Shown here: one piece after another, positions 1 through 64,000 of the stretch | How the letters are laid out: each line of letters opens with the position of its first letter | Numbering within the stretch: the first letter of the stretch is position 1 | Source: Candidatus Palauibacter sp. | Lineage (GTDB): Bacteria > Gemmatimonadota > Gemmatimonadetes > Palauibacterales > Palauibacteraceae | Length of the DNA: 64,000 nucleotides | Reading direction: 5' to 3' | Assembly (NCBI RefSeq): GCF_965237495.1 | Contig: NZ_OZ250143.1 | Span: 298,734 to 362,733 of the forward strand | Notes under the pieces: model-generated | Seen by the model: only the letters and a program-made list of their open reading frames with translations | What the model was told of the DNA's origin: nothing | The model's database searches: none | Position numbers and translations under genes: made by a program

Positions 1-2
1 CG

Positions 3-296
3 ATCCGCGCCTTCCGCGCGCTGTGCTGCGAGGGGATGTCCCGCGTCGACCTCTTCCTCACGACCGAAGATTGCGGCGAGGTGCCGGCGGGCGAACTCAT
101 CGTGAACGAGATCAACACCATCCCCGGCTTCACCCGGATCAGCATGTATCCGAAGCTGTGGGCGGCGAGCGGCGTCTCGTACCCGGAACTCATCGACCGC
201 CTCATCCGGCTCGCGATCGAGCGGGGGGAGCGGGAGCGCCGCCTCGCGTGGGCGATCGCCTCGCGACGGACGACACGGAATGACGACACGGAATGA
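3..296 (+). CDS. ddl: D-alanine--D-alanine ligase, C-terminal part (5' truncated by window)
   Basis: Motifs SRVDLF and [24 protein letters not shown]; frame is open from position 3. Confidence 0.92.
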
Positions 297-320
297 CGGA
301 ACGGAGTGACGCAAGCGCAT
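269..320 (+). repeat. Decaying 13-bp tandem repeat (GACGACACGGAAT x2, GACGGAACGGAGT, GACGCAAGCGCAT)
   Basis: Read directly; spans the ddl stop and the start of the next gene. Confidence 0.8.
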
Positions 321-1218
321 GATGCGGCGGCAGGCGTACGGTAGCGGCGGGGTCCGCTTCGGCCACGGCTTCCCGATGAGCCGCTGGGTGCCGCGGCTCA
401 TGATCGCGAACTTCGCGATCTACCTCCTGATGAGCCTGCGCGTCATCGGGCCCCCGGCGATCGAGTGGCTCGGCTTCGGCGTCCCCGGCTTCCTCACGCG
501 ACCGTGGACCGCCGTCACCTACATGTTCCTGCACGGCAGCTTCATGCACGTGTTCATGAACATGCTCGCGCTCTTCTTCTTCGGGCCGCCCCTCGAGCAG
601 AAATGGGGCAGCCGCTTCTTCCTCAAGTACTACCTCATCACGGGGCTCGGGGGCGCCGCCTCGTCCGTCCTCCTGTACTCCGTCCTCGGGCCGACGATGA
701 TGATCGGGGCCTCCGGCGCCGTCTTCGGTCTGCTGCTGGCCTTCGCCGTCAACTGGCCCGACGCGAGGATCCTCCTCTGGTTCGTCTTCCCGGTGCGGGC
801 CAAGTGGTTCGTGATGGGGCTGGGCGCGTTCACCCTCCTCTCGACCGCGCAGGGCTCCGCCGACGGCGTGGCTCACTGGGCGCACCTCGGCGGCCTCGTG
901 AGCGGGTTCGTGTACCTGCGCTACGGCGAGCGTCTCCGCCGGTTCGCGGGGAAGGCGCTCTACAGGGAGAAGGAAAAGCCCGCGCCCCGGCTGCGGCGCA
1001 GGCGCCGTGCGGCCTCCACCGGCGAGGCGCCGCCCCCCACCCCCCGCCGCCGCCGCCGGCGGAACGGCGACGCCCTGGACGAGGTCGACCGCATCCTCGA
1101 CAAGATCCGCGCGACCGGAATGGACTCGCTGACCCCCCGTGAACGGGCGTTTCTCGACGAGGTGAGCCGGCAGTACAGGGAGACGCAGGACACCCCGACC
1201 AAGTCCCGCACACACTGA
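319..1218 (+). CDS. Rhomboid family intramembrane serine protease with C-terminal DUF6576-like tail
   Basis: TYMFLH..F.H...NM, GASGA catalytic Ser, AHWAHLGG His; tail DEVDRILDKI...G.DSLT..ER.FL. Confidence 0.92.
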   Translation: MMRRQAYGSGGVRFGHGFPMSRWVPRLMIANFAIYLLMSLRVIGPPAIEWLGFGVPGFLTRPWTAVTYMFLHGSFMHVFMNMLALFFFGPPLEQKWGSRFFLKYYLITGLGGAASSVLLYSVLGPTMMIGASGAVFGLLLAFAVNWPDARILLWFVFPVRAKWFVMGLGAFTLLSTAQGSADGVAHWAHLGGLVSGFVYLRYGERLRRFAGKALYREKEKPAPRLRRRRRAASTGEAPPPTPRRRRRRNGDALDEVDRILDKIRATGMDSLTPRERAFLDEVSRQYRETQDTPTKSRTH

Positions 1219-1354
1219 ACGCCCCGGCGACGCCCGGCGCGTCCCCGCGCGGCTGGAGTTTTCCGCCGCCGGTTTCTACAATATCCGCCCCGCGTGAGCC
1301 GCGTTCGACGTCGGCCCGCGCCCCGCGATCCAGTCTCCGTCCCGGGAGGTGTAC

Positions 1355-3445
1355 ATGGCGTCTGCCGCCTCGGCATATGAAACGCCCAACATCCGCAACG
1401 TCGTCCTCTTCGGTCACGGAGGCGCCGGCAAGACGACACTCGTGGATTCGATGTGCTACGTCGCCGGAAATACGAACCGGAAGGGCGACGTGCAGAAGGG
1501 GAGTGCGCTCACCGACTTCACCCCCGAGGAGACCGGCCACGGGATCTCGATCAACCTCGCCGTGGCCCACGCCGTCTGGGACGAGACCCGGATCAACCTC
1601 ATCGACACGCCCGGCTACCTCGACTTCCTCGGCGAAGTCCTGGCGGGGATCCGGGTGGGGGACGCCGGCCTCTGCGTCGTCGACGCGATCTCGGGCGTCG
1701 AGGTGGGGACGGAGAAGACGTGGGCCGCCGCCGAACGCGCGAAGCTGCCGCGGGCCGTCTTCGTCTCGATGATGGATCGGGACAACGCGAACTTCCGGAG
1801 CACCGTCGACCAGATCCGGGCCGAACTCACGCCGAACGCGATGCCGGTTCAGGTCCCGATCGGGGCGGGCGCCGACTTCGCCGGCATCGTCGACCTCCTC
1901 ACGATGAAGGCGCACATGTTCAAGGGGGGCGACAAGGGGGCCGCGGACGAGGTCGATCCCCCCGCCGCGGTCGCGTCTGAGGTGGAGGAACTCCGCGAGA
2001 CGCTCATCGAGGCGATCGTGTCGGCGGACGATGATCTGCTCGAGGCCTACTTCGAGGGGGAGGAACTGGACCCCGGCCGCGTCGTGGAGGTCCTCGCGGA
2101 GGCGATCCGCGACGGTGATGTCGTCCCCGTGTTCTGCGGTTCGTGCCAGACGAGCGCCGGGGTGCCGGCCCTGCTCGACCGCATCGTGGAACTCCTGCCC
2201 TCGCCCGACCGCGCGGTCCCCCAGACCGCGTCCAACGGAAGCGGCGAGGTCGTGCTGGAGCCGGGAGTCGGCGCGCCCGCGGCGGTCCTCGTCTTCAAGA
2301 CGACCTCCGAGCCGCACGTCGGCGACCTGAGCTACTTCCGCGTGTTCAGCGGCCGCATCACGAACGGCATCATGCTCCTCAACCCCGGCCGCGGCTCGAC
2401 CGAGCGCCTCGCGCACCTCGCGATCCCGCACGGCGTCCGGCGCGTCGACGTCGAGGTCCTGAACACCGGCGACATCGGCGTCGTGACGAAGCTCAAGGAC
2501 ACGCACACCGGCGACACCCTGTGCGATGGCGCCTCGCCCGTGACCCTCGAGGGGATCCGCTGGCCGGCCCCCGACCTCTCCCTCGCGGTGACCGCCTGCA
2601 CGCGCGCCGACGAGGACAAGATCGGGAGTGGGCTGTCGAAGCTGCACGAGGAGGACCCGACCTTCGCCGCGGGCTACGACCCCGAGCGCGGGCAGACGAT
2701 CATCCGCGGCCTCGGGGAGATCCACCTCAACATCTCGCTCGAGAAGATGACCCGGAAGTACGGGGTCAACGTGGACACCCACGAGCCGCGGATCGCCTAC
2801 CGCGAGACGATCACGAGGACCGCCGAGGGCCAGGGCCGCCACAAGAAGCAGTCCGGCGGGCGGGGCCAGTTCGGCGACTGCCATGTCCGCCTCAGCCCGC
2901 TGCCGCGCGGAGGGGGATATGCGTTCGTGGACTCGATCAAGGGCGGCGTGATCCCGACCAAGTTCATTTCGGCCGTGGGCAAGGGGGTCGAGCAGGCGTC
3001 CCGCAAGGGCGTCCTCGCGGGCTACCCCGTGGTGGACTTCCAGGCCCAGTGTTACGACGGCTCGCACCACTCCGTCGACAGCTCCGACATCGCCTTCCAG
3101 ATCGCGGGCTCGCTCGCGTTCCAGAAGGTGGCGCGGGAGGCGAACCCGGTGATCCTCGAGCCGATCATGGAGGTGGAGGTCGAGACGCCCGAGGAGTACA
3201 TGGGTGAGGTGATGGGAGACCTCAACCAGCGGCGCGGCCGGGTGCTCGGCATGGACTCGAAGGGGCGGCGGCAGGTCGTGAAGGCCCACGTCCCGCAGGC
3301 CGAACTCTACAAGTACTCCGCCGCGCTGCGCTCGCTGACGCACGGGAAGGCGACGCACACCCGCAAGCTGGCTGCGTACGAGCAGGTTCCGCCGCATGTT
3401 CAGGGGAGAGTGATCGCGGAGTCCCGGCACGACGAGGACGAGTAG
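1355..3445 (+). CDS. fusA: Elongation factor G-like protein (EF-G2)
   Basis: GHGGAGKTT, DTPGY, GLGEIHL, KKQSGGRGQFG, VDSS, LEP; GGAGGT RBS before ATG 1355. Confidence 0.93.
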   Translation: MASAASAYETPNIRNVVLFGHGGAGKTTLVDSMCYVAGNTNRKGDVQKGSALTDFTPEETGHGISINLAVAHAVWDETRINLIDTPGYLDFLGEVLAGIRVGDAGLCVVDAISGVEVGTEKTWAAAERAKLPRAVFVSMMDRDNANFRSTVDQIRAELTPNAMPVQVPIGAGADFAGIVDLLTMKAHMFKGGDKGAADEVDPPAAVASEVEELRETLIEAIVSADDDLLEAYFEGEELDPGRVVEVLAEAIRDGDVVPVFCGSCQTSAGVPALLDRIVELLPSPDRAVPQTASNGSGEVVLEPGVGAPAAVLVFKTTSEPHVGDLSYFRVFSGRITNGIMLLNPGRGSTERLAHLAIPHGVRRVDVEVLNTGDIGVVTKLKDTHTGDTLCDGASPVTLEGIRWPAPDLSLAVTACTRADEDKIGSGLSKLHEEDPTFAAGYDPERGQTIIRGLGEIHLNISLEKMTRKYGVNVDTHEPRIAYRETITRTAEGQGRHKKQSGGRGQFGDCHVRLSPLPRGGGYAFVDSIKGGVIPTKFISAVGKGVEQASRKGVLAGYPVVDFQAQCYDGSHHSVDSSDIAFQIAGSLAFQKVAREANPVILEPIMEVEVETPEEYMGEVMGDLNQRRGRVLGMDSKGRRQVVKAHVPQAELYKYSAALRSLTHGKATHTRKLAAYEQVPPHVQGRVIAESRHDEDE

Positions 3446-3467
3446 GAAGACGAGCAGGCGGTAGCCC

Positions 3468-4199
3468 GTGGCGGGCCATTCGAAGTGGTCGAAGATCAAG
3501 CGCCGGAAGGCGGTGACCGACCAGGCGAAGGGGAAGCTCTTCTCCAAGCTCGGGCGCGAGATCGCCGTGGCGGCGCGCGAGGGGGGAGGGGACCCGGACT
3601 TCAACCCCCGTCTCCGGACCGCGATCGACAACGCCAAGGGCCAGCGCATGCCGACCGAGAACATCGAACGCGCGATCAGGCGCGGGACGGGCGACCTCCC
3701 CGGGGCCTCGTACGAAGAGGTCACGCACGAGGGCTACGCGCCCGGCGGCGCGGCCCTCTATGTGGAGTGTCTCACCGACAACCCGCGGCGGACGGTGGCC
3801 GAACTCCGGCACCTGCTCGACAAGCGGGGCGGGAACCTGGGACAGAGCGGCTCCGTCGCCTGGATGTTCGAGCGCAAGGGTCAGATCCTCGTCTCCGCCG
3901 ACCGCAGCGAAGAGGAGGCGGCGCTCGAGGCGGCGCTCGAGGCCGGGGCCGAGGACTTCGAGGCGGACGACGGGATGTACGTGGTGACGACGGGGGCGGC
4001 CGACTTCCACCAGGTGCTCGCCTCGATGCGCGCGGCCGGGATCCCGGTCGCGGAGGCGGATCTCGCCATGGTCGCGAAGAACACGGTGAGAGTCGAGGGA
4101 CGCGAGGCGGAGAGGGTGCTCGACATCCTGACGGCGCTCGACGATCACGACGACGTGCTGCGGGTCAACACGAACGTCGATCTGGAGGCGGGGGACTGA
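3468..4199 (+). CDS. yebC: YebC/PmpR family protein
   Basis: MAGHSKWSKIKRRK, NPRLR.AI, EGYAPGG, TDN..RT. Confidence 0.96.
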   Translation: MAGHSKWSKIKRRKAVTDQAKGKLFSKLGREIAVAAREGGGDPDFNPRLRTAIDNAKGQRMPTENIERAIRRGTGDLPGASYEEVTHEGYAPGGAALYVECLTDNPRRTVAELRHLLDKRGGNLGQSGSVAWMFERKGQILVSADRSEEEAALEAALEAGAEDFEADDGMYVVTTGAADFHQVLASMRAAGIPVAEADLAMVAKNTVRVEGREAERVLDILTALDDHDDVLRVNTNVDLEAGD

Positions 4200-4693
4200 G
4201 CGGCCCCCTGAAGGTGCTGGGGATCGACCCCGGCACGCGGGCGACCGGCTACGGCTGCATCGAGGGGGGCCGGTCGGTCCCGGGCCTCTCGTACCGCCTC
4301 ATCGAGTGCGGCGTCGTGCGGCCGCGCGGGACGGATCTGGGCTCGCGGCTCGAGGACATCCATTGCGGGACGCTCGAGATCATCGACCGGCTGGCGCCGA
4401 CGTGCGTGGCGATCGAGAGCGCCTTCCACGGGCGCAACGCCCGCACGGCCATGGTGCTGGGGCACGCGCGCGGCGTCCTCGTCCTCGCGGCGCAGTTGCG
4501 GGGCCTCCCGATCCACGAGTACGCGCCGCGGCAGGTGAAGAAGCGGGTCGTGGGGACCGGCGCCGCCAGCAAGGAGCAGGTCGGCTTCATGGTCAAGCAC
4601 CACCTGCGGCTCGGCGAGGCGCCGCGCCCGGCGGACGCGGCGGACGGCTGCGCGGTCGCCCTCTGTCACCTGATCGGCGGGGGGCTCCCGTGA
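4196..4693 (+). CDS. ruvC: Holliday junction resolvase RuvC
   Basis: VLGIDPG, AIE, EYAPRQVKK.V.G.G.A.KEQV, DAAD; start uncertain (CTG at 4196 overlapping the yebC stop, or GTG at 4214). Confidence 0.93.
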   Translation: MSGPLKVLGIDPGTRATGYGCIEGGRSVPGLSYRLIECGVVRPRGTDLGSRLEDIHCGTLEIIDRLAPTCVAIESAFHGRNARTAMVLGHARGVLVLAAQLRGLPIHEYAPRQVKKRVVGTGAASKEQVGFMVKHHLRLGEAPRPADAADGCAVALCHLIGGGLP

Positions 4694-5280
4694 TCCGGCG
4701 CCTGCGCGGAGAGCTGGTCGGGCGCGCCGCGGGCGCCGTCGAGGTTGTGACGGGCGACGGTGTCGGCTACGAGGTCAACGTGCCGCTCGGGCTGGTCGAC
4801 CGGCTGCCGCCCGAGGGGGCCGCGGTCGAACTGCACACCGTGCTCGTCGTGCGCGACGACGCGTTCGAACTGTACGGCTTCGAGACCGCCCGGGACCGCG
4901 AACTCTTCCAGCGGCTGCGCACCCCGAGCGGCGTGGGGCCGCGCCTCGCGCTCGCGATCCTCGGGGCGCTGCCGCCGGGCCGGATCGTGCGGGCGATCCG
5001 CGCCAAGGACCACCGCACCCTCCAGACCGTGAGCGGCGTGGGCCGGAAGACGGCGGAGCGGATCGCGATCGACCTCGCGGACAAGCTCGATGACCTGGGC
5101 GACCCCGGAGGCGACCTGCCGCCGGCCGGCGGCCCGGCCGCGGCGGCCGCGCAGGCGCTGCGCGCCCTCGGCTACCAGCGAGGGCAGAGCGAGAACGCCG
5201 TGCGCCACGCGCTCGAGGCGCTCGAGGGCCGCAAGGTCGGCGCCGAGGAACTCGTGCGCCGCGCGCTGCAGCACGTATGA
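4690..5280 (+). CDS. ruvA: Holliday junction branch migration protein RuvA
   Basis: [44 protein letters not shown]. Confidence 0.95.
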
Positions 5281-6387
5281 CGGCGCCCGCGCCTCCCGGC
5301 GGGACCGGCACCGGCGCGCCGGACGACCGGCCGCGCACCGAGATCACCACGCCGGAGGTGCTCGAGGACGACCTGCGCCCCGACGCCGCGCTGCGCCCGC
5401 GGCGCCTCGACGAATTCATCGGCCAGGCGCGCGTCAAGGAGAGCCTCTCCGTGTTCGTGGAGGCGGCGCTGGGCCGCGGCGAGGCGCTCGACCACACCCT
5501 CTTCTACGGCCCGCCGGGCCTCGGGAAGACGACGCTCGCCCTCCTCCTCGCCCGCGAACTCGGGGTCGACATCAAGCTCACCTCCGGCCCCGTGCTCGAG
5601 AAGCCGGGCGACCTCGCCGGCCTGCTCACGAACCTCCAGCCGCGGGGCCTCCTCTTCATCGACGAGATCCACCGCCTGCGGCCGGTGATCGAGGAGTTCC
5701 TCTATCCCGCGATGGAGGATTACCGGATCGAGATCCGGCTTGGGGACGGGCCCCGCGTCGAGACCTTCACGATGAAGCTCGAACGCTTCACGCTGGTGGG
5801 GGCGACGACCCGCTTCGGACTCCTCACGGCCCCCATGCGGGCGCGCTTCGGCGTCGTCGAGCGGCTGGGCTTCTACCCGAAGGAGGAACTGGCGCGGATC
5901 GTCGTCCGCTCCGCGCGCCTCCTCGACATCCCCACCACCGCCGACGGGGCCGACGAGATCGCGCGCCGCGCCCGCGGCACGCCCCGCATCGCGAACCGCC
6001 TCCTGCGCCGCGTGCGCGACTTCGCGGAGGTGCGGGGCGACGGGACGATCGACGTCGCGACGGCCGTGGACGGCCTCAAGCTGCTCAACGTGGACGAATA
6101 CGGCCTCGACGAGATGGACGCGCGCGTGCTCAAGGCGATCATCGAGACGTTCGAAGGGGGACCGGTGGGGCTCGCCTCGCTCGCCGTCGCGGTGGGTGAG
6201 GACGCGGGCACGCTGGAGGAGGTGTACGAGCCGTACCTGATCCAGAACGGGTACATGCAGCGGACGTCGAGAGGCCGCACGGCCACCCGGAAGGCGTACG
6301 CGCGCTTCGGCTACGCGCTCCCGCGCGGAGAAGCCGGCGGGGCGCAGGGCGCGCTGTTCGGCGGTGACGTCGGCGGTGACGTCGGCG

Positions 6388-6398
<11 letters not shown>
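5277..6398 (+). CDS. ruvB: Holliday junction helicase RuvB
   Basis: [59 protein letters not shown]. Confidence 0.97.
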
Positions 6399-8669
<2,271 letters not shown>

Positions 8670-8709
8670 CGTCAGGGGAAGCCGAGGACACAGAAGGCGA
8701 GGACGGAGC

Positions 8710-9012
8710 ATGCTGATTGTCAGCTTCATGGGCGGCGGGGAAGGCGGGACGGCGAACCCGGCCGCGACGATGATGATGATGTTCGGGTTCATCGCCATCT
8801 TCTACTTCATCTTCTTCCGCCCGCAGAAGAAGCAGCAGCGCGAGCATCAGGAGCTGATCAGGAACCTGAAGCGGGGAGACGTGGTCACGACCATCGGCGG
8901 CATCGTCGGGACCATCGTCCACCTCACGAACGAGCGCGTCACGGTCAAGACCGGCGACACGCGGATCGAGGTCGAGCGCGCGAAGATCGGCAGGGTCGAC
9001 TCCGGGAGCTGA
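8710..9012 (+). CDS. yajC: Preprotein translocase subunit YajC
   Basis: FYFIFFRPQKKQ, L.RGD.V.TIGGI.G. Confidence 0.93.
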   Translation: MLIVSFMGGGEGGTANPAATMMMMFGFIAIFYFIFFRPQKKQQREHQELIRNLKRGDVVTTIGGIVGTIVHLTNERVTVKTGDTRIEVERAKIGRVDSGS

Positions 9013-9064
9013 CCGAGCCGGCCCGTGAAGTCGACATGAAGGTCCGCACCGGGAAGACCCCGCT

Positions 9065-9553
9065 GTGATCCTGGAAATCCGCACCTTCGGCGACCCCGTA
9101 CTGCGGGAGAAGTGCGCCCCCGTGGCGGACATCGACGAGGGGATGCGCCGCCTCGCCGAGGACATGCAGGAGACGATGTACGACGCCGACGGCATCGGGC
9201 TCGCCGCGCCGCAGGTGGGCGTTCCGGTCCGGATCTTCGTCTACGACGTGCGCGATTCCGACATCGCCCCCGGCGTCCTCGTGAACCCCGAGGTCGTCGA
9301 GGGACGGGGGATGTCGAAGGAGGAGGAGGGCTGCCTCAGCGTCCCCGGGCTGTCGGAGATCGTCGAGCGCAGCGCGTCGATCGTCGTGCGCGGGCTGGGG
9401 CTGGACGGGGAACAGGTGGAGATCCGGGCCGACGGCCTCCTCAGCCGCTGCCTTCAGCACGAGACGGACCACCTCGACGGGATCCTCTTCCTCGACCGCG
9501 TGAGTCCGCTCAAGCGGAAGATGCTGCTCGGGAAGTGGCGCAAGCAGGCTTGA
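9065..9553 (+). CDS. def: Peptide deformylase
   Basis: GIGLAAPQVG, EGCLS, QHETDHLDG. Confidence 0.96.
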   Translation: MILEIRTFGDPVLREKCAPVADIDEGMRRLAEDMQETMYDADGIGLAAPQVGVPVRIFVYDVRDSDIAPGVLVNPEVVEGRGMSKEEEGCLSVPGLSEIVERSASIVVRGLGLDGEQVEIRADGLLSRCLQHETDHLDGILFLDRVSPLKRKMLLGKWRKQA

Positions 9554-10524
9554 GGGTCCTGTTCTGGGGGACGCCGGAGTTCGGGCTCCCCTCGCTGGAG
9601 GCGATGCGGGCGGCGGGCCACGAGATCGCGGGCGTGGTGACGAATCCCGACCGGCCGGCGGGACGGGGACGCGCGTTGCGGGCCAGTCCGGTGAAGGAGT
9701 GGGCGCTGGCGGCCGAAGTGCCCGTTCTGCAGCCCGTCCGCCCGGGCGCCGCGGCGTTCCTCGACGCGGCTCGCCGGCTCACCCCCGATGTCTCCGTCGT
9801 GGCGGCGTACGGCCGCATCCTCCCGCGCGAGGCGCTCGATCTGCCGCCGCTCGGTTCGTTCAACGTCCACGCGTCGCTCCTGCCCGCCCTGCGCGGCGCC
9901 GCCCCGATCAACTGGGCGATCATCCGCGGGCATGACGAGTCGGGGGTCAGCATCCAGCGCATGGTCGCCGCGCTCGACGCCGGACCGGTGCTCGGGCAGA
10001 CCCGCATCCCGATCCACGCCACCATGACCGCCGGGGAGTTGTACGAGGCGGTGGCCCGGGCGGGAGCGACGCGGCTCGTCGAGGTGCTGGCCGAGGTCGC
10101 GGCCGGGGGCGCCGTCGAGACGCCGCAGGACGAAGCGCGCGCGACGTGGGCCCCGAAACTCGACCGGGAGGCGGTGCGCATCGACTGGTCGCGTGCCGCC
10201 CCCGAACTGGCCCGCTGGCTGCGCGGCTGCGACCCCCGGCCCGCGGCCTGGACCACCCTCCGCGGGCGGTCGCTGCAGTGCTTCGAACCGACCGTCGAGC
10301 CCGACGCCCCCGGAGCGGGCGCCGCCGCCACGACGGCCGGGGCCCCGGCGCCGGGCACCGTCATCGAAGCGCACGCCGTGCGGGGGCTGCGGGTCGCCAC
10401 CGGAGACGGGGTCCTCCGCGTCGGCGCCGTCAAACCGGCCGGCCGCCGGCGCATGTCCGCCGCCGCCTGGGCCCGCGGGGTCGCCCGGGGGGTCGCCGAC
10501 CTGAAGGGGGTCCGCTTCGACTGA
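9550..10524 (+). CDS. fmt: Methionyl-tRNA formyltransferase
   Basis: F.GTPEF, PDRPAGRG, NVHASLLP.LRGAAPI, LDAG; TTG start overlapping the def stop. Confidence 0.95.
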   Translation: MRVLFWGTPEFGLPSLEAMRAAGHEIAGVVTNPDRPAGRGRALRASPVKEWALAAEVPVLQPVRPGAAAFLDAARRLTPDVSVVAAYGRILPREALDLPPLGSFNVHASLLPALRGAAPINWAIIRGHDESGVSIQRMVAALDAGPVLGQTRIPIHATMTAGELYEAVARAGATRLVEVLAEVAAGGAVETPQDEARATWAPKLDREAVRIDWSRAAPELARWLRGCDPRPAAWTTLRGRSLQCFEPTVEPDAPGAGAAATTAGAPAPGTVIEAHAVRGLRVATGDGVLRVGAVKPAGRRRMSAAAWARGVARGVADLKGVRFD

Positions 10525-10576
10525 CGCGCGGCTTGACGGTTTCCGCCACCGGCTCGACGGCTTCCCGCGGCTGCAC

Positions 10577-11245
10577 GTGCTCGTCTCGGAGCGGGAGGTG
10601 GACGGCCCCTCCGGCCTCGCGGCGGTCGAACGCGTGATGGAGCACGGGGCCCCCATCGCGGTACATCTGAGGGCGCGTCTCCCCACCCGTCGCCTGTTCG
10701 AGATCGCCGCTGAACTGGCCTCGAGCGCGGAGCGGACGGGGGGTTGGCTGGTGGTGAACGGACGGCCCGATGTCGCGCTGGCGGCCGGCGCGCGGGCGGT
10801 GCAGCTTGGACGAACCGCCCTCGGGGCGAAGGAGACGCGCCGCATAGTCGAGGCGTGCGCGGGGAGGCTGGCGATCGGGGCATCCGTACACGATGCGGAG
10901 GGCGCGTTTCGAGCCGTCCGGGACGGCGCCGACTACCTTGTGCTGGGCACGATCCATGCCACGCCCTCGCACCCCGGGCGCGCGGGAAGCGGCCCCGCGG
11001 CGGTGACCGAGGCCGTGGCCACCGCCGTCCGCGCCGCGCCGACCGCCGCGCCGGTCCTCGCCATCGGCGGACTGCGGGCGGAGCGGATCGACGAGGTCGT
11101 GGAGGCCGGCGCGTACGGGATCGTGACGGGCCGCGCGGTGTGGTCGGCTCCCGACCCGGCGCGGGCCGCGCTCGATCTGAGGAGAAGACTGGACCGGAGA
11201 TGGGATGGACGAGATACGGATACAGGTGAACGGACGGGAGCGTGA
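10577..11245 (+). CDS. thiE: Thiamine phosphate synthase-like protein (ThiE/TenI)
   Basis: VVN.R.DVA, IGASVH, GADY...G.I..T.SH, PVLAIGG; next to thiS-thiG; start uncertain. Confidence 0.75.
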   Translation: MLVSEREVDGPSGLAAVERVMEHGAPIAVHLRARLPTRRLFEIAAELASSAERTGGWLVVNGRPDVALAAGARAVQLGRTALGAKETRRIVEACAGRLAIGASVHDAEGAFRAVRDGADYLVLGTIHATPSHPGRAGSGPAAVTEAVATAVRAAPTAAPVLAIGGLRAERIDEVVEAGAYGIVTGRAVWSAPDPARAALDLRRRLDRRWDGRDTDTGERTGA

Positions 11246-11414
11246 CGTTCCCGCGGGAACGTCCGTGGCGGTGTTGCTCCGCGACCTCGGACTGGACGGG
11301 CGGGCGATCGTCGTCGAACTGAACCGTCAGATCGTCCGGCTGCCGGAGATCGAGAGCGTCCGGTTCGAGGCCGGCGATCGCGTCGAGCTCGTCCACTTCG
11401 TGGGAGGCGGCTGA
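11205..11414 (+). CDS. thiS: Sulfur carrier protein ThiS
   Basis: I.VNG, VVELN..IV, GD.VELVHFVGGG C-terminus. Confidence 0.95.
   Translation: MDEIRIQVNGRERDVPAGTSVAVLLRDLGLDGRAIVVELNRQIVRLPEIESVRFEAGDRVELVHFVGGG
11244..11263. repeat. 20-bp perfect palindrome GACGTTCCCGCGGGAACGTC (copy 1 of 3)
   Basis: Read directly, inside thiS. Confidence 0.9.
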
Positions 11415-11417
11415 ACG

Positions 11418-12194
11418 ATGGACGCGCTCGAGATCGGCGGCCGCACGTTCGATTCCCGTCTCATCGTGGGGACGGGGAAATACCCGAGTCCCGAGGTGAT
11501 GCTCGAGGCGATCCGGGCCTCCGGCGCGGGCATGGTCACGGTCGCGGTGCGCCGGGTCGACATCGAGAACCCGGACCGCGACGACATCCTGCGGACGATC
11601 ACTCCGGACGAGTTCGAACTCCTCCCCAACACGGCGGGGTGCTACACCGCCGAGGACGCGATCCGCTTCGCGCGGCTGGGGCGCGCGGCGGGGATGAGCG
11701 ACTGGGTGAAGCTCGAGGTCATCGGCGACGCAGACACGCTCTTCCCCCACACCGAGGCGTTGATCGAAGCCACGCGTGTGCTCGTGGCCGAGGGGTTCAC
11801 CGTCCTTCCCTACACGAACGACGACCTCGTGACGGCGCTCAGGCTCGAGGACGCCGGGGCCGCGGCGGTGATGCCGCTCGCCTCTCCGATCGGGAGCGGC
11901 CTCGGGCTGCTGAACCCGCTCAACATCCGGATCATCAAGTCCAGGCTCTCCGTCCCGGTCGTCGTCGACGCCGGGGTGGGGACGGCCTCCGACGCGTGCG
12001 CGACGATGGAGCAGGGGGTCGACGGCGTGCTCATGAACACGGCGATCGCCGCGGCGGAGGATCCGGTGGAGATGGCGCGGGCGATGCGGCTGGCGGTCGA
12101 GGCGGGGCGTCGCGCGTACCTCGCCGGACGCATGCCGCGCCGCGAATGGGCGGCGCCGTCGAGCCCGCTCGAGGGTCTGCCGCCCCCGGATTGA
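11418..12194 (+). CDS. thiG: Thiazole synthase
   Basis: [44 protein letters not shown]. Confidence 0.96.
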
Positions 12195-13492
12195 GCCCGC
12201 AGACTCCGCTGAACCCGCTGAACCCGCGCGCGGCGGCCCACCGGATCCTGGCCGATGTGAGGGTCGGCACCCTGTCCGATCTCGCGGCCTCGCGCATCCT
12301 CCCCGGCGTGGACCTCGTGGACCGCGGCCTGGCCCTGGACATCGCGTTCGGCTGCCTGCGGCTGCGCGCGCGCCTGGATGTCTGGATCGAGGCCTTCGCG
12401 GACCGGCCGCTCCGCCGGATCGACCCGACCGTGCGGGACTGGCTGCGGATCGGGGTCTACCAGCTGACGGAGTTGCGGACGCCGGATCACGCCGCGGTCG
12501 GCGAGACGGTGCGAGCGGCGCGGGCCGGGGTGGGGCGGAAGCGGGTCGGGTACGTGAACGCCGTGCTGCGGGCCGTGGCCAGGGGGCGGGACGGCGCCGA
12601 TCCGTTCCCCGCGCCCGACGCGGATCCGGTCGCGCACCTGTGTTCGTGGGGTTCGCACCCCGAGTGGCTCCTGCGGCGCTGGCTCGCGCGCTGGCCGCTG
12701 GCCGACGTGCGGCGGCTCGTCGAACGGCAGAACCGTCCCCCGGACGTCGTGCTGCGGATGCTGGACGGCGACGACCCCGCGCCGCCGGAGGGCGTCCGGC
12801 TCGCGCCCGTGCCCGGCTGGCCGCGCTCCTTCACGCTCGCGGAGGGCGCCCCCGCGGCGGCGCTCGCAGGGCTCCGCGCCGTGGTGCAGGACCCTGCGGC
12901 CTCCTCGGTGGTAGATTATGTCGGTCGTCGGCCCGCCGGACCCGTGCTGGACGTGTGCGCGGCGCCGGGCACGAAGGCCGTGGGGCTCGCGGCGGCATAC
13001 GGCGTGCCGGTCGTGGCGCTCGACGTCTCGCGGGGGCGGCTCGCCCGCCTCGCCGCGCCGGCCCGGCGGCTGAAGCTGCCGGTGAGCGCGGCCGTCGCCG
13101 ACGCGCGCCGGCTTCCGGTCGCCGAGGCCGGGACCGTGCTGGCCGACGTGCCCTGCACGGGCACCGGGGTCCTGCGGCGGCGGGCCGACGCCCGCTGGCG
13201 GCTCAACGAGCGCGGCCTCGGCGCCCTCGTGGCGCTGCAGCGCGAGATCATGGACGCTTGCGCCGATGCCGTACGGCCGGGCGGCCTTCTGGTCTACAGC
13301 ACATGTTCGCTCGAACGCGAGGAGAACGAAGGACAGGTGGATGCCTTCCTCGAGCGCAGGCCCGACTACCGGCGCGAACCGCCGGACGCGGTCCCCGATG
13401 GCTGCGTGACCCCGCGCGGCGACCTCTTCGTCCGCCCCTGGGTCACCGACACCGACGGCGCCTACGCGGCGCGGCTGCGGAGGGTCGCGTGA
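12191..13492 (+). CDS. rsmB: 16S rRNA m5C967 methyltransferase RsmB (NusB-like domain + methyltransferase)
   Basis: [50 protein letters not shown]. Confidence 0.92.
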
Positions 13493-14286
13493 AGTTCCTC
13501 CGCGCCCTCCTCCTCACCGCCGTCATGTTCGGCCTCGGCTACACCGCGGCCGCGCGCTGGCTCTTCCCCGCGGCGGCGGACCCCACCGACGTCGACTTCA
13601 CCGAGGTGCCCGATCTCACCGGCACCCCGCTCGCGGAGGCGGAGCAGCAACTCGCAGCCCTCGGCTTCGCCGCCCTCGAGCGCGGCCGCCTCAGTCACGC
13701 CGGCATCGCGGCCGGGGCCGTTGTCGCCCAGAACCCGCTCCCGGGCCAGACCACCCAGACCGGCGACACGGTCTTCCTCGCGACGAGCGCCGGCGTCGAG
13801 ACCCGCGTCGTCCCCGATCTCGGCGGACTCCCGACCGCCGACGCGGCGACGCTGCTCACCCGACTCGGGTTCGAGATCGACATCGAGGCTGTGGAGGGTG
13901 CCCCGGCGGCCGGCGCGATCCGCACCGAACCCGAAGCCGGCGCCCGCCTCACGCTGCCCGCCTCGGTTCGGCTCTTCGTGAGCCGGGGAAGGGCGATCGT
14001 CACCGTCCCCGACCTGCGCGGCCGCCACGTCGACGACCTCGAGGCCCTCCTGGAGGAGGTGGAACTGCGCCTCGGCGCGGTCCGCTACCAGGCCGACGCG
14101 CGCGACGTGCAGGGCCGCGTCGTGTTTCAGAGTCCGGAGTCCGGCTCCCCCCTGCGCGGAGACGGCCTCGTCTCGGTGATCGTGGCCGGGACGCCGCCCG
14201 ACACGCCGCCCGACACGCCGCCCGATACCGTCTCCAGGATGGAGAGACAGGATGGAGAGATAGGATGGACCTTCAGGGACTGCTGA
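13489..14286 (+). CDS. PASTA domain-containing membrane protein (three repeats)
   Basis: N-terminal TM segment, three VPDL.G repeats with V..Q.P motifs. Confidence 0.88.
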   Translation: MKFLRALLLTAVMFGLGYTAAARWLFPAAADPTDVDFTEVPDLTGTPLAEAEQQLAALGFAALERGRLSHAGIAAGAVVAQNPLPGQTTQTGDTVFLATSAGVETRVVPDLGGLPTADAATLLTRLGFEIDIEAVEGAPAAGAIRTEPEAGARLTLPASVRLFVSRGRAIVTVPDLRGRHVDDLEALLEEVELRLGAVRYQADARDVQGRVVFQSPESGSPLRGDGLVSVIVAGTPPDTPPDTPPDTVSRMERQDGEIGWTFRDC

Positions 14287-15230
14287 CCCGGAACTGGCCC
14301 TACAAGGCGGCCGCGCTCGTGCTCTCGATCCTCCTCTGGCTGCGCGTGTCGGCCGACGCCCAACTCGCCGAACAGGCCGTGCCCACCCTCCTCGAGATCC
14401 AGGTGAGCGATTCCGCCTGGAGTCTGCGTGAGGTCCTCCCCTCGGAGGTCATGACCACGTTCCGCGGCGGGAGGAACGAAGTCTTCGCCACGCGCTTCGA
14501 GGAAAACAGGATCCGCAAGGTCATCGACCAGGTGGAAGACAGCGTGGTGAGCGTCGAGCTTTCGCCGTCCGAGGTCATCTACAACCGCGAACTCGGCGTC
14601 GAACCCGTGGCCGTGAGCCCCGCCGTCGTCTCCGTCCGGCTCGAAGAGCGGGTGGGGAAGTGGGTCGCCGTCGCCGGGAGGACGGACGCGCGGGCGGCGC
14701 CGGGCGCCTTCGTCGTCGGCATGCGGCTCGCGCCCGACAGCGTGTGGCTGCAGGGGCCCGCCTCGTTCGTGAACCGCGTCTCCGAGGTCACGACCGAGCT
14801 TCTCCGAGTCGGCGCGGTGTCGAGACCGGTGACCCAGCAACTGGGCATCGCGCTGCCGCCCGATCTCTCGGGACTCTCCGTCGAGCCGGCCACCGTGATC
14901 GGCACCGTCGAGGTCGACTCCCTCGTCACCCGCCGGTTCGAGGCCCCGGTCTCCGCCACGGGCCTGGGGGTGGGCTCCGGAGCGGGGACAGTGTCGCTCG
15001 AACCGGCCACCGTCACGGCCGCCGTCTCCGGCCCGGCCGCCGTCGTGGACGGACTCGACCCCGCCGACCTCACCCTGACGGTCGAGATCCCCGCCTTCTT
15101 CGAGGGCGCGGCTTCCTTCCCCGTGCGCGTCCGGCTGCCCGAGGATGTGGCCGCCACGGTGACGATCGACCTCTCGCCGGAGCGCGTGTCCGCCGGCTCC
15201 GGCCCCGGCTCTGCCCCGAGCGACCCGTAA
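14265..15230 (+). CDS. CdaR/YbbR-like protein
   Basis: N-terminal NWPYK..ALVLSILLW, repeated P..V...GP.S.V motifs. Confidence 0.8.
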   Translation: MDLQGLLTRNWPYKAAALVLSILLWLRVSADAQLAEQAVPTLLEIQVSDSAWSLREVLPSEVMTTFRGGRNEVFATRFEENRIRKVIDQVEDSVVSVELSPSEVIYNRELGVEPVAVSPAVVSVRLEERVGKWVAVAGRTDARAAPGAFVVGMRLAPDSVWLQGPASFVNRVSEVTTELLRVGAVSRPVTQQLGIALPPDLSGLSVEPATVIGTVEVDSLVTRRFEAPVSATGLGVGSGAGTVSLEPATVTAAVSGPAAVVDGLDPADLTLTVEIPAFFEGAASFPVRVRLPEDVAATVTIDLSPERVSAGSGPGSAPSDP

Positions 15231-15232
15231 AC

Positions 15233-16318
15233 GTGAGACCCACAGGCGCCGACGCGCCCGCCCTCGGGTTCCGGGACGGTCCGGTGCTCGGCATCGAGAC
15301 CTCCTGCGACGAGACCTCGGCCGCGGTCGTCGATGAGACCGGCATCCGGGCGCTGGCCATCGCCTCGCAGGACGCGCACGCCGCGTTCGGCGGCGTCGTG
15401 CCGGAGATCGCGGCGCGCGAGCACATCCGGTCGCTCGACGCGATGGTGCGGCACGCGATGCGCGAGGCGGGAGTCGGCCGCGACGAGATCGCGGGCGTCG
15501 GGGTGACGGCGGGCCCCGGTCTCGTCGGCGCCCTCCTCGTGGGGGTGAACTGGGCCAAGGCCTACGCCTTCGCCCGCGACCTCCCGCTGCTCGGCGTCCA
15601 TCACATGGAGGGACACCTGTACGGAACCGCGCTCGAGCACCCGGCGGCCCGGCCGCCGTTCATCGGCCTCCTCGTGTCGGGCGGGCACACGCTCCTCCTC
15701 GAGGCGCGGGCGTGGGGCCGCTACCGGCTCCTCGGGCAGACGCGGGACGACGCGGCGGGCGAGGCGTTCGACAAGGTGGCGCGCCGCCTGGGCCTCGCGT
15801 ATCCCGGCGGTCCCGAGATCCAGCGCGCCGCGTCGGGCGGAGATGCCGCCCGGTTCCGGTTGCCGCGTCCCATGCTGAGCGGGCGCAATGATCCGGGCGA
15901 TCGGTCGTACTACGACATGTCGTTCTCGGGCCTCAAGACGGCGGTGGCCCGCATCGCGGCGGAGCGGGAAGCCGACGGGACGCTGGAGGAGGCCGTGCCC
16001 GATCTGGCCGCCGGGTTCCAGGAGGCGGTCGTCGATGTGCTCATCGCGAAGACGCTGCGAGCCGTGGAGCAGACCGGCTGCCGCCGGGTCGTTCTGGGGG
16101 GTGGAGTGGCGCGAAACTCCCGACTGCGCAAAAGTTTATCGGAGCGCCTGGGCTCGTCCGGGGAGCTGTACGCCCCCTCGCCCCGCCTCGCGACGGACAA
16201 CGCGGCCATGATCGCCGCCGTCGCGCGTCACCGCCTGGCGAACGGCGAGCGAAGCCCGTGGTCGCTCAACGCCGAAGCGGGCCTCGCGTTTCCCGGCATG
16301 GTCCGGGACCCGGCCTGA
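15233..16318 (+). CDS. tsaD: tRNA N6-threonylcarbamoyltransferase TsaD
   Basis: LGIETSCDETSAA, GGVVPEIAAREH, HHMEGH, LLVSGGHT, DDAAGEAFDK, TDNAAMIA. Confidence 0.96.
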   Translation: MRPTGADAPALGFRDGPVLGIETSCDETSAAVVDETGIRALAIASQDAHAAFGGVVPEIAAREHIRSLDAMVRHAMREAGVGRDEIAGVGVTAGPGLVGALLVGVNWAKAYAFARDLPLLGVHHMEGHLYGTALEHPAARPPFIGLLVSGGHTLLLEARAWGRYRLLGQTRDDAAGEAFDKVARRLGLAYPGGPEIQRAASGGDAARFRLPRPMLSGRNDPGDRSYYDMSFSGLKTAVARIAAEREADGTLEEAVPDLAAGFQEAVVDVLIAKTLRAVEQTGCRRVVLGGGVARNSRLRKSLSERLGSSGELYAPSPRLATDNAAMIAAVARHRLANGERSPWSLNAEAGLAFPGMVRDPA

Positions 16319-16390
16319 TCCGCCGCCCGACCCGATCCGCCGTCCGGCCCGGCCCGGTCGGCAGCCCGTGACCCGAGGGAGTGTGCCAAC

Positions 16391-17224
16391 GTGTATCCCG
16401 AACTCTTCACCCTGAACCTGCCGCTGATCGGCGAGTTCACGCTCACGTCCTTCGGACTCCTGATGGCGCTCGCGTTTCTGTCGGGATACATGGTCCTGCG
16501 CGCGGAGACCGACCGTCTGGGCGCGGGCCGCGACCTGGCGGCCGACATGCTGATGGGAGCGCTGATCGGCGGCATCGTCGGGGCCAGGATCTACTACGTG
16601 CTCCTGAACTGGGACCGCACGGCCGTCGACCCGCTGGGGATGATCTTCTCGCGCAGCGGACTCGTCTGGTACGGCGGCTTCATCGGCGGTTTCCTCGGCG
16701 TCATGTGGGTCCTCGGCCGCCGTCCCGTCGCGCGCGGCCTCGCGGTGGACGCCGTCGCCCCCGCCCTCTCCCTCGCCTACGGGATCGGCCGCATGGGCTG
16801 CTTCCTCGTCGGCGACGACTACGGGCGACCGACCGACTCCTTCGCGGGCATGGCCTTTCCCAACGGGCTGCCGCCCTCGACCGCGGGCAACCTCCGCCGC
16901 TTCGGCTCCGAGGTGGACCCCGCGCTCCCCGACATCGAGGTCCTCGCCGTCCATCCGACGCAGCTCTACGAGACGGGGCTGTCGCTCATCATCTTCTTCA
17001 TCCTGTGGCGGCTGCGCCGGCACCCGCACGTCCAGGGGTGGCTGTTCGGCCTCTGGCTGGCGCTCGCCGCGATCGAGCGCTTCGTCGTCGAGTTCTTCCG
17101 CGTGAAGGACGACCGCTTCCTCGGGAGCTTCACGCTCGCGCAGGCGATCTCGATCATCATGTTCGCCGCGGGCGTGGCGGTGGTCGTGAGGCTGCGCCGC
17201 CGGGCGCGAGAGGCGGCCGTGTGA
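16391..17224 (+). CDS. lgt: Prolipoprotein diacylglyceryl transferase
   Basis: GARIYYV, G.VWYGG, IGR.GCF..GDDYGRPT, HPTQLYE, RF.VEFFR. Confidence 0.95.
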   Translation: MYPELFTLNLPLIGEFTLTSFGLLMALAFLSGYMVLRAETDRLGAGRDLAADMLMGALIGGIVGARIYYVLLNWDRTAVDPLGMIFSRSGLVWYGGFIGGFLGVMWVLGRRPVARGLAVDAVAPALSLAYGIGRMGCFLVGDDYGRPTDSFAGMAFPNGLPPSTAGNLRRFGSEVDPALPDIEVLAVHPTQLYETGLSLIIFFILWRLRRHPHVQGWLFGLWLALAAIERFVVEFFRVKDDRFLGSFTLAQAISIIMFAAGVAVVVRLRRRAREAAV

Positions 17225-19470
17225 ACCGCCCGGCTCTGGTCGGGCAGGCGCTCGCCGGCGGGCTGGCGCTCGCCGTCGCGCTCGCCGGGCCGCCCCCGCT
17301 CGCCGGCCAGACGCCGACCAGCGAGGAGGTGACCCGCCGCGCCGAGGTGCGCGCCCTCTACATCATCGGCAACCAGGCGCTCTCCGCCGGCCAGTTGCGC
17401 GCGGTCATCCGCACCCGCGACACCGAGTGCAAGAGCCTCCTCCTGCAGCTGCCGTTCTGCCTGCTCAGGCATGTGGGGGTGGACGTGGAGTTCGCGCAGA
17501 ACCGGGCCTACCTCGACACGCTCGCCGTGGCGGAGGACGCGATCCGGCTGCGCGGGTACTACAACCTGCGCGGCTACTACGAGGCGCAGGTCGATCGCGA
17601 GATCCGCAGCGACGGCCGCGAGGCCCGCGTCTGGTTCACGATCGACGAAGGCCCGCCGACCCTCATCGACAGCCTCATCATCCGGGGACTGCCCGAGACC
17701 CTCCCCCCGGAGCAGGCCTCCGCCTTCCTCGGCCTGGCGGAGGGAGATCCCCTCGACCGGATCCGGCTCCAGGTCGGCAAGGACAGCCTCGTGCGGATTC
17801 TCCGCCGCCAGGGGTACATCGAAGCGCTCGTGCTGGAGGGCGGCAGCCGCGTCTACGGCGGCCCCGCGCGGGTGGAGGTCGACGTGCACCCCGGCCCCCG
17901 CTTCCGCGTGGGAGAGGTTCGGATCGAAGGCGCCGAGGCCTTCGGCGAGAAGGTGGTCCGCGACCTCTTCCCCCTCGCTCCGGGGCAGTACTACAACCAG
18001 GAGGTGGAACAGGAGGGCCAGCGGAATCTCTTCGGCCTCGAGGCCGTCCGCTTCGCCTCGATCCGCCAGGAGGACCCGTCCCCGCCGGACGGCACCGGGC
18101 CGGACGGCGCCGCGCCGGGGCGCGCGGCGGCCGACTCGACGATCGACCTCGTCGTCCAGATCACGCCGGCCGCGCCGCGGGCCGCACGCGGGGGCGTGGG
18201 ATGGAGTACCGACGCCTGCGTGCAGGCCGAGTCGCAGTTCACGCACCGCAACCTCCTGGGCGGCGCCCGCCGCCTGCAGCTCACGGCCCAGCTCTCGAAC
18301 CTCTTCGCCGGGGAGCTGGGCGGCGCCTTCCCCTGCTCCGATGTCGGCACCGGCGCGGAGTTCCGGAAGCTCAACTTCCTGCTGCAGACCGAACTCATCC
18401 TCCCCGTCGTGTTCTCGGGCGAGAACAGCTTCCGGGCGCGGCTGTTCATCGAGCGCGAGACGATCCCCGACGTCTTCATTCAGGAGGCGCTGGGGGCCGA
18501 GATCGGGATCACGCGCCGCCTGAGCCGCACCATGACGGCGACCCTCTCGTACTCGCCCACCTACACCGGCTTCGGCGAGCAGTCCGCCGACATCTTCTTC
18601 TGCGTCAACTTCGGCTTCTGCGAGGTCGAGGACATCGTCACCGTGAGCCGTTCCCGGTGGCTCGCGCCCCTGACCCTCGGGTGGGTCTGGAACCGGACCG
18701 ACGACCCGCTGCGCCCGACCCGCGGCTTCTACGTCACGGCCGAGGGCGAGGTGGCGGCCCGCAGCACCGGCTCGCAGTACAAGTACCTGCGGATCGTGGG
18801 CCAGGCCGCCGGCTTCTTCGAACTCGAACCCGGCCTCGTGGTGGCCGCCCGCGCCCGCAGCGGCATTGTCCGCTTCCCCGGCACGCGGATCTTCACCGCC
18901 GGCGCGTCCCGGGCCGACCGCCTCGTCCACCCGTCGCGGCGCTTCTTCGTCGGCGGCTCGCAGAGCGTCCGCGGCTTCGGGCAGAACCTCCTCGGCCCGC
19001 GCGTGCTCGTCGCCGACGCGACCGAGGACTGTCCGGGAGGAGATTTCGAGGCCTGCGTCCAGCGGCTCGCGACCGAAGACCCCGGCGCCTTCGACCAGCG
19101 GCCGAGGGGTGGCGACGCCGGCCTCGACATCAGCCTCGAGCTGCGGAGATACCTGAGCCCCCAGTGGGGTCTCGTTTTCTTCGCCGACGCGGGCAGCGTC
19201 TCCCAGAACCTGACGGAGCTGAAGAACGTCGCGTGGACACCGGGGATGGGACTGCGGTTCACGAGCCCGATCGGTTCCATCCGGCTCGATGTGGGCTACA
19301 ATACGACGTATGCGGCCGAGGTGCCGGCGATCGTATCCCTGCAGGACGGGACCTTGATACAGATGGAGGAGCTCGTGCGATTCGACCCGTTCCGGTTCGA
19401 CGACCCGGGGCCGCTGCGCGAGATCTGGCGCCGCTTCCAGATCCACATATCGATCGGTGAGGCGTTTTGA
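17221..19470 (+). CDS. BamA/TamA family outer membrane protein (POTRA domains + Omp85 barrel)
   Basis: Signal peptide, POTRA GYY motifs, FFVGG.QSVRGF, SPIG.IRLDVGY, C-terminal SIGEAF. Confidence 0.92.
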   Translation: MNRPALVGQALAGGLALAVALAGPPPLAGQTPTSEEVTRRAEVRALYIIGNQALSAGQLRAVIRTRDTECKSLLLQLPFCLLRHVGVDVEFAQNRAYLDTLAVAEDAIRLRGYYNLRGYYEAQVDREIRSDGREARVWFTIDEGPPTLIDSLIIRGLPETLPPEQASAFLGLAEGDPLDRIRLQVGKDSLVRILRRQGYIEALVLEGGSRVYGGPARVEVDVHPGPRFRVGEVRIEGAEAFGEKVVRDLFPLAPGQYYNQEVEQEGQRNLFGLEAVRFASIRQEDPSPPDGTGPDGAAPGRAAADSTIDLVVQITPAAPRAARGGVGWSTDACVQAESQFTHRNLLGGARRLQLTAQLSNLFAGELGGAFPCSDVGTGAEFRKLNFLLQTELILPVVFSGENSFRARLFIERETIPDVFIQEALGAEIGITRRLSRTMTATLSYSPTYTGFGEQSADIFFCVNFGFCEVEDIVTVSRSRWLAPLTLGWVWNRTDDPLRPTRGFYVTAEGEVAARSTGSQYKYLRIVGQAAGFFELEPGLVVAARARSGIVRFPGTRIFTAGASRADRLVHPSRRFFVGGSQSVRGFGQNLLGPRVLVADATEDCPGGDFEACVQRLATEDPGAFDQRPRGGDAGLDISLELRRYLSPQWGLVFFADAGSVSQNLTELKNVAWTPGMGLRFTSPIGSIRLDVGYNTTYAAEVPAIVSLQDGTLIQMEELVRFDPFRFDDPGPLREIWRRFQIHISIGEAF

Positions 19471-22400
19471 GCTCCGACGAACTGCCCCCGCCCACCGAGT
19501 TGACGCCGACCGAGCCGACGCCCACCGAGCCGACGCCCGAGCCCGAGCCCGCGCGCCGGCGCCGGCGGTTCGCGCTTCCCGTGATCGTGGTCCTGGGTCT
19601 GCTCGCGCTCGTGACCGCGTACTTCGTGACCCGGACCGCGACCGGCCGCAACGCGGCGCTCTCCCTGATCGAGGAAGCCATCGCGGGAAGCGTGAACGGC
19701 GAGGTCCGGATCGGCCCCGCGCTCTCCGGCAACGTCGTCACCGGCCTCACCCTCTCCCGCATCGAGATCCTCGACGCCGATAGCGCGGTGTTTCTGGCGC
19801 TCGACACCGTCACGATCGCGTACGACCCCCTGGCGCTGCTCCGCCGGCAGTTGGAGATTCGGCGTCTCCACGCGAGCGGTCTCGACCTGCAGCTCACGCA
19901 GTACCCCGATGGCCGCTGGAACTTCGACCGTATCTTCGGCCCTGCGCCCCCGGCCGCCGACCCGGCCGCGGCGCCGGCCACGGCGTCGCTGGTCCCGGGC
20001 GCGGCCTCGCTGGCGCAGGCCGCGAGCGGCGGCGCCCTGAGCCTCCTCTTCCGCAACCTGACCGTGGCCTCCGGCCGCATCCGCATCCGCACCCCGTTTA
20101 CCGCGAGGATGAGCGGAAGCCAGCGCGCGCGCGCGCTGCGGGAGGCCCGGAGCGGCACCTCCCCGTGGGCCCTGTTCGAGACCCCCGAGGGCGAGTTCGA
20201 CAACCTGTACGAACTCTCGAACGTCCGCGGGCGCTTCCCCCTCGTGCGTCTCTCGGACTCGGCCGACCCGCTCCGGATCGAACTCGAGAACCTGAGCGGC
20301 ACGCTACTCGCCGTGCGCCAGCCGCTCCAGCTGGAACGCCTCAGCGGGAGCCTCAGGCTGGGGGACACCGCCCACATCTCCATCGAACGGTTCGAGACGG
20401 ATCGCTCCGTGGTGCGCGGGACCGGCTGGATGGCCGGGGCCGACCCCATGCAGCACCGCTTCGAACTCGAAGCCGAGCCGATCGATGTCCGGGATCTGCG
20501 CTGGATCCCGATCGACCTCCCCGAAGCCGGCGGCGGACCGATGCGGGTCGACCTCTACAGCCGCGGCGCGACCACCGTCGTCGACATCTCGAACGGCGAT
20601 TTCCGGACCGGCGAGACCCGCCTCACGGGCGGTATGGCCCTCGCCTTCGGTCTGCGCCCCAGGTTCGAGAGCCTCGATGTGCGGCTGGCCCCCTTCGACC
20701 TCGAGAGCCTGGACCGCCTGCTGGGACGCGAGTCCGCGCCCGCCGACAGTACCGCAGCCGCCGGCAGCACCGCAGCCGCCGGCAGCGAGGGGTGGGCGCG
20801 CGGCACCATCCGGGGCTCCGGCTACATGGACGACCTGAGCGTCGACGCCGATCTCACTCTCGAGGCCCCCGGGGCGGCCCCCGGGGCGGAGATCCCCTCC
20901 CGCCTGCGGGCGCGCGGGAGCGTCGCCTTCAGCCCCGCAGCCGACACCGACCCCGCAGCCGGAGCCGACGCCGGAGCCGACGCGATCAACCTGGGGCTGC
21001 GCGGGCTCGAGGTGACGCTCGAGCGGTTCGAGCCGCGCTGGACCCGGCTCCTCGGTATGGATCTGGAGGTCGGCGGACGCTTCGATGGCACCCTCACGCT
21101 GGATCGCGATGCGGGCGGGGCCGTGGACTTCGTCGGCGCGGTGGGTCACCTGTCGTCGGCGGGCGACTTCTCCCGTTTCGCGGGCGCCGGGAGGCTGGAC
21201 CTCGACGGCTCGGGCGTCGACGCGGCGCTCGACGTGAACCCCCTCTCCCTCTCCCTGCTGCGGCCGTGGGCGCCCGGCGTCGAACTCGCCGGCAGCGTGA
21301 CCGGTCCGGTCCGGGTCAGCGGGGTCCGCGAGGCCCTCGTCATCGACGCGAGCCTGGACTCCGATCTCGGCGGCCTCACGCTCGACGGGGAATTCGACCT
21401 CGCCTCCGAGGAGTTGCGCTACGACGCCCGGATCGAGGGGACCGATCTTTCCCTCAACGAGTGGATCGAGGGCGCCCCCGAGTCGCGGCTCGCCATTCGC
21501 GGACGCGTGGCGGGAGCCGGCGTCGACCCCGCGACGCTCGAGGGCGCCTTCGACTTCGACATCCTCTCCTCCGCGGTGGATCAGGCCGAGATCTTCGACA
21601 GCCGCGTCCGGTTCGACATCGCGGATGGCGTGGCCACGATCGACAGTCTCTACCTCGCCTCCGACGTGGGGACGCTGCTGGCGCGCGGCAGCCTCGGGCT
21701 CACGGAGGGGCGCGAGGGACGGCTCGACTTCGAGGCGGACGCCGCCGACCTCTCCGGCTGGGACCGCTGGTTCGTGGAAGAGATTCCGGGCGCCGCCGCG
21801 TCGGAGGCCGGCGAGCCCCTCTTCGACAGCACCGAGGCGGTGCTGGGCGGCCCCGGGAGCGGGGCTCCCGCCGAAGGGCTCGATGGCCGGCTCACGGCGC
21901 GCGGCCGGGTGACCGGCCGCTGGGGAGATCTCAAGGTCGCGGCCGACATCGAGGCCACCGGGGCGCGGTTCCGCCGCTACCAGGCCGACCACATTCAGGC
22001 CCGCGTCGAGCAGTTCGACCCGATCGGCATGGACGCCTTCGACGCACGGCTCACGGCCACCGGCGTCGAACTGAACGGCCGCCCGCTCGACTCCCTCTTC
22101 GTCCGCCTCGACCGCACGGCCCCCGAAGCCGGGGCGGGCGCCGAAGCCGGGGCGGGCGCCCGAGCCACGGGCGCCGCCTTCTACGCGCGGCGGGATTCGA
22201 GCATCGAAGCCTCCGGCCACGCCGATGTGACCGGAGGGGACGCGTGGAGCGCCGGTCTCTCCGAGTTCCGCCTCCGCCTCGGCAAGCTCGAGTCGCGGTT
22301 GGCCCGGCCCGCCCGCCTCGTGTACTCCGATTCCGGGCTCGTCGTCGACGACCTGTGGATCGAGGGCCAGCTCGGACGCCTGCGCGCCAACGGAGCGTTC

Positions 22401-24188
22401 CCCGCCGCAGGGGACGGGGAACTCGCGCTTGAGCTGTTCGGCTTCCGCATCGACCAGCTCGGCTACCTCCTCGCGGAGACGTCGGCCATCGGCGGGACGC
22501 TCGGCGGTTCCGCCACCATGCGCGGAACCCTCACCTCCCCCACGTTCGACGGGACGCTCGACATCCTCCGGCCGTCGGTCCGGAACCAGACCTTCGAGGC
22601 GCTCAACTCCCGCTTCAGTTACGCCGGCCAGCGGCTCGAGGGGGCGATCGATCTGGTCGACGCCGGCCAGCGGCTCGGCCGGCTGGACGGCTCCGTAGCG
22701 ACCGACCTCTCCCTCGTGGATGTCGAGCGCCGTCTCCTCGACGACCCGTTCGACCTCGACCTCACGGGCGACCGACTTCCGCTCGCCCTCATCCAACTCT
22801 TCGTGGGTGGGCTCGAGGCGGTCACCGGCGTCGCGGCCACCGACCTCGCCCTGCGCGGCTCGCCCCGCCGACTCCGCTACACCGGCGACGTACGCCTGAT
22901 GGACGGGCGCGCGTGGGTACCGGACCTCGGCGTCTGGCTCACCGACGTCCGCGCCGGGGCCGAATTCCGCAACTCCTCCGTGGCCTTCGTCGATTCGATC
23001 CACATCGCCTCGGACCTGGGCGGCTGGGCGCGCGCGCGAGGTACGGTGGACATCGCCCGGATCCGGGACGCGGTCTTCGACCTGGACTTCGAGACGACCG
23101 CCTTCCACGGTGTGGCGCGGGCCGACATGACGATGGCGGCGGAGGGCACCGGCCGACTCTCCGGCCCTTACACCGCCCCCACGGTCACGGGCGACTTCGT
23201 CCTCACCGACGGGGACCTGCTGCAGGAGGAGTTCCTGCGGGCGCGGGGGGTCTTCGACCTCCGCGACGCCCCGTTCCGCGACCTCCTCGACGCGCAGGCC
23301 GCGAGCGAACGCCGGATCGTCCAGCGGTTCCGGAACCCGTTCCTCGAAAACCTCATCGTGGACGCGCGCGTCGCCCTCGGTCCCGAACTCTGGTTGCGGT
23401 CGCCGCAGATGGACGTGGAACTCGTGTCCGAGGGACTCGATGTCTATCTCGACCGCGGGACGGACTCCGTCTACGTGATGGGCGAGGTCCGGATTCCGCG
23501 CGGCACCTACCGGGTCCAAATCCCGCCCTACGAGCGACCTTTGCGGATCACGAACGGGACCATCCGGTTCGTCGGAGATCCCGACTTCAATCCGGACCTC
23601 GACATCACGGCCGAGTATCGGAACCGCACCGTCGACGGACCGGTGATCGTGGAGGCCCACATCGCGGGCCGCATGCGGGATCGCGGAGTGCTCCTGACCA
23701 GCAACCCGCCCATGGGCGAGACGGACCAGTGGTGCCTGCTCGCGGTAGGGACCCCGTGCTACCGCTCCGCCGACCGGCAACTGGCCGGACGGCTGGTGCA
23801 GGAGGGCATCCTCAACACGGTGAGTTCCGGGATCAACGCGGCGTTCGTGGGAACGACCGGCCTCTCCTACTTCAACCTCACGTCGATCGGCGCCGGAGGC
23901 CCGGGGGGCGTGGCGGCGAACCGGAACGTGTTCGAGCGCACCGCCGTGGAGTTCGGGTGGTACGCGAGCAACGACCTCTTCCTCTCATTCTGGCAACCGC
24001 TCGGTGGCGGACCGCCGCGCGCGACCCTGGAGTGGTCGTTCCTCCCCAGCTGGTCCGTGGAGGCCCGCACCGCGAGCCGCTTCGACGAGCGACTGTTCGG
24101 TCTCGCGTGGGGAACGAACATCGCCAACGACCGCACGTTCCGGCTCTTCCTGTTCCGGGAGTGGGCACTGGGCGGCGGTTCCCCGTAG
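19467..24188 (+). CDS. tamB: Translocation and assembly module TamB-like protein
   Basis: N-terminal TM anchor, long beta-rich body, C-terminal G.IRF.G....NP.LDITA...L.S.PP; follows an Omp85 gene. Confidence 0.85.
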   Translation: MSSDELPPPTELTPTEPTPTEPTPEPEPARRRRRFALPVIVVLGLLALVTAYFVTRTATGRNAALSLIEEAIAGSVNGEVRIGPALSGNVVTGLTLSRIEILDADSAVFLALDTVTIAYDPLALLRRQLEIRRLHASGLDLQLTQYPDGRWNFDRIFGPAPPAADPAAAPATASLVPGAASLAQAASGGALSLLFRNLTVASGRIRIRTPFTARMSGSQRARALREARSGTSPWALFETPEGEFDNLYELSNVRGRFPLVRLSDSADPLRIELENLSGTLLAVRQPLQLERLSGSLRLGDTAHISIERFETDRSVVRGTGWMAGADPMQHRFELEAEPIDVRDLRWIPIDLPEAGGGPMRVDLYSRGATTVVDISNGDFRTGETRLTGGMALAFGLRPRFESLDVRLAPFDLESLDRLLGRESAPADSTAAAGSTAAAGSEGWARGTIRGSGYMDDLSVDADLTLEAPGAAPGAEIPSRLRARGSVAFSPAADTDPAAGADAGADAINLGLRGLEVTLERFEPRWTRLLGMDLEVGGRFDGTLTLDRDAGGAVDFVGAVGHLSSAGDFSRFAGAGRLDLDGSGVDAALDVNPLSLSLLRPWAPGVELAGSVTGPVRVSGVREALVIDASLDSDLGGLTLDGEFDLASEELRYDARIEGTDLSLNEWIEGAPESRLAIRGRVAGAGVDPATLEGAFDFDILSSAVDQAEIFDSRVRFDIADGVATIDSLYLASDVGTLLARGSLGLTEGREGRLDFEADAADLSGWDRWFVEEIPGAAASEAGEPLFDSTEAVLGGPGSGAPAEGLDGRLTARGRVTGRWGDLKVAADIEATGARFRRYQADHIQARVEQFDPIGMDAFDARLTATGVELNGRPLDSLFVRLDRTAPEAGAGAEAGAGARATGAAFYARRDSSIEASGHADVTGGDAWSAGLSEFRLRLGKLESRLARPARLVYSDSGLVVDDLWIEGQLGRLRANGAFPAAGDGELALELFGFRIDQLGYLLAETSAIGGTLGGSATMRGTLTSPTFDGTLDILRPSVRNQTFEALNSRFSYAGQRLEGAIDLVDAGQRLGRLDGSVATDLSLVDVERRLLDDPFDLDLTGDRLPLALIQLFVGGLEAVTGVAATDLALRGSPRRLRYTGDVRLMDGRAWVPDLGVWLTDVRAGAEFRNSSVAFVDSIHIASDLGGWARARGTVDIARIRDAVFDLDFETTAFHGVARADMTMAAEGTGRLSGPYTAPTVTGDFVLTDGDLLQEEFLRARGVFDLRDAPFRDLLDAQAASERRIVQRFRNPFLENLIVDARVALGPELWLRSPQMDVELVSEGLDVYLDRGTDSVYVMGEVRIPRGTYRVQIPPYERPLRITNGTIRFVGDPDFNPDLDITAEYRNRTVDGPVIVEAHIAGRMRDRGVLLTSNPPMGETDQWCLLAVGTPCYRSADRQLAGRLVQEGILNTVSSGINAAFVGTTGLSYFNLTSIGAGGPGGVAANRNVFERTAVEFGWYASNDLFLSFWQPLGGGPPRATLEWSFLPSWSVEARTASRFDERLFGLAWGTNIANDRTFRLFLFREWALGGGSP

Positions 24189-24191
24189 CGG

Positions 24192-25118
24192 ATGTCAGGC
24201 CCCTACCCGTATCCTGACTCGGAGCGCTTCCTCGTGCTCCTCAACCCCGGCGCCGGCGGCGGAGCGACTCAGCTGGAGTCGCTCCGCCGGCGGGTGGGTG
24301 GCGCCTTCGCGGCGCGCGGCGTCCCCTTCGACCTTTTCGAGGCCGCGGGTCCGGAGGAAGGACTCGAGGTTGCGCGCGCCGCCGCCGAGCGCGGCTACCG
24401 GGCGATCGCCGCCGTGGGAGGCGACGGCACCGTCAGCCTGGCGCTGCGCGGCGTCGCGGGAACCCGGGTGCCGGTCGCGATCATCCCCTTCGGCACGGGC
24501 AATCAACTCGCCCTCAACTTCGATATCCCCGCTTCGCTGGAGGACAGCGTCCGCGTCGCCGTGGAAGGGAAGGCGACCGATATCGATCTCGCGCGCGCGA
24601 ACGGAGAACTGTTCGCGCTCATGGCCGGCGCCGGACTCGACGCCGAGATCATGGCCGGCGCCACATCCGAACTGAAGAGCCGGATCGGCTTCGCGGCCTA
24701 CCTGTACAGCGGTCTCAAGAACGTCATCGGCCACCCCGCCGCCAACTTCCGGATCATCGCCGACGACCACGAGGTACAGGTGAAGGCGTCGATGGTGCTG
24801 CTCGCGAACGCGAGCCAGCTCGGTGCCGGCCCCCTGCCGGTGGAGTTCAGGATGGCGCCCGGGGCCTCATTCCAGGACGGACTGATCGACGTGTGCATCT
24901 ACGCCCCGCGGAACCTCCCCGAGGTCGCCCGCCTCCTGTGGCGCGTGTCGAGAAACCAGTTCGGCGGCGACGACCAGATGATCTTCTTCCAGACCCGCCG
25001 CGTCCGGATCGAGGCCGACCCCCCCGTGGCGATCGAAATCGACGGCGAACCCCGTGGCGAGACCCCCATCGAAGCCGAAGTCGCCCCGCTCGCCGCCCGA
25101 ATCCTCGTCCCCCGGTAG
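24192..25118 (+). CDS. Diacylglycerol/lipid kinase family protein (YegS/DagK)
   Basis: NPGAG, GGDGT, P.GTGN, GAGLDAE, EIDGE. Confidence 0.92.
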   Translation: MSGPYPYPDSERFLVLLNPGAGGGATQLESLRRRVGGAFAARGVPFDLFEAAGPEEGLEVARAAAERGYRAIAAVGGDGTVSLALRGVAGTRVPVAIIPFGTGNQLALNFDIPASLEDSVRVAVEGKATDIDLARANGELFALMAGAGLDAEIMAGATSELKSRIGFAAYLYSGLKNVIGHPAANFRIIADDHEVQVKASMVLLANASQLGAGPLPVEFRMAPGASFQDGLIDVCIYAPRNLPEVARLLWRVSRNQFGGDDQMIFFQTRRVRIEADPPVAIEIDGEPRGETPIEAEVAPLAARILVPR

Positions 25119-25136
25119 CGGCGGCGGCTCTCTCCC

Positions 25137-26474
25137 TCAGGCGGCGATCTCGAACTGTCCCCACAGGACCCAGAGCGCCCAGTCCAGGTCCAGCCGGTCC
25201 CCGTCCCATGCGGCGGTCGCCGTCCAGGGGTTGATCCCCTGCTGCCGGTGCCAGCGCCCCAGCCCCGCGTCGGTCGTCCACGGCGCCTTCACGTCGTCCC
25301 GCGCCGGGGGGACCGCCGGGACGATCCTTCCCTCGGGGTCCCGGAAGTGGGCCGCGCCCGCAGACCCCATCTCCACTCGCCAGCCGCCCTCGTGCACCGT
25401 CCGATGATGGAACCGGCATAACAGGATCAGATTGTCGAGCGACGTCTCGCCTCCCTCCGCCCACGGGATCGCGTGGTGGGCCTGCGTGTAGCGCGACCCG
25501 CAGCCGGGAAAGCGGCAGCCCCCGTCGCGGACGTCCAGCGCCTTGCGCAGCCGCCAGTTCACTGTCCTCCGGCGGCGGCCGACATCGAGCACGGAGCCGT
25601 CCAGTCCGCGCTCCACCCGCACCGCCTCCGCGTCGCACGACAGGCGCCGGGACGTTCCCGCGGGAACGCATGAACCGTCCTCGGTGGCGACGACGTCGGC
25701 ATTGCCCGCCACGGTGTGGACGACCAGCTGAACCCTCGCCTCCGTGCGTTCCTCGAGCCACGCCCCGAGGGCGTCGTGGTTCCGCTCCACCGGGGTCCGC
25801 GGCAGCCTGAGAGGGGCCGGCTCCCACGCGGCCTCCGCCTCGGGCTCGGGCTCGGGCTCGGGGGCGGCCTCGGCCTCCCGATCGGCCTCCCGCTCCTGGC
25901 GGTAGAGTTCGTCGCCGGCGGCGTCCAGCGCCTGCATGAGGAGGGCGCCCACTTCCGGCAGCAGTCGGCCCCGGATCCGGTACATGCCGTCGTGGTCCAC
26001 CTGGACCGAGAGATGGCGGCGGTGCGCGAGCTCGGACTCGCCGTCCCATCCGACGGCGGCCGCGGCCTCCGCCGACCGCTGCGCGCGCACGAAGCGCTCC
26101 ACCTGGCTCGCCGTGTGGCGGAGGGCGAAGTCGACCAGCCGCTCCTCGTTCTGCGGCGTGGCCACCCGGGTCAGGGCCCGGACCTTGGACCAGGAGAGGC
26201 GCCCACTCTCCATCTCGGCCGCAGTCAGGGGGAGCTCGGCGAGCCGGCGGGCCACGCGCACCCGCTCACGGGCGGGGCCGGTGCTGATCCCGGTGCGCCA
26301 GGAGAGCCAGTGGGCGCAGGAGCGCCAGCCGCTCCAGCGTTCCTCCCGGTCGAAGAGGTGGAGGAGGGACAGGAGCCGGTACTGGCCCGCGTCGAGGTGA
26401 GCGCAGAGTTCGGCGATCTCGTCGCCAAGGGGGTCGCCGCGGGGGTCGCCGCGGGGGTCAATATCGTGAAGCAT
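25137..26474 (-). CDS. DUF222 (13E12-like) domain protein with C-terminal HNH endonuclease
   Basis: SCAHWLSWRTG, ARERVRVAR.L, G.LSWSKVRALTR, RRLSCD, RDGGCRFPGC...AHH..PWAEGG.T..DNL.LLCRFHH..VHEGG. Confidence 0.88.
   Translation of the reverse strand: MLHDIDPRGDPRGDPLGDEIAELCAHLDAGQYRLLSLLHLFDREERWSGWRSCAHWLSWRTGISTGPARERVRVARRLAELPLTAAEMESGRLSWSKVRALTRVATPQNEERLVDFALRHTASQVERFVRAQRSAEAAAAVGWDGESELAHRRHLSVQVDHDGMYRIRGRLLPEVGALLMQALDAAGDELYRQEREADREAEAAPEPEPEPEAEAAWEPAPLRLPRTPVERNHDALGAWLEERTEARVQLVVHTVAGNADVVATEDGSCVPAGTSRRLSCDAEAVRVERGLDGSVLDVGRRRRTVNWRLRKALDVRDGGCRFPGCGSRYTQAHHAIPWAEGGETSLDNLILLCRFHHRTVHEGGWRVEMGSAGAAHFRDPEGRIVPAVPPARDDVKAPWTTDAGLGRWHRQQGINPWTATAAWDGDRLDLDWALWVLWGQFEIAA
25653..25668. 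repeat. 16-bp palindrome CGTTCCCGCGGGAACG (copy 2), inside the DUF222-HNH gene
   Basis: Read directly. Confidence 0.9.
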
Positions 26475-26487
26475 GGTCTTCCGTCCG

Positions 26488-26556
26488 GATCTCAGAGTTG
26501 AGGGCACGCGAACCTGTCGCTTTCGGTCCAGTTTCGGTTCGCATCTCAACCAGATC
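26488..26556 (-). other. Long imperfect hairpin in the 5' leader of the DUF222-HNH gene
   Basis: Nested complementary arms GATCT/AGATC, GTTGAG/CTCAAC and GCGAACC/GGTTCGC. Confidence 0.55.
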
Positions 26557-26623
26557 TCAACGCCGGGATCTCCCCTCGCGCCTCTCCGGCCAGACACCTC
26601 CCGCGGTTTTCGACAGCGGTCAC

Positions 26624-26641
26624 ACGTTCCCGCGGGAACGT
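26624..26641. repeat. 18-bp palindrome ACGTTCCCGCGGGAACGT (copy 3), intergenic upstream of DUF222-HNH
   Basis: Read directly. Confidence 0.9.
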
Positions 26642-26673
26642 CCGCGTCGCCCGGCGAGGCGTCGGCTCGCTGG

Positions 26674-27894
26674 CTAGCGGGGATAGATGAGGTAGGGGCG
26701 CGCGAGGGCCTCGAAGGCGGCGACGTCGGCGGCCCATTCCGCGGTGATCTCGTCGAGCGTGGCCCCGCGTTCGATCGCGAGGCGGAGGCGGTCCGTGCCG
26801 GCGAGGCGGTCGAAGTGCGGCTCCCTCCACGCCCACGCCGAATCCGACAGGCGACGGGCGACGAGCAGGGCGGCGACGGCGGTCCGCACGGGATCGTAGA
26901 CGGAGCGGTCCGTCACCGTGAGGCGGATGCCGGAGACCGTCTCTCCCGAGAACTTGCGGTCACCCGGCGACTCCGGCGTGAAGGTGGCCGCCGCGATCTG
27001 GACTCCCGGCAAACGCGCGTGCTCCCGGATGCCCGCGGCCCAGGCCTCGCCGTCCAGCCACGGGGCGCCGAGGAGCTGGAACGCGGCCTCGGTCCCGCGG
27101 CCCACGGAGATGTTGGTGCCCTCGAACAGGCAGGTGCCCGGATAGTGCGCGGCGCTCTCGACCGAGGGCATGTTCGGCGAGGGCGCGATCCAGGGCAGCT
27201 CCGTGTCGTCGAACCAGCGCCCCGCGGCCCAGCCGGCGGCCGGGACCACGTGCAGTTCCACCTCGACACCGAACTCCCCGCGATAGAGGCGCGCCAGTTC
27301 CCCCGCCGTGAGCCCGTGCCGCACAGGCACCGGATACATGCCGACGAAGCTCGCGAACGCCGGGTCGAGCACCGGCCCCTGCACGAGCCCCCCGATCGGA
27401 TTCGGACGATCGAGCACGATCACCGGGACCCCCGCGCCGCCCGCCGCCATCATCGCGCGCGCCATGGTGGAGACGTACGTGTAGTAGCGCGCGCCGATGT
27501 CCTGGAGATCGAACGCGAGCACGTCGATCCCCGCCAGCATCCCCTGCGTCGGCGCCAGCGTCTCGCCGTAGAGAGAGTAGATGGGAAGCCCCGTCGCCGC
27601 GTCCGTCTCGTCGTCGATCGCGGCGCCGCCGACCTCCGTCCCGCGGATCCCGTGTTCCGGCGCGAAGAGCGCGACGAGTTCCGCCCCCTCGTACTGATGA
27701 AGGAGATCGATCGAACTCGTGCCGTCGCGGCCCACCCCGCTCCGGTTCGTGATCAGCGCCACCCGCCGCCCGTCGATGAGATGAGAGGAGTCTGCGAGCA
27801 GGACCTCGACCCCCGGCCGAACCTCCGGCGTTCCCCCGCACCCGACGAAGACCCACGCGGCGAGAATCGCGCGCGCGGCCGGGTGCCGCCTCAC
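26674..27894 (-). CDS. namZ: Exo-beta-N-acetylmuramidase NamZ (DUF1343), probable lipoprotein
   Basis: LFAPEHGIRG, YSLYG, FDLQDIG.RYYTY, VLDRPNP, RHGLT.GELA, PSPNMP, EGTN.SVGRGT; start estimated. Confidence 0.88.
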   Translation of the reverse strand: MRRHPAARAILAAWVFVGCGGTPEVRPGVEVLLADSSHLIDGRRVALITNRSGVGRDGTSSIDLLHQYEGAELVALFAPEHGIRGTEVGGAAIDDETDAATGLPIYSLYGETLAPTQGMLAGIDVLAFDLQDIGARYYTYVSTMARAMMAAGGAGVPVIVLDRPNPIGGLVQGPVLDPAFASFVGMYPVPVRHGLTAGELARLYRGEFGVEVELHVVPAAGWAAGRWFDDTELPWIAPSPNMPSVESAAHYPGTCLFEGTNISVGRGTEAAFQLLGAPWLDGEAWAAGIREHARLPGVQIAAATFTPESPGDRKFSGETVSGIRLTVTDRSVYDPVRTAVAALLVARRLSDSAWAWREPHFDRLAGTDRLRLAIERGATLDEITAEWAADVAAFEALARPYLIYPR

Positions 27895-27970
27895 AACGCG
27901 CCGTGTAGGTTCAGGATGGCGAACGGGACATGGGGGACATGGGGGACATGGGGAGAGGGCGGAGGCCGAC

Positions 27971-30900
27971 ATGCTGCGGAGACTAGGGACGAAAAGCGGC
28001 CCCCGAAAGCCGGCGACCTCTCTTCCGGCGCTCGCGCTGAGGCTGGCGGCCTGCGCCTCGGTCGCGGTCGCCGCCTTCAGCTGCGCCACCGCTCCCGGCC
28101 CGGCCGGCTCGAACCGCGTCGCGCAGGACCGCGTCGCGCGGGACTGGGTCGAGGAGACGCTCGCCGGCCTCGGCCTGCGCGACCGAGTGGCGCAACTCGT
28201 CATGGTGTGGCTGAGCGGCGGCTACGCGCCGGCCGGCGACGAGGAGTTCAGCCGCGTCGAAGCCTTCGCGCGCGACGACGGGATCGGCGGGGTCGTGATG
28301 TCGCTCGGGACCCCGCTGGGATACGCGTGGCGCCTCAACCGGCTGCAGGCGGACGCCCGGATCCCGCTCCTCGTGGCGGCCGACTTCGAGTCCGGCGCCG
28401 GCTTCCGCGTGAGCGGGATCTACGCGCTTCCCAACATGCTCGAGATGAGCGGCGCGACAGTGCTGCCGCCCGCGATGGCGCTGGGCGCGGCGGACGACGA
28501 GGACCTCGCCCGCATCACCGGCAGCGTCACCGGCAGGGAGGCGCGGGCCCTCGGCGTGCATCTCGCCTTCGCACCCGTGCTCGACGTCAACAACAACCCC
28601 GCCAACCCCATCATCAACACGCGGTCATTCGGGGAGGATCCCGAGCGGGTGGCGGCGCTGGGCGCGGCGTTCATCCGCGGCGCGCGCAGCGCGGGGCTCC
28701 TCACGACGGCCAAGCACTTCCCGGGTCACGGGGACACCGGCACCGACACCCACGTCGCGCTCGCGGTGATCCCCGGCGACCGCGCGCGGCTCGACAGCCT
28801 CGAACTCGTCCCCTTCCGCCGGGCGATCGACGAAGGCGTTGATGCCGTGATGACGGCCCACGTCGCGGCGCCCGCGATCCTGGGCCCGGGGGCGCCGCCC
28901 GCGACGCTGTCTCCCTATTTCATGACGGAGATGCTGCGCGGCGACCTCGGCTTCGACGGCGTCCTGTTCACCGACGCGCTGGACATGGCCGCGGTCGCCG
29001 ATGGCTACGGGGACGGCGAGGCCGCCATCCGCGCGCTCGAAGCGGGGGCCGACGTGCTCCTCATGCCGCGCGAGCCGCTGCGCACCATCGCGGCCGTCGA
29101 GGGAGCGGTGCGCTCCGGGCGGCTCGCCCCCGAGCGCATCGAGGCCTCCGCTCGCCGCGTGCTGACCCTCAAGGCCCGCGCCGGCCTCCACCGGGGGGCG
29201 CCGCCGGTCGACGCGGACCGCATGCGGACGCTCGTCGGGACGGAGTTCAACCAGAGCGTCGCCCGGGTGATCGCGATGCGCTCCATGACGCTCGTCCGGG
29301 ACGAGGACGAGGCGATCCCGTTCGACGCCCTCGAGACGCGCTCCGTCCTCTCTGTGACCTTCGCCGGCGCGAACGACCTCGCCGCGGGCCGCGCCTTCGA
29401 CCGCAAGCTGGGCGAGACCGTGCGCGTCCGCGGCGCCCGCGTCGGCTTCGACACGCACCCGGCCGTCTACGATTCGCTGGTCCGCCGCGCGCGGGCGGTC
29501 GATGCCGTGACCCTCTCCGCCTACGTCCGGCCCGGCGCCGCCAGCGACACCACCGATCTCCCCGAAGAGATCCGGGGTTTCCTGGAGGCCGTCGACGCGA
29601 GCGGGAAGACGACCGTGCTCGTCTCGTTCGGGAGTCCCTACCTGCTGACGTCGGTGCCCGACGCGAAGGCGTACCTCCTCGCGTGGGGCGGGGCGGAGGC
29701 GTCGCAGGAAGCGGCGGCCGAGGCGCTCCTCGGCGGACCGATCCCGGGCCGGCTCCCGATCTCGCTTCCTCCGTGGCACGCCCTCGGCGACGGACTCGGG
29801 AGCGGGCCCCGGCCGCTCGCCGACGCCGATCCGGAAGCTGATCCAAACGCCGAGATGCCGCGGGACGCCCACGCCGCGTTCGAGCCCTTCACGGGGGAGA
29901 CGGGGGAGACCCGGCCCGTGGTCGTGGGGCGCGTGCGGCGGCCATGGGAGGACTGGCCCGAGAACGCGGGGATGGAGGCGGACTCCCTCGGGCGCGTGGA
30001 CCGGCTCATCGAGGCGGCGATCCGGGACGGGGCGACGCCCGGCGCGGCGCTCGTCGTGGGCCGCGGCGACCGGATCGTGCGGCTGCGGGGATACGGGCGC
30101 CTCGACTGGTCGTCGGCCGCTCGCCATGTGCGGGACTCGAGCCTCTACGATCTGGCCTCGCTCACGAAGGTGATCGCGACCACGACGGCCGTCATGCAAC
30201 TCGTCGACCGGGGGGATCTGTCGCTCGAGACGCGGATCGGCGAGCACCTCCCCGAGTGGTCGACCGGCTGGAAGCGCGATGTCGCCGTCCGCCATCTGCT
30301 CACGCACCGCGGCGGTCTGCCGCCCTTCCGTCCCTTCTGGCGCACGCTCGAGGGGGAGACGCAATACCGCGAGGCGATCGCCGCGCTCGAGCCCGACCAC
30401 GAACCGGGGGAAGAGACCGTCTATTCCGACATCGGACTGATGACGCTCGCCTTCCTCGTGCAGGAGATCACCGGACAGGCGTTCGACTCCTACCTGTACG
30501 AGTCCGTGTTCCGTTCCCTGGGGATGAGGGATACCTGGTTCAATCCCCCCAACTCACTCCGCGGGCGGATCGCCCCCACCGAGATGGACACCGCATACCG
30601 GCACCGGCACGTGATCGGGGAGGTACACGACGAGAACGCGCACGCGCTGGGCGGCGTGGCGGGACACGCGGGACTCTTCTCCACCGCGCGGGACCTGTCC
30701 CGGTTCGGTGCCTGGATCCTGGCGGCGGCCCGGGAAGGGCGAGGTCTCGCCCCCGTGGCGCGCCCCGCCCCCGCGCGCCTTGCGATGACGCGGTCGCCGA
30801 GGCTCGGCTCGCCCTCGCCGGAGATCGTCGCGCAGTTCGTCGCCCGGGCGGACTCGCGGGCGGACTCGCGGGCGGACGCCGGATCAAGCCGCGCGCTGGG

Positions 30901-31168
30901 GTGGGACACGCCGTCCGGGCGCTCCTCGGCCGGAGACTACTTCGGTGAGGGGTCGTTCGGGCACACCGGGTTCACGGGGACGAGCATCTGGGTGGACCCC
31001 GAACTCGACCTCTACGTCGTCCTGCTGACGAACCGCGTGAACCCGACGCGGGCGAACCAGAAGCACATCGCGCTCCGGCGGGCGGTGCACGATGCCGTCG
31101 CGACGTCGATCCGGGACCAGGAGGTGCGCCCCCGCGACCGGGAGCCGCGGCCGGGGCCGGAACGCTGA
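27971..31168 (+). CDS. Lipoprotein: GH3 beta-N-acetylglucosaminidase fused to a beta-lactamase-fold serine hydrolase
   Basis: RSFGED, KHFPGHGDT..DTH, FTDALDM; then LASLTK (SxxK), LLTH..G, YSD, GEVHDENA, GHTGFTG. Confidence 0.92.
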   Translation: MLRRLGTKSGPRKPATSLPALALRLAACASVAVAAFSCATAPGPAGSNRVAQDRVARDWVEETLAGLGLRDRVAQLVMVWLSGGYAPAGDEEFSRVEAFARDDGIGGVVMSLGTPLGYAWRLNRLQADARIPLLVAADFESGAGFRVSGIYALPNMLEMSGATVLPPAMALGAADDEDLARITGSVTGREARALGVHLAFAPVLDVNNNPANPIINTRSFGEDPERVAALGAAFIRGARSAGLLTTAKHFPGHGDTGTDTHVALAVIPGDRARLDSLELVPFRRAIDEGVDAVMTAHVAAPAILGPGAPPATLSPYFMTEMLRGDLGFDGVLFTDALDMAAVADGYGDGEAAIRALEAGADVLLMPREPLRTIAAVEGAVRSGRLAPERIEASARRVLTLKARAGLHRGAPPVDADRMRTLVGTEFNQSVARVIAMRSMTLVRDEDEAIPFDALETRSVLSVTFAGANDLAAGRAFDRKLGETVRVRGARVGFDTHPAVYDSLVRRARAVDAVTLSAYVRPGAASDTTDLPEEIRGFLEAVDASGKTTVLVSFGSPYLLTSVPDAKAYLLAWGGAEASQEAAAEALLGGPIPGRLPISLPPWHALGDGLGSGPRPLADADPEADPNAEMPRDAHAAFEPFTGETGETRPVVVGRVRRPWEDWPENAGMEADSLGRVDRLIEAAIRDGATPGAALVVGRGDRIVRLRGYGRLDWSSAARHVRDSSLYDLASLTKVIATTTAVMQLVDRGDLSLETRIGEHLPEWSTGWKRDVAVRHLLTHRGGLPPFRPFWRTLEGETQYREAIAALEPDHEPGEETVYSDIGLMTLAFLVQEITGQAFDSYLYESVFRSLGMRDTWFNPPNSLRGRIAPTEMDTAYRHRHVIGEVHDENAHALGGVAGHAGLFSTARDLSRFGAWILAAAREGRGLAPVARPAPARLAMTRSPRLGSPSPEIVAQFVARADSRADSRADAGSSRALGWDTPSGRSSAGDYFGEGSFGHTGFTGTSIWVDPELDLYVVLLTNRVNPTRANQKHIALRRAVHDAVATSIRDQEVRPRDREPRPGPER

Positions 31169-32637
31169 CTTCGGTCGATTTCGTCATCCTCGTCGTGTAT
31201 CTCGGCGGGGTGACGGCGTGGGGCGCGTGGCTGGGGCGGGGCGCGCGCGGCGGTGAGGAGTACTTCCTCGGCCGGCGCGACCTCCCGTGGCTCGTCGTCC
31301 TCCTTTCCGTGGTGGCGACGGAGACGAGTACGCTCACCTTCCTGTCCATCCCCGGCATCGCGTACGGCGGGTCGCTCGCGTTCCTGCAGATCGCGGCCGG
31401 CTACGTGCTCGGGCGCATCGCGGTCGCCGCGTGGCTCCTGCCCGCGTACCACGAGGGGCGGCTGCGGACGGCCTATGAACTGCTGGAGGCGCGCTTCGGT
31501 CCGGAGACCCGGCGCTTCACCTCCGCGCTTTTCATGATCACGCGCCTCCTCGCGGATTCCGTGCGGCTGTTCGCTACGGCGATTCCGCTCACGCTGGTCA
31601 CGGGCTGGCCCCTCGTCACCTCCGTGCTCGTGATCGGGGCGCTCACATTCATCTATACCTTCATCGGCGGCATCCGCGCCGTCGTCTGGGTGGACGCGTC
31701 GCAGATGGTCCTCTATCTGGCCGGCGGGCTCATCGCGCTCGTCGTGCTCGGCCAGGCCGTGCCCGGCGGGTGGCCCGACATCCTCGCCCGCGCGGCGGAG
31801 GCCGGGAAGCTCACCGTGATCGACCCGGCGCTCGACTTCGGGCGGCCCTACACCCTGTGGGCCGGGCTGCTGGGCGGCGCCTTTCTCTCCATGGGCTCCC
31901 ACGGCGTGGACCAACTCATCGTCCAGCGCCTCCTCGCCTGCCGCGATCTCGCCGCGAGCCGCCGCGCCCTCGTCGGCAGCGGCGTCGCCGTCTTCCTCCA
32001 GTTCGCGCTCTTCCTCTTCGTCGGCCTCGGGCTGTGGGCGTGGTACGACGGGGCCGCGTTCGCGCGCTCCGACGAGATCTTCGCCCGCTTCATCGTCGAG
32101 GCGCTCCCGGCCGGCGTCCGCGGCCTCCTCATCGCGTGCGTGTTCGCGGCCGCCATGTCCACGCTCTCCAGTTCGATCAACGCGCTGTCATCGACCACCG
32201 CCTACGACTTCTGGGCGCGGGCCCGGGCCGGGGCGGGGGACCGTGCGAGGGACGGTGCGGACGCGGGGGCGGACGAGCGCCGCATCCTCCGCGTGGGAAA
32301 GATCGCGGCGGCGGTGTGGACCGTCCTCCTCGTGGCGGCGGCCATCGGGTTCATCCCGCTGAGCGAGGAGAGCGCCGCGGTCGAGGTGGCGCTGGGGATC
32401 GCGTCGCTCGTCTACGGGGGGCTGCTGGGGGGCTTCGCGCTCGCCCGCTTCTCGCGGCGGGCCACGAGCGGCTCGGCCCGGCTCGGCATCGCGGTCGGGA
32501 TCGCGTCGGTCACCTGTGTGTGGGTGTTCGCGCGCGCGGCCGTCGCCTGGCCGTGGTTCGTCCTCATCGGGGCGGCGGTCACGGTGGCGGTCGGCCTCCT
32601 CGCTGTGCCGGCGGGCAGCGCAAGGGACACCCGGTAG
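31165..32637 (+). CDS. Sodium:solute symporter family transporter
   Basis: D..I..VY, YFLG.R, SVVATETS, GG.RAVVW.D, DQ..VQR.L, AAAMSTLSS; probable CTG start overlapping the upstream stop. Confidence 0.9.
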   Translation: MTSVDFVILVVYLGGVTAWGAWLGRGARGGEEYFLGRRDLPWLVVLLSVVATETSTLTFLSIPGIAYGGSLAFLQIAAGYVLGRIAVAAWLLPAYHEGRLRTAYELLEARFGPETRRFTSALFMITRLLADSVRLFATAIPLTLVTGWPLVTSVLVIGALTFIYTFIGGIRAVVWVDASQMVLYLAGGLIALVVLGQAVPGGWPDILARAAEAGKLTVIDPALDFGRPYTLWAGLLGGAFLSMGSHGVDQLIVQRLLACRDLAASRRALVGSGVAVFLQFALFLFVGLGLWAWYDGAAFARSDEIFARFIVEALPAGVRGLLIACVFAAAMSTLSSSINALSSTTAYDFWARARAGAGDRARDGADAGADERRILRVGKIAAAVWTVLLVAAAIGFIPLSEESAAVEVALGIASLVYGGLLGGFALARFSRRATSGSARLGIAVGIASVTCVWVFARAAVAWPWFVLIGAAVTVAVGLLAVPAGSARDTR

Positions 32638-32692
32638 GGAATAGACCCGCGCGGGCGGACTTCCGCCGGAGGCTCTGCCGCGGACCGAGGCT

Positions 32693-33058
32693 TCAGCCGA
32701 CGGGGGAGTGGTACCCGGCCGCTCCCGACTCCGAGGCCGCTTCCCGCTCCCCACCGCCGCCGGCGCCAAGTCCTGCCGCGGACTCGCGCTGCCGCAGCGC
32801 AGCCATCTCTTCGGCCACGAGGTTCAACCGCGTCTCGAATCTCTCCAGCCGCCCGCAAATCATTTCGTGCAGCTTGACGAGGCGCAGCCGTACCGTCGTC
32901 AGGTCTTCGCGCAGGTCCGTGGACCGTTCGCCCCAGTGCAGGTCCATCGCGTCGAGCTTGCGATGGATCGCGTCGAACCTGGATTCGAGTGCCTGCCCGA
33001 CCGCTGCGGCCAGCGCCTCTTCCCGCACGTCACTCTGTACATCACTGGTGGTCAACAA
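32693..33058 (-). CDS. Small coiled-coil hypothetical protein (paralog 2)
   Basis: AGGAG RBS before TTG; heptad pattern; similar to the adjacent ORF. Confidence 0.6.
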   Translation of the reverse strand: MLTTSDVQSDVREEALAAAVGQALESRFDAIHRKLDAMDLHWGERSTDLREDLTTVRLRLVKLHEMICGRLERFETRLNLVAEEMAALRQRESAAGLGAGGGGEREAASESGAAGYHSPVG

Positions 33059-33467
33059 TGTTCTTCTCCTGTTCCGAATACCAGCCTCTGCCCCCACCGG
33101 AAGCCTGCCCGGGGTCGGGGTTCCGGGCGAAGCCGCGAACGACGGGGGGCGAAAACGAGGCCAGCCGCACGTCTATCATGTCGATCCGATGGTCAACGAT
33201 GGTCAGCTTTCCTTCCATGTAGGTGCGCAGATTCGCGAAGCTCTCCCGGAGCGTGACCATCTCGTTGCGAAGGTCCGCGAAGCGTTCCTTCCAAGCCGCA
33301 TCCCTGCTCCTGGACTCGTCCTCCATCTCCTTGAATCGGTGTTCCCACTTCGTGTCCAACGCTGCAAATCGGGCGTCAACGGCCTCGAATCGGGGTTCGA
33401 GTACCCGAGCAACCGCGGCGGCCACCGTCTCGTTTCGTGCGTGGCGCGTGAATCTGCGAATCAGCAA
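33042..33467 (-). CDS. Small coiled-coil hypothetical protein (paralog 1)
   Basis: GGAGG RBS before TTG; RFEAVDARFAALD heptads; lower GC than flanks. Confidence 0.65.
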   Translation of the reverse strand: MLIRRFTRHARNETVAAAVARVLEPRFEAVDARFAALDTKWEHRFKEMEDESRSRDAAWKERFADLRNEMVTLRESFANLRTYMEGKLTIVDHRIDMIDVRLASFSPPVVRGFARNPDPGQASGGGRGWYSEQEKNIVDHQ

Positions 33468-33626
33468 CCGTTCCTCCCGGCGCCGGGTAGCGGGTTCCTC
33501 TCGCACGCACGGGCGAGATCCCGGCGGCACAATATAACTCCTCTGGCCCCTCAACGGCGTCTCAGCGGCGCCCGCCGGGAGGCAGAACTGGCGCGCGCGA
33601 GCCGACCTCGCCTACGATCCCCGGCT

Positions 33627-36482
33627 ATGAAAGACACCAACGCCCGTCCTGCCCGGGACGCCAAGTCGCTCATCGTGCGGGGGGCTCGGCAGCACAACCT
33701 CCGCGACGTCAACGTCGAACTGCCGCGCGACCGGCTCATCGTCGTCACCGGGCTGTCCGGGTCCGGGAAGTCGTCGCTCGCCTTCGACACCATCTACGCG
33801 GAGGGGCAGCGCCGCTACGTCGAGTCCCTCTCCGCCTACGCCCGGCAGTTCCTCGGCGTCATGGAGAAGCCCGATGTGGATGTGATCGAGGGACTGTCGC
33901 CCGCGATCGCCATCGAGCAGCGCACCGCCGGCGGCAACCCGCGCTCCACCGTCGGCACCGTCACCGAGATCTACGACTATCTGCGCCTCCTGTGGGCGCG
34001 CGCCGGCACCCCCCACTGTCCCTCGTGCGGCCGCCCCGTGCGCCCCCAGTCGCCGTCGCAGATCGCCGGGCAGATCCTCGGCTGGCCCGCCGGCGCCCGC
34101 ATCGAGGTTCGCGCCCCTCTCGTCAGGGGACGGAAGGGAGAGTTCCGCGAACTGTTCGAGCGCACCCTCAGCGAAGGGTTCGTGCGGGCCCGTGTTAATA
34201 ATGAGTTGATCGACCTCTCCGACCCGCCGCTGCTGGACCGGCGCCGCAACCACCACATCTCCGTGGTCGTGGACCGGCTCACGGTGCGCGCCTCCGACCG
34301 CGAGCGGCTGGCCGACTCCGTGGCCACCGCCCTCCGCATGGCCGACGGCGTCGTGGAGGTGGCCCTCTACGGCGCCGGCGCCGGCCCGGCCACCAAAGCC
34401 GACGCAGACGCCGACGCGGACGGCGCCGCGGACGCCCACCTGTTCTCGGAGCGGTACGCCTGCCCGGGCTGCGGGCTGGGGATTCCCGAACTGGAGCCGC
34501 GGCAGTTCTCCTTCAACTCTCCCTTCGGGGCGTGTCCCGAGTGCGACGGGCTCGGCTCGCAGCGCGTGCCCAACGCGGACCTCATCATCGGGGGGGACCA
34601 GATCTCCGTCCTCGAGGGGGTCCTGCTTCCCATGGGGGCGCCGAGCGGCAGCGTCCGCCGCCACCGCCTGCCCCGGCTCGCGCGCAAGATGGGGTTCGAC
34701 CTCAACACCCCGTGGGGGGCACTCGACGACGACCAGAAGCAGGCGATCCTGTACGGCGACACGGACGTCGGCTGGGAGGGCGCGATCGCCGCCACCCTGC
34801 GCCGCTACCACGACACGACGAGCGAACGCGTGCGCCTCGCGCTCGAGGAGTACATGACGCTCTCGACCTGCCGCGCCTGCGACGGCGGCCGGCTCAGGCC
34901 CGAGAGCCGGGCCGTGACGATCGACGGCGTCTCCCTCCCGGCGCTCACCGCGAAGTCCGTGGCCGAACTCCGCCCCTTCCTGCGCGACTGGCTCGAGAGC
35001 GCGCGACAGGCCGCCGGCCAGACGGCCGAGATCCGCGTCCCCATCCTCAAGGAGGTCGTCGACCGCCTCGAGTTCCTCGACCACGTCGGCCTCGGCTACC
35101 TCGCCCTGTCGCGTTCGGCCGGCACCCTGTCGGGCGGCGAGGCCCAGCGCATCCGTCTCGCGACCCAGATCGGGAGCCGCCTCGTCGGCGTCCTCTACGT
35201 CCTCGACGAGCCCAGCATCGGCCTCCACCCGCGCGACAACGAGAAGCTGCTCGGGACGCTCGCCGCTCTGCGCGACCTCGGGAACACCGTCCTCGTGGTG
35301 GAGCACGACGAACTCACCATCCGCCGCGCCGACCACATCGTCGACATGGGGCCCAGGGCCGGGCGCGAGGGCGGGGAAGTCCTCGTCTCCGGCAGCCTCG
35401 ACGACCTCCTGGCCAGCGAGCGCTCCCTCACCGCCGCCTACCTGAACGGCGAGCGCGAGATCCCGGTCCCCGAGACCCGCCGCGAGCCGCGCCAGGGGTG
35501 GCTCACCGTGCGCGGGGCCCGCGAGCACAACCTGTGCGGGATCGACGTCGGCTTCCCGCTCGGGCTCTTCATCTGCGTCACCGGCGTGTCCGGCTCCGGC
35601 AAGTCCACCCTCGTCGAGGAGATCCTGTACCGCCGCCTGGCGCGCGAGATCTACCGCTCGAAGCTCGTCCCGGGCGCGCACGACGCGGTCGAGGGAATCG
35701 AACTTCTCGACAAGGTGATCGACGTCGACCAGAGCCCCATCGGCCGCACCCCGCGCTCCAACCCCGCCACCTACACCGGCCTCTTCACCCCCATCCGCGA
35801 CCTGTTCGCGCGGCTGCCCGAATCGAACATCCGCGGCTACGCGCCGGGGCGGTTCTCCTTTAATATAAAGGGGGGGCGCTGCGAACCCTGCCGCGGCGAC
35901 GGCCTCGTGAAGATCGAGATGCACTTCCTGCCCGATGTGTACGTCCCCTGCGACATCTGCCGCGGCCGGCGCTACAACCGCGAGACGCTCGAGGTCCTGT
36001 ACCGCGGCCGCAGCATCGCCGACGTGCTCGCCATGAGCGTGGACGAGGCGCTCGAGTTCTTCGACGCCGTGCCCTCGGTGAAGCGCCGCCTCGTCACCCT
36101 CTCCGACGTGGGCCTCGGCTACGTCACGCTGGGCCAGCCCGCCACCACGCTGTCCGGCGGCGAGGCGCAGCGCGTGAAGCTCGCGACCGAACTCGCGAAG
36201 ACGAGCACCGGGCGCACCGTCTACATCCTCGACGAGCCCACGACCGGCCTCCACTTCGAGGATGTGCGGCTCCTGCTCGGCGTCCTCCACCGCCTGGCGG
36301 ACCGCGGGAACACGATCATCGTCATCGAGCACCACATGGATGTCGTGAAGACGGCCGACTGGGTCATCGACATGGGCCCGGAGGGGGGCGCGGGAGGCGG
36401 CCTCGTCGTGGTCGCCGGCCCCCCCGAACTCGTCGCCGCCACCCCCGGCAGCCACACGGGCGCGCACCTCTCTTCTCTGTAG
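33627..36482 (+). CDS. uvrA: Excinuclease ABC subunit A
   Basis: [30 protein letters not shown], two [11 protein letters not shown] signatures, Zn fingers. Confidence 0.97.
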
Positions 36483-36806
36483 GCCCTCCGGGGACGCCCG
36501 ACCTCTTCACGGAACAGTCCGGACATATCCCCCAATATGGGAGGCTCCAGCTCGGGGAGCGTCGGATATTTTCGCTCGACAAAGTGGAGGGGACGAAGCT
36601 CTTGAGTACCCTTTGCTCGGGCTGTACGAGCCCATATTCCACCCCATTTGGGAGGCGCGCCTGTCTATGGCCGCCGGTATTCTTCCTCGGCCCTGTACGG
36701 GCTGGGGTGGGGTGTGTCGTGGAATCGTACGCCGAAACCGACGACGGTCGTCGGCACCGAGCGTCAAGAGTCACCACTCCGGGACTTCCTTCCAAGGAGG
36801 AGCTGA

Positions 36807-39800
36807 ATGAAGAAGGTTACGAAAGGCCTGTTGACGACAGGGGTTATCGCCTTGATCATCGGCGCCTGCGGAGACACCGTCGAGGTGATCACTCCGGAGC
36901 CGCCGCCGCCGGCGCCGCCCCCCCCCCCCATCGTATTTCCACCGCCGCCGCCACCACCGCCGCCGCCACCGCCGCCGCCCAACAGGGCGCCAGTGGCCGT
37001 CGGCTCGATTCCGGCCATCGCCGTCGATGCGGGTGCAACCGCTTCGCTCGACGTGGCCGGCTACTTCAGCGACGCGGATGGCGACGCGCTCACCTTCTCC
37101 GCCGGGTCCTCGAACGACGCCGCCGCGACCGTGAGCATGGACGGTTCGTCGGCGACGATCACCGGCGTGGCCGACGGGACCGCGGCCGTGACTTTCACGG
37201 CACGCGACCCGGACGGCGCGGCCGCCGCGCAGAACGTCAGCGTGACGGTCGGTGACGGCGTGGCCGGGAACCGGCCGCCCACCGCGGTGAATACGATTCC
37301 CGCGTACAGCGTCGATGTCGGCGGGGCGGTCCAGGTCAACCTGGCACCCTACTTCAGCGATGCGGACGGCGACGATCTCACCTACGCCGCCGCCTCGTCG
37401 AACGAAGATGCGGCGACCACTTCGGTGGACGGCGCCGTCACGACGATCAGCGGCGTTGCCGATGGGATGGCGGTCGTGACGGTCACGGCCAGCGATCCGG
37501 ACGGTGCGAGCGCCTCGCAGACCATCAGCGTGACGGTCGGCGACGGCGACAGCTCGAACACCCCGCCGGTCGCCCAGGGCACGATTCCCGACCACTCCGT
37601 GGCCGCCGGCGGGACGCTCAACGTCGACGTGACGGGGTACTTCAGCGACGCGGACGGCGACGAACTCACCTACATGGCTTCGAGTTCGAACGCCGACGTG
37701 GCCACGGCCACCAACGACGGGGCCACGGTCACGATCAGCGGCGTCGGCGGCGGCCGGGCCGTGATCACCGTGACGGCGAGCGACGGCGAGGCCACGGTTG
37801 CACAGGGCTTCAGCGTGACCGTCGAAGCGGCGCCGGTGAACTCCGCGCCCAGCGCCGTCGGGACCATTCCGAGCCACTCCGTTGGTGTGGGCGGAACGGT
37901 CACCGTTGACGCGGCGGGCTACTTCAGCGATGCCGACGGCGACGAACTCAGCTACACGGTCGCGAGTTCGAACGCCGACGTGGCCACGGCCACCGCCGAT
38001 GGGTCCACGGTGACGATCAGCGGCGTGGCCGCCGGCAGTGCCGTGATCACCGTGACGGCGAGCGACGGCGAGGCCTCGGCGGTGCAGGGCTTCGGCGTGG
38101 CCGTCGAAGCGGCGCCCACGAACAGCGCGCCCACGGCCGTGGGCACGATTCCCGCCCACAGCATCAACCTCGGCGGCACGGCCACGGTCGACGTGGCGGG
38201 CTACTTCAGCGACGCCGATGGGGATGAACTCACCTACAGCGGCTCGAGTTCCAGCCCCGAGGTCGCGACCGTCTCGATGGAAGGTTCGACCGCGACGATC
38301 ACGGCCGTTGCCGTCGGCGGCGCCGTGGTCACGGTCACGGCGAGCGACGGGTCCGCGTCGGCTTCGCAGGGCTTCAACGTCTCCGTCTCCGATCCCTCCG
38401 GGAAGGCGGCTACGGTCGCGATCTTCGGTCTGCGGAGCGTCACCGACCGGAGCACGGCGGTGGATCCGACGAACGTGTCCGGCGACGTCACCGTGCTGCT
38501 CGACGTGCAGCCGAACGACGACACGATCGCCGGCATCGCGCTGACGCTGGGCGAAGAGGTGATCCACTGCCGCGGGACCTCCAGCGACCAGGGCGGGTTT
38601 ATCGCGGCAGCCAGCGGCCAGCTCGAGGTCGAGTGCCTGTTCAAGACGGCCTCGGTGATGGGCGAGTGCGCCGGTGCGCAGCTGGCGCCGTTGTACGCCA
38701 ACGGCGATCACACTCTGGGCGCGCGTGTCACGACCGCTGATGGCGAGACGCGCGAGGCGATCGTCACGCAGCCGATCACGCTCAAGAACACCGGGTTCGT
38801 GATGGTCGAACACAGCGCCGGCAGCACGTCCGCGGTCGTGTCCGGCGTCACCTACCACGGCGGTCCGGTCGACGAGGACGACGACAGCAACCAGAACACG
38901 TTCCACGCCTGCCCGGTGTCGTACGACGGCACGACGGTCGGCGAGCTCTCGCTGACGACGATGCTCACCGGCCCGGACGCGGCCGCCATCGACTCGACGG
39001 TCGCGGACTCGACGCGGGGGGCGACCCTGGTCATCACCAAGGAGATGGACGCGTTCACCTGGAACGTCGACCCGGCCAAGAACAAGGGCGTGGAGAACAG
39101 GGCCGGCAAGGACGAGCACTGGGTCATCAACAGCGGCGACATCAAGGACGATGGCGATCTGCTGGTGACGTCGAAGTTCAGGGGCGAGGAAGAGGCGAGG
39201 GTCGGCCCGCTCTACTTCGACTTCAAGGCGCCCACGTGGACGCATGATCCGGACGAAGACGCGCCGCGGGAGATCCTGGTCAAGACGAGTGCCGCGGCCG
39301 CGGCGTCCGTAGGGGCCACCTACTACAACAGCGGCGCCTTGAGCGTACGCGGCCTGACGGACGGCGGCGTCGGCAAGGCAGGGGCGACCATCGCGGTGGG
39401 CGACTGCGGCCTCGAGGCCAACAGCGACAGCCTCAAGAGCACGGCCTTCATGCCGGCGGCGGGGCTGGAGGCGGTCAGCAACATGGCCGAGCTGCCCGAG
39501 GAGGACCGCACCAAGGACTTCGCCGATGACAAGGGCCTGAACTGCTATACGGCCGAGGTGACCGGGATCGCCGACGGACTCGGGAACGAAGCCACGCTTC
39601 CGGGCACACCCATCGGCACGGCGGCCTACTTCGGCGTCGACAAGGGCGCGCCGGTCGTGACCGACGTGGAGCCCGACGCGCCAGCGGTCCTCAAGCGTAA
39701 CTCAATACTGTCGTTCGAGACCGAAGATCCCGATCTGGCGACGGGCGAATCCGGTTCGGGCATCTGGGCCACCCGCTGGTACCTCGGCGCTACGTACAAG

Positions 39801-41561
39801 GGCGCGTTCGGCGGCTCGGCAGCCAGCCTTGCCGGCAGCACTTTGGGGTTGACGAAGGACGGTGCCTACCGCGTGACCGCGTTCTCGGAGGACAACTCCA
39901 GTCCCGGGAACAGGACTCGGGTCAACTACAGCTTCACGCGGGACACCAAGGCGCCGACCTTTACGGTCAGCAAGTCGCAGTCGAACATCGGCAACACGCA
40001 GGCCACGAGGGTCACCGTCAGCGTCGGCGGCACGATCTCCGATGCGAACGGGATCGACAGGGCGGAACTCAGCATCCGCTCCAAGGCAAGCGGCAGCTGC
40101 CCGCAGGCGGATGACGACGATCTCAATCTCGCCGCGACCCGCGTGACGGGGAACAAGCGGGATCTGTCGGACGACGGTTCGAAGGCGATCACGTTCGACG
40201 AGACGTTCACCCTGAGCGCTCCGGCCGCCGGTGTCGCCGTGCCTGAGGTTCTCTGCTTCTTCCTCATCACGGAAGATGTCGCCACGGACGAGGAAGGCGA
40301 CGGCCCCGGGAACCGCGCGACGTTGGAGGTCGGCTCGTTCACCGTCGGCTGGCCGGATCCGGGCCCGACCTTCAAGGTCGGCGCGGACAACCTCGGGGGC
40401 AGTCCTCTGGCGCAGGGTGCAACCATCACGGCTGAGGCGCCGTTGCGGGTGACCGAGGGCGCCGCCGGTTCCCGGTTCCTGTTCACGCTGAGTTCTACTT
40501 CGAATTCAGCCGTGACGTTCAGCCTCAGCGGGCCGCCGTCCGTGACGTTCACTCCCGCTACGGCCACCGTCACTGCCGGTCAGGAGGTGTCGGAGCCGGT
40601 GACCGTGACGGCGCACCACGACCGGAATGTGACTTCCGACAAGGCCGTGATTACGGCGACCGCCGCGTCGGTCGACGACAACTGGGCCGGCAAGACGCAC
40701 ACGGTCCCGGTGCTGGCGGTCGATGACGACTACACGATGAGTGTGGTGATCAAAGACCGCGGCGGTGACAATAGATTCAACGGGGTGACCGAGAAGTCGC
40801 CCTTCGACGACGGGGCCGCGGTTGCGAGGTGGGTGACGATCAGGATCACGGCGCCGGAGGGTGGAATGCCCCAAACCGACCCGATCGTGCTGACCGGGTC
40901 GTCGGCGACGGGCGACTTCGCCTTCAGTGCTCCGACCTGGGCTATCTATGGAACCTCTCCGGATCCGTACCTGAGCACCGCGGCCGTAGTCCTCACAGTC
41001 GACGCGGCGGAGTACCCCTTCCTTCCCGCGGGAGCGACGGAGGCCGACGTGTGGCTCATCGCCAACGACGACCTGGAGGACGAAGAGGCCGAGTTCATCC
41101 AGATCGGTGCAGATCCGCAGGGTGAGGTCAATCGGATCGAGCCCGTGATGGTCAGGATCGATGACGCCGATCCGGATGTCACGCTCTCCATCGGCAACGT
41201 GAGTGAGGGCGCCGACGGGGTGACCATGACGGTGACGGCCACGGCTGGGGGCCCGATGCCCGGAATCTTCGATCTCCCGGCGGCTCGCTGGGCGCTGGTA
41301 GACGAAGGCGGAGCTCTCGCCACCGCCGGCTATGTTTTCACAGCCTCCGGACCGCTGACCATCGACCGCAACCAGATGTCGGGAACGGTGACCGTGACGG
41401 TGACCGCGCCCGAGGATGCGGACACGGACAACGAGATGCTCAAGATCGGTCTCACGACGACTCAGGCCGTGGAACTGACCGATGCCACAGATGTCAGCGT
41501 CTCGGTCGGCATGCTCGATCTCACGGTTACGGACAACGACGAAGAGAACGGAGGCGGCTGA
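36807..41561 (+). CDS. Giant surface lipoprotein, copy A (poly-Pro linker, five cadherin/Ig-like repeats, variable C-terminal beta domains)
   Basis: AGGAGG RBS, lipobox IIGAC, five N.AP.AVG.IP...YFSDADGD.L repeats. Confidence 0.88.
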   Translation: MKKVTKGLLTTGVIALIIGACGDTVEVITPEPPPPAPPPPPIVFPPPPPPPPPPPPPPNRAPVAVGSIPAIAVDAGATASLDVAGYFSDADGDALTFSAGSSNDAAATVSMDGSSATITGVADGTAAVTFTARDPDGAAAAQNVSVTVGDGVAGNRPPTAVNTIPAYSVDVGGAVQVNLAPYFSDADGDDLTYAAASSNEDAATTSVDGAVTTISGVADGMAVVTVTASDPDGASASQTISVTVGDGDSSNTPPVAQGTIPDHSVAAGGTLNVDVTGYFSDADGDELTYMASSSNADVATATNDGATVTISGVGGGRAVITVTASDGEATVAQGFSVTVEAAPVNSAPSAVGTIPSHSVGVGGTVTVDAAGYFSDADGDELSYTVASSNADVATATADGSTVTISGVAAGSAVITVTASDGEASAVQGFGVAVEAAPTNSAPTAVGTIPAHSINLGGTATVDVAGYFSDADGDELTYSGSSSSPEVATVSMEGSTATITAVAVGGAVVTVTASDGSASASQGFNVSVSDPSGKAATVAIFGLRSVTDRSTAVDPTNVSGDVTVLLDVQPNDDTIAGIALTLGEEVIHCRGTSSDQGGFIAAASGQLEVECLFKTASVMGECAGAQLAPLYANGDHTLGARVTTADGETREAIVTQPITLKNTGFVMVEHSAGSTSAVVSGVTYHGGPVDEDDDSNQNTFHACPVSYDGTTVGELSLTTMLTGPDAAAIDSTVADSTRGATLVITKEMDAFTWNVDPAKNKGVENRAGKDEHWVINSGDIKDDGDLLVTSKFRGEEEARVGPLYFDFKAPTWTHDPDEDAPREILVKTSAAAAASVGATYYNSGALSVRGLTDGGVGKAGATIAVGDCGLEANSDSLKSTAFMPAAGLEAVSNMAELPEEDRTKDFADDKGLNCYTAEVTGIADGLGNEATLPGTPIGTAAYFGVDKGAPVVTDVEPDAPAVLKRNSILSFETEDPDLATGESGSGIWATRWYLGATYKGAFGGSAASLAGSTLGLTKDGAYRVTAFSEDNSSPGNRTRVNYSFTRDTKAPTFTVSKSQSNIGNTQATRVTVSVGGTISDANGIDRAELSIRSKASGSCPQADDDDLNLAATRVTGNKRDLSDDGSKAITFDETFTLSAPAAGVAVPEVLCFFLITEDVATDEEGDGPGNRATLEVGSFTVGWPDPGPTFKVGADNLGGSPLAQGATITAEAPLRVTEGAAGSRFLFTLSSTSNSAVTFSLSGPPSVTFTPATATVTAGQEVSEPVTVTAHHDRNVTSDKAVITATAASVDDNWAGKTHTVPVLAVDDDYTMSVVIKDRGGDNRFNGVTEKSPFDDGAAVARWVTIRITAPEGGMPQTDPIVLTGSSATGDFAFSAPTWAIYGTSPDPYLSTAAVVLTVDAAEYPFLPAGATEADVWLIANDDLEDEEAEFIQIGADPQGEVNRIEPVMVRIDDADPDVTLSIGNVSEGADGVTMTVTATAGGPMPGIFDLPAARWALVDEGGALATAGYVFTASGPLTIDRNQMSGTVTVTVTAPEDADTDNEMLKIGLTTTQAVELTDATDVSVSVGMLDLTVTDNDEENGGG

Positions 41562-41602
41562 TCGCAGGTCGGCCATTCCGGCCACCGTTACCACAGCAGG
41601 AG

Positions 41603-41638
41603 GAGAGGGCCCCGCGAGTTCGCGGGGCCCTTTCTTTT
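41603..41638 (+). terminator. Rho-independent terminator
   Basis: GGGCCCCGCGA-GT-TCGCGGGGCCC followed by TTTCTTTT. Confidence 0.9.
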
Positions 41639-41865
41639 GGCTGGGGGCTTGCGGCGGGTGCGCCCTCGAGAGCCCGGTCACCCTGGCCAGGTAGGCCCGA
41701 GTGCGTATCTGGAGAGAAACGCCTTCCGGGACAGTACCCCCTTATTGGGGGGCGCAGTCCCTTCCTTCCCCACTCTATCATGAATTTAGTCTCTTGCATC
41801 CCAATCTCCAGTTCGAGTTCGCGCGCGGAGACATCTCGCCAACCTCGACGACGAGAACAACTGTG

Positions 41866-44800
41866 ATGAGTACAACAACGTCCGGGACGCCGAGGCTTCG
41901 CAGCGCCGAGCGACGTCATTACCGACATCTATTGTCTGCGTCGCTCCTTCTCGTCTTTCTCGTCGGGATTACCTCCTGCGGAGGAGACGGGACAACGGAT
42001 CCGCCGCCCCCGCCCCCGCCACCCGCACCGGTGGCACCGGTGGCCGTCGGCTCGATCCCGGCGCAGGTCCTCACCGCGGGACAGACGGTGACCGTGGATG
42101 TGACGCCATTCTTCAGCGACCCGGATGGGGGCACCCTGACCTACACCGCTTCATCGTCAGCCCCGGCTGCGCTGTCCGTCTCGATCTCCGGCAGCAACCT
42201 GACGGTGGAGGCGGTGGCGCCGGGCACGGCGACGGTGACGGTGACGGCCACGGACCCGGACGGTCTGACGGCGACGCAGAGTGTCGAGGTGACGGTAGAG
42301 GCGGCCAACCAGGCGCCGGAGGCGGTGGGGACGATCCCCGCGCAGACGACGACGGCCGGCCAGACGGCGACCGTGGACGTGTCGCCCTTCTTCAGCGACC
42401 CTGACGGGGACGATCTGACGTACACGGCGGAGTCGAGCGACACGGACGCGGTGACGGTCAGCATATCGGGGAGCAGCCTGACGGTGGCGGCGGTGGCGCC
42501 GGGTACGGCGACGGTGACGGTGACGGCGTCCGATCCGGACGGCCTGACCGCGACGCAGAGCGCGGAGGTGACCGTAGAGGCGGCCAACCAGGCGCCCGAG
42601 GCGGTGGGGACGATCCCCGCTCAGACGATGACGGCCGGCCAGACGGCGACCGTGGACGTGTCTTCGTTCTTCAGCGATCCCGACGGGGACGAGCTGACGT
42701 ACACGGCGGAGTCGAGCGACACGGACGCGGTGACGGTCAGCATATCGGGGAGCAGCCTGACGGTGACGGCCGTGTCGGAGGGAACGGCGACGGTGACGGT
42801 GACGGCGTCCGACCCGGACGGTCTGACGGCGACGCAGAGCGCCGAGGTGACGGTCGCGGCGGCGAACCAGGCGCCCGAGGCGGTGGGGACGATCCCCGCT
42901 CAGACGATGACGGCCGGCCGGACGGCGACCGTGGACGTGTCTTCGTTCTTCAGCGATCCGGACGGTGACGATCTGACGTACGCGGCGGAGTCGAGCAACA
43001 CGGACGCGGTGACGGTCAGCATATCGGGGAGCAGCCTGACGGTGACGGCCGTGTCGGAGGGAACGGCGACGGTGACGGTGACGGCGTCCGACCCGGACGG
43101 TCTGACCGCGACGCAGAGCGCCGAGGTGACGGTCGAGGCGGCGAACCAGGCGCCCGAGGCGGTGGGGACGATCCCCGCGCAGACGATCACGGCCGGCCGG
43201 ACGGCGACCGTGGAGGTGTCTTCGTTCTTCAGCGATCCGGACGGGGACGACCTGACGTACGCGGCGGAGTCGAGCAACACGGACGCGGTGACGGTCAGCA
43301 TATCGGGGAGCGGCCTGACGGTGACGGCCGTGGCGGCGGGTACGGCGACGGTGACGGTGACGGCGGCGGACTCGGACGGTCTGACGGCGACGCAGAGCGC
43401 CGAGGTGACGGTCGAGGCGGCGAACCAGGCACCCGAGGCGGTGGGGACGATCCCCGCGCAGACGATCACGGCCGGCCGGACGGCGACCGTGGATGTGTCG
43501 CCGTTCTTCAGCGATCCGGACGGTGACGACCTGACGTACGCGGCGGAGTCGAGCCACACGGCCGCGGTGACGGTCAGCCTCTCGGGGAGCGGCCTGACGG
43601 TGACGGCCGTGGCTGCGGGTGCGGCGACGGTGACGGTGACGGCGTCCGACCCGGATGGCCTGACGGCGACGCAGAGTGCCGAGGTGACGGTCGAGGCGGC
43701 CAACCAGGCGCCCGAGGCGGTGGGGACGATTCCCTCGCAGACGATGACCGAGGGCGACGCCGTGACGCTGGACGTGTCCTCCTTCTTCAGCGACCCGGAA
43801 GGAGAGGACCTGACGTACGCGGCGGAGTCGAGCAACACGGACGCGGTGACGGTCAGCCTCTCGGGGAGCAGCCTGACGGTGATGGCCGTGGCGGCGGGTA
43901 CGGCGACGGTGACGGTGACGGCGTCCGACCCGGATGGCCTGACCGCGACGCAGAGCGCCGAGGTGACGGTCGAGGCGGGCAACCGGGCGCCCGAGGCGTT
44001 GGGGACGATTCCCGCCCAGACGGTGAAGCAGTTCGACGCCGTGACCGTGAACATGTTCTGGTTCTTCAGGGATCCGGACGATGACGAGCTGACATACGCG
44101 GCGGAGTCGAGCAACACGGCGGCGGTGACGGTCAGCATGGAGGGCAGCGTCCTGACGTTGACGGTGGTGGCGGCGGGGACGGCGACGGTGACGGTGACCG
44201 CGTCGGATCCGGACGGCTTGACGACGACTCAGAACGTGGAGGTCATCGCCGAGGAGGGCGGCGGATTCAGGGACCACTTCGACACCGCCGCCAGTCTGGA
44301 CGACTGGGACCTCTACAGATCCACGGCTGAGGTGTTCGACGGGGTTCTGTACGTGACGCCGGACGGCACTGGGGATATCGGAACGGCGGATCGCGTGTTT
44401 GACGCCCCGGTGACGGACTGGAAGGTCGGCGTGAGCATGGCCCGAGGCACAGCCGGCGAGGGCGTGGTCGCGTGGTTTGTGATGGGCCACCCCCGGTTCC
44501 GCTTCTGGAGGTTGTCAATCGGGCCGTTCGGAGAAAACAACTACTTCCTGCATGTGTGGGATCGAGAGAGCGCAAACGAAGAGAAGTACGTGCTGATAAC
44601 GAATCTCTCCGGCCACTCGGATGCGATCACCGATGAGGTGAACGAATTCACGGAGATGACTCTCCTGCACCGGAACGGACAGTTCGCCCTCCTCGCGGGA
44701 GGCGTGGAACTGTTCAGACTGAACAGCGCGAACCAGACGTTCAGGGGTGCTGACCTGGACCACATGCTCGAAAGCGTGGAGACAATCTGGCTCGGGGCCG

Positions 44801-44979
44801 TTAGCGAGGGGACGGCATCCTTCGATTGGGCGTATGCGAGTGGCACGGAGATCAGCGCGAGCGCGGCGAACCCGGCGGGGCCGCCACCCATGGGCGCCTC
44901 TCCGCGTCTTCCGGAAGGCGCGAAACAGGCGCGGCCGGGGAACCTGACCGACACTCTCCGTCCCGGGAAGGGTCGATAG
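41866..44979 (+). CDS. Lipoprotein with eight tandem cadherin/Ig-like repeats and a C-terminal beta-sandwich domain
   Basis: Lipobox ITSC, poly-Pro, eight repeats with FF.DPD.D; start uncertain. Confidence 0.87.
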   Translation: MSTTTSGTPRLRSAERRHYRHLLSASLLLVFLVGITSCGGDGTTDPPPPPPPPAPVAPVAVGSIPAQVLTAGQTVTVDVTPFFSDPDGGTLTYTASSSAPAALSVSISGSNLTVEAVAPGTATVTVTATDPDGLTATQSVEVTVEAANQAPEAVGTIPAQTTTAGQTATVDVSPFFSDPDGDDLTYTAESSDTDAVTVSISGSSLTVAAVAPGTATVTVTASDPDGLTATQSAEVTVEAANQAPEAVGTIPAQTMTAGQTATVDVSSFFSDPDGDELTYTAESSDTDAVTVSISGSSLTVTAVSEGTATVTVTASDPDGLTATQSAEVTVAAANQAPEAVGTIPAQTMTAGRTATVDVSSFFSDPDGDDLTYAAESSNTDAVTVSISGSSLTVTAVSEGTATVTVTASDPDGLTATQSAEVTVEAANQAPEAVGTIPAQTITAGRTATVEVSSFFSDPDGDDLTYAAESSNTDAVTVSISGSGLTVTAVAAGTATVTVTAADSDGLTATQSAEVTVEAANQAPEAVGTIPAQTITAGRTATVDVSPFFSDPDGDDLTYAAESSHTAAVTVSLSGSGLTVTAVAAGAATVTVTASDPDGLTATQSAEVTVEAANQAPEAVGTIPSQTMTEGDAVTLDVSSFFSDPEGEDLTYAAESSNTDAVTVSLSGSSLTVMAVAAGTATVTVTASDPDGLTATQSAEVTVEAGNRAPEALGTIPAQTVKQFDAVTVNMFWFFRDPDDDELTYAAESSNTAAVTVSMEGSVLTLTVVAAGTATVTVTASDPDGLTTTQNVEVIAEEGGGFRDHFDTAASLDDWDLYRSTAEVFDGVLYVTPDGTGDIGTADRVFDAPVTDWKVGVSMARGTAGEGVVAWFVMGHPRFRFWRLSIGPFGENNYFLHVWDRESANEEKYVLITNLSGHSDAITDEVNEFTEMTLLHRNGQFALLAGGVELFRLNSANQTFRGADLDHMLESVETIWLGAVSEGTASFDWAYASGTEISASAANPAGPPPMGASPRLPEGAKQARPGNLTDTLRPGKGR
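42030..44250 (+). repeat. 279-bp (93-aa) intragenic tandem repeat x8
   Basis: AACCAGGCG units at 42307, 42586, 42865 and onward, spaced 279 bp. Confidence 0.9.
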
Positions 44980-44986
44980 GCGGGCC

Positions 44987-47900
44987 ATGATGGCATGCAC
45001 CTCGGGTGTGCCCCGGCGATCCTTCGGCTCCTGGCGCGGGCGTGTGGCGGCGACGCTCGGTGCTCTCCTGGCGGTCCTCTCCTGTGGCGACGATACGGGC
45101 ACGCCAGGGCCCACGACACCTACCCAGCCGACGGCGTTCGTGCCCGCGAGGGTCACGCTTGAGCCGGCGGAGGTCAACGTCGTGGCGGGCGATACGGTCC
45201 GCGTAAAGGCGACCGTCTACAACGATCGCGCGCAGCCGATCTCCGATGCCGCGGTGACGTGGACGAGCGGCGAGCCCACGATCGCCACCGTCGACGCGAC
45301 GGGGCTCGTGACCGGCCTGAAGGCGGGCAACGCGAGCCTCGCCGCCACGTCGGGGCCGGCCGCGGCGACCGCCCCCGTCACCGTGCGAAGCCTGGATCGG
45401 GCGACGCTCATCGACCTGTACAACGGCGCCTCCGGCGCAGACTGGACCAACCATCGGAACTGGGCCTCGGACGAGCCGATCGGAAGCTGGCACGGCGTCG
45501 TGGCGAATGCGGAGTCCCGCGTGACGGCGCTGCAGCTGAGCGACAACGGGCTCAAGGGGCAGCTCCCGGAGAACCTCGGGGACCTGGCCTTCCTCACCGA
45601 ACTGCGGTTGGACGGCAACGCGGGACTCTCCGGTCCGATCCCGTTTTCGCTCTCGGAGTTGGGCATCCAGACGCTCCACCATGGCGGCACGAAGCTGTGC
45701 ACGGTGCGGGACGAAGGGTTCCGGGCGTGGCTGAACGCCATCCCGACGCGCGACGGCGAGTTCATCGCATGTAACGAGGACCGTGAAGACCTCATGAGGC
45801 TCTACGAGGCGATGGGCGGCGAGGGCTGGTCGAACTCGAGAAACTGGGGGACCGACGCGTCACTCGAGGACTGGGCCGGCATCGCGCTCGACCCGACCAC
45901 CGGGCGGGTGGCGGGGATGAACCTCAGCCGCAACAACCTCACCGGAGAGATCCCTCCGGAGATCCAGTACTTCGAGCACCTGGAATTCCTGCGCCTGGAC
46001 TACAACCGGCTCGAAGGCGAAATCCCGCCGGAGATCGGCGAACTCACCGAATTGGTGCGGTTGGATCTCGACGGGAACAACTTCACCGGCCAGATCCCGC
46101 CGGAAATCGGGGACCTCGGGAAGCTGGTAGTGCTCTGGCTGGGCGCTGGCGGACTCACCGGCCCCATCCCGCCCGAGCTGGGCAACCTCCGAAGACTCCA
46201 GGAACTCCGTTTGTATAAGGCCCGATTCGAAGGTTCGATTCCGGAGGAGTTGGGGAACCTGACCCAGCTGCGAGTACTGGAGATCTCGGATACCGGCATC
46301 GACGGTCCCCTTCCGGAGAGTCTGGGACGGCTCAGAAACCTCATGGAGCTCTACATCTACAGGACCGGTCTGACGGGCCCCCTTCCCGCGGCGCTTGGCA
46401 AGATGAGACGCCTGGCGCTGCTCGTGCTCTCCGCCAACGAGATCGATGGACCCCTCCCCGCGGATTTCGGTGACGCCAGCGCGCTCTTCAAAGTGTGGCT
46501 GCATGACAATCCCGAGCTGTCCGGCCCTCTGCCCGAGAGCATGACGCAGCTCGAGCGAATCTTCGAACTGCGCGCGGACGGCACCGGACTGTGCATGCCC
46601 CGGACGCCCACCTTCCGAACCTGGCTGGAATCGGCTCTCGTGAAGTACCGGATGCGTCTGTGTGGAGCGGAAGCGCACGCGGAGGCCTATCTGACGCAGG
46701 CTGCGCAGTCGCGCGAATACCCTGTCCCCCTCGTCGCCGGAGAGAGCGCGTTCCTGCGCGTCTTCGTGATGACCGAGCACGAGACCGCGGCAACGATCCC
46801 TCCCGTCCGGGCGACGTTCTTCCGGGACGGCGGGGAGGTGCACGTGGAGAACATCCCCGCCGGTTCGTCCGCAGTTCCGGTGGAGGTGCGGGAGGGCGAA
46901 CTCGACCTGTCGGCCAACGCCCTGATCCCGGCCGAGGTGATTCAGCCCGGACTGGAGATGGTCGTCGAGGTTGACCCCGATGGCACGCTCGATCCCGATC
47001 TCGGTGTGTCGAAGCGCATCCCCGAGAGCGGGCGGGTGGCAGTGGATGTCAGGGAAGTACCCCCCCTCTATCTCACCCTGATTCCGTTTGTCTCGACGAC
47101 GGACAACGACCGCGCGGCCGCGGAGTTCGTCAGTACCGCCGACCCGGACGACGAGATCTTCTGGCATGCGCGCAACCTGCTCCCGGTCGCCGACTTCGAA
47201 ATCACCACACACGAGCCCGTCACGGTCGACACGGACGCCATCGACCAAATCCTGTCCGACGTGGGACGAATCCGGCAGATGGAGGAAGGGATCGGATACT
47301 GGATGGGTCTGATCCCGAACCCCTCGGGTGGCAGAGGCATTGCGTACCTTCCGTTCTCCACCGGCAGACGTGCGTTCCGGGGAAAGACCAGCGTCTCGGT
47401 GTTGGACGCGGAAGTGATCGCGCACGAACTCGGACACAACATGAGCCTGCTCCATGCGGGCTGCGGAGATCCCGCCGCCGTGGACCCGATGTTCCCCTAT
47501 GAGAGCGGGCGGACCGGAGTCTGGGGATACGACCCGCGGGATGGCGGGTCACTCGTCCCTCCCGACCGGGCGGACCTGATGAGCTACTGCGACCCCGTCT
47601 GGATCAGCGACTATTTCTTCCTGAACGCGGTGCGTTGGCGGTTCATGGATCCGCTGGAGGTTCGGGGGCCTCAGGCGCGCAGGGTGCTCCTCGTCTCCGG
47701 CAGGGCCGCCCCGGATGGGTCGCTCCATCTCGATCCCGCCTTTGTCGCCCAAGCGCCGCCGTTCGTCCCGTACGTCTCCGGTCCGTACACCTTGAGCGGG
47801 AGGCGGGCCGATGGAAGCGAGTTGTTCTCGGCGAGCTTCGAGATGGCGGAGATCCTGGACGGGGACGGGGGGTCCGGGTTCACCTTCGCGCTTCCGGTGC

Positions 47901-48151
47901 AGTCCGAGTGGGAATCGGAACTGGTGAGCCTCGCACTCTCCGGACCGGGCGGTACGGTCGAGATCCGGGAGGGAAGCACACCGCCGATGGCGATCATGCG
48001 CGACCCCGCGACGGGCCAGGTGCGCGCCATCCTCCGCAACCTTCCGTCGGGTCCGCTTGCGCGCAGCGAGGCGGAGTCGCGCGCTCCCGAGTCGGGGCTG
48101 GAGGTGCTGGTGAGCAGCGGGCTCCCCGGCGCGGAGGCCTGGCGGCGATGA
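44987..48151 (+). CDS. Lipoprotein: Ig-like (Big_2) + plant-type leucine-rich repeats + M66-like zinc metalloprotease
   Basis: Lipobox VLSC; LxxLxLxxNxLxGxIPxEIG repeats with two N-caps; AHELGHNMSLLH, DLMSYC Met-turn. Confidence 0.85.
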   Translation: MMACTSGVPRRSFGSWRGRVAATLGALLAVLSCGDDTGTPGPTTPTQPTAFVPARVTLEPAEVNVVAGDTVRVKATVYNDRAQPISDAAVTWTSGEPTIATVDATGLVTGLKAGNASLAATSGPAAATAPVTVRSLDRATLIDLYNGASGADWTNHRNWASDEPIGSWHGVVANAESRVTALQLSDNGLKGQLPENLGDLAFLTELRLDGNAGLSGPIPFSLSELGIQTLHHGGTKLCTVRDEGFRAWLNAIPTRDGEFIACNEDREDLMRLYEAMGGEGWSNSRNWGTDASLEDWAGIALDPTTGRVAGMNLSRNNLTGEIPPEIQYFEHLEFLRLDYNRLEGEIPPEIGELTELVRLDLDGNNFTGQIPPEIGDLGKLVVLWLGAGGLTGPIPPELGNLRRLQELRLYKARFEGSIPEELGNLTQLRVLEISDTGIDGPLPESLGRLRNLMELYIYRTGLTGPLPAALGKMRRLALLVLSANEIDGPLPADFGDASALFKVWLHDNPELSGPLPESMTQLERIFELRADGTGLCMPRTPTFRTWLESALVKYRMRLCGAEAHAEAYLTQAAQSREYPVPLVAGESAFLRVFVMTEHETAATIPPVRATFFRDGGEVHVENIPAGSSAVPVEVREGELDLSANALIPAEVIQPGLEMVVEVDPDGTLDPDLGVSKRIPESGRVAVDVREVPPLYLTLIPFVSTTDNDRAAAEFVSTADPDDEIFWHARNLLPVADFEITTHEPVTVDTDAIDQILSDVGRIRQMEEGIGYWMGLIPNPSGGRGIAYLPFSTGRRAFRGKTSVSVLDAEVIAHELGHNMSLLHAGCGDPAAVDPMFPYESGRTGVWGYDPRDGGSLVPPDRADLMSYCDPVWISDYFFLNAVRWRFMDPLEVRGPQARRVLLVSGRAAPDGSLHLDPAFVAQAPPFVPYVSGPYTLSGRRADGSELFSASFEMAEILDGDGGSGFTFALPVQSEWESELVSLALSGPGGTVEIREGSTPPMAIMRDPATGQVRAILRNLPSGPLARSEAESRAPESGLEVLVSSGLPGAEAWRR

Positions 48152-48158
48152 TTCAAGG

Positions 48159-50675
48159 TTGAGGCCGGGGCTTGTCTCCAGTGGCGATGGTGTGAAGCCG
48201 CCCCCGCCCCCGCCCGGTGTTGCGCAAGCCTTCGCGGCCGCACTCGGTGTCCTGCTGTTGGTGCTGATCGGGGCGTGCCGGCGCGAAATCGATCCGGTCG
48301 GTCCGTCCGCCACTCGCGCGCCTGCGCCGGCGACGATACCTGCCACCGGCACGGCGATCCGCGTGAGTCCGAAGACGGTCGCGTTCTTCTCCCGGACCGG
48401 AGATCCGGATCGGGAGCTTGAATTCGAGGCCCGGTTGTTGGATGCCGCCGGGGAACCGGTGGACGCGACAGCCGTGAGCTGGACCGTAGCCGCCGGGGGC
48501 GAGGGAGCGGGACTTCGGGTCACCGGCACCGCCCTGTCGGCGGACACGCACACGTCCGTGGCCAACGTGAGTTCCGGCAGCCCGGGGCGGGGTTCCGTAC
48601 TCGCCAGCGCGGGTCCCGTGTCGGGCCGCGCGACGCTCAGGCACTGGCACTGGCTCGACGGCGCCCTGCGCGGGCCGAACTGGGGCCTGCCGGGCCAGGT
48701 CCACTGTCTCGATGTCGATCTTGCCGCTACGGACGCTCAGGGAGCGGCCGTGCGGCTCGACGAGTTCGACGGCCTGTTCGTGGTTTCGCTGAACGACGGA
48801 GTGGCGGTCGTCGATTCCCTGAACTTCTCCGGCGACGGCGCCTCGGCGCGGCTCTGCACGACCGGTCGTTCGGCCGGCACCACCGTGATAGGGGTCGTTG
48901 CCTGGGACACGACCTCGTTCAGCTACGTGGGGCAATACACCGACTACCACGTGATCGAGGCACCGGTGACGGTGGCGTTCGGCGCCGATCGCTGGGAGTT
49001 GGGTATCGGGCAGTCGGCCCGCGCATCGGTAACGCTGCGAGACAATCGCGGCGCAACGGTGCCCCTGCGGCCGGAATGGCTGGATTCGTTCGGAATCGAC
49101 GACGCATCCGTGGCCGCGATGGAGGACGGGCGGCTCAAGGGGATCTCCGCGGGCTCGACCACGCTACGCGTCGACTATCTCGGGCAGGAGGTCAGCAGGG
49201 CGGTGGATGTGTTCACCGTCGTGGATTGGCGCTTCAACGCGGATATCGCCTGCGTCCTGTTGCAGCAGGGCTCGCTGCGGTGCTGGGGCGATCGGGGCAG
49301 GGCCCTGTGGGGCTACGGCCAAGCCCGCTCGGATCTCGTGGGGCCGACGATGGTCGGCGACCTGCCGCTTGGCGGACCGGCCGTCCAGCTCCGCGGTGCA
49401 TTCCAGTGGGAATGCGCGCGCATGGCGGCGGGTGACGTGCGGTGCTGGGGGGCATCCGGCGGAGGAGTACTCGGGTACGGCAACCGTCGCGCGATCGGCG
49501 ACGACGAGACGCCCGCGGCCGCGGGTCCGGTGCCCGTCGGCGGCGGAACCGCCGCGGATCTCGGCGGTGGCGATGATTTCACGTGCGCGGTCTTCGACTC
49601 CGGACGGGTTCGCTGCTGGGGAAACAACCATGCGGGTCAACTGGGCCTGGGACACCAGCGGGAACTCGTGGTGGGCGACAACGAAACCTCCGACGCGACG
49701 GGTGACGTGGTTCTGGGGGGCCATGCCGTCCAGGTCGTGGGGGGACGGTACAGCGCGTGCGCCTTGCTCGACACGGGCAAAGTGCGGTGCTGGGGTTACA
49801 ACGGCGAGGCATGGAATCACGTCACCGGAAGATCCAGAGGGCTGAACCTGGGTCTCGGATACGGCGGGCGGGACATGCGTGAACCCATCGGCGACGACGA
49901 GACGCCGGAGTCGATGGGCGACCTGCCCCTTCCAGGCAGAGCCACCAAGCTCGCGGCAGGCGGTTACCACGTCTGCGCCATCATGGAGGGCGGGGAAGTC
50001 AGGTGCTGGGGGCGTAACTCTCATGGCGCTCTGGGCCACGGGTGGGGGCCGGGACTCAGCATCGGTGACGATGAGTCGGTTGCCCAGACGATCCCGCTCT
50101 TCTTTCCTTCGCCCGTCGTAGACATCGCGGCGGGGTATTGGCACAACTGCGCCCTGACGGAGGCGGGGTCGGTGTGGTGTTGGGGTCGCAATGCAAGCGG
50201 GCAACTCGGCCTCCCCGGGTGGGAGAGGATCGGAGACAATGAGCCCGCAATGGCGGCGGGCCCGGTCGATGTGGGCGGCCCGGTGGAACGGATCTTCGCC
50301 TTCGCGGACGGCACCTGTGCGGTCGTCCGAGGCGGCGGGCTGCGATGTTGGGGATACAACGGCGGGATTCTCGGCTACGAATTCAGCAGCAACATCGGCC
50401 GCAGTCAAACCCCCGCTTCCGTTGGCGACATTACGCTGTTCCCGGGCGCCATCCTCGAGGACAGCCACGGCGCGTCGGGTCCGCCGCCGGAACAGGCCGC
50501 ACCCGATGCGGTCCGGTCCGTGATGATGGCGCCCGCCTCCCGATATGCGGAGTGGCTGGGTCCACTGGCCGGGCCGCGCGGCGTCATCCTCCTGGATTCG
50601 CTGCCCGCGATCTCGCCTCGCGTGACCGACCTGTCACGTCGGATCAACGCGAGTTCCCGGGACGGCGGATCGTGA
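48159..50675 (+). CDS. RCC1-repeat lipoprotein
   Basis: Lipobox IGAC; seven C....G.VRCWG.N..G.LG repeats with GDDETP spacers. Confidence 0.85.
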   Translation: MRPGLVSSGDGVKPPPPPPGVAQAFAAALGVLLLVLIGACRREIDPVGPSATRAPAPATIPATGTAIRVSPKTVAFFSRTGDPDRELEFEARLLDAAGEPVDATAVSWTVAAGGEGAGLRVTGTALSADTHTSVANVSSGSPGRGSVLASAGPVSGRATLRHWHWLDGALRGPNWGLPGQVHCLDVDLAATDAQGAAVRLDEFDGLFVVSLNDGVAVVDSLNFSGDGASARLCTTGRSAGTTVIGVVAWDTTSFSYVGQYTDYHVIEAPVTVAFGADRWELGIGQSARASVTLRDNRGATVPLRPEWLDSFGIDDASVAAMEDGRLKGISAGSTTLRVDYLGQEVSRAVDVFTVVDWRFNADIACVLLQQGSLRCWGDRGRALWGYGQARSDLVGPTMVGDLPLGGPAVQLRGAFQWECARMAAGDVRCWGASGGGVLGYGNRRAIGDDETPAAAGPVPVGGGTAADLGGGDDFTCAVFDSGRVRCWGNNHAGQLGLGHQRELVVGDNETSDATGDVVLGGHAVQVVGGRYSACALLDTGKVRCWGYNGEAWNHVTGRSRGLNLGLGYGGRDMREPIGDDETPESMGDLPLPGRATKLAAGGYHVCAIMEGGEVRCWGRNSHGALGHGWGPGLSIGDDESVAQTIPLFFPSPVVDIAAGYWHNCALTEAGSVWCWGRNASGQLGLPGWERIGDNEPAMAAGPVDVGGPVERIFAFADGTCAVVRGGGLRCWGYNGGILGYEFSSNIGRSQTPASVGDITLFPGAILEDSHGASGPPPEQAAPDAVRSVMMAPASRYAEWLGPLAGPRGVILLDSLPAISPRVTDLSRRINASSRDGGS

Positions 50676-50677
50676 CG

Positions 50678-53278
50678 ATGCAAGACACGGACCAAACCGG
50701 TCGGACGCTCGCCGGAGGCGTCGTCCTTGCCTCTCTCCTCGCCCTGGCGTCCGCCTGTGGGGGGGATAACGGAACCGGACCCGTTCCGGTCCCGCCTCCA
50801 CCGCCTCCGCCGCCTCCGCCGCCTCCGCCAATGGCGGCCGCGGTCGCGGTTATGCCGGCCAGCGCTTCCTTCACCTCGCTCGGAGACACGGTCCACCTGA
50901 CGGCCAGCGTGACGGACCAATACGGGCAGCGCTTCACTGCTACGGTCACGTGGGAGAGCGAGGCCCCCACCGTGGTCACCGTCGATGCGGGAGGCGTAGC
51001 GATGTCGACGGGGAACGGTTCCGGCACGGTCCGCGCCTCGGTCGGGGAGGTGAGCGGCACGGCCGAGGCGACGGTGCGCCAGGAGGCGGCCGAGCTCACG
51101 ATAGAGCCTTCCTCGATCACATTCTCGAGCCTTGGCGACACGGCTGTGGTGGTGGTGGTGTCCGCGACGGACGCGAACGGCCACCCGGTGCCGGACCCCG
51201 CGGTGATCTGGGAGAGCAGCGCGCCTCATATCGTCGCGGTGGATTCGGCCGGCGTCGTCACGGCCGTGGCGCCAGGTAGCGCGCTCATCACCGCCACTTC
51301 CGGTGCAGCCAGCTTCAGCGTGACGGCGACCGTTGAGATCGAGACCGGCATATCGGTAACCGTGCTGGACACGACCCTTGTGCTGCCCGTCGCTGCGGGC
51401 GGTCTGCAGTGGACTCTCGAGACGGAAGAGACGCGCTGGCTGCCCGAACTGCCCGTGGCCACGGTCGAGCGCCGCGACAGCCCGCCGGGTCTCCTGATGC
51501 GGGTTCTCGGACCCGGCTGGGTGCGAGCGCGGGTCGATTTGGCTGGCGGGGGCTCCATCACGACCACAGTTGCGGTGGAGCCTCCCGATCCGTTCGTGCT
51601 GGAACTCAGACAGGACGACTGGCCGCGGGACGACGCCGTGACGGCCAGGGGATACGCGGTGGACCGCATCCCCTTTCCGGCCTTCCACGTATCGGGCGCA
51701 GGCGCGCTTCAGGCCGAAGGAGACAGCGTCGAGATGGTCTTCCGGCTCCCGCCGCTGCACGAAGGGCGGTGCGCCGGCAACCCCCTGTCGGCGGGCACCG
51801 TGGTCGTCCAGGGAATCGACGTGCGAGCCAACCCGGCCGTGAACCGCCTGGCCGGGCCGGTCGCGGCTCTGGAAGTGGGCGAGTCCTACCGTCTCAGCGG
51901 CCGGGAGGCGTGCCTGCGTCTCGTGGCGCCCCCGACCGCCCAGTACGTCCTGGCCGGGATGGAGCGGAGCACGATCGACGACACCCGCCTGCGTCCACTT
52001 GAGTGGCGCTACGGCGGCGGGGGACCCTACGAGATCGAAGTCATCGATCGCACGTCCGAACCCGCGCGCGACCGCGTGGCCGAGCCGGACGTTGAACCGG
52101 ACGAGCCGTTCTTTGCGCTGCCCAGGATGCAATCAGCCGATTTCGCCGCGGCCACCGACCATGGAATCGATGACGCCACCACGCCGTGGAAGGTTGGTGA
52201 TCGGATCGAACGGAGTGCCATCGACGGTCGTTCAGGCACTTTCGAGGTCGTCGGAGTGTATCCGCCAAACCTCGTACTCGCGGTCTTTGAACCGGACAGG
52301 GGAATCATATGGACCCCGAGGAAGGCCCGAGAGATGAATGAGGTAATGGAACGGCTCGCGTCGGACCGGATTCAGAATGTCTATCACACGATTTACGGTC
52401 CGTCGAGTCGTCCCCCGGCCAGCAACACCATCAACAACCAGCTCGTCATCATGTACAGCCGCGGAAACAACAACACCCCGGGGGGCCGCACGTCACACAA
52501 CGTCATGAATGACGACCGGCGCACCACGCTCATTCATATTGCGGACTACAGCTGGAGCCTCCAGGCCTTCTTCCACGAGTTGGTGGCCCACGAGCTGGCT
52601 CATGCCTGGCAATTCGCCAACCTTCCCGGCTTCGTCGGCGTATGGAGCTCGGAAGGAATCGCCCATTTCGTCGCCGACGAGGTGAAGCGGGCGGCCTCGG
52701 GTACGCCGCTGGACGCGAACCTGGCCCCGAACAGATACTGGCTGGGGGTGGACCTCAACGTTCCCGACACCGGGGATTTCCTCTGGGGATACCAGGAGAG
52801 CGCCGACTATCTGAGGTTCCTGGTGAACCAGCTGATCTTCGGCCAGGGCATGGCCTATGAATCCGCCGTTCATGACGTCGTGGCGGGTTTCGCCGAAGGC
52901 TACTGGGGCCACTACTACACGCACTTCGGCAGTTGGCGGCGCACCCGGACAGGCCGCGGTCTCGTGGATCGAATGCGTGCGGAGATTCCAGGCTGGGATC
53001 CGGTGGATTCCCGACTCGACTGGATGGTCTCGTACGCCATTGACGACCGCGTGCAGTTGGCCAACTACGACATCCCCTTCGTGAGGAATGCGTGGGCGGC
53101 CTTCCCACCCCGGAGGACGTTCACGCTCGGGCGGGGACAAACGGGAGGAGGCGCCGCCGCGCTGGGCGGCCAGTTCTATTTCAGGATCGAGCACGCGAAC
53201 CAGCCCGCGGGGAGCCTGCAACTGAGAGTTACGGCCGGAGACGCGGAGATGGAGTGGAAAGTTGTAAGATACCGGTAG
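50678..53278 (+). CDS. Lipoprotein with Ig-like (Big_2) domains and a zincin-like metalloprotease motif
   Basis: Lipobox ASAC, poly-Pro, W.S..P.V..VD.G.V repeats, AHELAH.WQ...W..EG.A. Confidence 0.8.
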   Translation: MQDTDQTGRTLAGGVVLASLLALASACGGDNGTGPVPVPPPPPPPPPPPPPMAAAVAVMPASASFTSLGDTVHLTASVTDQYGQRFTATVTWESEAPTVVTVDAGGVAMSTGNGSGTVRASVGEVSGTAEATVRQEAAELTIEPSSITFSSLGDTAVVVVVSATDANGHPVPDPAVIWESSAPHIVAVDSAGVVTAVAPGSALITATSGAASFSVTATVEIETGISVTVLDTTLVLPVAAGGLQWTLETEETRWLPELPVATVERRDSPPGLLMRVLGPGWVRARVDLAGGGSITTTVAVEPPDPFVLELRQDDWPRDDAVTARGYAVDRIPFPAFHVSGAGALQAEGDSVEMVFRLPPLHEGRCAGNPLSAGTVVVQGIDVRANPAVNRLAGPVAALEVGESYRLSGREACLRLVAPPTAQYVLAGMERSTIDDTRLRPLEWRYGGGGPYEIEVIDRTSEPARDRVAEPDVEPDEPFFALPRMQSADFAAATDHGIDDATTPWKVGDRIERSAIDGRSGTFEVVGVYPPNLVLAVFEPDRGIIWTPRKAREMNEVMERLASDRIQNVYHTIYGPSSRPPASNTINNQLVIMYSRGNNNTPGGRTSHNVMNDDRRTTLIHIADYSWSLQAFFHELVAHELAHAWQFANLPGFVGVWSSEGIAHFVADEVKRAASGTPLDANLAPNRYWLGVDLNVPDTGDFLWGYQESADYLRFLVNQLIFGQGMAYESAVHDVVAGFAEGYWGHYYTHFGSWRRTRTGRGLVDRMRAEIPGWDPVDSRLDWMVSYAIDDRVQLANYDIPFVRNAWAAFPPRRTFTLGRGQTGGGAAALGGQFYFRIEHANQPAGSLQLRVTAGDAEMEWKVVRYR

Positions 53279-53288
53279 CAGGTCGAAG

Positions 53289-53440
53289 GCCGAGGAAGAC
53301 GACGTTCTCCCTGCGCTCGACGAAGCCGAGTTCGTGCAGGGCGTCGATCTGCTCGCGCTTGATCGAGGGCTGGAAGCTGAAGTCGAAGTCGGCCAGCGTC
53401 TTGAGCGCGGGCAGCCGGCTGGCGCGCATGGCGGTGGCGT
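53289..53440 (-). pseudogene. istB: IS21-family IstB helper ATPase fragment
   Basis: MR.SRLP..KTL.DFDFSFQPSI.REQI..L.EL.FVER.ENVVFLG, truncated just before Walker A. Confidence 0.85.
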
Positions 53441-53543
53441 CCGGGGCCACACGGGGGGGGACTCCCCACCGTTTATCAAGAGGCTCGAGTGCGATGGCGA
53501 CGCCTTCCCCGGTCTGCGAACGGGGGCGAACACTGAGGATCGA

Positions 53544-54005
53544 TCAGGCCGCATGCCGAACCCGCGCGTGATTGGCATCGTAGACGGTTTGCGTCCTGAG
53601 CATGGCGCGGGCGACGGCCAGGAGGCGGTCGGCGGCAGGCGTGCGATTTCGCGCCGGGCGTCGCGGAGTTGCCGTTGCGCGAGGCGGAGACGTTCCGAAG
53701 CGCCGCGGATGTGGGCCACGGCGGCCTCGGTCGGTCCTCAAGGCGTCGGCGAGCACCCGGGCGTCGCGGCTGTCGTCCTTCGCCCCGGCCGGGGAGAAGC
53801 GGTCGCGGAAGCGGTCGAGCTGCTTCGGGTTGACCGCGTACACCGGATAGCCGCGGTCCATGAGGCTCTCCACCACCGGGCCGTGCGGAACCTCGATCGC
53901 CACCGGCACCTCCCCGGCGGCGGCGCCCGTCCCCGCCACGATCCACTCGGCCATCTCCGCCAGCCCCGCCCCGCCATGGCGGAACGTCCGTTCGCGCCTC
54001 ATCGC
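53544..54005 (-). pseudogene. IS110 recombinase remnant (part of the DEDD domain joined to the extreme C-terminus)
   Basis: VAIE.PHG.VVE.L...G..VYAVNPKQLDRFRDRF..AGAKDD.RDA.VLADALRTD, then ADRLL.VA.AMLR..T.YD. Confidence 0.85.
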
Positions 54006-54014
54006 CCCGATGCC

Positions 54015-54210
54015 TGCCGGTCCCTGTACTGGCGCTCGATGGCGCAACTCCCCACTGGGCATCCATCACGGCTCCGGACGCGGGTACGAGTCCCCCCCAG
54101 GTGCTCGGCGGCACGGGGGGCGCCTGGTTACTCCGCGCCCGGTTCCGCCCATCTTGTACGCAGACCAACCATAACCGAGTGTGAACTTTGCAGAAAACGA
54201 CTCGGAAAGA
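54015..54210 (-). ncRNA. Putative IS110 bridge RNA (target- and donor-binding loops)
   Basis: Guide segments match the element ends and flanks on opposite strands, each pair separated by a short hairpin (see findings). Confidence 0.7.
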
Positions 54211-54227
54211 GTACAGGAGGCGCTCAC

Positions 54228-54364
54228 CGTCTCGGTCCCCGACCTCCCCCCGGGGCGTCCGTCCCGTCCAGGCGGAGGCTGGCCGGATACTCCACTTCGG
54301 CGACGATATCCTGCGGGTGCCGATCCAGGTCGTGGACGACGCGGGCCGCGTCCTGCGAGTGATC
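54228..54364 (+). pseudogene. 3' remnant of a leishmanolysin-like gene (homologous to ~57588-57720)
   Basis: PDLPPGRP ... GRILHFGDDILRVPI.VVDD.GRV.RVI, with a small frameshifting insertion. Confidence 0.85.
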
Positions 54365-55165
54365 TGCCGATTCCGACGCATGCCGTCCACCGTTACTTGC
54401 GCCGGGCGTCCGGCGAGTGCGGAGCATGGCAGGGGGAGCAGAGTGGGTAAGCGGCGCTGGATGACCTGATGTGAGGTGCCGTTCTTCCATCCTCGCGAGA
54501 GATCCTTGAGCGAGGAGGGAGACGGTGTCCCAGCAGAGGTTGTCCATGCGCAAGATTCGAGATGTTCTCCGGCTGAAGTACGGGCTGGGCCGGAGCCACC
54601 GGGAGATCGCCGGGATACTCGGGATCTCCCACAGCACGGTCGACGGCTACGTGCGGCGGGCGCGGGAGGCGGGGGTCTCCTGCCCGTTGCCGGAGGGGCT
54701 GGACGACGGAAGCCTCGATGCGGCGCTGTATCCGGCCCGTCCCCCCTCGCGCGTGCCGCGCCCGGAGCCGGACTGGGAGCGGGTGCACCGGGAGCTGGCG
54801 CGGCACAAGGGCGTGACGCTTCAGCTTCCGTGGCTGGAGTACCGCGAGGCCCATCCCGACGGCTACCAGTACAGCCGGTTCCGCGACCGGTACCGGCAGT
54901 GGCGCGGGCGGCTGGACGTGGTGCTGCGCCAGGTGTACCGGGCGGGCGAGAAGGCGTTCGTGGACTACGCGGGCCCGACGGTGAAGGTAACGGACCGCGA
55001 GACCGGCGAGATCCACCAGGCCAAGGTGTTCGTCGGGGTGCTGGCGGCGTCGAACTACACGTTCGCCGACCTGACGCCGAGCCGGTCGTTGCCGGACTGG
55101 ACGGCTTCGCACGTGCGGATGTTCGAGTTCTGGGGCGGGGTGCCGGAACTCGTGGTTCCCGACAA
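54365..55165 (+). mobile_element. Truncated IS21-family element (left end + 5' part of istA)
   Basis: Starts TGCCGATTCCG exactly where M8 homology stops; istA at 54525. Confidence 0.8.
54525..55165 (+). pseudogene. istA: IS21-family transposase IstA, truncated
   Basis: RL.MRKIR.VLRL, PDW..VH.EL, W.EY...HPDGY.YS.F, AGEK.FVDYAG, FGG-like WGGVP..VVPD then break. Confidence 0.9.
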
Positions 55166-55168
55166 GTC

Positions 55169-56068
55169 ACGCTGAGTTCGGCTCCGAAGGCGGCCGTGGT
55201 CGTCAGCCTCAGCGCTCCGGCGACCGTGTCGGTCAGTCCCACCTCGGTGACGATCGATGCCAACGCCCTGGTGTCGGCGCCGATCACCGTAACGGCGGGT
55301 CACGACCGGAATGTGACCTCGGAGAAGGCCGTGATCACGGCCACCGCCTCGGGCGACGAGAACTACAGGGGTGCGACGGGCTCGGTCGCGGTCATGACCG
55401 CTGACGATGACTTCTCGTTGACGGCGACACCCTCGTCGGTGACCGAGAATACGCCCTTCGCCGATGCGTCGGCACGGCTCGTGACGATCACGGTGACGGC
55501 GCCCGCGGGTGGAACGGCCAGCACGAGCCCGGTCCAGCTGGGCGCCTCGGGTGCGGGCTACACGTTCCAGGAATACACGGAGGATGAGGCGTACACCGGG
55601 CAAGAGCAGACGCTACCTACGGCTACGCCAGTGGAGACCGATCCGCCCACGCTGGTGTCTTCCGTCAAGGTGTGGCTCGCCGCCGCCGACGACACCGCCG
55701 ACGAAGATCCCCAGTTGATCCAGATCGGCGAGACGCCGGAAACTGAAGAGGCGCGGATCGAGCCTGTCATGATCACGATCATGGACGCCGATCCGGATGT
55801 CACCCTCTCGATCGACGCGGTCGACGAGGGCGCGGACGAGGTCACGATGACGATCACGGCCACGGCCGCCGGCGCGATGCCGGGCATCTTCGAGATTGGC
55901 GCGGATCGTTGGGCGATTCTGGCCGAAGACGGCACCGCGGCCAATCCCGTTCCGGATGGCTACGTTTTCACGGCGTCCGGGACGTTGACGATCGACCGTA
56001 ATCAGACCGAGGGAACGGTGACCGTGACGGTGACCGTGCCCGAGGACGACGACAAGGACGACGGGTAA
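55169..56068 (+). pseudogene. Orphan C-terminal cassette (copy B) of the giant lipoprotein
   Basis: TAGHDRNV, ENTPF, RIEPVM..I.DADPDVTLSI and TIDRNQ shared with copies A and C; no start codon or signal peptide. Confidence 0.85.
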
Positions 56069-56122
56069 CGGAGGAAGCTGATGGTCGGTTGGCCATGAAG
56101 GCCACCGTTTCCCGAGCAGCAC

Positions 56123-56160
56123 AGAAAGGGCCCCGCGAACTCGCGGGGCCCTTTCTTTTT
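56123..56160 (+). terminator. Rho-independent terminator (copy 2)
   Basis: AGAAAGGGCCCCGCGA-AC-TCGCGGGGCCCTTTCT followed by a T tract. Confidence 0.9.
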
Positions 56161-56279
56161 GTGCCTCGCAGTTTCTTCTGACGGAATCCGCTACATTCGG
56201 CAGGTGAGAGGGCCAGCGCCGCCTTCGATGCCGCGAGCGGCGCGGGCTACGGGGGCGCGAAGGTGCCTGCCAGACACGG

Positions 56280-57732
56280 ATGGCGGGAGGGATGGACATT
56301 GGCGCACGCCGATCCTCCTCGGCCGCCCGGATTGTTGCCGGCGGGCTCCCGGCCTTCGCCGGCGCATGGGCGATCGCCTGCTCGGAGGCGCGTACCGGGC
56401 CGGAACCCGGGCCGCCGACGCCGCCCCCGACGCCGAACCGGCCGCCGGCGCCGGTGGGCGCGATTCCCGGCCAGGAGGTCGCGGTCGGGGATGCGCTCCA
56501 GGTCGCGGTCTCGTCGTACTTCACCGACCCCGATGGGGACCCGCTGACGTTCGACGCCCGTTTCTCGAATCCGGGCGTGGCGACGGCCGCGGCCGCGGAA
56601 GACCTGGTGACGCTGGCGGCGCTCGCCCCGGGTGCGGCGACGATCACGCTGACGGCTACCGATCCGGCCGGTCTCGAGACGTTCCAGAGCTTCGAGGCGA
56701 GGGTGCTGAACCACCCGCCCGGCATCACCGCCACGCTGCCGGACCTGCACCTGGAGTCGGGGGAGGAACACATGCCGGTCCTGTCCCGCTTCTTCGCGGA
56801 TCCGGACGGCGACGCCATCAACTTCTCCGCAACCTCCTCCGATGAGACTCGGGTGAGCGTCACGTCGTCGACGGACACGGTCTGGATCAGAGGCGAGTCG
56901 GAGGGCACGGCACGGATCACCGTGAGCGCCACCGACGCCCCGGGCCTCTCCGCGGCGGGTGTCCACCTGGGAGTCGGTCCTCGCGAACACCGAACTGAGC
57001 GACGTGACCTTCAACCGCCCGCTGAGCTGCGGCGGCCTGACCACGACGGAGGCCGTTGCGACCGTGGACGAACTGCTGATCCTGTTCACCGCCGCGAGCA
57101 TGGATGGCCCCCACGGAACCCTGGGCTACGCGGGCCCGTGCATCGTCCGCTCGAGTAACAGCCTGCCGATCGTCGGCCGCGTGGTCCCGGACTCGGAGGA
57201 CATGGACCGGATTCCCGCGACGACGGGACTGCTCGACGTGGTCATCCACGAGATGGCGCACATCCTCGGCTTCGGCATCCCGTGGGACGATTTCGGCCTG
57301 CTCGCGGACCCTGCGTCCGTCACGCCCGGGGCCGACACGCACTTCACCGGCGCGGGTGCCATCGCGGCCTTCAATGCTGCCGGCGGCGCGAGCTACACGG
57401 GCGCCAAGGTACCCGTCCAGAACGAGGAGCCCGGGCCGGAGAGCCACTGGCGCGAATCGATCTTCCGGGGGGAGACGATGAGCCCGGTGGAATACACCGA
57501 CCGCGGCGAGTCCCTGAGCGCGATCACAATCCGGTCGCTGGCCGACCTCGGCTATACGGTCGACACTGTCCTCGCCGACCCGTACGGCGTCTCGCTCCCC
57601 GACCTCCCCCCGGGGCGTCCGGTCCAGGCGGAGGCCGGCCGGATCCTCCACTTCGGCGACGACATCCTGCGGGTGCCGATCCGCGTCGTGGACGACGAGG
57701 GCCGCGTCATCCGAGTGATCCCGCCCCGCTGA
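56280..57732 (+). pseudogene. Ig-repeat + leishmanolysin-like (M8) metalloprotease lipoprotein, frame broken near 56955
   Basis: Lipobox AIAC, two FxDPDGD repeats; second frame has HEMAHILGFG, THFTG, SHWRES.F.GE.M. Confidence 0.75.
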
Positions 57733-57945
57733 CCCCGGTAGGGGACCCCCCCAAAGACCGCGCCGACGCCCCGCCCGAGCGCACTCACGGAACCTCGCCC
57801 AGCCCCCGGTTTACGGGGGATTCTGTCCACCTTGCATCAGGGGATCAGTACCCCTTGTTTGGGGTGGTGTCTCGGTAGTACGTTCTGGCGCGACCGGGAA
57901 AATTGCGTCACGACCCGGAGGACATTCATCCCGAGGAGGAGCTGA

Positions 57946-60900
57946 ATGAAGAAGGTTACGAAAGGCCTGTTGACGACAGGGGTTATCGCCCTGATCATCG
58001 GTGCCTGCGGAGACACCGTCGAGGTGATCACTCCGGAGCCGCCGCCGCCGCCGCCCCCCCCCCCACCCATCGTATTTCCACCGCCGCCGCCACCACCGCC
58101 GCCGCCACCGCCGCCGCCCAACAGGGCGCCAGTGGCCGTCGGCTCGATTCCGGCCATCGCCGTCGATGCGGGTGCAAGCGCTTCGCTCGACGTGGCCGGC
58201 TACTTCAGCGACGCGGATGGCGACGCGCTCACCTTCTCCGCCGGGTCCTCGAACGACGCCGCGGCGACCGTCAGCATGGACGGTTCGTCGGCGACGATCA
58301 CCGGCGTGGCCGACGGGACCGCGGCCGTGACTTTCACGGCACGCGACCCGGACGGCGCGGCCGCCGCGCAGAACGTCAGCGTGACGGTCGGTGACGGCGT
58401 GGCCGGGAACCGGCCGCCCACCGCGGTGAATACGATTCCCGCGTACAGCGTCGATGTCGGCGGGGCGGTCCAGGTCAACCTGGCACCCTACTTCAGCGAT
58501 GCCGACGGCGACGATCTCACCTACGCCGCCGCCTCGTCGAACGAAGATGCGGCGACCACTTCGGTGGACGGCGCCGTCACGACGATCAGCGGCGTTGCCG
58601 ATGGGATGGCCGTCGTGACGGTCACGGCCAGCGATCCGGACGGTGCGAGCGCCTCGCAGACCATCAGCGTCACGGTCGGCGACGGCGACAGCTCGAACAC
58701 CCCGCCGGTCGCCCAGGGCACGATTCCCGACCACACCGTGGCCGCCGGCGGGACGCTCAACGTCGACGTGACGGGGTACTTCAGCGACGCGGACGGCGAC
58801 GAACTCACCTACATGGCTTCGAGTTCGAACGCCGACGTGGCCACGGCCACCAACGACGGGGCCACGGTCACGATCAGCGGCGTCGGCGGTGGCCGGGCCG
58901 TGATCACCGTGACGGCGAGCGACGGCGAGGCCACGGTTGCACAGGGCTTCAGCGTGACCGTCGAAGCGGCGCCGGTGAACTCCGCGCCCAGCGCCGTCGG
59001 GACCATTCCGAGCCACTCCGTTGGTGTGGGCGGAACGGTCACCGTTGACGCGGCGGGCTACTTCAGCGATGCCGACGGCGACGAACTCAGCTACACGGTC
59101 GCGAGTTCGAACGCCGACGTGGCCACGGCCTCCGCCGATGGGTCCACGGTGACGATCAGCGGCGTGGCCGCCGGCAGTGCCGTGATCACCGTGACGGCGA
59201 GCGACGGCGAGGCCTCGGCGGTGCAGGGCTTCGGCGTGGCCGTCGAAGCGGCGCCCACGAACAGCGCGCCCACGGCCGTGGGCACGATTCCCGCCCACAG
59301 CATCAACCTCGGCGGCACGGCCACGGTCGACGTGGCGGGCTACTTCAGCGACGCCGATGGGGATGAACTCAGCTACAGCGGCTCGAGTTCCAGCCCCGAG
59401 GTCGCGACCATCTCGATGGAAGGTTCGACCGCGACGATCACCGCCGTTGCCGTCGGCGGCGCCGTCGTGACGGTCACGGCGAGCGATGGGTCCGCGTCGG
59501 CTTCGCAGGGCTTCAACGTCTCCGTCTCCGATCCCTCCGGGAAGGCGGCGACGGTCGCGATCTTCGGTCTGCGGAGCGTCACCGACCGGAGCACGGCGGT
59601 GGATCCGACGAACGTGTCCGGCGACGTCACCGTGCTGCTCGACGTGCAGCCGAACGACGACACGATCGCCGGCATCGCGCTGACGCTGGGCGAAGAGGTG
59701 ATCCACTGCCGCGGCACCTCCAGCGACCAGGGCGGGTTTATCGCGGCAGCCAGCGGCCAGCTCGAGGTCGAGTGCCTGTTCAAGACGGCCTCCGTGATGG
59801 GCGAGTGCGCCGGTGCGCAGCTGGCGCCGTTGTACGCCAACGGCGATCACACTCTGGGCGCGCGTGTCACGACCGCTGATGGCGAGACGCGCGAGGCGAT
59901 CGTCACGCAGCCGATCACGCTCAAGAACTCCGGGTTCGTGATGGTCGAACACAGCGCCGGCAGCAAGTCCGCGGTCGTGTCCGGCGTCACCTACCACGGC
60001 GGTCCGGTCGACGAGGACGACGACAGCAACCAGAACACGTTCCACGCCTGCCCGGTGTCGTACGACGGCACGACGGTCGGCGAGCTCTCGCTGACGACGA
60101 TGCTCACCGGCCCGGACGCGGCCGCCATCGACTCGACGGTCGCGGACTCGACGCGGGGGGCGACCCTGGTCATCACCAAGGAGAAGGGCGCGTTCACCTG
60201 GAACGTCGCCCCGGCCAAGAACACGGGCGTGGAGGACAGGGCCGGCAAGGACGAGCACTGGGTCATCAACAGCGGCGACATCAAGGACGATGGCGATCTG
60301 CTGGTGACGTCGAAGTTCAGGGGCGAGGAAGAGGCGAGGGTCGGCCCGCTCTACTTCGACTTCAAGACGCCCACGTGGACACATGATCCGGACGAGGACA
60401 CGCCGCGGGAGATCCTGGTCAAGACGAGTGCCACGAGGCCTGCGGCGTCCGTAGGGGCCACCTACTACAACAGCGGCGCCTTGAGCGTACGCGGCCTGAC
60501 GGACGGCGGCGTCGGCAAGGCAGGGGCGACCATCGCGGTGGGCGACTGCGGCCTCGAGGCCAACAGCGACAGCCTCAAGAGCACGGCCTTCATGCCGGCG
60601 GCGGGGCTGGAGGCGGTCAGCAACATGGCCGAGCTGCCCGAGGAGGACCGCACCAAGGACTTCGCCGATGACAAGGGCCTGAACTGCTATACGGCCGAGG
60701 TGACCGGGATCGCCGACGGACTCGGGAACGAAGCCACGCTTCCGGGCACACCCATCGGCACGGCGGCCTACTTCGGCGTCGACAAGGGCGCGCCGGTCGT
60801 GACCGACGTGGAGCCCGACGCGCCAGCGGTCCTCAAGCGTACCTCAATACTGTCGTTCGAGACCGAAGATCCCGATCTGGCGACGGGCGAATCCGGTTCG

Positions 60901-62718
60901 GGCATCTGGGCCACCCGCTGGTACCTCGGCGCTACGTACAAGGGCGCGTTCGGCGGCTCGGCAGCCAGCCTTGTCGGCCGCGTTTTGGGGTTGACGAAGG
61001 ACGGTGCCTACCGCGTGACCGCGTTCTCGGAGGACAACTCCAGTCCCGGGAACAGGACTCGGGTCAACTACAGCTTCACGCTGGACACCAAGGCACCCAC
61101 CTTCGCGGTCAGCAAGAGCCAGTCGAACATCGGCAATACGCACGCCACGACGGTCATCGTAAGCGTGGGCGGAACGATCTCCGACGCGAACGGCATCGAG
61201 GCGGCGGAACTCAGCATCCGGTCTCCGGCGGCTGGCGTCTGCCCGACGAGTGCCGACGACGAGCTCAATCTTCCCGCGCGCCGCGTGACGGGGAACAAGC
61301 GGGATCTGTCGGACGACGGTTCGAAGGCGGTCACGTTCGACGAGACCTTCACCGTCAAGGCTCCGTCCGCCGGCGACATTTCCGGTGCCGGTCCGTTCCT
61401 GGAGGAAGCTCTCTGCTTCTACCTCTACACGGAGGATGTCGCGACGGATGAGGAGGGCGACGGTCCCGGGAACCGGGCGGAGTATGATGTCGGGTCGTTC
61501 ACCGTGAATTGGAGCAAGCCTGGCCCGGTCCACCGCCTCGGTGCCGTCCATGTCGTTGAAGACAACAACATGGACGACAGCCTGTCGACGAGCGTCATCG
61601 ACGAAGACAACCCGTTGACGCCGACGGAGGGCGGCGACGCCAAGTTCGCGATCCAGCTGACTTCGGTGCCGAGACGCGACGTGACGGTCAGCTTCAGCGC
61701 TCCGGCGACCGTGGAGGTCAGTCCCGCCTCGGTCACGATCGCGAGCGGCACCACGACGTCGACGTTCATCACCGTAACGGCGGGCCACGACCGGAATGTG
61801 GTCTCGGAGGAGGCCGTGATCACGGCCTCCGCCACGTCGATCGAGCCGAGATACAGCGGCGCGACGGGCGCGGTCAATGTCACGACCGCCGACGACGACT
61901 TCGGGTTGACGGCGACACCGTCGTCCGTGACGGAGAACACGCCCTTCGCCACCGGGACCGCACGGCTGGTCACGATCCGTGTGCAAGCGCCCAAGGGTGG
62001 GGATACCAACACCGACCCGGTCATGCTCGGTGTGTCGGATGCGGGCTATACGTTCAGGACCGCGACCGTGTCGGCGACTGGTGTGGCGACGCCGTACACC
62101 GGGACAGAGGGGGCCATCACGGAGGTCACCCCGGACTCGGTGGTTGCGACGCCGGGCCGGTCGCGGGCCTACGCGTGGCTCTCCGCTGACGACGACACCG
62201 CCGACGAAGATCCCCAGTTGATCCAGATCGGCGCGACGCCGGAAACTGAAGAGGCGCGGATCGAGCCCGTCATGATCACGATCGTGGACGCCGATCCGGA
62301 TGTCACCCTCTCGATCGACGCGGTCGACGAGGGCGCGGACGAGGTCACGATGACGATCACGGCCACGGCCGCCGGCGGGATGCCGGGCATCTTCGTTATC
62401 CCGGCCGCCCGCTGGGCGCTGGTAGAGGACGAGGACCAGGAGACACCAACCCTCGAGAGCCTCGGCTATGCCGTTGTGGCGTCCGGGTCGCTGACGATCG
62501 ACCGTAACCAGACGTCGGGAACGGTGACCGTGACGGTGTCCGTGCCCGAGGACGCCGACAAGGAGGACGGGATGTTCAAGGTCGCCGTTTCAGATGCCGG
62601 AGGGGCGACTGCTCAGGTCGTTGCGCTGAGCGGCGTCAGCGGCGTCAACGTCTCCGTCGGCCAGCTCGAGGTCACGGTTACGGACAACGACAAGGGCGAC
62701 GGGAACGGAGGAGGCTGA
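57946..62718 (+). CDS. Giant surface lipoprotein, copy C (paralog of 36807-41561)
   Basis: Near-identical to copy A over about the first 1050 aa; diverged C-terminus. Confidence 0.88.
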   Translation: MKKVTKGLLTTGVIALIIGACGDTVEVITPEPPPPPPPPPPIVFPPPPPPPPPPPPPPNRAPVAVGSIPAIAVDAGASASLDVAGYFSDADGDALTFSAGSSNDAAATVSMDGSSATITGVADGTAAVTFTARDPDGAAAAQNVSVTVGDGVAGNRPPTAVNTIPAYSVDVGGAVQVNLAPYFSDADGDDLTYAAASSNEDAATTSVDGAVTTISGVADGMAVVTVTASDPDGASASQTISVTVGDGDSSNTPPVAQGTIPDHTVAAGGTLNVDVTGYFSDADGDELTYMASSSNADVATATNDGATVTISGVGGGRAVITVTASDGEATVAQGFSVTVEAAPVNSAPSAVGTIPSHSVGVGGTVTVDAAGYFSDADGDELSYTVASSNADVATASADGSTVTISGVAAGSAVITVTASDGEASAVQGFGVAVEAAPTNSAPTAVGTIPAHSINLGGTATVDVAGYFSDADGDELSYSGSSSSPEVATISMEGSTATITAVAVGGAVVTVTASDGSASASQGFNVSVSDPSGKAATVAIFGLRSVTDRSTAVDPTNVSGDVTVLLDVQPNDDTIAGIALTLGEEVIHCRGTSSDQGGFIAAASGQLEVECLFKTASVMGECAGAQLAPLYANGDHTLGARVTTADGETREAIVTQPITLKNSGFVMVEHSAGSKSAVVSGVTYHGGPVDEDDDSNQNTFHACPVSYDGTTVGELSLTTMLTGPDAAAIDSTVADSTRGATLVITKEKGAFTWNVAPAKNTGVEDRAGKDEHWVINSGDIKDDGDLLVTSKFRGEEEARVGPLYFDFKTPTWTHDPDEDTPREILVKTSATRPAASVGATYYNSGALSVRGLTDGGVGKAGATIAVGDCGLEANSDSLKSTAFMPAAGLEAVSNMAELPEEDRTKDFADDKGLNCYTAEVTGIADGLGNEATLPGTPIGTAAYFGVDKGAPVVTDVEPDAPAVLKRTSILSFETEDPDLATGESGSGIWATRWYLGATYKGAFGGSAASLVGRVLGLTKDGAYRVTAFSEDNSSPGNRTRVNYSFTLDTKAPTFAVSKSQSNIGNTHATTVIVSVGGTISDANGIEAAELSIRSPAAGVCPTSADDELNLPARRVTGNKRDLSDDGSKAVTFDETFTVKAPSAGDISGAGPFLEEALCFYLYTEDVATDEEGDGPGNRAEYDVGSFTVNWSKPGPVHRLGAVHVVEDNNMDDSLSTSVIDEDNPLTPTEGGDAKFAIQLTSVPRRDVTVSFSAPATVEVSPASVTIASGTTTSTFITVTAGHDRNVVSEEAVITASATSIEPRYSGATGAVNVTTADDDFGLTATPSSVTENTPFATGTARLVTIRVQAPKGGDTNTDPVMLGVSDAGYTFRTATVSATGVATPYTGTEGAITEVTPDSVVATPGRSRAYAWLSADDDTADEDPQLIQIGATPETEEARIEPVMITIVDADPDVTLSIDAVDEGADEVTMTITATAAGGMPGIFVIPAARWALVEDEDQETPTLESLGYAVVASGSLTIDRNQTSGTVTVTVSVPEDADKEDGMFKVAVSDAGGATAQVVALSGVSGVNVSVGQLEVTVTDNDKGDGNGGG

Positions 62719-62760
62719 TGATCGGTTGGCCATGAAGGCCACCGTTTCCCGAGTAGCACG

Positions 62761-62796
62761 GAAAGGGCCCCGCGAGTTCGCGGGGCCCTTTCTTTT
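62761..62796 (+). terminator. Rho-independent terminator (copy 3)
   Basis: GAAAGGGCCCCGCGA-GT-TCGCGGGGCCCTTTC followed by TTTT. Confidence 0.9.
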
Positions 62797-62854
62797 GTGC
62801 CTTGCAGTCTCTTCTGACGGAATCCGCTACATTCGGTAGCCGAGAGGGCCAACC

Positions 62855-64000
62855 GTGCCGGAACGCGGATCCTCTTCGACCGCCCGGATTGTTGCCGGCG
62901 GGCTCCTGGCTCTCGCCGCCGCATGGGCGATGGCCTGCTCGGAGGCGGGTACCGGGCCGGAACCAGGGCCTCCACCCCCGCCCCCGCCCCCGAACCGGCC
63001 GCCGGCGGCGGCCGGCGCGATTCCCGGCCAGGAGGTCGCGGTCGGGGACTCACTCCACTTCACGGTTTCATCCTACTTCACCGATCCCGATGGGGATGCG
63101 CTGACGTACGACGCCGGTTCCTCGAATCCGGGCGTGGCGACGGCCGCGGCCGCGATAGATCTGGTGACGCTGGCGGCGGTCGCCCGGGGTGCGGCGACGA
63201 TCACGGTGACGGCCACCGACCCTGACGGCCTCGAGGCGTCCCAGCGCTTCGAGGTAACGGTCCCGAACCGGGGCCTGCGGACGATCGCGCCGCTTCCGGA
63301 GCTGGAACTGGCGCTTGGGGACGAGGCGACGGTGGACGTGTCCTCCCACTTCACGGATCCGGATGGGGACGCGCTCACCTACGGTGCCGCGTCGTCCGAC
63401 CCCGCCGTGGCCGCGGTGGCACCGGTCGGTAGCGCGGTGACGGTGCGGGCGCTGTCCCGAGGCAGGGCGACGATTACCGTGACGGCCGTCGATCCGGACG
63501 GCCTGGAGGCCACGCTGGAGTTCGAGGTCACGGTGCCCAACAGCGGGCCGGAGCCCTCCGGAACGCTTCCCGACCTGGAACTGGCGCTCGGGCGGGAGGC
63601 GACGGTAGACGTGTCGTCCCATTTCACGGATCCGGATGGGGATGCGCTCACCTACAGTGCCGCGTCGTCCGACCCCGCTGTGTCCGCGGCGGCGGATACC
63701 GCCGGGAGCGCCGTACGGGTGCGGGCGCTGTCGCGGGGCACGGCCACGATCACGGTCACGGCCTCGGATCCGGGCGGCGTCGAGGCAAGCCTTGGGTTCG
63801 AGGTCACGGTGCCCAACAGCGGGCCGGAGGCCTCCGGAACGCTTCCCGATCTGGAACTGGGGCTGGGAGACACGGCCACCGTGTACGTGGCTTCCCGCTT
63901 CGCGGATCCCGACGGGGACGCGCTCACCTACGGCGCCGAGTCGTCGGACCCCGCCGTGGCCGCGGTGGATGCCTCCGGGAGCGACGTGACGGTACGGGCG
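62855..64000 (+). CDS. Ig/cadherin-repeat lipoprotein, paralog of the 56280 gene (3' truncated by window)
   Basis: GTG start MPERGSSSTARIVAGGLLALAAAWAMAC, at least four F.DPDGDALTY repeats, open to the window end. Confidence 0.82.
   Translation, partial: MPERGSSSTARIVAGGLLALAAAWAMACSEAGTGPEPGPPPPPPPPNRPPAAAGAIPGQEVAVGDSLHFTVSSYFTDPDGDALTYDAGSSNPGVATAAAAIDLVTLAAVARGAATITVTATDPDGLEASQRFEVTVPNRGLRTIAPLPELELALGDEATVDVSSHFTDPDGDALTYGAASSDPAVAAVAPVGSAVTVRALSRGRATITVTAVDPDGLEATLEFEVTVPNSGPEPSGTLPDLELALGREATVDVSSHFTDPDGDALTYSAASSDPAVSAAADTAGSAVRVRALSRGTATITVTASDPGGVEASLGFEVTVPNSGPEASGTLPDLELGLGDTATVYVASRFADPDGDALTYGAESSDPAVAAVDASGSDVTVRA

Follow-up and report, generated by a model that had tools for sequence, protein, structure and literature searches.

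A pair of large Ig-like lipoprotein paralogues in Candidatus Palauibacter: probable gene conversion of the proximal part over old, reshuffled distal types

Partially identical surface-protein paralogues and the A/C pair

The Lig proteins of Leptospira are lipoproteins, and LigA/LigB represent, judged by arrangement, the closest analogue in print to the gene pair described here. As described for the lig genes (PMC7821625), LigA and LigB are paralogous tandem Ig-like proteins whose first six and a half Ig domains are nearly identical, the identity spans -266 to +1890 and includes the promoter, and the origin of the pair is ascribed to duplication, plus recombination and gene flow between lig genes. 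The two genes examined in this work, A and C, have the same partial identity, being tandem Ig-like paralogues that are 98.55% identical over a first part of 3.1 kb and only 46-86% identical beyond it, although the likeness to LigA/LigB is one of arrangement. Unlike the Lig stretch, the identity between A and C starts at the ribosome-binding site and each gene has its own upstream region; the shared part of A and C is also longer, and their distal part is a predicted beta-sandwich array without a Pfam family, whereas that of the Lig proteins consists of Big_2 domains and a C-terminal extension.

Other systems resemble the locus in part. The babA, babB and babC genes of Helicobacter pylori are paralogues at fixed loci with different promoters, and their exchange of segments by gene conversion gives rise to chimeras and relocated alleles; they code for outer-membrane adhesins of the beta-barrel type, conserved at both ends and variable in between, and they switch within the timescale of an infection. 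A and C are likewise fixed-locus paralogues with different upstream regions that appear to exchange segments, but they code for Ig-like lipoproteins with a variable distal end and not for barrels with a variable middle. The CdiA/Rhs polymorphic toxins combine a long conserved N-terminal part with abruptly variable C-termini and a downstream 'orphan' copy that is 5'-truncated, and a conserved N-terminal part, an abrupt switch and a 5'-truncated copy (B) are found here as well. A polymorphic toxin was nevertheless rejected, since the C-terminus is predicted to be an all-beta Ig array and the next gene codes for a Big_9 lipoprotein, not a small immunity protein.

Architecture of the two proteins and their surroundings

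The window, meaning the whole stretch of 64,000 nucleotides that was analysed, carries gene A at 36807..41561 and gene C at 57946..62718 (window coordinates, forward strand unless marked otherwise), with translations of 1584 and 1590 residues; C has a C/B-type distal region from ~61040. A and C are paralogues and very probably code for lipid-anchored cell-envelope proteins of ~1,590 residues in a marine Candidatus Palauibacter (Gemmatimonadota). Bacterial lipoproteins, the substrates of Lgt/LspA, have an N-terminal signal peptide and a lipobox with an invariant Cys at its end. The N-termini of A and C both read MKKVTKGLLTTGVIALIIGAC|GD, a signal peptide ending in a lipobox with Cys21, and both proteins are classed as lipoproteins by this predicted signal and lipobox, the latter judged by eye against the remembered pattern and without a predictor. 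In both proteins, the lipobox is followed by a poly-Pro spacer of ~35 residues, five Ig-like repeats and ~10 further beta-sandwich domains.

The five tandem Ig-like (Big_9/Big_2) repeats of A (aa 59-530, 36981..38396) are ~74% identical to each other in DNA by self-comparison, and Pfam assigned five stretches within them to Big_2, Big_9 and Cadherin_4. The scores for Big_2 (77.9 and 63.4 bits, cut-off 22.8) and Big_9 (48.1 and 60.9 bits, cut-off 23.6) lie above the Pfam gathering threshold and place A and C, by profile match, among the bacterial Ig-like repeat proteins. The middle region (aa 531-1043, 38397..39935) and the A-type distal region, which is divergent from C (aa 1044-1584, 39936..41558), gave no meaningful Pfam match even at E<10, and NCBIfam profiles returned no family for A. 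Calx-beta, suggested by motifs resembling V.I.DDD, was discarded for both regions given its absence from the Pfam matches at E<10; PF03160 was found only in two distant matches, P0028 and P0029.

AlphaFold models of the middle (pLDDT 84.3) and distal (pLDDT 86.6) regions are all-beta, the middle forming a beta-sandwich array, and from these models the whole protein is predicted to consist of tandem Ig-like domains with an all-Ig fold. The ESM Atlas returned generic Ig-like clusters only, with scores of at most 0.83, and Foldseek searches of the PDB with both models returned generic Ig arrays only (TM 0.13-0.26, identity 8-15%), the best being MpIBP (4p99), an Aeromonas RTX adhesin (6xi1), SbsB (4aq1) and Deinococcus HPI (8cka), all of them rod-like strings of beta-sandwiches. 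This likeness to Ca2+-stabilised repeat adhesins and Ig-array S-layer proteins is a generic fold resemblance, and anchoring of A and C would be by lipid and not by T1SS or SLH. A and C most likely form an extended rod that would be exposed at the surface and act as an adhesin or surface fibril.

Ig-like genes are also found next to the pair. A neighbouring gene of A codes for a protein of 1092 aa (41701..44979) with eight tandem Big_9 repeats (Pfam Big_9 x8; NCBIfam tandem-95 repeat), whose 279-bp units are 82-89% identical by self-blast. The gene 3' of C (62855..64000), which runs off the window, codes for a Big_9 lipoprotein by Pfam and has a lipobox-like N-terminus, and a short M8 (leishmanolysin)-like ORF (56959..57732; PF01457, E 3.6e-8) lies 5' of C. 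A promoter scan gave one promoter-like match inside each of the coding regions of A and C and none upstream, the only notable hit of a terminator scan lies after B, and Rfam had no match on 30000-64000.

Homogenisation of the proximal part at two chromosomal positions

The initial annotation had described A and C as nearly identical from the ribosome-binding site for ~3.1 kb, with a break at ~39950/~61095 and unrelated upstream regions, and had proposed sliding-window identity and dN/dS of the pair as a check. Our results agree with this description and confirm a sharp step. A blastn comparison of A and C gave a single match (36770-40345 vs 57907-61505, 96.3%), and the near-identical tract (36795..39900 in A, 57934 to ~61040 in C) contains 42 substitutions and 3 gapped columns in 3109 columns. 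The identity starts ~12 nt 5' of the ATG, and before 36763 it is 33-40%, that of unrelated sequence. In 100-nt windows it amounts to 93-100% from 36861 to ~39950, 75-86% up to ~40345 and 46-76% with indels thereafter, and the density of differences shifts between 39841 and 39940, which puts the measured break at ~39,900/61,040. Counted by codon, there are 43 differences in 1047 codons vs 411 in the final 388 aligned codons, a contrast between the proximal and distal parts that is far beyond chance.

The ribosome-binding-site motif and the six anchors listed for the pair (HDRNV, WL.A.DD, RIEPVM..I.DADPDVTLSI, MPGIF, RWA, TIDRNQ) were recovered for both genes, the anchors in both translations. 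The view that divergence lies in the loops stood only for the indels, most of which fall in predicted coil (13 of the 16 gap positions in C and each of the 5 places where C has an insertion); the strands diverge too, with an identity between A and C of only 50%, vs 42% in coil.

Synonymous divergence dates these parts differently. Between A and C, dS is 0.025 for aa 1-1048, 0.37 for aa 1048-1180 and 0.54 from aa 1180 to the end (0.45-0.52, or ~0.5, across the whole distal region, aa 1044-1584), and this step indicates that the shared part is young and not merely conserved. Selection acting without recombination, with a purified N-terminal part and a relaxed C-terminal part, would be in keeping with the 85-100% identity of the N-terminal 700 residues across ten close family members and with the dN/dS of 0.31 (CI 0.18-0.52) of the Ig repeats between genomes. 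However, it does not explain why synonymous divergence collapses as well (0.025 within the genome and 0.10-0.13 between genomes, vs 0.5 in the distal part) or why the trees of the two parts are incongruent, and this reading, to which we give almost no credence, is refuted by the dS step together with the quartet counts below.

Among 40 relatives, only the genome G012 has close homologues of A and C, with copies at both positions (G12_1 and G12_2), and its flanking DNA and genes are 96-97% identical to those of the genome studied here (G000), with a flank dS of 0.03-0.11. The upstream regions are conserved by position: that of A (36483..36806), which follows a UvrA-like gene, has conserved blocks in common with the sequence 5' of G12_1, right to the ribosome-binding site, and that of C (57733..57945), which is unlike A's, is conserved with that of G12_2. 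The two G012 copies are 95-100% identical to each other up to aa ~800, 53-77% over aa 807-1043, 99-100% over aa 1043-1212 and 65-79% after that, so that their tract borders differ from those of A and C, and aa 1212-1584 of A are 84-94% identical in nucleotides to G12_2, the copy at the other position. In a quartet analysis of the four sequences A, C, G12_1 and G12_2, the informative sites of aa 1-1043 grouped A with C and G12_1 with G12_2 in 204 of 211 cases (6 and 1 for the other groupings), whereas those of aa 1212-1584 grouped A with G12_2 and C with G12_1 at 79 sites (14 and 10 for the others). A and C also share a middle type (aa 801-1043) that is found in neither G012 copy.

The genes therefore have a mosaic structure with parts of differing age, and homogenisation took place independently in the sister genome; the earlier proposal that the stalk is homogenised by recombination held on all three counts, namely the dS contrast, the quartet sites and the G012 copies. 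The different tract borders in G012 and the grouping of the distal part of A with G12_2 point to repeated gene conversion over old distal types. Proximal codons differ between G000 and G012 by a dS of 0.10-0.13, vs 0.025 for A and C within the genome, and the last homogenisation of A and C (dS 0.025) has roughly the age of the split from G012. We consider it highly likely that gene conversion of the proximal part over old, reshuffled distal types at two positions accounts for the pair. A and C sit at two positions that are conserved on the chromosome and have upstream regions of their own, and gene conversion between the two genes would time and again have replaced the proximal sequence, which in this genome extends from the ribosome-binding site to codon ~1040. 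Over the distal 370-540 residues, old and very different types would persist, which would have moved between positions and been reshuffled block by block among strains. Since integrases flank 5'-truncated copies in two other Palauibacter genomes (G019 and G010), general homologous recombination may not be the sole mechanism in the family.

An assembly collapse had been named as a possible refutation, and the stitching of strain variants or of a collapsed repeat into two tandem copies is conceivable in a single-contig genome whose shared tract of 3.1 kb exceeds short reads. Such an artefact is nonetheless very improbable, because G012 has the same two-position architecture and because contigs of independent runs contain the A junction, the two upstream junctions and letters specific to each paralogue. 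In metagenome X1 a contig of 3486 nt bridges the A junction with 0 differences, and contigs of X2, a metagenome of another study, agree with the unique flanks of A (0 differences) and have about twofold depth on the shared part, while one loose contig end corresponds to C's upstream sequence; together with G012, these contigs uphold the two-copy structure. The A and C alleles described here recur in the contigs of X2 and X3, two metagenomes of that other study, and all 18 of the 18 variant letters listed for them are A-to-C differences. The contigs of X1, X2 and X3 contain the reference forms of A and C only, though contigs drop rare variants. Contigs from the RNA run X9 match the shared part alone, at 95-99%, and do not reach the distal part of A; they come from another strain, as 20 of the 22 letters listed for X9 alone are not A/C differences. 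Three odd joints in the contig comparison, whose sides measured 21 nt, were put down to repeats.

Distal diversity, copy B and the possibility of programmed variation

The description of the distal part as unusually diverse was also borne out, with 9-10 types among 11-12 sequences at 85% identity, vs 96-97% identity in flanking genes between genomes; taken block by block, the distal part has 7-10 types in these sequences, in reassorted combinations. The dN/dS of A vs G12_2, the orthologous pair in the distal part, is 1.30 (CI 0.86-2.05), and the same method gave 0.19 for the neighbouring UvrA-like gene, which shows that the method does not inflate the ratio; as the distal value does not exceed 1 significantly, relaxed constraint would fit it too. 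Distal types would evolve at a dN/dS near 1, and phage, host or ligand may select for their diversity, which would then reflect more than relaxation.

The boundary at 39.9/61.0 kb could alternatively be the left edge of a 3' module that was replaced at position 2, a reading that we hold tentatively and consider somewhat improbable as it stands. An A-like gene would first have occupied position 2, and its distal part and downstream Big_9 gene would have been swapped for a module of the B/C type that came from a third copy or another Palauibacter lineage. In agreement with this, the B module is paralogous (77-91% nt) to the distal part of C and the gene that follows it, both of which are absent at position 2 in G012, which has the A type there instead, and the metagenomic protein P0003 shares C/B-type blocks; the absence from G012 makes import from another lineage possible in place of local retention. 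Recombination between paralogues is still needed, however, to explain the middle type (aa 801-1043) that A and C share and the G012 copies lack, and module replacement would refine the gene conversion explanation instead of replacing it.

Copy B (55171..56068) matches aa ~1237-1544 of C, is promoterless and 5'-truncated, and has an internal deletion of 131 nt before the shared terminator that breaks the frame. Its identity to C alternates between 47 and 99% per 25 codons, and includes a 225-nt patch at 91-99% between windows of 47-52%. On its 3' side are a terminator hairpin (56123..56156), duplicated 3' of C (~62761-62793), and a truncated Big_9 lipoprotein gene (56280..57158; Pfam), a paralogue of the gene 3' of C (82-88% nt to 62863-63380). 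The 5' side holds a fragment of an IS110-family transposase gene (53544..54062, reverse strand; PF01548, NCBIfam NF033542 positions 23-111 of 343), the residual 3' end of a gene for an M8-like peptidase (54228..54364; a duplicate of 57588-57720, 90.5% over 137 nt) and a fragment of an IS21-family transposase gene (54525..55165; NCBIfam NF033546 positions 1-185 of 294), which is cut at ~codon 214, adjoins B and loses its homology to a second genomic copy at ~55165. By its sequence, B is a decayed, IS-truncated remnant of a third copy or module.

Long homopolymers in the 5' coding part, a mark of slipped-strand contingency genes, are present in both A and C. The candidate slippage tracts are C12 in A (codons 38-41, 36918..36929) and C11 in C (58054..58064), both in the poly-Pro linker, and they belong to the 15 G/C runs of at least 11 in the genome, where runs of lengths 7 to 10 number 384, 81, 14 and 3. 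In another assembly, the database entry for A has its start placed as late as a GTG at codon 63. No such tract was found in the homologues of G012, G010, G006 and G019, and a pattern scan of JGI metagenomes for the poly-C region returned 0 loci. The C11/C12 tracts could add a programmed on/off layer beyond gene conversion.

In a fully programmed system, slippage in these tracts would switch one or both genes on and off, and distal cassettes would be copied into the expressed genes at high frequency, B being a silent donor, to escape recognition by phages or hosts. The tracts themselves, the GTG start, the promoterless B with its patch close to C, and the genome G019, with one signal-bearing copy and five 5'-truncated copies, are what such a system might leave, but we regard it as unlikely. 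The only potential donor here is a single short decayed fragment with a frame-breaking deletion and adjoining IS debris, the C tract is missing from the homologues in the four other genomes, X2 and X3 carry the same alleles (in contigs, which hide rare variants), and at a dS of 0.025 even the youngest tract is not the product of a recent event. Neither the dedicated antigenic-variation system nor the abundant surface-layer protein to which the locus had been likened was supported; this genome has only two full genes and one decayed fragment, and no variation machinery was found in the window. Neither recombinase nor reverse transcriptase was found in the 32 window ORFs scanned (those of at least 120 aa with a GC3 of at least 0.8), and the search for an invertible promoter gave weak inverted repeats only (71-85% complementary), none bracketing either promoter region. 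The genome has 11 integrase homologues, none within 335-362 kb. In diversity-generating retroelements, a gene for a reverse transcriptase and a template repeat lie close to the sequence that varies, and such an element was rejected here because the scanned ORFs have no RT domain and the divergence covers 1.6 kb with indels.

An archive of silent cassettes of the vls, pilS or vsa type was not found either, as only 3 of the 62 matches in this genome reach past aa 567, namely A, C and the 300-aa remnant B. The vsa shufflon of Mycoplasma pulmonis combines a single 5' end that bears a signal with several 3' copies that lack promoters and begin at one conserved site, an arrangement that resembles G019 and G010 and not this window with its two full genes. 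In those two genomes the truncated copies begin at one conserved 21-nt site and are adjoined by integrases of the arm-binding P4 type, which are typical of integrative islands; in the window no site-specific invertase was found, and the 21-nt site had 0 matches at up to 3 mismatches. Cassette exchange, in which a signal-bearing 5' end is recombined with promoterless 3' modules (which in some genomes start at one exact site next to P4-type integrases), with poly-C switching here and B as a relic donor, is similarly doubtful. If true, it would represent a surface-variation system in an uncultured, sponge-associated phylum, one that relies in part on integrative elements to deliver or displace ~3 kb at the 3' ends of genes.

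Marine sediments and sponges commonly harbour Palauibacter, which is uncultured, and the conversion mechanism is well known from the variable surface proteins of other bacteria and pathogens. In the text of the ecogenomics paper on the order (PMC10469786), the terms lipoprotein, Ig-like, cadherin, eukaryotic-like and adhesi- are absent. With gene conversion acting on the proximal part, the A/C locus would be a clean natural example of partial concerted evolution. The locus also shows that the largest envelope proteins of the genus are a hot spot. As their distal halves are reshuffled while the surroundings remain 96-97% identical, A and C are prime candidates for contact with hosts, particles or phages.

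A common front and a divergent end in two giant lipoproteins

The genome (G000) is closed, 4.29-Mb long and 68.5% G+C, and the names carried by its homologues assign it to Candidatus Palauibacter (Gemmatimonadota). The window, G000:C1:298734-362733, carries gene A at 36807-41561 (1584 aa) and gene C at 57946-62718 (1590 aa). Both proteins begin with the same N-terminus, MKKVTKGLLTTGVIALIIGAC, judged by eye to be a lipoprotein signal with a lipobox, followed by a proline-rich spacer and five Ig-like repeats (aa 59-530; Pfam Big_2/Big_9/Cadherin_4). The remaining ~1050 residues matched no Pfam or NCBIfam family in searches as permissive as E<10. AlphaFold models, made with input alignments of 29 rows, predicted a string of beta-sandwich domains for both aa 531-1043 (pLDDT 84.3) and aa 1044-1584 (pLDDT 86.6), and the Foldseek matches of both were generic Ig arrays only (adhesin extenders, PrgB and the S-layer proteins SbsB and HPI), with TM of 0.26 or less. 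The family is small and lineage-restricted, with 146 clusters at E<=1e-3, of which 76 reach E<=1e-30, among 1.84 billion representatives. Among 40 relatives searched, matches were present in 16 of 24 same-genus genomes and in none of the 16 genomes from the other taxonomic family, and close homologues occurred in the sister genome G012 only.

The initial annotation had described A and C as nearly identical from the RBS and divergent thereafter, and our alignment agrees. Over 36795-39900 they are 98.55% identical, differing by 42 substitutions and a single 3-nt indel over 3109 aligned columns, beyond which identity is 75-86% and then 46-76% with indels. The regions 5' of the RBS are unrelated, as had also been noted, and all of the anchor motifs quoted for the distal part were found in both translations. 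Nei-Gojobori dS per segment was 0.025 for aa 1-1048 (20 synonymous and 23 non-synonymous differences), 0.445 for aa 1044-1211 and 0.516 for aa 1212-1584; as a control, the same script gave a dN/dS of 0.19 between genomes for the adjacent UvrA-like gene. This sharp change in dS makes the step a matter of age, not of protein-level constraint.

An assembly collapse could also produce identical fronts, but Logan contigs from four runs aligned to A speak against it. A 3486-nt contig from X1, a run that may be the source sample, spans 38863-41800 with no difference and therefore bridges the A junction. X2, a run from another study, yielded contigs that match A's unique upstream region and its distal part without a difference, about twofold depth over the shared tract, and a loose end at 36795 that matches C's upstream sequence. 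The two-copy structure is thus not an artefact. Among the variant letters listed for X2 and a further run, X3, 18 of 18 were exact A-to-C differences, and therefore the same two alleles occur elsewhere. No alternative junctions were seen in the contigs of X1-X3, which hide rare variants.

Recombination history and distal diversity

In G012 the same two positions are again occupied, by G12_1 after the UvrA-like gene (A's position) and by G12_2 after the Big_2 gene (C's position). In the flanking DNA the two genomes agree at 96-97%, with one stretch of 9.35 kb at 97.1%, and upstream conservation goes by position up to the RBS, A with G12_1 and C with G12_2. Nucleotide identity between the G012 copies (A numbering) is 95-100% from the start to aa ~800, 53-77% over aa 807-1043, 99-100% over aa 1043-1212 and 65-79% after aa 1212. 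Across aa 1-1043, 204 quartet-informative sites group the paralogues by genome, versus 6 and 1 for the alternatives; across aa 1212-1584, 79 pair A with G12_2, versus 14 and 10, so that the A-type distal end occupies position 1 in G000 but position 2 in G012. Together, the segment identities and the incongruent quartets show that the distal types predate the G000/G012 split and that the proximal parts were homogenised independently in each genome, with differing tract borders. At least four recombination events, unoriented, can be counted. The homogenised front proposed in the initial annotation is therefore upheld both by dS (0.025 versus 0.445-0.516) and by the separate homogenisation in G012.

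Twelve sequences (A, C, the truncated third copy B, the two G012 copies and seven metagenomic proteins) were compared by blocks, with types defined at 85% identity. Up to aa 794 the blocks are of a single type, except for aa 698-747 (three types) and the metagenomic outlier P0010, and from aa 795 on there are 7-10 types in reassorted combinations. A shares its type with both G012 copies at aa 1128-1170, where C matches metagenomic P0007, and with G12_2 at aa 1254-1300, where B matches P0003, another metagenomic protein; C, B and P0003 are of one type at aa 1437-1484. In 25-codon windows, nucleotide identity between B and C alternates between 91-99% and 47-52%. The dN/dS of the orthologous distal pair A/G12_2 was 1.30 (bootstrap CI 0.86-2.05) and that of the Ig repeats 0.31 (CI 0.18-0.52); the distal ratio, not significantly above 1, would be compatible with diversifying selection. 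Variation had been assigned to the loops between anchors, and most A/C indels do fall in coil, but the strands vary as well (over aa 1180-1584, A and C agree at 50% of positions in predicted strands and at 42% in coil).

B's homology to C begins at 55171, immediately downstream of an IS21-family transposase gene that breaks off at about codon 214 (NCBIfam NF033546 positions 1-185 of 294), whose homology to a second genomic copy stops at about 55165. B lacks 131 nt ahead of the terminator common to B and C, a loss that breaks its frame. Nearby lie an IS110 fragment and truncated versions of C's flanking genes, Big_9 and M8-like. Nothing in G012 corresponds to the 53.3-57.85 kb segment. B is a third module in decay. 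The IS110-family and IS21-family transposase fragments adjoin at 53544-55165, and the IS21 stretch has an 82% identical copy at G000:C1:3993018, beside an integrase homologue at 3990479.

Possible programmed variation and integrative elements

A dedicated system of the antigenic-variation type, as initially suggested, is not supported at the A/C locus, although it is possible for the family. G000 holds two full genes and one remnant only, with 3 of 62 matches running past aa 567. The 32 ORFs scanned include no reverse transcriptase, invertase or integrase, the 11 integrase homologues of the genome all map outside 335-362 kb, Rfam gave no match, and the inverted repeats are weak and bracket neither promoter region. 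The dS of the youngest tract (0.025) gives it about the same age as the separation of the flanking genes of G000 and G012 (dS 0.027-0.11).

A contains a C12 homopolymer at 36918-36929 and C a C11 at 58054-58064, both in proline-linker codons. G/C runs of lengths 7 to 10 number 384, 81, 14 and 3 in G000, followed by 15 runs of 11 or longer, and the linker of the homologues in G012 and three other Palauibacter genomes (G010, G006 and G019) is encoded without such a C run. The tracts may possibly act as a slipped-strand switch. A database copy of A, identical from residue 64 on, has its start annotated at a GTG, codon 63, which would fit a frame-shifted 5' end on its 20.9-kb contig.

G019 has one signal-bearing copy beside its UvrA-like gene and five 5'-truncated copies, and G010 has one truncated copy. 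In four of these five and in the G010 copy, homology begins at the same exact 21-nt site, which encodes VTITAADPDG at the end of an Ig repeat and was not found in the window; the fifth starts a few codons later. Their 5' flanks fall into four kinds, for the most part unrelated to each other and higher in A+T, and two truncated copies have a P4-type integrase directly upstream (Arm-DNA-bind_3, Phage_int_M, Phage_integrase). In G010 a third integrase-led island interrupts one copy at the HD.N anchor. Truncated or interrupted copies lie at L035:3371-8081, L033 and L034 (G019) and at L039:6178-10924 and L041:3603-13392 (G010). These arrangements suggest that integrative elements target the lipoprotein gene family. 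In closed genomes, segmental duplications of 5-8 kb, 98-100% identical, move family members to distant or inverted places (L038/L040 in G010, L036/L037 in G006, L033-L035 in G019), and three G010 paralogues are 92-94% identical over 1.2-kb N-terminal parts, the rest diverging.

Neighbouring genes and known systems

Neighbours of A and C are also lipoproteins or secreted-type proteins by Pfam and N-termini: Big_9 x8, LRR with an M66-like peptidase domain, RCC1-repeat, Big_2 and an M8-like ORF. The 1092-aa protein at 41701-44979 carries eight head-to-tail 279-bp Big_9 repeats, 82-89% mutually identical; the orthologue in G012 reaches 1166 aa, so the number of repeats is variable. The lipoprotein encoded at 44987-48151 combines a Big_2 domain with leucine-rich repeats, whose NCBIfam matches to Xop-type LRR models stay far below cut-offs, and has a weak metallopeptidase region of M66/reprolysin-like type; its dN/dS against G012 is 0.84. 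The UvrA-like gene, within a 1570-aa ORF at 31770-36482, is the conserved left neighbour of a signal-bearing copy in G000, G012, G010, G006 and G019; its G012 orthologue has 967 aa, and the extra N-terminal length in G000 is probably an artefact of ORF calling at high GC. A fused GH3 (NagZ-like)/beta-lactamase-fold protein (27971-31168) adjoins a NamZ exo-muramidase (26677-28203, minus strand), likely a cell-wall recycling pair; the ORFs overlap by about 230 nt, so one start is probably miscalled. At 16381-24185, 12 kb upstream of the lipoprotein island, an Omp85/POTRA protein (1029 aa) is followed by a TamB-like protein (1573 aa), together a TAM-type pair for outer-membrane assembly. A 486-aa ORF at 25140-26597 (minus strand) combines DUF222 with an HNH endonuclease.

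The closest described case is Leptospira LigA/LigB, with a near-identical front and then divergence as in A and C. These two proteins are built of Ig domains, of which the first six and a half hardly differ, and their genes are identical from -266 to +1890; the origin of ligA is attributed to a partial duplication of ligB, and the lig genes recombine with each other (PMC7821625). Unlike in Lig, identity between A and C begins at the RBS, so each copy retains its own regulatory region. A second analogue is found in the H. pylori bab paralogues, which undergo gene conversion between loci with different promoters. The literature covered, a search by genus name and a term search of the Palauibacterales ecogenomics paper (no match to lipoprotein, Ig-like, cadherin, eukaryotic-like or adhesi-), yielded no description of this lipoprotein family in the Palauibacter lineage. 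A and C belong to a new family of giant Ig-array lipoproteins, and they are a real and well-resolved case of partial concerted evolution with distal diversification.

Follow-up and report, generated by a model that had tools for sequence, protein, structure and literature searches.

A decayed IS110-group insertion sequence with a readable bridge RNA in a Candidatus Palauibacter genome

The window analyzed here is a 64,000-nucleotide stretch of the genome of Candidatus Palauibacter sp. (phylum Gemmatimonadota; contig NZ_OZ250143.1, positions 298,734 to 362,733). On its minus strand, from 54215 to 53461, lies a 755-bp IS110-group element, to which we refer as the short copy. Its left junction reads GTGAGCGCC-TCC-TGTACT (54227..54210) and its right junction reads GTGGGGAG-TCC-CCCCCCGT (53469..53451). 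The short copy sits among fragments of other repeats. The locus had been singled out by a sequence-only reading, and all of the strings and coordinates quoted there are present on the minus strand. The features, in the order in which that strand is read, are as follows.

53461..54215, minus strand: whole decayed IS110-group element, 755 bp, running from TGTACT to GGTGGGGAGT; its ends are common to the 1,447-bp long copy and to the homologs with located ends
54218..54224, minus strand: left remnant of the target, AGCGCCT, which the left target guide reads (guide match 7/9, core included)
54216..54217, minus strand: left CC core copy, preceded at 54218 by T, where the long copy has C
54152..54215, minus strand: left end, variable 5' part, containing a hairpin (CCGAGT/ACTCGG) and TACTCT as a -10-like sequence (54213..54208)
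54008..54151, minus strand: bridge RNA core, comprising a target-binding loop and a donor-binding loop (covariance model R1, 142.7 bits, E 1e-28)
54115..54124, minus strand: left target guide GGCGCCCCCC on the 5' side of the first internal loop, co-varying with the left flank across 29 guide pairs
54101..54114, minus strand: distal stem-loop of the target-binding loop, GTGC-CGCCGA-GCAC, whose second pair changes from U-A to C-G in 2/13 sequences
54091..54100, minus strand: right target guide CTGGGGGGGA on the 3' side of the first internal loop, whose reverse complement TCCCCCCCAG matches the right junction
54047..54055, minus strand: left donor guide GTGGGGAGT, identical to the right end at 53469..53461
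54021..54030, minus strand: right donor guide AGTACAGGGA; its part AGTACAGG (54030..54023) is the reverse complement of 54217..54210
53728..54009, minus strand: recombinase remnant 1, a RuvC-like (DEDD) fragment with the start codon and first catalytic Asp deleted, 96% identical to the long copy
53635..53737, minus strand: recombinase remnant 2, a frameshifted linker fragment, 91% identical to the long copy (G000:C1 1170504-1170606)
53544..53633, minus strand: recombinase remnant 3, the last ~28 codons and the stop, left by a deletion that took away the Tnp domain and its catalytic Ser
53461..53543, minus strand: right non-coding end with a -35-like TTGATA at 53479..53474; the consensus cTTgacAAatGGTGGGGAGT is conserved in 34 junctions
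53459..53460, minus strand: right CC core copy, forming the start of an 8-C run (53453..53460)
53453..53458, minus strand: right remnant of the target, CCCCCC, to which the right target guide is complementary (match 8/9, core included)

The three coding remnants can be compared with a full-length relative, the 1,447-bp long copy, which is located in the same genome on the same strand, ~818 kb apart. Relative to this copy, the short copy has three internal deletions of ~112, 221, and 361 bp at microhomologies (8-nt and 10-nt reported), which include frameshifts. Remnant 1 matches the PF01548 model only partially (profile 23-112 of 155, E 7e-14), and PF02371 (Transposase_20/Tnp) has no match in the short copy. 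Because the Ser-bearing Tnp domain is absent, the short copy is a remnant of an IS110-group member and not a functional member, and it makes no recombinase at present. The earlier proposal that the recombinase had lost its N-terminus and middle is thus borne out by the comparison with the long copy and by both domain searches.

The long copy has a left end of 236 nt and a right end of 86 nt, and its open reading frame is open. Its product contains a complete PF01548 domain and PF02371 at residues 246-328, and a homolog carries both domains, too. Both proteins exceed the cut-off of 140 bits for the NF033542 model, "IS110 family RNA-guided transposase" (162.3 bits for the long copy and 175.6 bits for the homolog). 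The transposase of the homolog is related to the solved transposases of IS621 (E 5e-10) and ISCro4 (E 9e-9), and an SGK motif aligns with the Ser region of IS621. The recombinase of the long copy is missing 41 residues that are kept in 9/9 aligned homologs. This gap need not mean a dead recombinase: it falls in the inter-domain stretch, which comprises about 124 residues in this clade and which IS621 spans with about 37, so the recombinase could still work, judging by the alignment. On the other hand, mobilization of the short copy in trans is unproven, because this is the only related recombinase in the genome and it lacks these conserved residues. The eight other IS110-family loci in the genome are unrelated at E 1e-20.

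The boundaries of the short copy coincide with those of its homologs. CC lies directly 5' of TGTAC in 19/19 copies in one junction table and in 54/54 copies in another, and the boundaries of multi-copy homologs are (C)TGTACC and GGTGGGGAGT. CC stands at both junctions in the tabulated copies, with a register that is uncertain by one base in C-runs, and the element has no terminal inverted repeats. For example, Amylibacter-type relatives have the junction TTTT-CC-TGTACC and the donor AAGT-CC-TGTACC. The core had previously been read as TCC. It is indeed a core other than CT, as that reading held, but it consists of CC within a C-run: at the right junction, the T still belongs to the element, which ends in GGGGAGT, and it is conserved in the located homologs; at the left junction, the T is replaced by C in the long copy. 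The flank of the long copy matches its own left target guide in 9/9 positions. A paralogous empty site of the kind that the sequence-only reading had anticipated, GGCCGTTCAGCCCCCCGCGCGGGAGG, is present in the same genome and, when compared with the flanks of the long copy, brackets the same boundaries.

The register of the left guide relative to the flank is shifted by one C when C-run targets are compared with REP-type targets, and the same shift separates two copies of a single element. The crossover could therefore not be assigned one register, as CC before CTGTAC and CC before TGTAC both fit, in different elements. At the -10-like place of the left end, TACC(T/C)T is found in 34 junctions. 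A contig from X1 covers 53385-53787 without any difference from the window. In the contigs of X1-X4, neither a joint skipping the whole element nor a circle junction was seen, which, with contigs only, has no bearing on absence.

The left end had been described as a three-part noncoding region, of which the two loops are supported and the first part is not. The hairpin CCGAGT..ACTCGG is present (54205..54200 paired with 54180..54175); however, it folds no better than shuffled sequences (z +0.47), it is not kept in the long copy, and it has no support in this lineage. The loops had been described correctly apart from the omission of CT between GCAC and GGGGGGGA (54098..54091, minus strand) and of single spacer bases beside the second stem. 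The consensus structure of the bridge RNA contains 29 pairs, and 96.0% of its cells are paired, compared with 23-45% when the partners are slid. The stem covariation score is 0.151, compared with 0.096 for shuffled alignments (0/500 shuffles as high), and four pairs are changed on both sides. All of the compensatory changes fall in the stems of the target-binding loop, and those of the donor loop hardly vary. Since the target programme is poly-C, the two target guides are complementary to each other, and in a single-sequence fold the C-run guide is joined to the G-run guide; this fold, which does not surpass those of shuffled sequences (z -0.70), was set aside in favor of the alignment fold. 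A search of Rfam with E up to 10 revealed no bridge RNA family at the locus; it returned only a sub-threshold match to Ms_AS-4 inside the dead gene.

The guides match the ends and flanks far more often than chance would allow. The 183-nt interior of the left end contains each of the three exact matches (one 9-mer and two 8-mers) a single time. When this interior was shuffled 200,000 times, the single matches occurred at frequencies of 0.0017, 0.0023, and 0.026, and all three together never occurred. The left-target match of the short copy is 7/8. Among 12 representatives, guides and flanks agree at 92/108 positions on the left (0/20,000 permutations) and 77/108 on the right (14/20,000). In a larger set of 29 distinct guide pairs, guides match their own left flanks at 7.48/9 positions on average, compared with 4.98 for other flanks, and their own right flanks at 6.55 of 9, compared with 4.81; neither value was reached in 100,000 permutations. 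Donor guides change together with the ends as well: the left donor guide and the right end do so in relatives with GTAAGGAG, GTGGGAAG, and GTAGGGAG, and the AATACAGG variants of the right donor guide accompany TGTAT left ends. These counts exclude four of 23 loci in which the regular expression missed the loops (L065, L059, L050, and L067), 21 of 75 loci in which the guide-derived search for element ends failed, and L127, where the call of the right end looked wrong. The matches and the covariation support the central proposal of the earlier reading, namely an IS110-group element whose left end carries a target-binding loop and, after it, a donor-binding loop, with two guides for opposite strands in each loop. 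They refute the suggestion that the guide matches are a chance product of G+C-rich sequence full of C-runs, to which we give practically no credence. On the one hand, the genome has a G+C content of 68.5%, with 195 runs of eight or more C and 205 GCGCCCCCC sites, and a poly-C target makes the target guides mutually complementary so that they pair in a single-sequence fold. On the other hand, neither the shuffling result nor covariation that extends to programmes that are not C-rich (CAGCATACC, CTCTGACCC, GGTTTTCC, and GGGGTCCC) is compatible with it.

At least 583 related stretches were found in species-representative genomes. The clade occurs in Gemmatimonadota, Alphaproteobacteria, Vicinamibacterales, Bryobacterales, Rhodothermales, and Chloroflexota, and model R1 places the RNA ~50-200 nt upstream of the gene in 75/80 loci. 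The clade had been called poorly studied, which is correct in the sense of unstudied and not in the sense of rare. As judged from these sequences, it is a widespread, uncharacterized IS110 clade in which the core is CC, the left guide measures 9 nt, and the right guide is longer, and its natural programmes are many.

The short form is confined to a single copy. Model R1 has two matches in the genome, the short copy and the long copy, and no further copy of the short form was found in this genome or in 35 other genomes of the genus. Neither the junction string of deletion 1 nor the exact target-binding loop occurs in the metagenome contigs (0 stretches each). In a sister genome, G012, the ortholog (G012:C8) has the same right junction, except that the run has 7 C, and a flank that is 98% identical over ~1 kb. 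Of the Tnp domain lost from the short copy, 276 nt are retained in this ortholog, which has no bridge RNA. Because the same insertion has different deletions in the two genomes, the short form arose by decay in place.

Thus, the short copy is very probably what is left of a full-length IS110-group insertion sequence: an ordinary fossil, belonging to a known kind of element, with a bridge RNA that is still legible. A full-length element would have been inserted, guided by its bridge RNA, at an AGCGCC(C/T)-CC-CCCCCC site. In the first internal loop, the left target guide represents the top strand of the left flank plus CC, and the right target guide is the complement of CC and the right flank. 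The second internal loop, which is conserved, supplies the donor guide pair for the right and left ends of the element. By analogy with IS621, transposition would have proceeded via a circle, whose RE-CC-LE junction would rebuild a promoter, with the recombinase catalyzing the exchange at the core. In the three microhomology deletions, the gene lost its ribosome-binding site and start codon, the first catalytic Asp, some of the linker, and all of the Tnp domain with its Ser, but both ends and the ~145-nt bridge RNA stayed intact. The short copy is most likely immobile. Nevertheless, given a cognate recombinase, it would still be competent as a substrate, because both ends, all four guides, and all RNA helices are intact.

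The earlier reading saw here a non-autonomous RNA-guided element, a term that suggests a mobilizable miniature. In favor of a MITE-like element moved in trans by a paralogous recombinase, the ends and the RNA are intact, a related recombinase gene is open elsewhere in the genome, the short copy retains both its -35-like and its -10-like half of the junction promoter, and an IS110-family MITE-like derivative, MITEPpu9, has been described (PMC12288879). However, a MITE-like derivative is expected in multiple copies, and this one is single, lies among repeat fragments, has no counterpart in the 35 other genomes of the genus, and has a deletion junction that is absent from the metagenome contigs. 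Furthermore, the ortholog in G012 points to a full-length ancestor that decayed in place, differently in each genome; the short form results from three separate microhomology deletions with frameshifts; the only related recombinase is without the 41 otherwise conserved residues; and, beside or within the core, the left junction differs from that of the long copy, with T instead of C. Altogether, we consider a MITE-like origin improbable. Still less probable is that the bridge RNA was co-opted as a small RNA of the host or of the element, regulating the long copy or guiding recombination between copies or at poly-C sites, and was kept for that reason. The RNA is structurally intact in a wrecked gene, and one perfect unoccupied target, AGCGCCCCCCCCCC, is present in the genome at about 4,029,783. 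Yet the RNA part is no better conserved between the short and long copies (146/151 positions identical) than the adjacent dead coding part (270/282), so there is no sign of selection on the RNA, although it could still be in use. Moreover, a scan of the integrated context (53300-54400) found no sigma-70-like promoter and no terminator, and the G012 ortholog lost the RNA altogether.

A further possibility, which we regard as unlikely, is that the short copy is still a live substrate. The shortened recombinase of the long copy would have to be active and would use the bridge RNA of either copy to excise or move the short copy or to recombine the two. If so, the two copies would form a naturally split bridge system that acts in trans. 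Such a reading would extend to the clade as a whole, with a CC core in a C-run, a register that can slip by one base, and poly-C guides that pair with each other. Under the fossil interpretation, the short copy reveals no new mechanism. It is a clean example of the death of an element by microhomology deletions that differ between sister genomes, and its bridge RNA programme was legible in the raw sequence itself and was borne out by checks that the earlier reading had proposed. The many natural programmes and the CC core of its clade may be of interest to those seeking new bridge recombinases.

The bridge RNA system of the IS110 group is best represented by IS621 from E. coli (Durrant et al. 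2024, PMC11208160; Hiraizumi et al. 2024, PMC11208158). As IS621 is described in PMC11208160, the two elements are alike in the recombinase with a DEDD RuvC-like domain and a Ser-bearing Tnp domain (here in the long copy and homologs), the long left end with the RNA and the short right end, and the order of the target-binding and donor-binding loops. They also share left guides that represent the top strand and right guides that are complementary, a variable first loop and a conserved second one, a dinucleotide core duplicated at both junctions, a -35 element in the right end and a -10 element in the left end that would join across the circle junction, and, in some relatives, REP-like hairpins as targets. 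In contrast to the CT core of IS621, the core here is CC inside a C-run, and the right target guide seemingly reads ~7 nt beyond the core, compared with four bases in IS621 (same source). The recombinase is distant from that of IS621 (E 5e-10), with an inter-domain stretch ~87 residues longer; poly-C is a common programme in this clade; and the present copy is dead.

ISCro4/IS622 (Perry et al. 2025 preprint, 10.1101/2025.05.14.653916; PDB 9t56) belongs to the same family and has handshake guides upstream of the core. Here, the reverse complement of the right target guide has a constant T before CC, which equals the last base of the right end and may fit the idea of a handshake guide. ISCro4/IS622 differs in having CT or GT cores and is only distantly related (E 9e-9). 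MITEPpu9, associated with ISPpu9 of Pseudomonas putida, resembles the short copy as a short derivative with IS110-family ends, proposed to be moved by the transposase in trans; MITEPpu9 is present eight times in KT2440 and includes the small RNA gene ssr9 (PMC12288879), whereas the short copy is single, carries a bridge RNA and dead gene fragments, and decayed in place. Elements of the IS1111 group share the recombinase family and the RNA-guided logic, but, as described in PMC11208160, they have the RNA in a long right end and subterminal inverted repeats. Because the RNA of the short copy sits in the left end, it belongs to the IS110 group and not to IS1111.

The 755-bp IS110-group element of the window (positions 54215 to 53461, minus strand; hereafter the miniature) works like, and descends from, an IS110-group bridge RNA system, in which target guides read the insertion flanks and donor guides read the element's own ends. 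Every string that a sequence-only reading had quoted for it is present at its coordinates on the minus strand.

Junctions and guide loops of the miniature (window coordinates)
54227..54210, minus: left junction, GTGAGCGCC-TCC-TGTACT
53470..53451, minus: right junction, GGTGGGGAG-TCC-CCCCCCGT
54124..54115, minus: first loop, 5' side, GGCGCCCCCC
54114..54101, minus: stem-loop of the first loop, GTGC-CGCCGA-GCAC
54100..54091, minus: first loop, 3' side, CTGGGGGGGA
54055..54047, minus: second loop, 5' side, GTGGGGAGT
minus: stem-loop of the second loop, GCGC-CATCGA-GCGC
54030..54021, minus: second loop, 3' side, AGTACAGGGA

The second-loop string GTGGGGAGT is identical to the right end of the miniature; the reverse complement of its left end is AGTACAGG, that of its right flank is GGGGGGGA, and its left flank has a best guide match of 7/8. 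Shuffling the 183-nt left-end interior 200,000 times never produced the three exact guide matches jointly; taken singly, they came up at rates of 0.0017, 0.0023, and 0.026. The 5' hairpin described ahead of the two loops is present in the sequence, but its stability does not exceed that of shuffles (z +0.47), and the long copy, a 1,447-bp relative in the same genome (G000), does not preserve it.

A DNA search of this genome identified the long copy as the one other locus, at G000:C1 ~1,171,412..1,169,966 on the same strand; eight other IS110-family loci are unrelated at E 1e-20. Its open ORF encodes a protein of 374 residues in which both IS110 domains are present (PF01548, residues 9-160; PF02371, residues 246-328); this protein passes the NCBIfam model NF033542, "IS110 family RNA-guided transposase" (162.3 bits, cut-off 140). 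A homolog matched the solved transposases IS621 (E 5e-10) and ISCro4 (E 9e-9), with the Asp/Glu/Asp-x-x-Asp and Ser-Gly motifs aligned. The long-copy protein has a 41-residue gap, and the missing segment, including a W-RYYP motif, is present in 9/9 aligned homologs. Because the gap lies between the domains, in a stretch of ~124 residues in the miniature's clade but ~37 in IS621, this recombinase is possibly impaired rather than dead. In pairwise alignment, the miniature is the long copy minus three internal stretches, with sizes recomputed from alignment coordinates: ~112 bp at an 8-nt microhomology (CGGGGCGA), removing the ribosome-binding site, start codon, and first catalytic Asp; ~221 bp at a 10-nt microhomology; and ~361 bp, removing the Tnp domain. 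Its remaining frame matches PF01548 only (profile positions 23-112 of 155). Lacking a Tnp domain, the miniature does not qualify as a functional IS110-group element and is a remnant of a member.

The sequence-only reading took the short form for a non-autonomous miniature, and on that account it would be mobile rather than a fossil. The miniature would indeed still be a complete substrate, and the long copy offers an open ORF whose gap lies where IS621 has a far shorter stretch. On the other hand, a genus search with the miniature's locus identified a copy in the sister genome G012 (G012:C8) that shares its right junction (AAACGGTGGGGAGT, C-run, GTGTGGCCCCGGAC) and a right flank 98% identical over ~1 kb. 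This copy keeps two pieces lost in the window copy, 276 nt from the Tnp domain and 45 nt of N-terminal coding sequence, and is itself without the entire left end and RNA, its left deletion running from the flank into the gene with GGACGG microhomology. The insertion was therefore full-length in an ancestor of both genomes, or else in a transferred segment that they share, and its decay took a different course in each. Moreover, the short form occurs once in the G000 and genus searches, the metagenome contigs searched do not contain its deletion junction, and its RNA part (97% identical to the long copy, 146/151) is not better conserved than the adjacent dead coding sequence (RuvC part 96%, 270/282; other pieces 91% and 76%). 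A mobile miniature is thus very improbable.

The miniature is a known kind of element, present as a decayed single copy, and the original observation was correct and well-read. A 2024 paper reported a predicted RNA for 85.7% of IS110s, with an analysis limited to "CT core guides" (PMC11208160); this already implies cores other than CT and a wide spread of predicted bridge RNAs. A MITE-like IS110 derivative is also in print (PMC12288879). Nothing on the miniature's clade was found in literature searches on IS110 bridge RNAs, including non-autonomous and MITE forms, although the supplementary tables of the 2024 paper may list it.

In an alignment of 13 left ends, the consensus fold and a pair count made on a hand-written structure agree on two RNA elements: a base stem and distal stem around a large, variable internal loop and, 3' of it, a base stem and distal stem around a conserved internal loop. 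The 29 pairs are paired in 96.0% of cells, against 23-45% with partners slid by 1-3 columns; 4 pairs changed on both sides (11 cells), and the covariation score is 0.151 versus 0.096 for shuffled alignments (observed value reached by 0/500). All compensatory changes lie within the stems of the first (target) loop, whereas the donor-loop stems barely vary, so that the alignment neither supports nor contradicts them. The covariance model derived from it matched 75/80 distant loci, with a constant position upstream of the gene, and has exactly two matches in G000. The published IS110 bridge RNA has a 5' stem-loop and, after it, a pair of stem-loops with internal loops, of which the first varies and the second is conserved (PMC11208160); the RNA of the miniature's clade fits this architecture except for the 5' stem-loop, which has no support here.

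The guides change together with the flanks. In a first set of 19 tabulated copies (4 further loci failed the pattern search and were left out), the left flank is identical to the 9 nt 5' of the distal stem in genomes G197 (CAGCATACC) and G384 (GAGCGACCC), in two elements of G396 (CAGCCTACC, CCGGACCCC), and in the long copy (AGCGCCCCC), with 7/9 in the miniature; the right flank is tracked by the reverse complement of the loop's 3' side. Among 12 representatives, guide and flank agree at 92/108 positions on the left (0/20,000 permutations) and 77/108 on the right (14/20,000). For a second set, ends were located via the donor guides in 54/75 distant matches (the other 21 failed), locus L127 was dropped, the two G000 copies were added, and the first copy per distinct guide pair was kept (n=29). 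Own matches averaged 7.48/9 versus 4.98 for cross pairs on the left and 6.55 versus 4.81 on the right, values reached by 0/100,000 permutations on each side. Donor guide and right end also change together, GTAAGGAG, GTGGGAAG, and GTAGGGAG each occurring in both places, and TGTAT left ends accompany AATACAGG guides. Several copies match on one side only, e.g., G197 copies with unrelated right flanks; "half-match" recombination has been described as a source of off-target insertion (10.64898/2026.08.31.748434).

The proposed TCC core did not hold. The right end finishes GGAGT in all located copies except the excluded L127, so that the T of the right junction is its last base, and the base before CC at the left junction varies: it is T in the miniature and C in the long copy, while REP-type targets have A or C. 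The constant part is CC, directly after GGAGT and directly before TGTAC, as in the clean case of Amylibacter-type relatives (TTTT-CC-TGTACC, donor AAGT-CC-TGTACC). In the Gemmatimonadota lineage the donor junction is GAGT-CCC-TGTAC and left junctions take two forms, guide match + C + TGTAC or guide match + TGTAC; as two G384 copies also differ by one C, the crossover register can be fixed only to within one base. Such one-C differences may stem from slippage or from errors in homopolymer length. The right-junction C-run has 7 C in the G012 ortholog versus 8 in G000, and contigs of metagenome run X1, which may be the assembly's own source, span both window-copy junctions without difference. In the reverse complement of the right target guide, an invariant T precedes CC and is the same base as the one that closes the right end, which, we infer, fits the published handshake-guide idea.

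Across 34 distinct junctions the right-end consensus is cTTgacAAatGGTGGGGAGT and the left end starts TGTACCttT; joined in a circle, the two would thus give TTGACA-like, 17-18 nt, TACC(T/C)T, and the miniature retains TTGATA and TACTCT. Excision is reported to rebuild a promoter across the core (Durrant et al., PMC11208160). A scan of the integrated miniature locus found no promoter-like site, in agreement with the weak expression reported for chromosomal IS621 loci (PMC13626964).

The long copy lies directly after a LuxR-type response-regulator gene that, with its downstream region, has paralogs in G000, one of them an empty site. The empty site reads GGCCGTTCAGCCCCCCGCGCGGGAGG and the occupied one GGCCGTTCAGCGCCCCC, element, CCCCCCCCCCCGCGCGGGAGG, so that the long copy has a GC-rich half-site on its left and a C-run on its other side. 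One perfect unoccupied site, AGCGCCCCCCCCCC, lies at ~4,029,783 in G000. The sensor-kinase-end/response-regulator module has at least four G000 paralogs, 77-94% identical. Also near the long copy, 249 bp (L006 1-249, G000:C1 1169000-1169248) recur at 100% identity at G000 2065066 and 937062 and at 87-99% in G025, G012, G016, G028, and G032, and are probably another small repeat or mobile element.

Features around the two copies (window coordinates unless stated)
53229-53450, minus: IstB fragment (IS21 remnant; PF01695, profile 51-99 of 238)
54525-55175, plus: IstA-like N-terminal ORF with helix-turn-helix (IS21 remnant)
G000:C1 652782, 2598631, 3811628, 1074996: module paralogs (L006 2430-3401), the empty-site paralog among them

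The target-like flank of the miniature extends only ~12 nt left and ~20 nt right, with a repeat beyond it on one side and the fragment of IstB (IS21 helper) on the other; its surroundings are a graveyard of mobile-element pieces, with IS21 remnants on both sides. The outer left flank is a ~137-bp repeat (54228-54364, minus) with paralogs at G000:C1 356321-356453 (window ~57588-57720) and 366007-366137; the nearby G000 copies and those in G025 are 87-91% identical. Next to the IstB fragment ends a 977-residue ORF (50345-53278, plus) with a proline-rich N-terminal stretch and an HExxH-like motif, HELVAHELAHAW, which may encode a secreted metalloprotease.

Within the genus, the protein or left end was detected in 4/35 other genomes, as broken pieces every time, and the RNA model gave 4 matches in 3/36 genomes (G000 counted). 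In a phylum sample 12/401 genomes matched, G000 counted; the other 11 are all members of a single family in the host's own class (11/70), where relatives are intact, multi-copy, and 1.55-2.0 kb long. The 80 best of at least 583 related stretches in species-representative genomes come from Longimicrobiales and Gemmatimonadetes MAGs, Alphaproteobacteria (including Azospirillum canadense and Lichenibacterium minor), Vicinamibacterales, Bryobacterales, Rhodothermales, Chloroflexota, and others. Similarity between copies of one genome breaks off on the left at (C)TGTACC and on the right at GGTGGGGAGT, the ends of the window copy. The copy in the congeneric genome G011 belongs with a REP-targeting lineage and not with that of G000, which suggests separate arrivals of the element in the genus.

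In Longimicrobiales relatives and G011 the element follows directly on the 3' side of a REP-like palindrome, GGCTGGCTC...GAGCCAGC (L046, L056, L069, L054, L045, L150), and the left guide reads the palindrome's last bases. Some relatives (L054/L043, L055/L044, L045, L057, L060) carry 300-500 extra bases between stop codon and right end (1.77-2.03 kb versus ~1.55 kb), recalling the 3' expansions of a 2026 preprint (10.64898/2026.08.14.744561). In contigs of four metagenome runs, summed depth reaches thousands over the donor-binding loop (window 53969-54082) and over a conserved segment of RuvC (53798-53854), and tens on the flanks; many related elements of other organisms share both segments.
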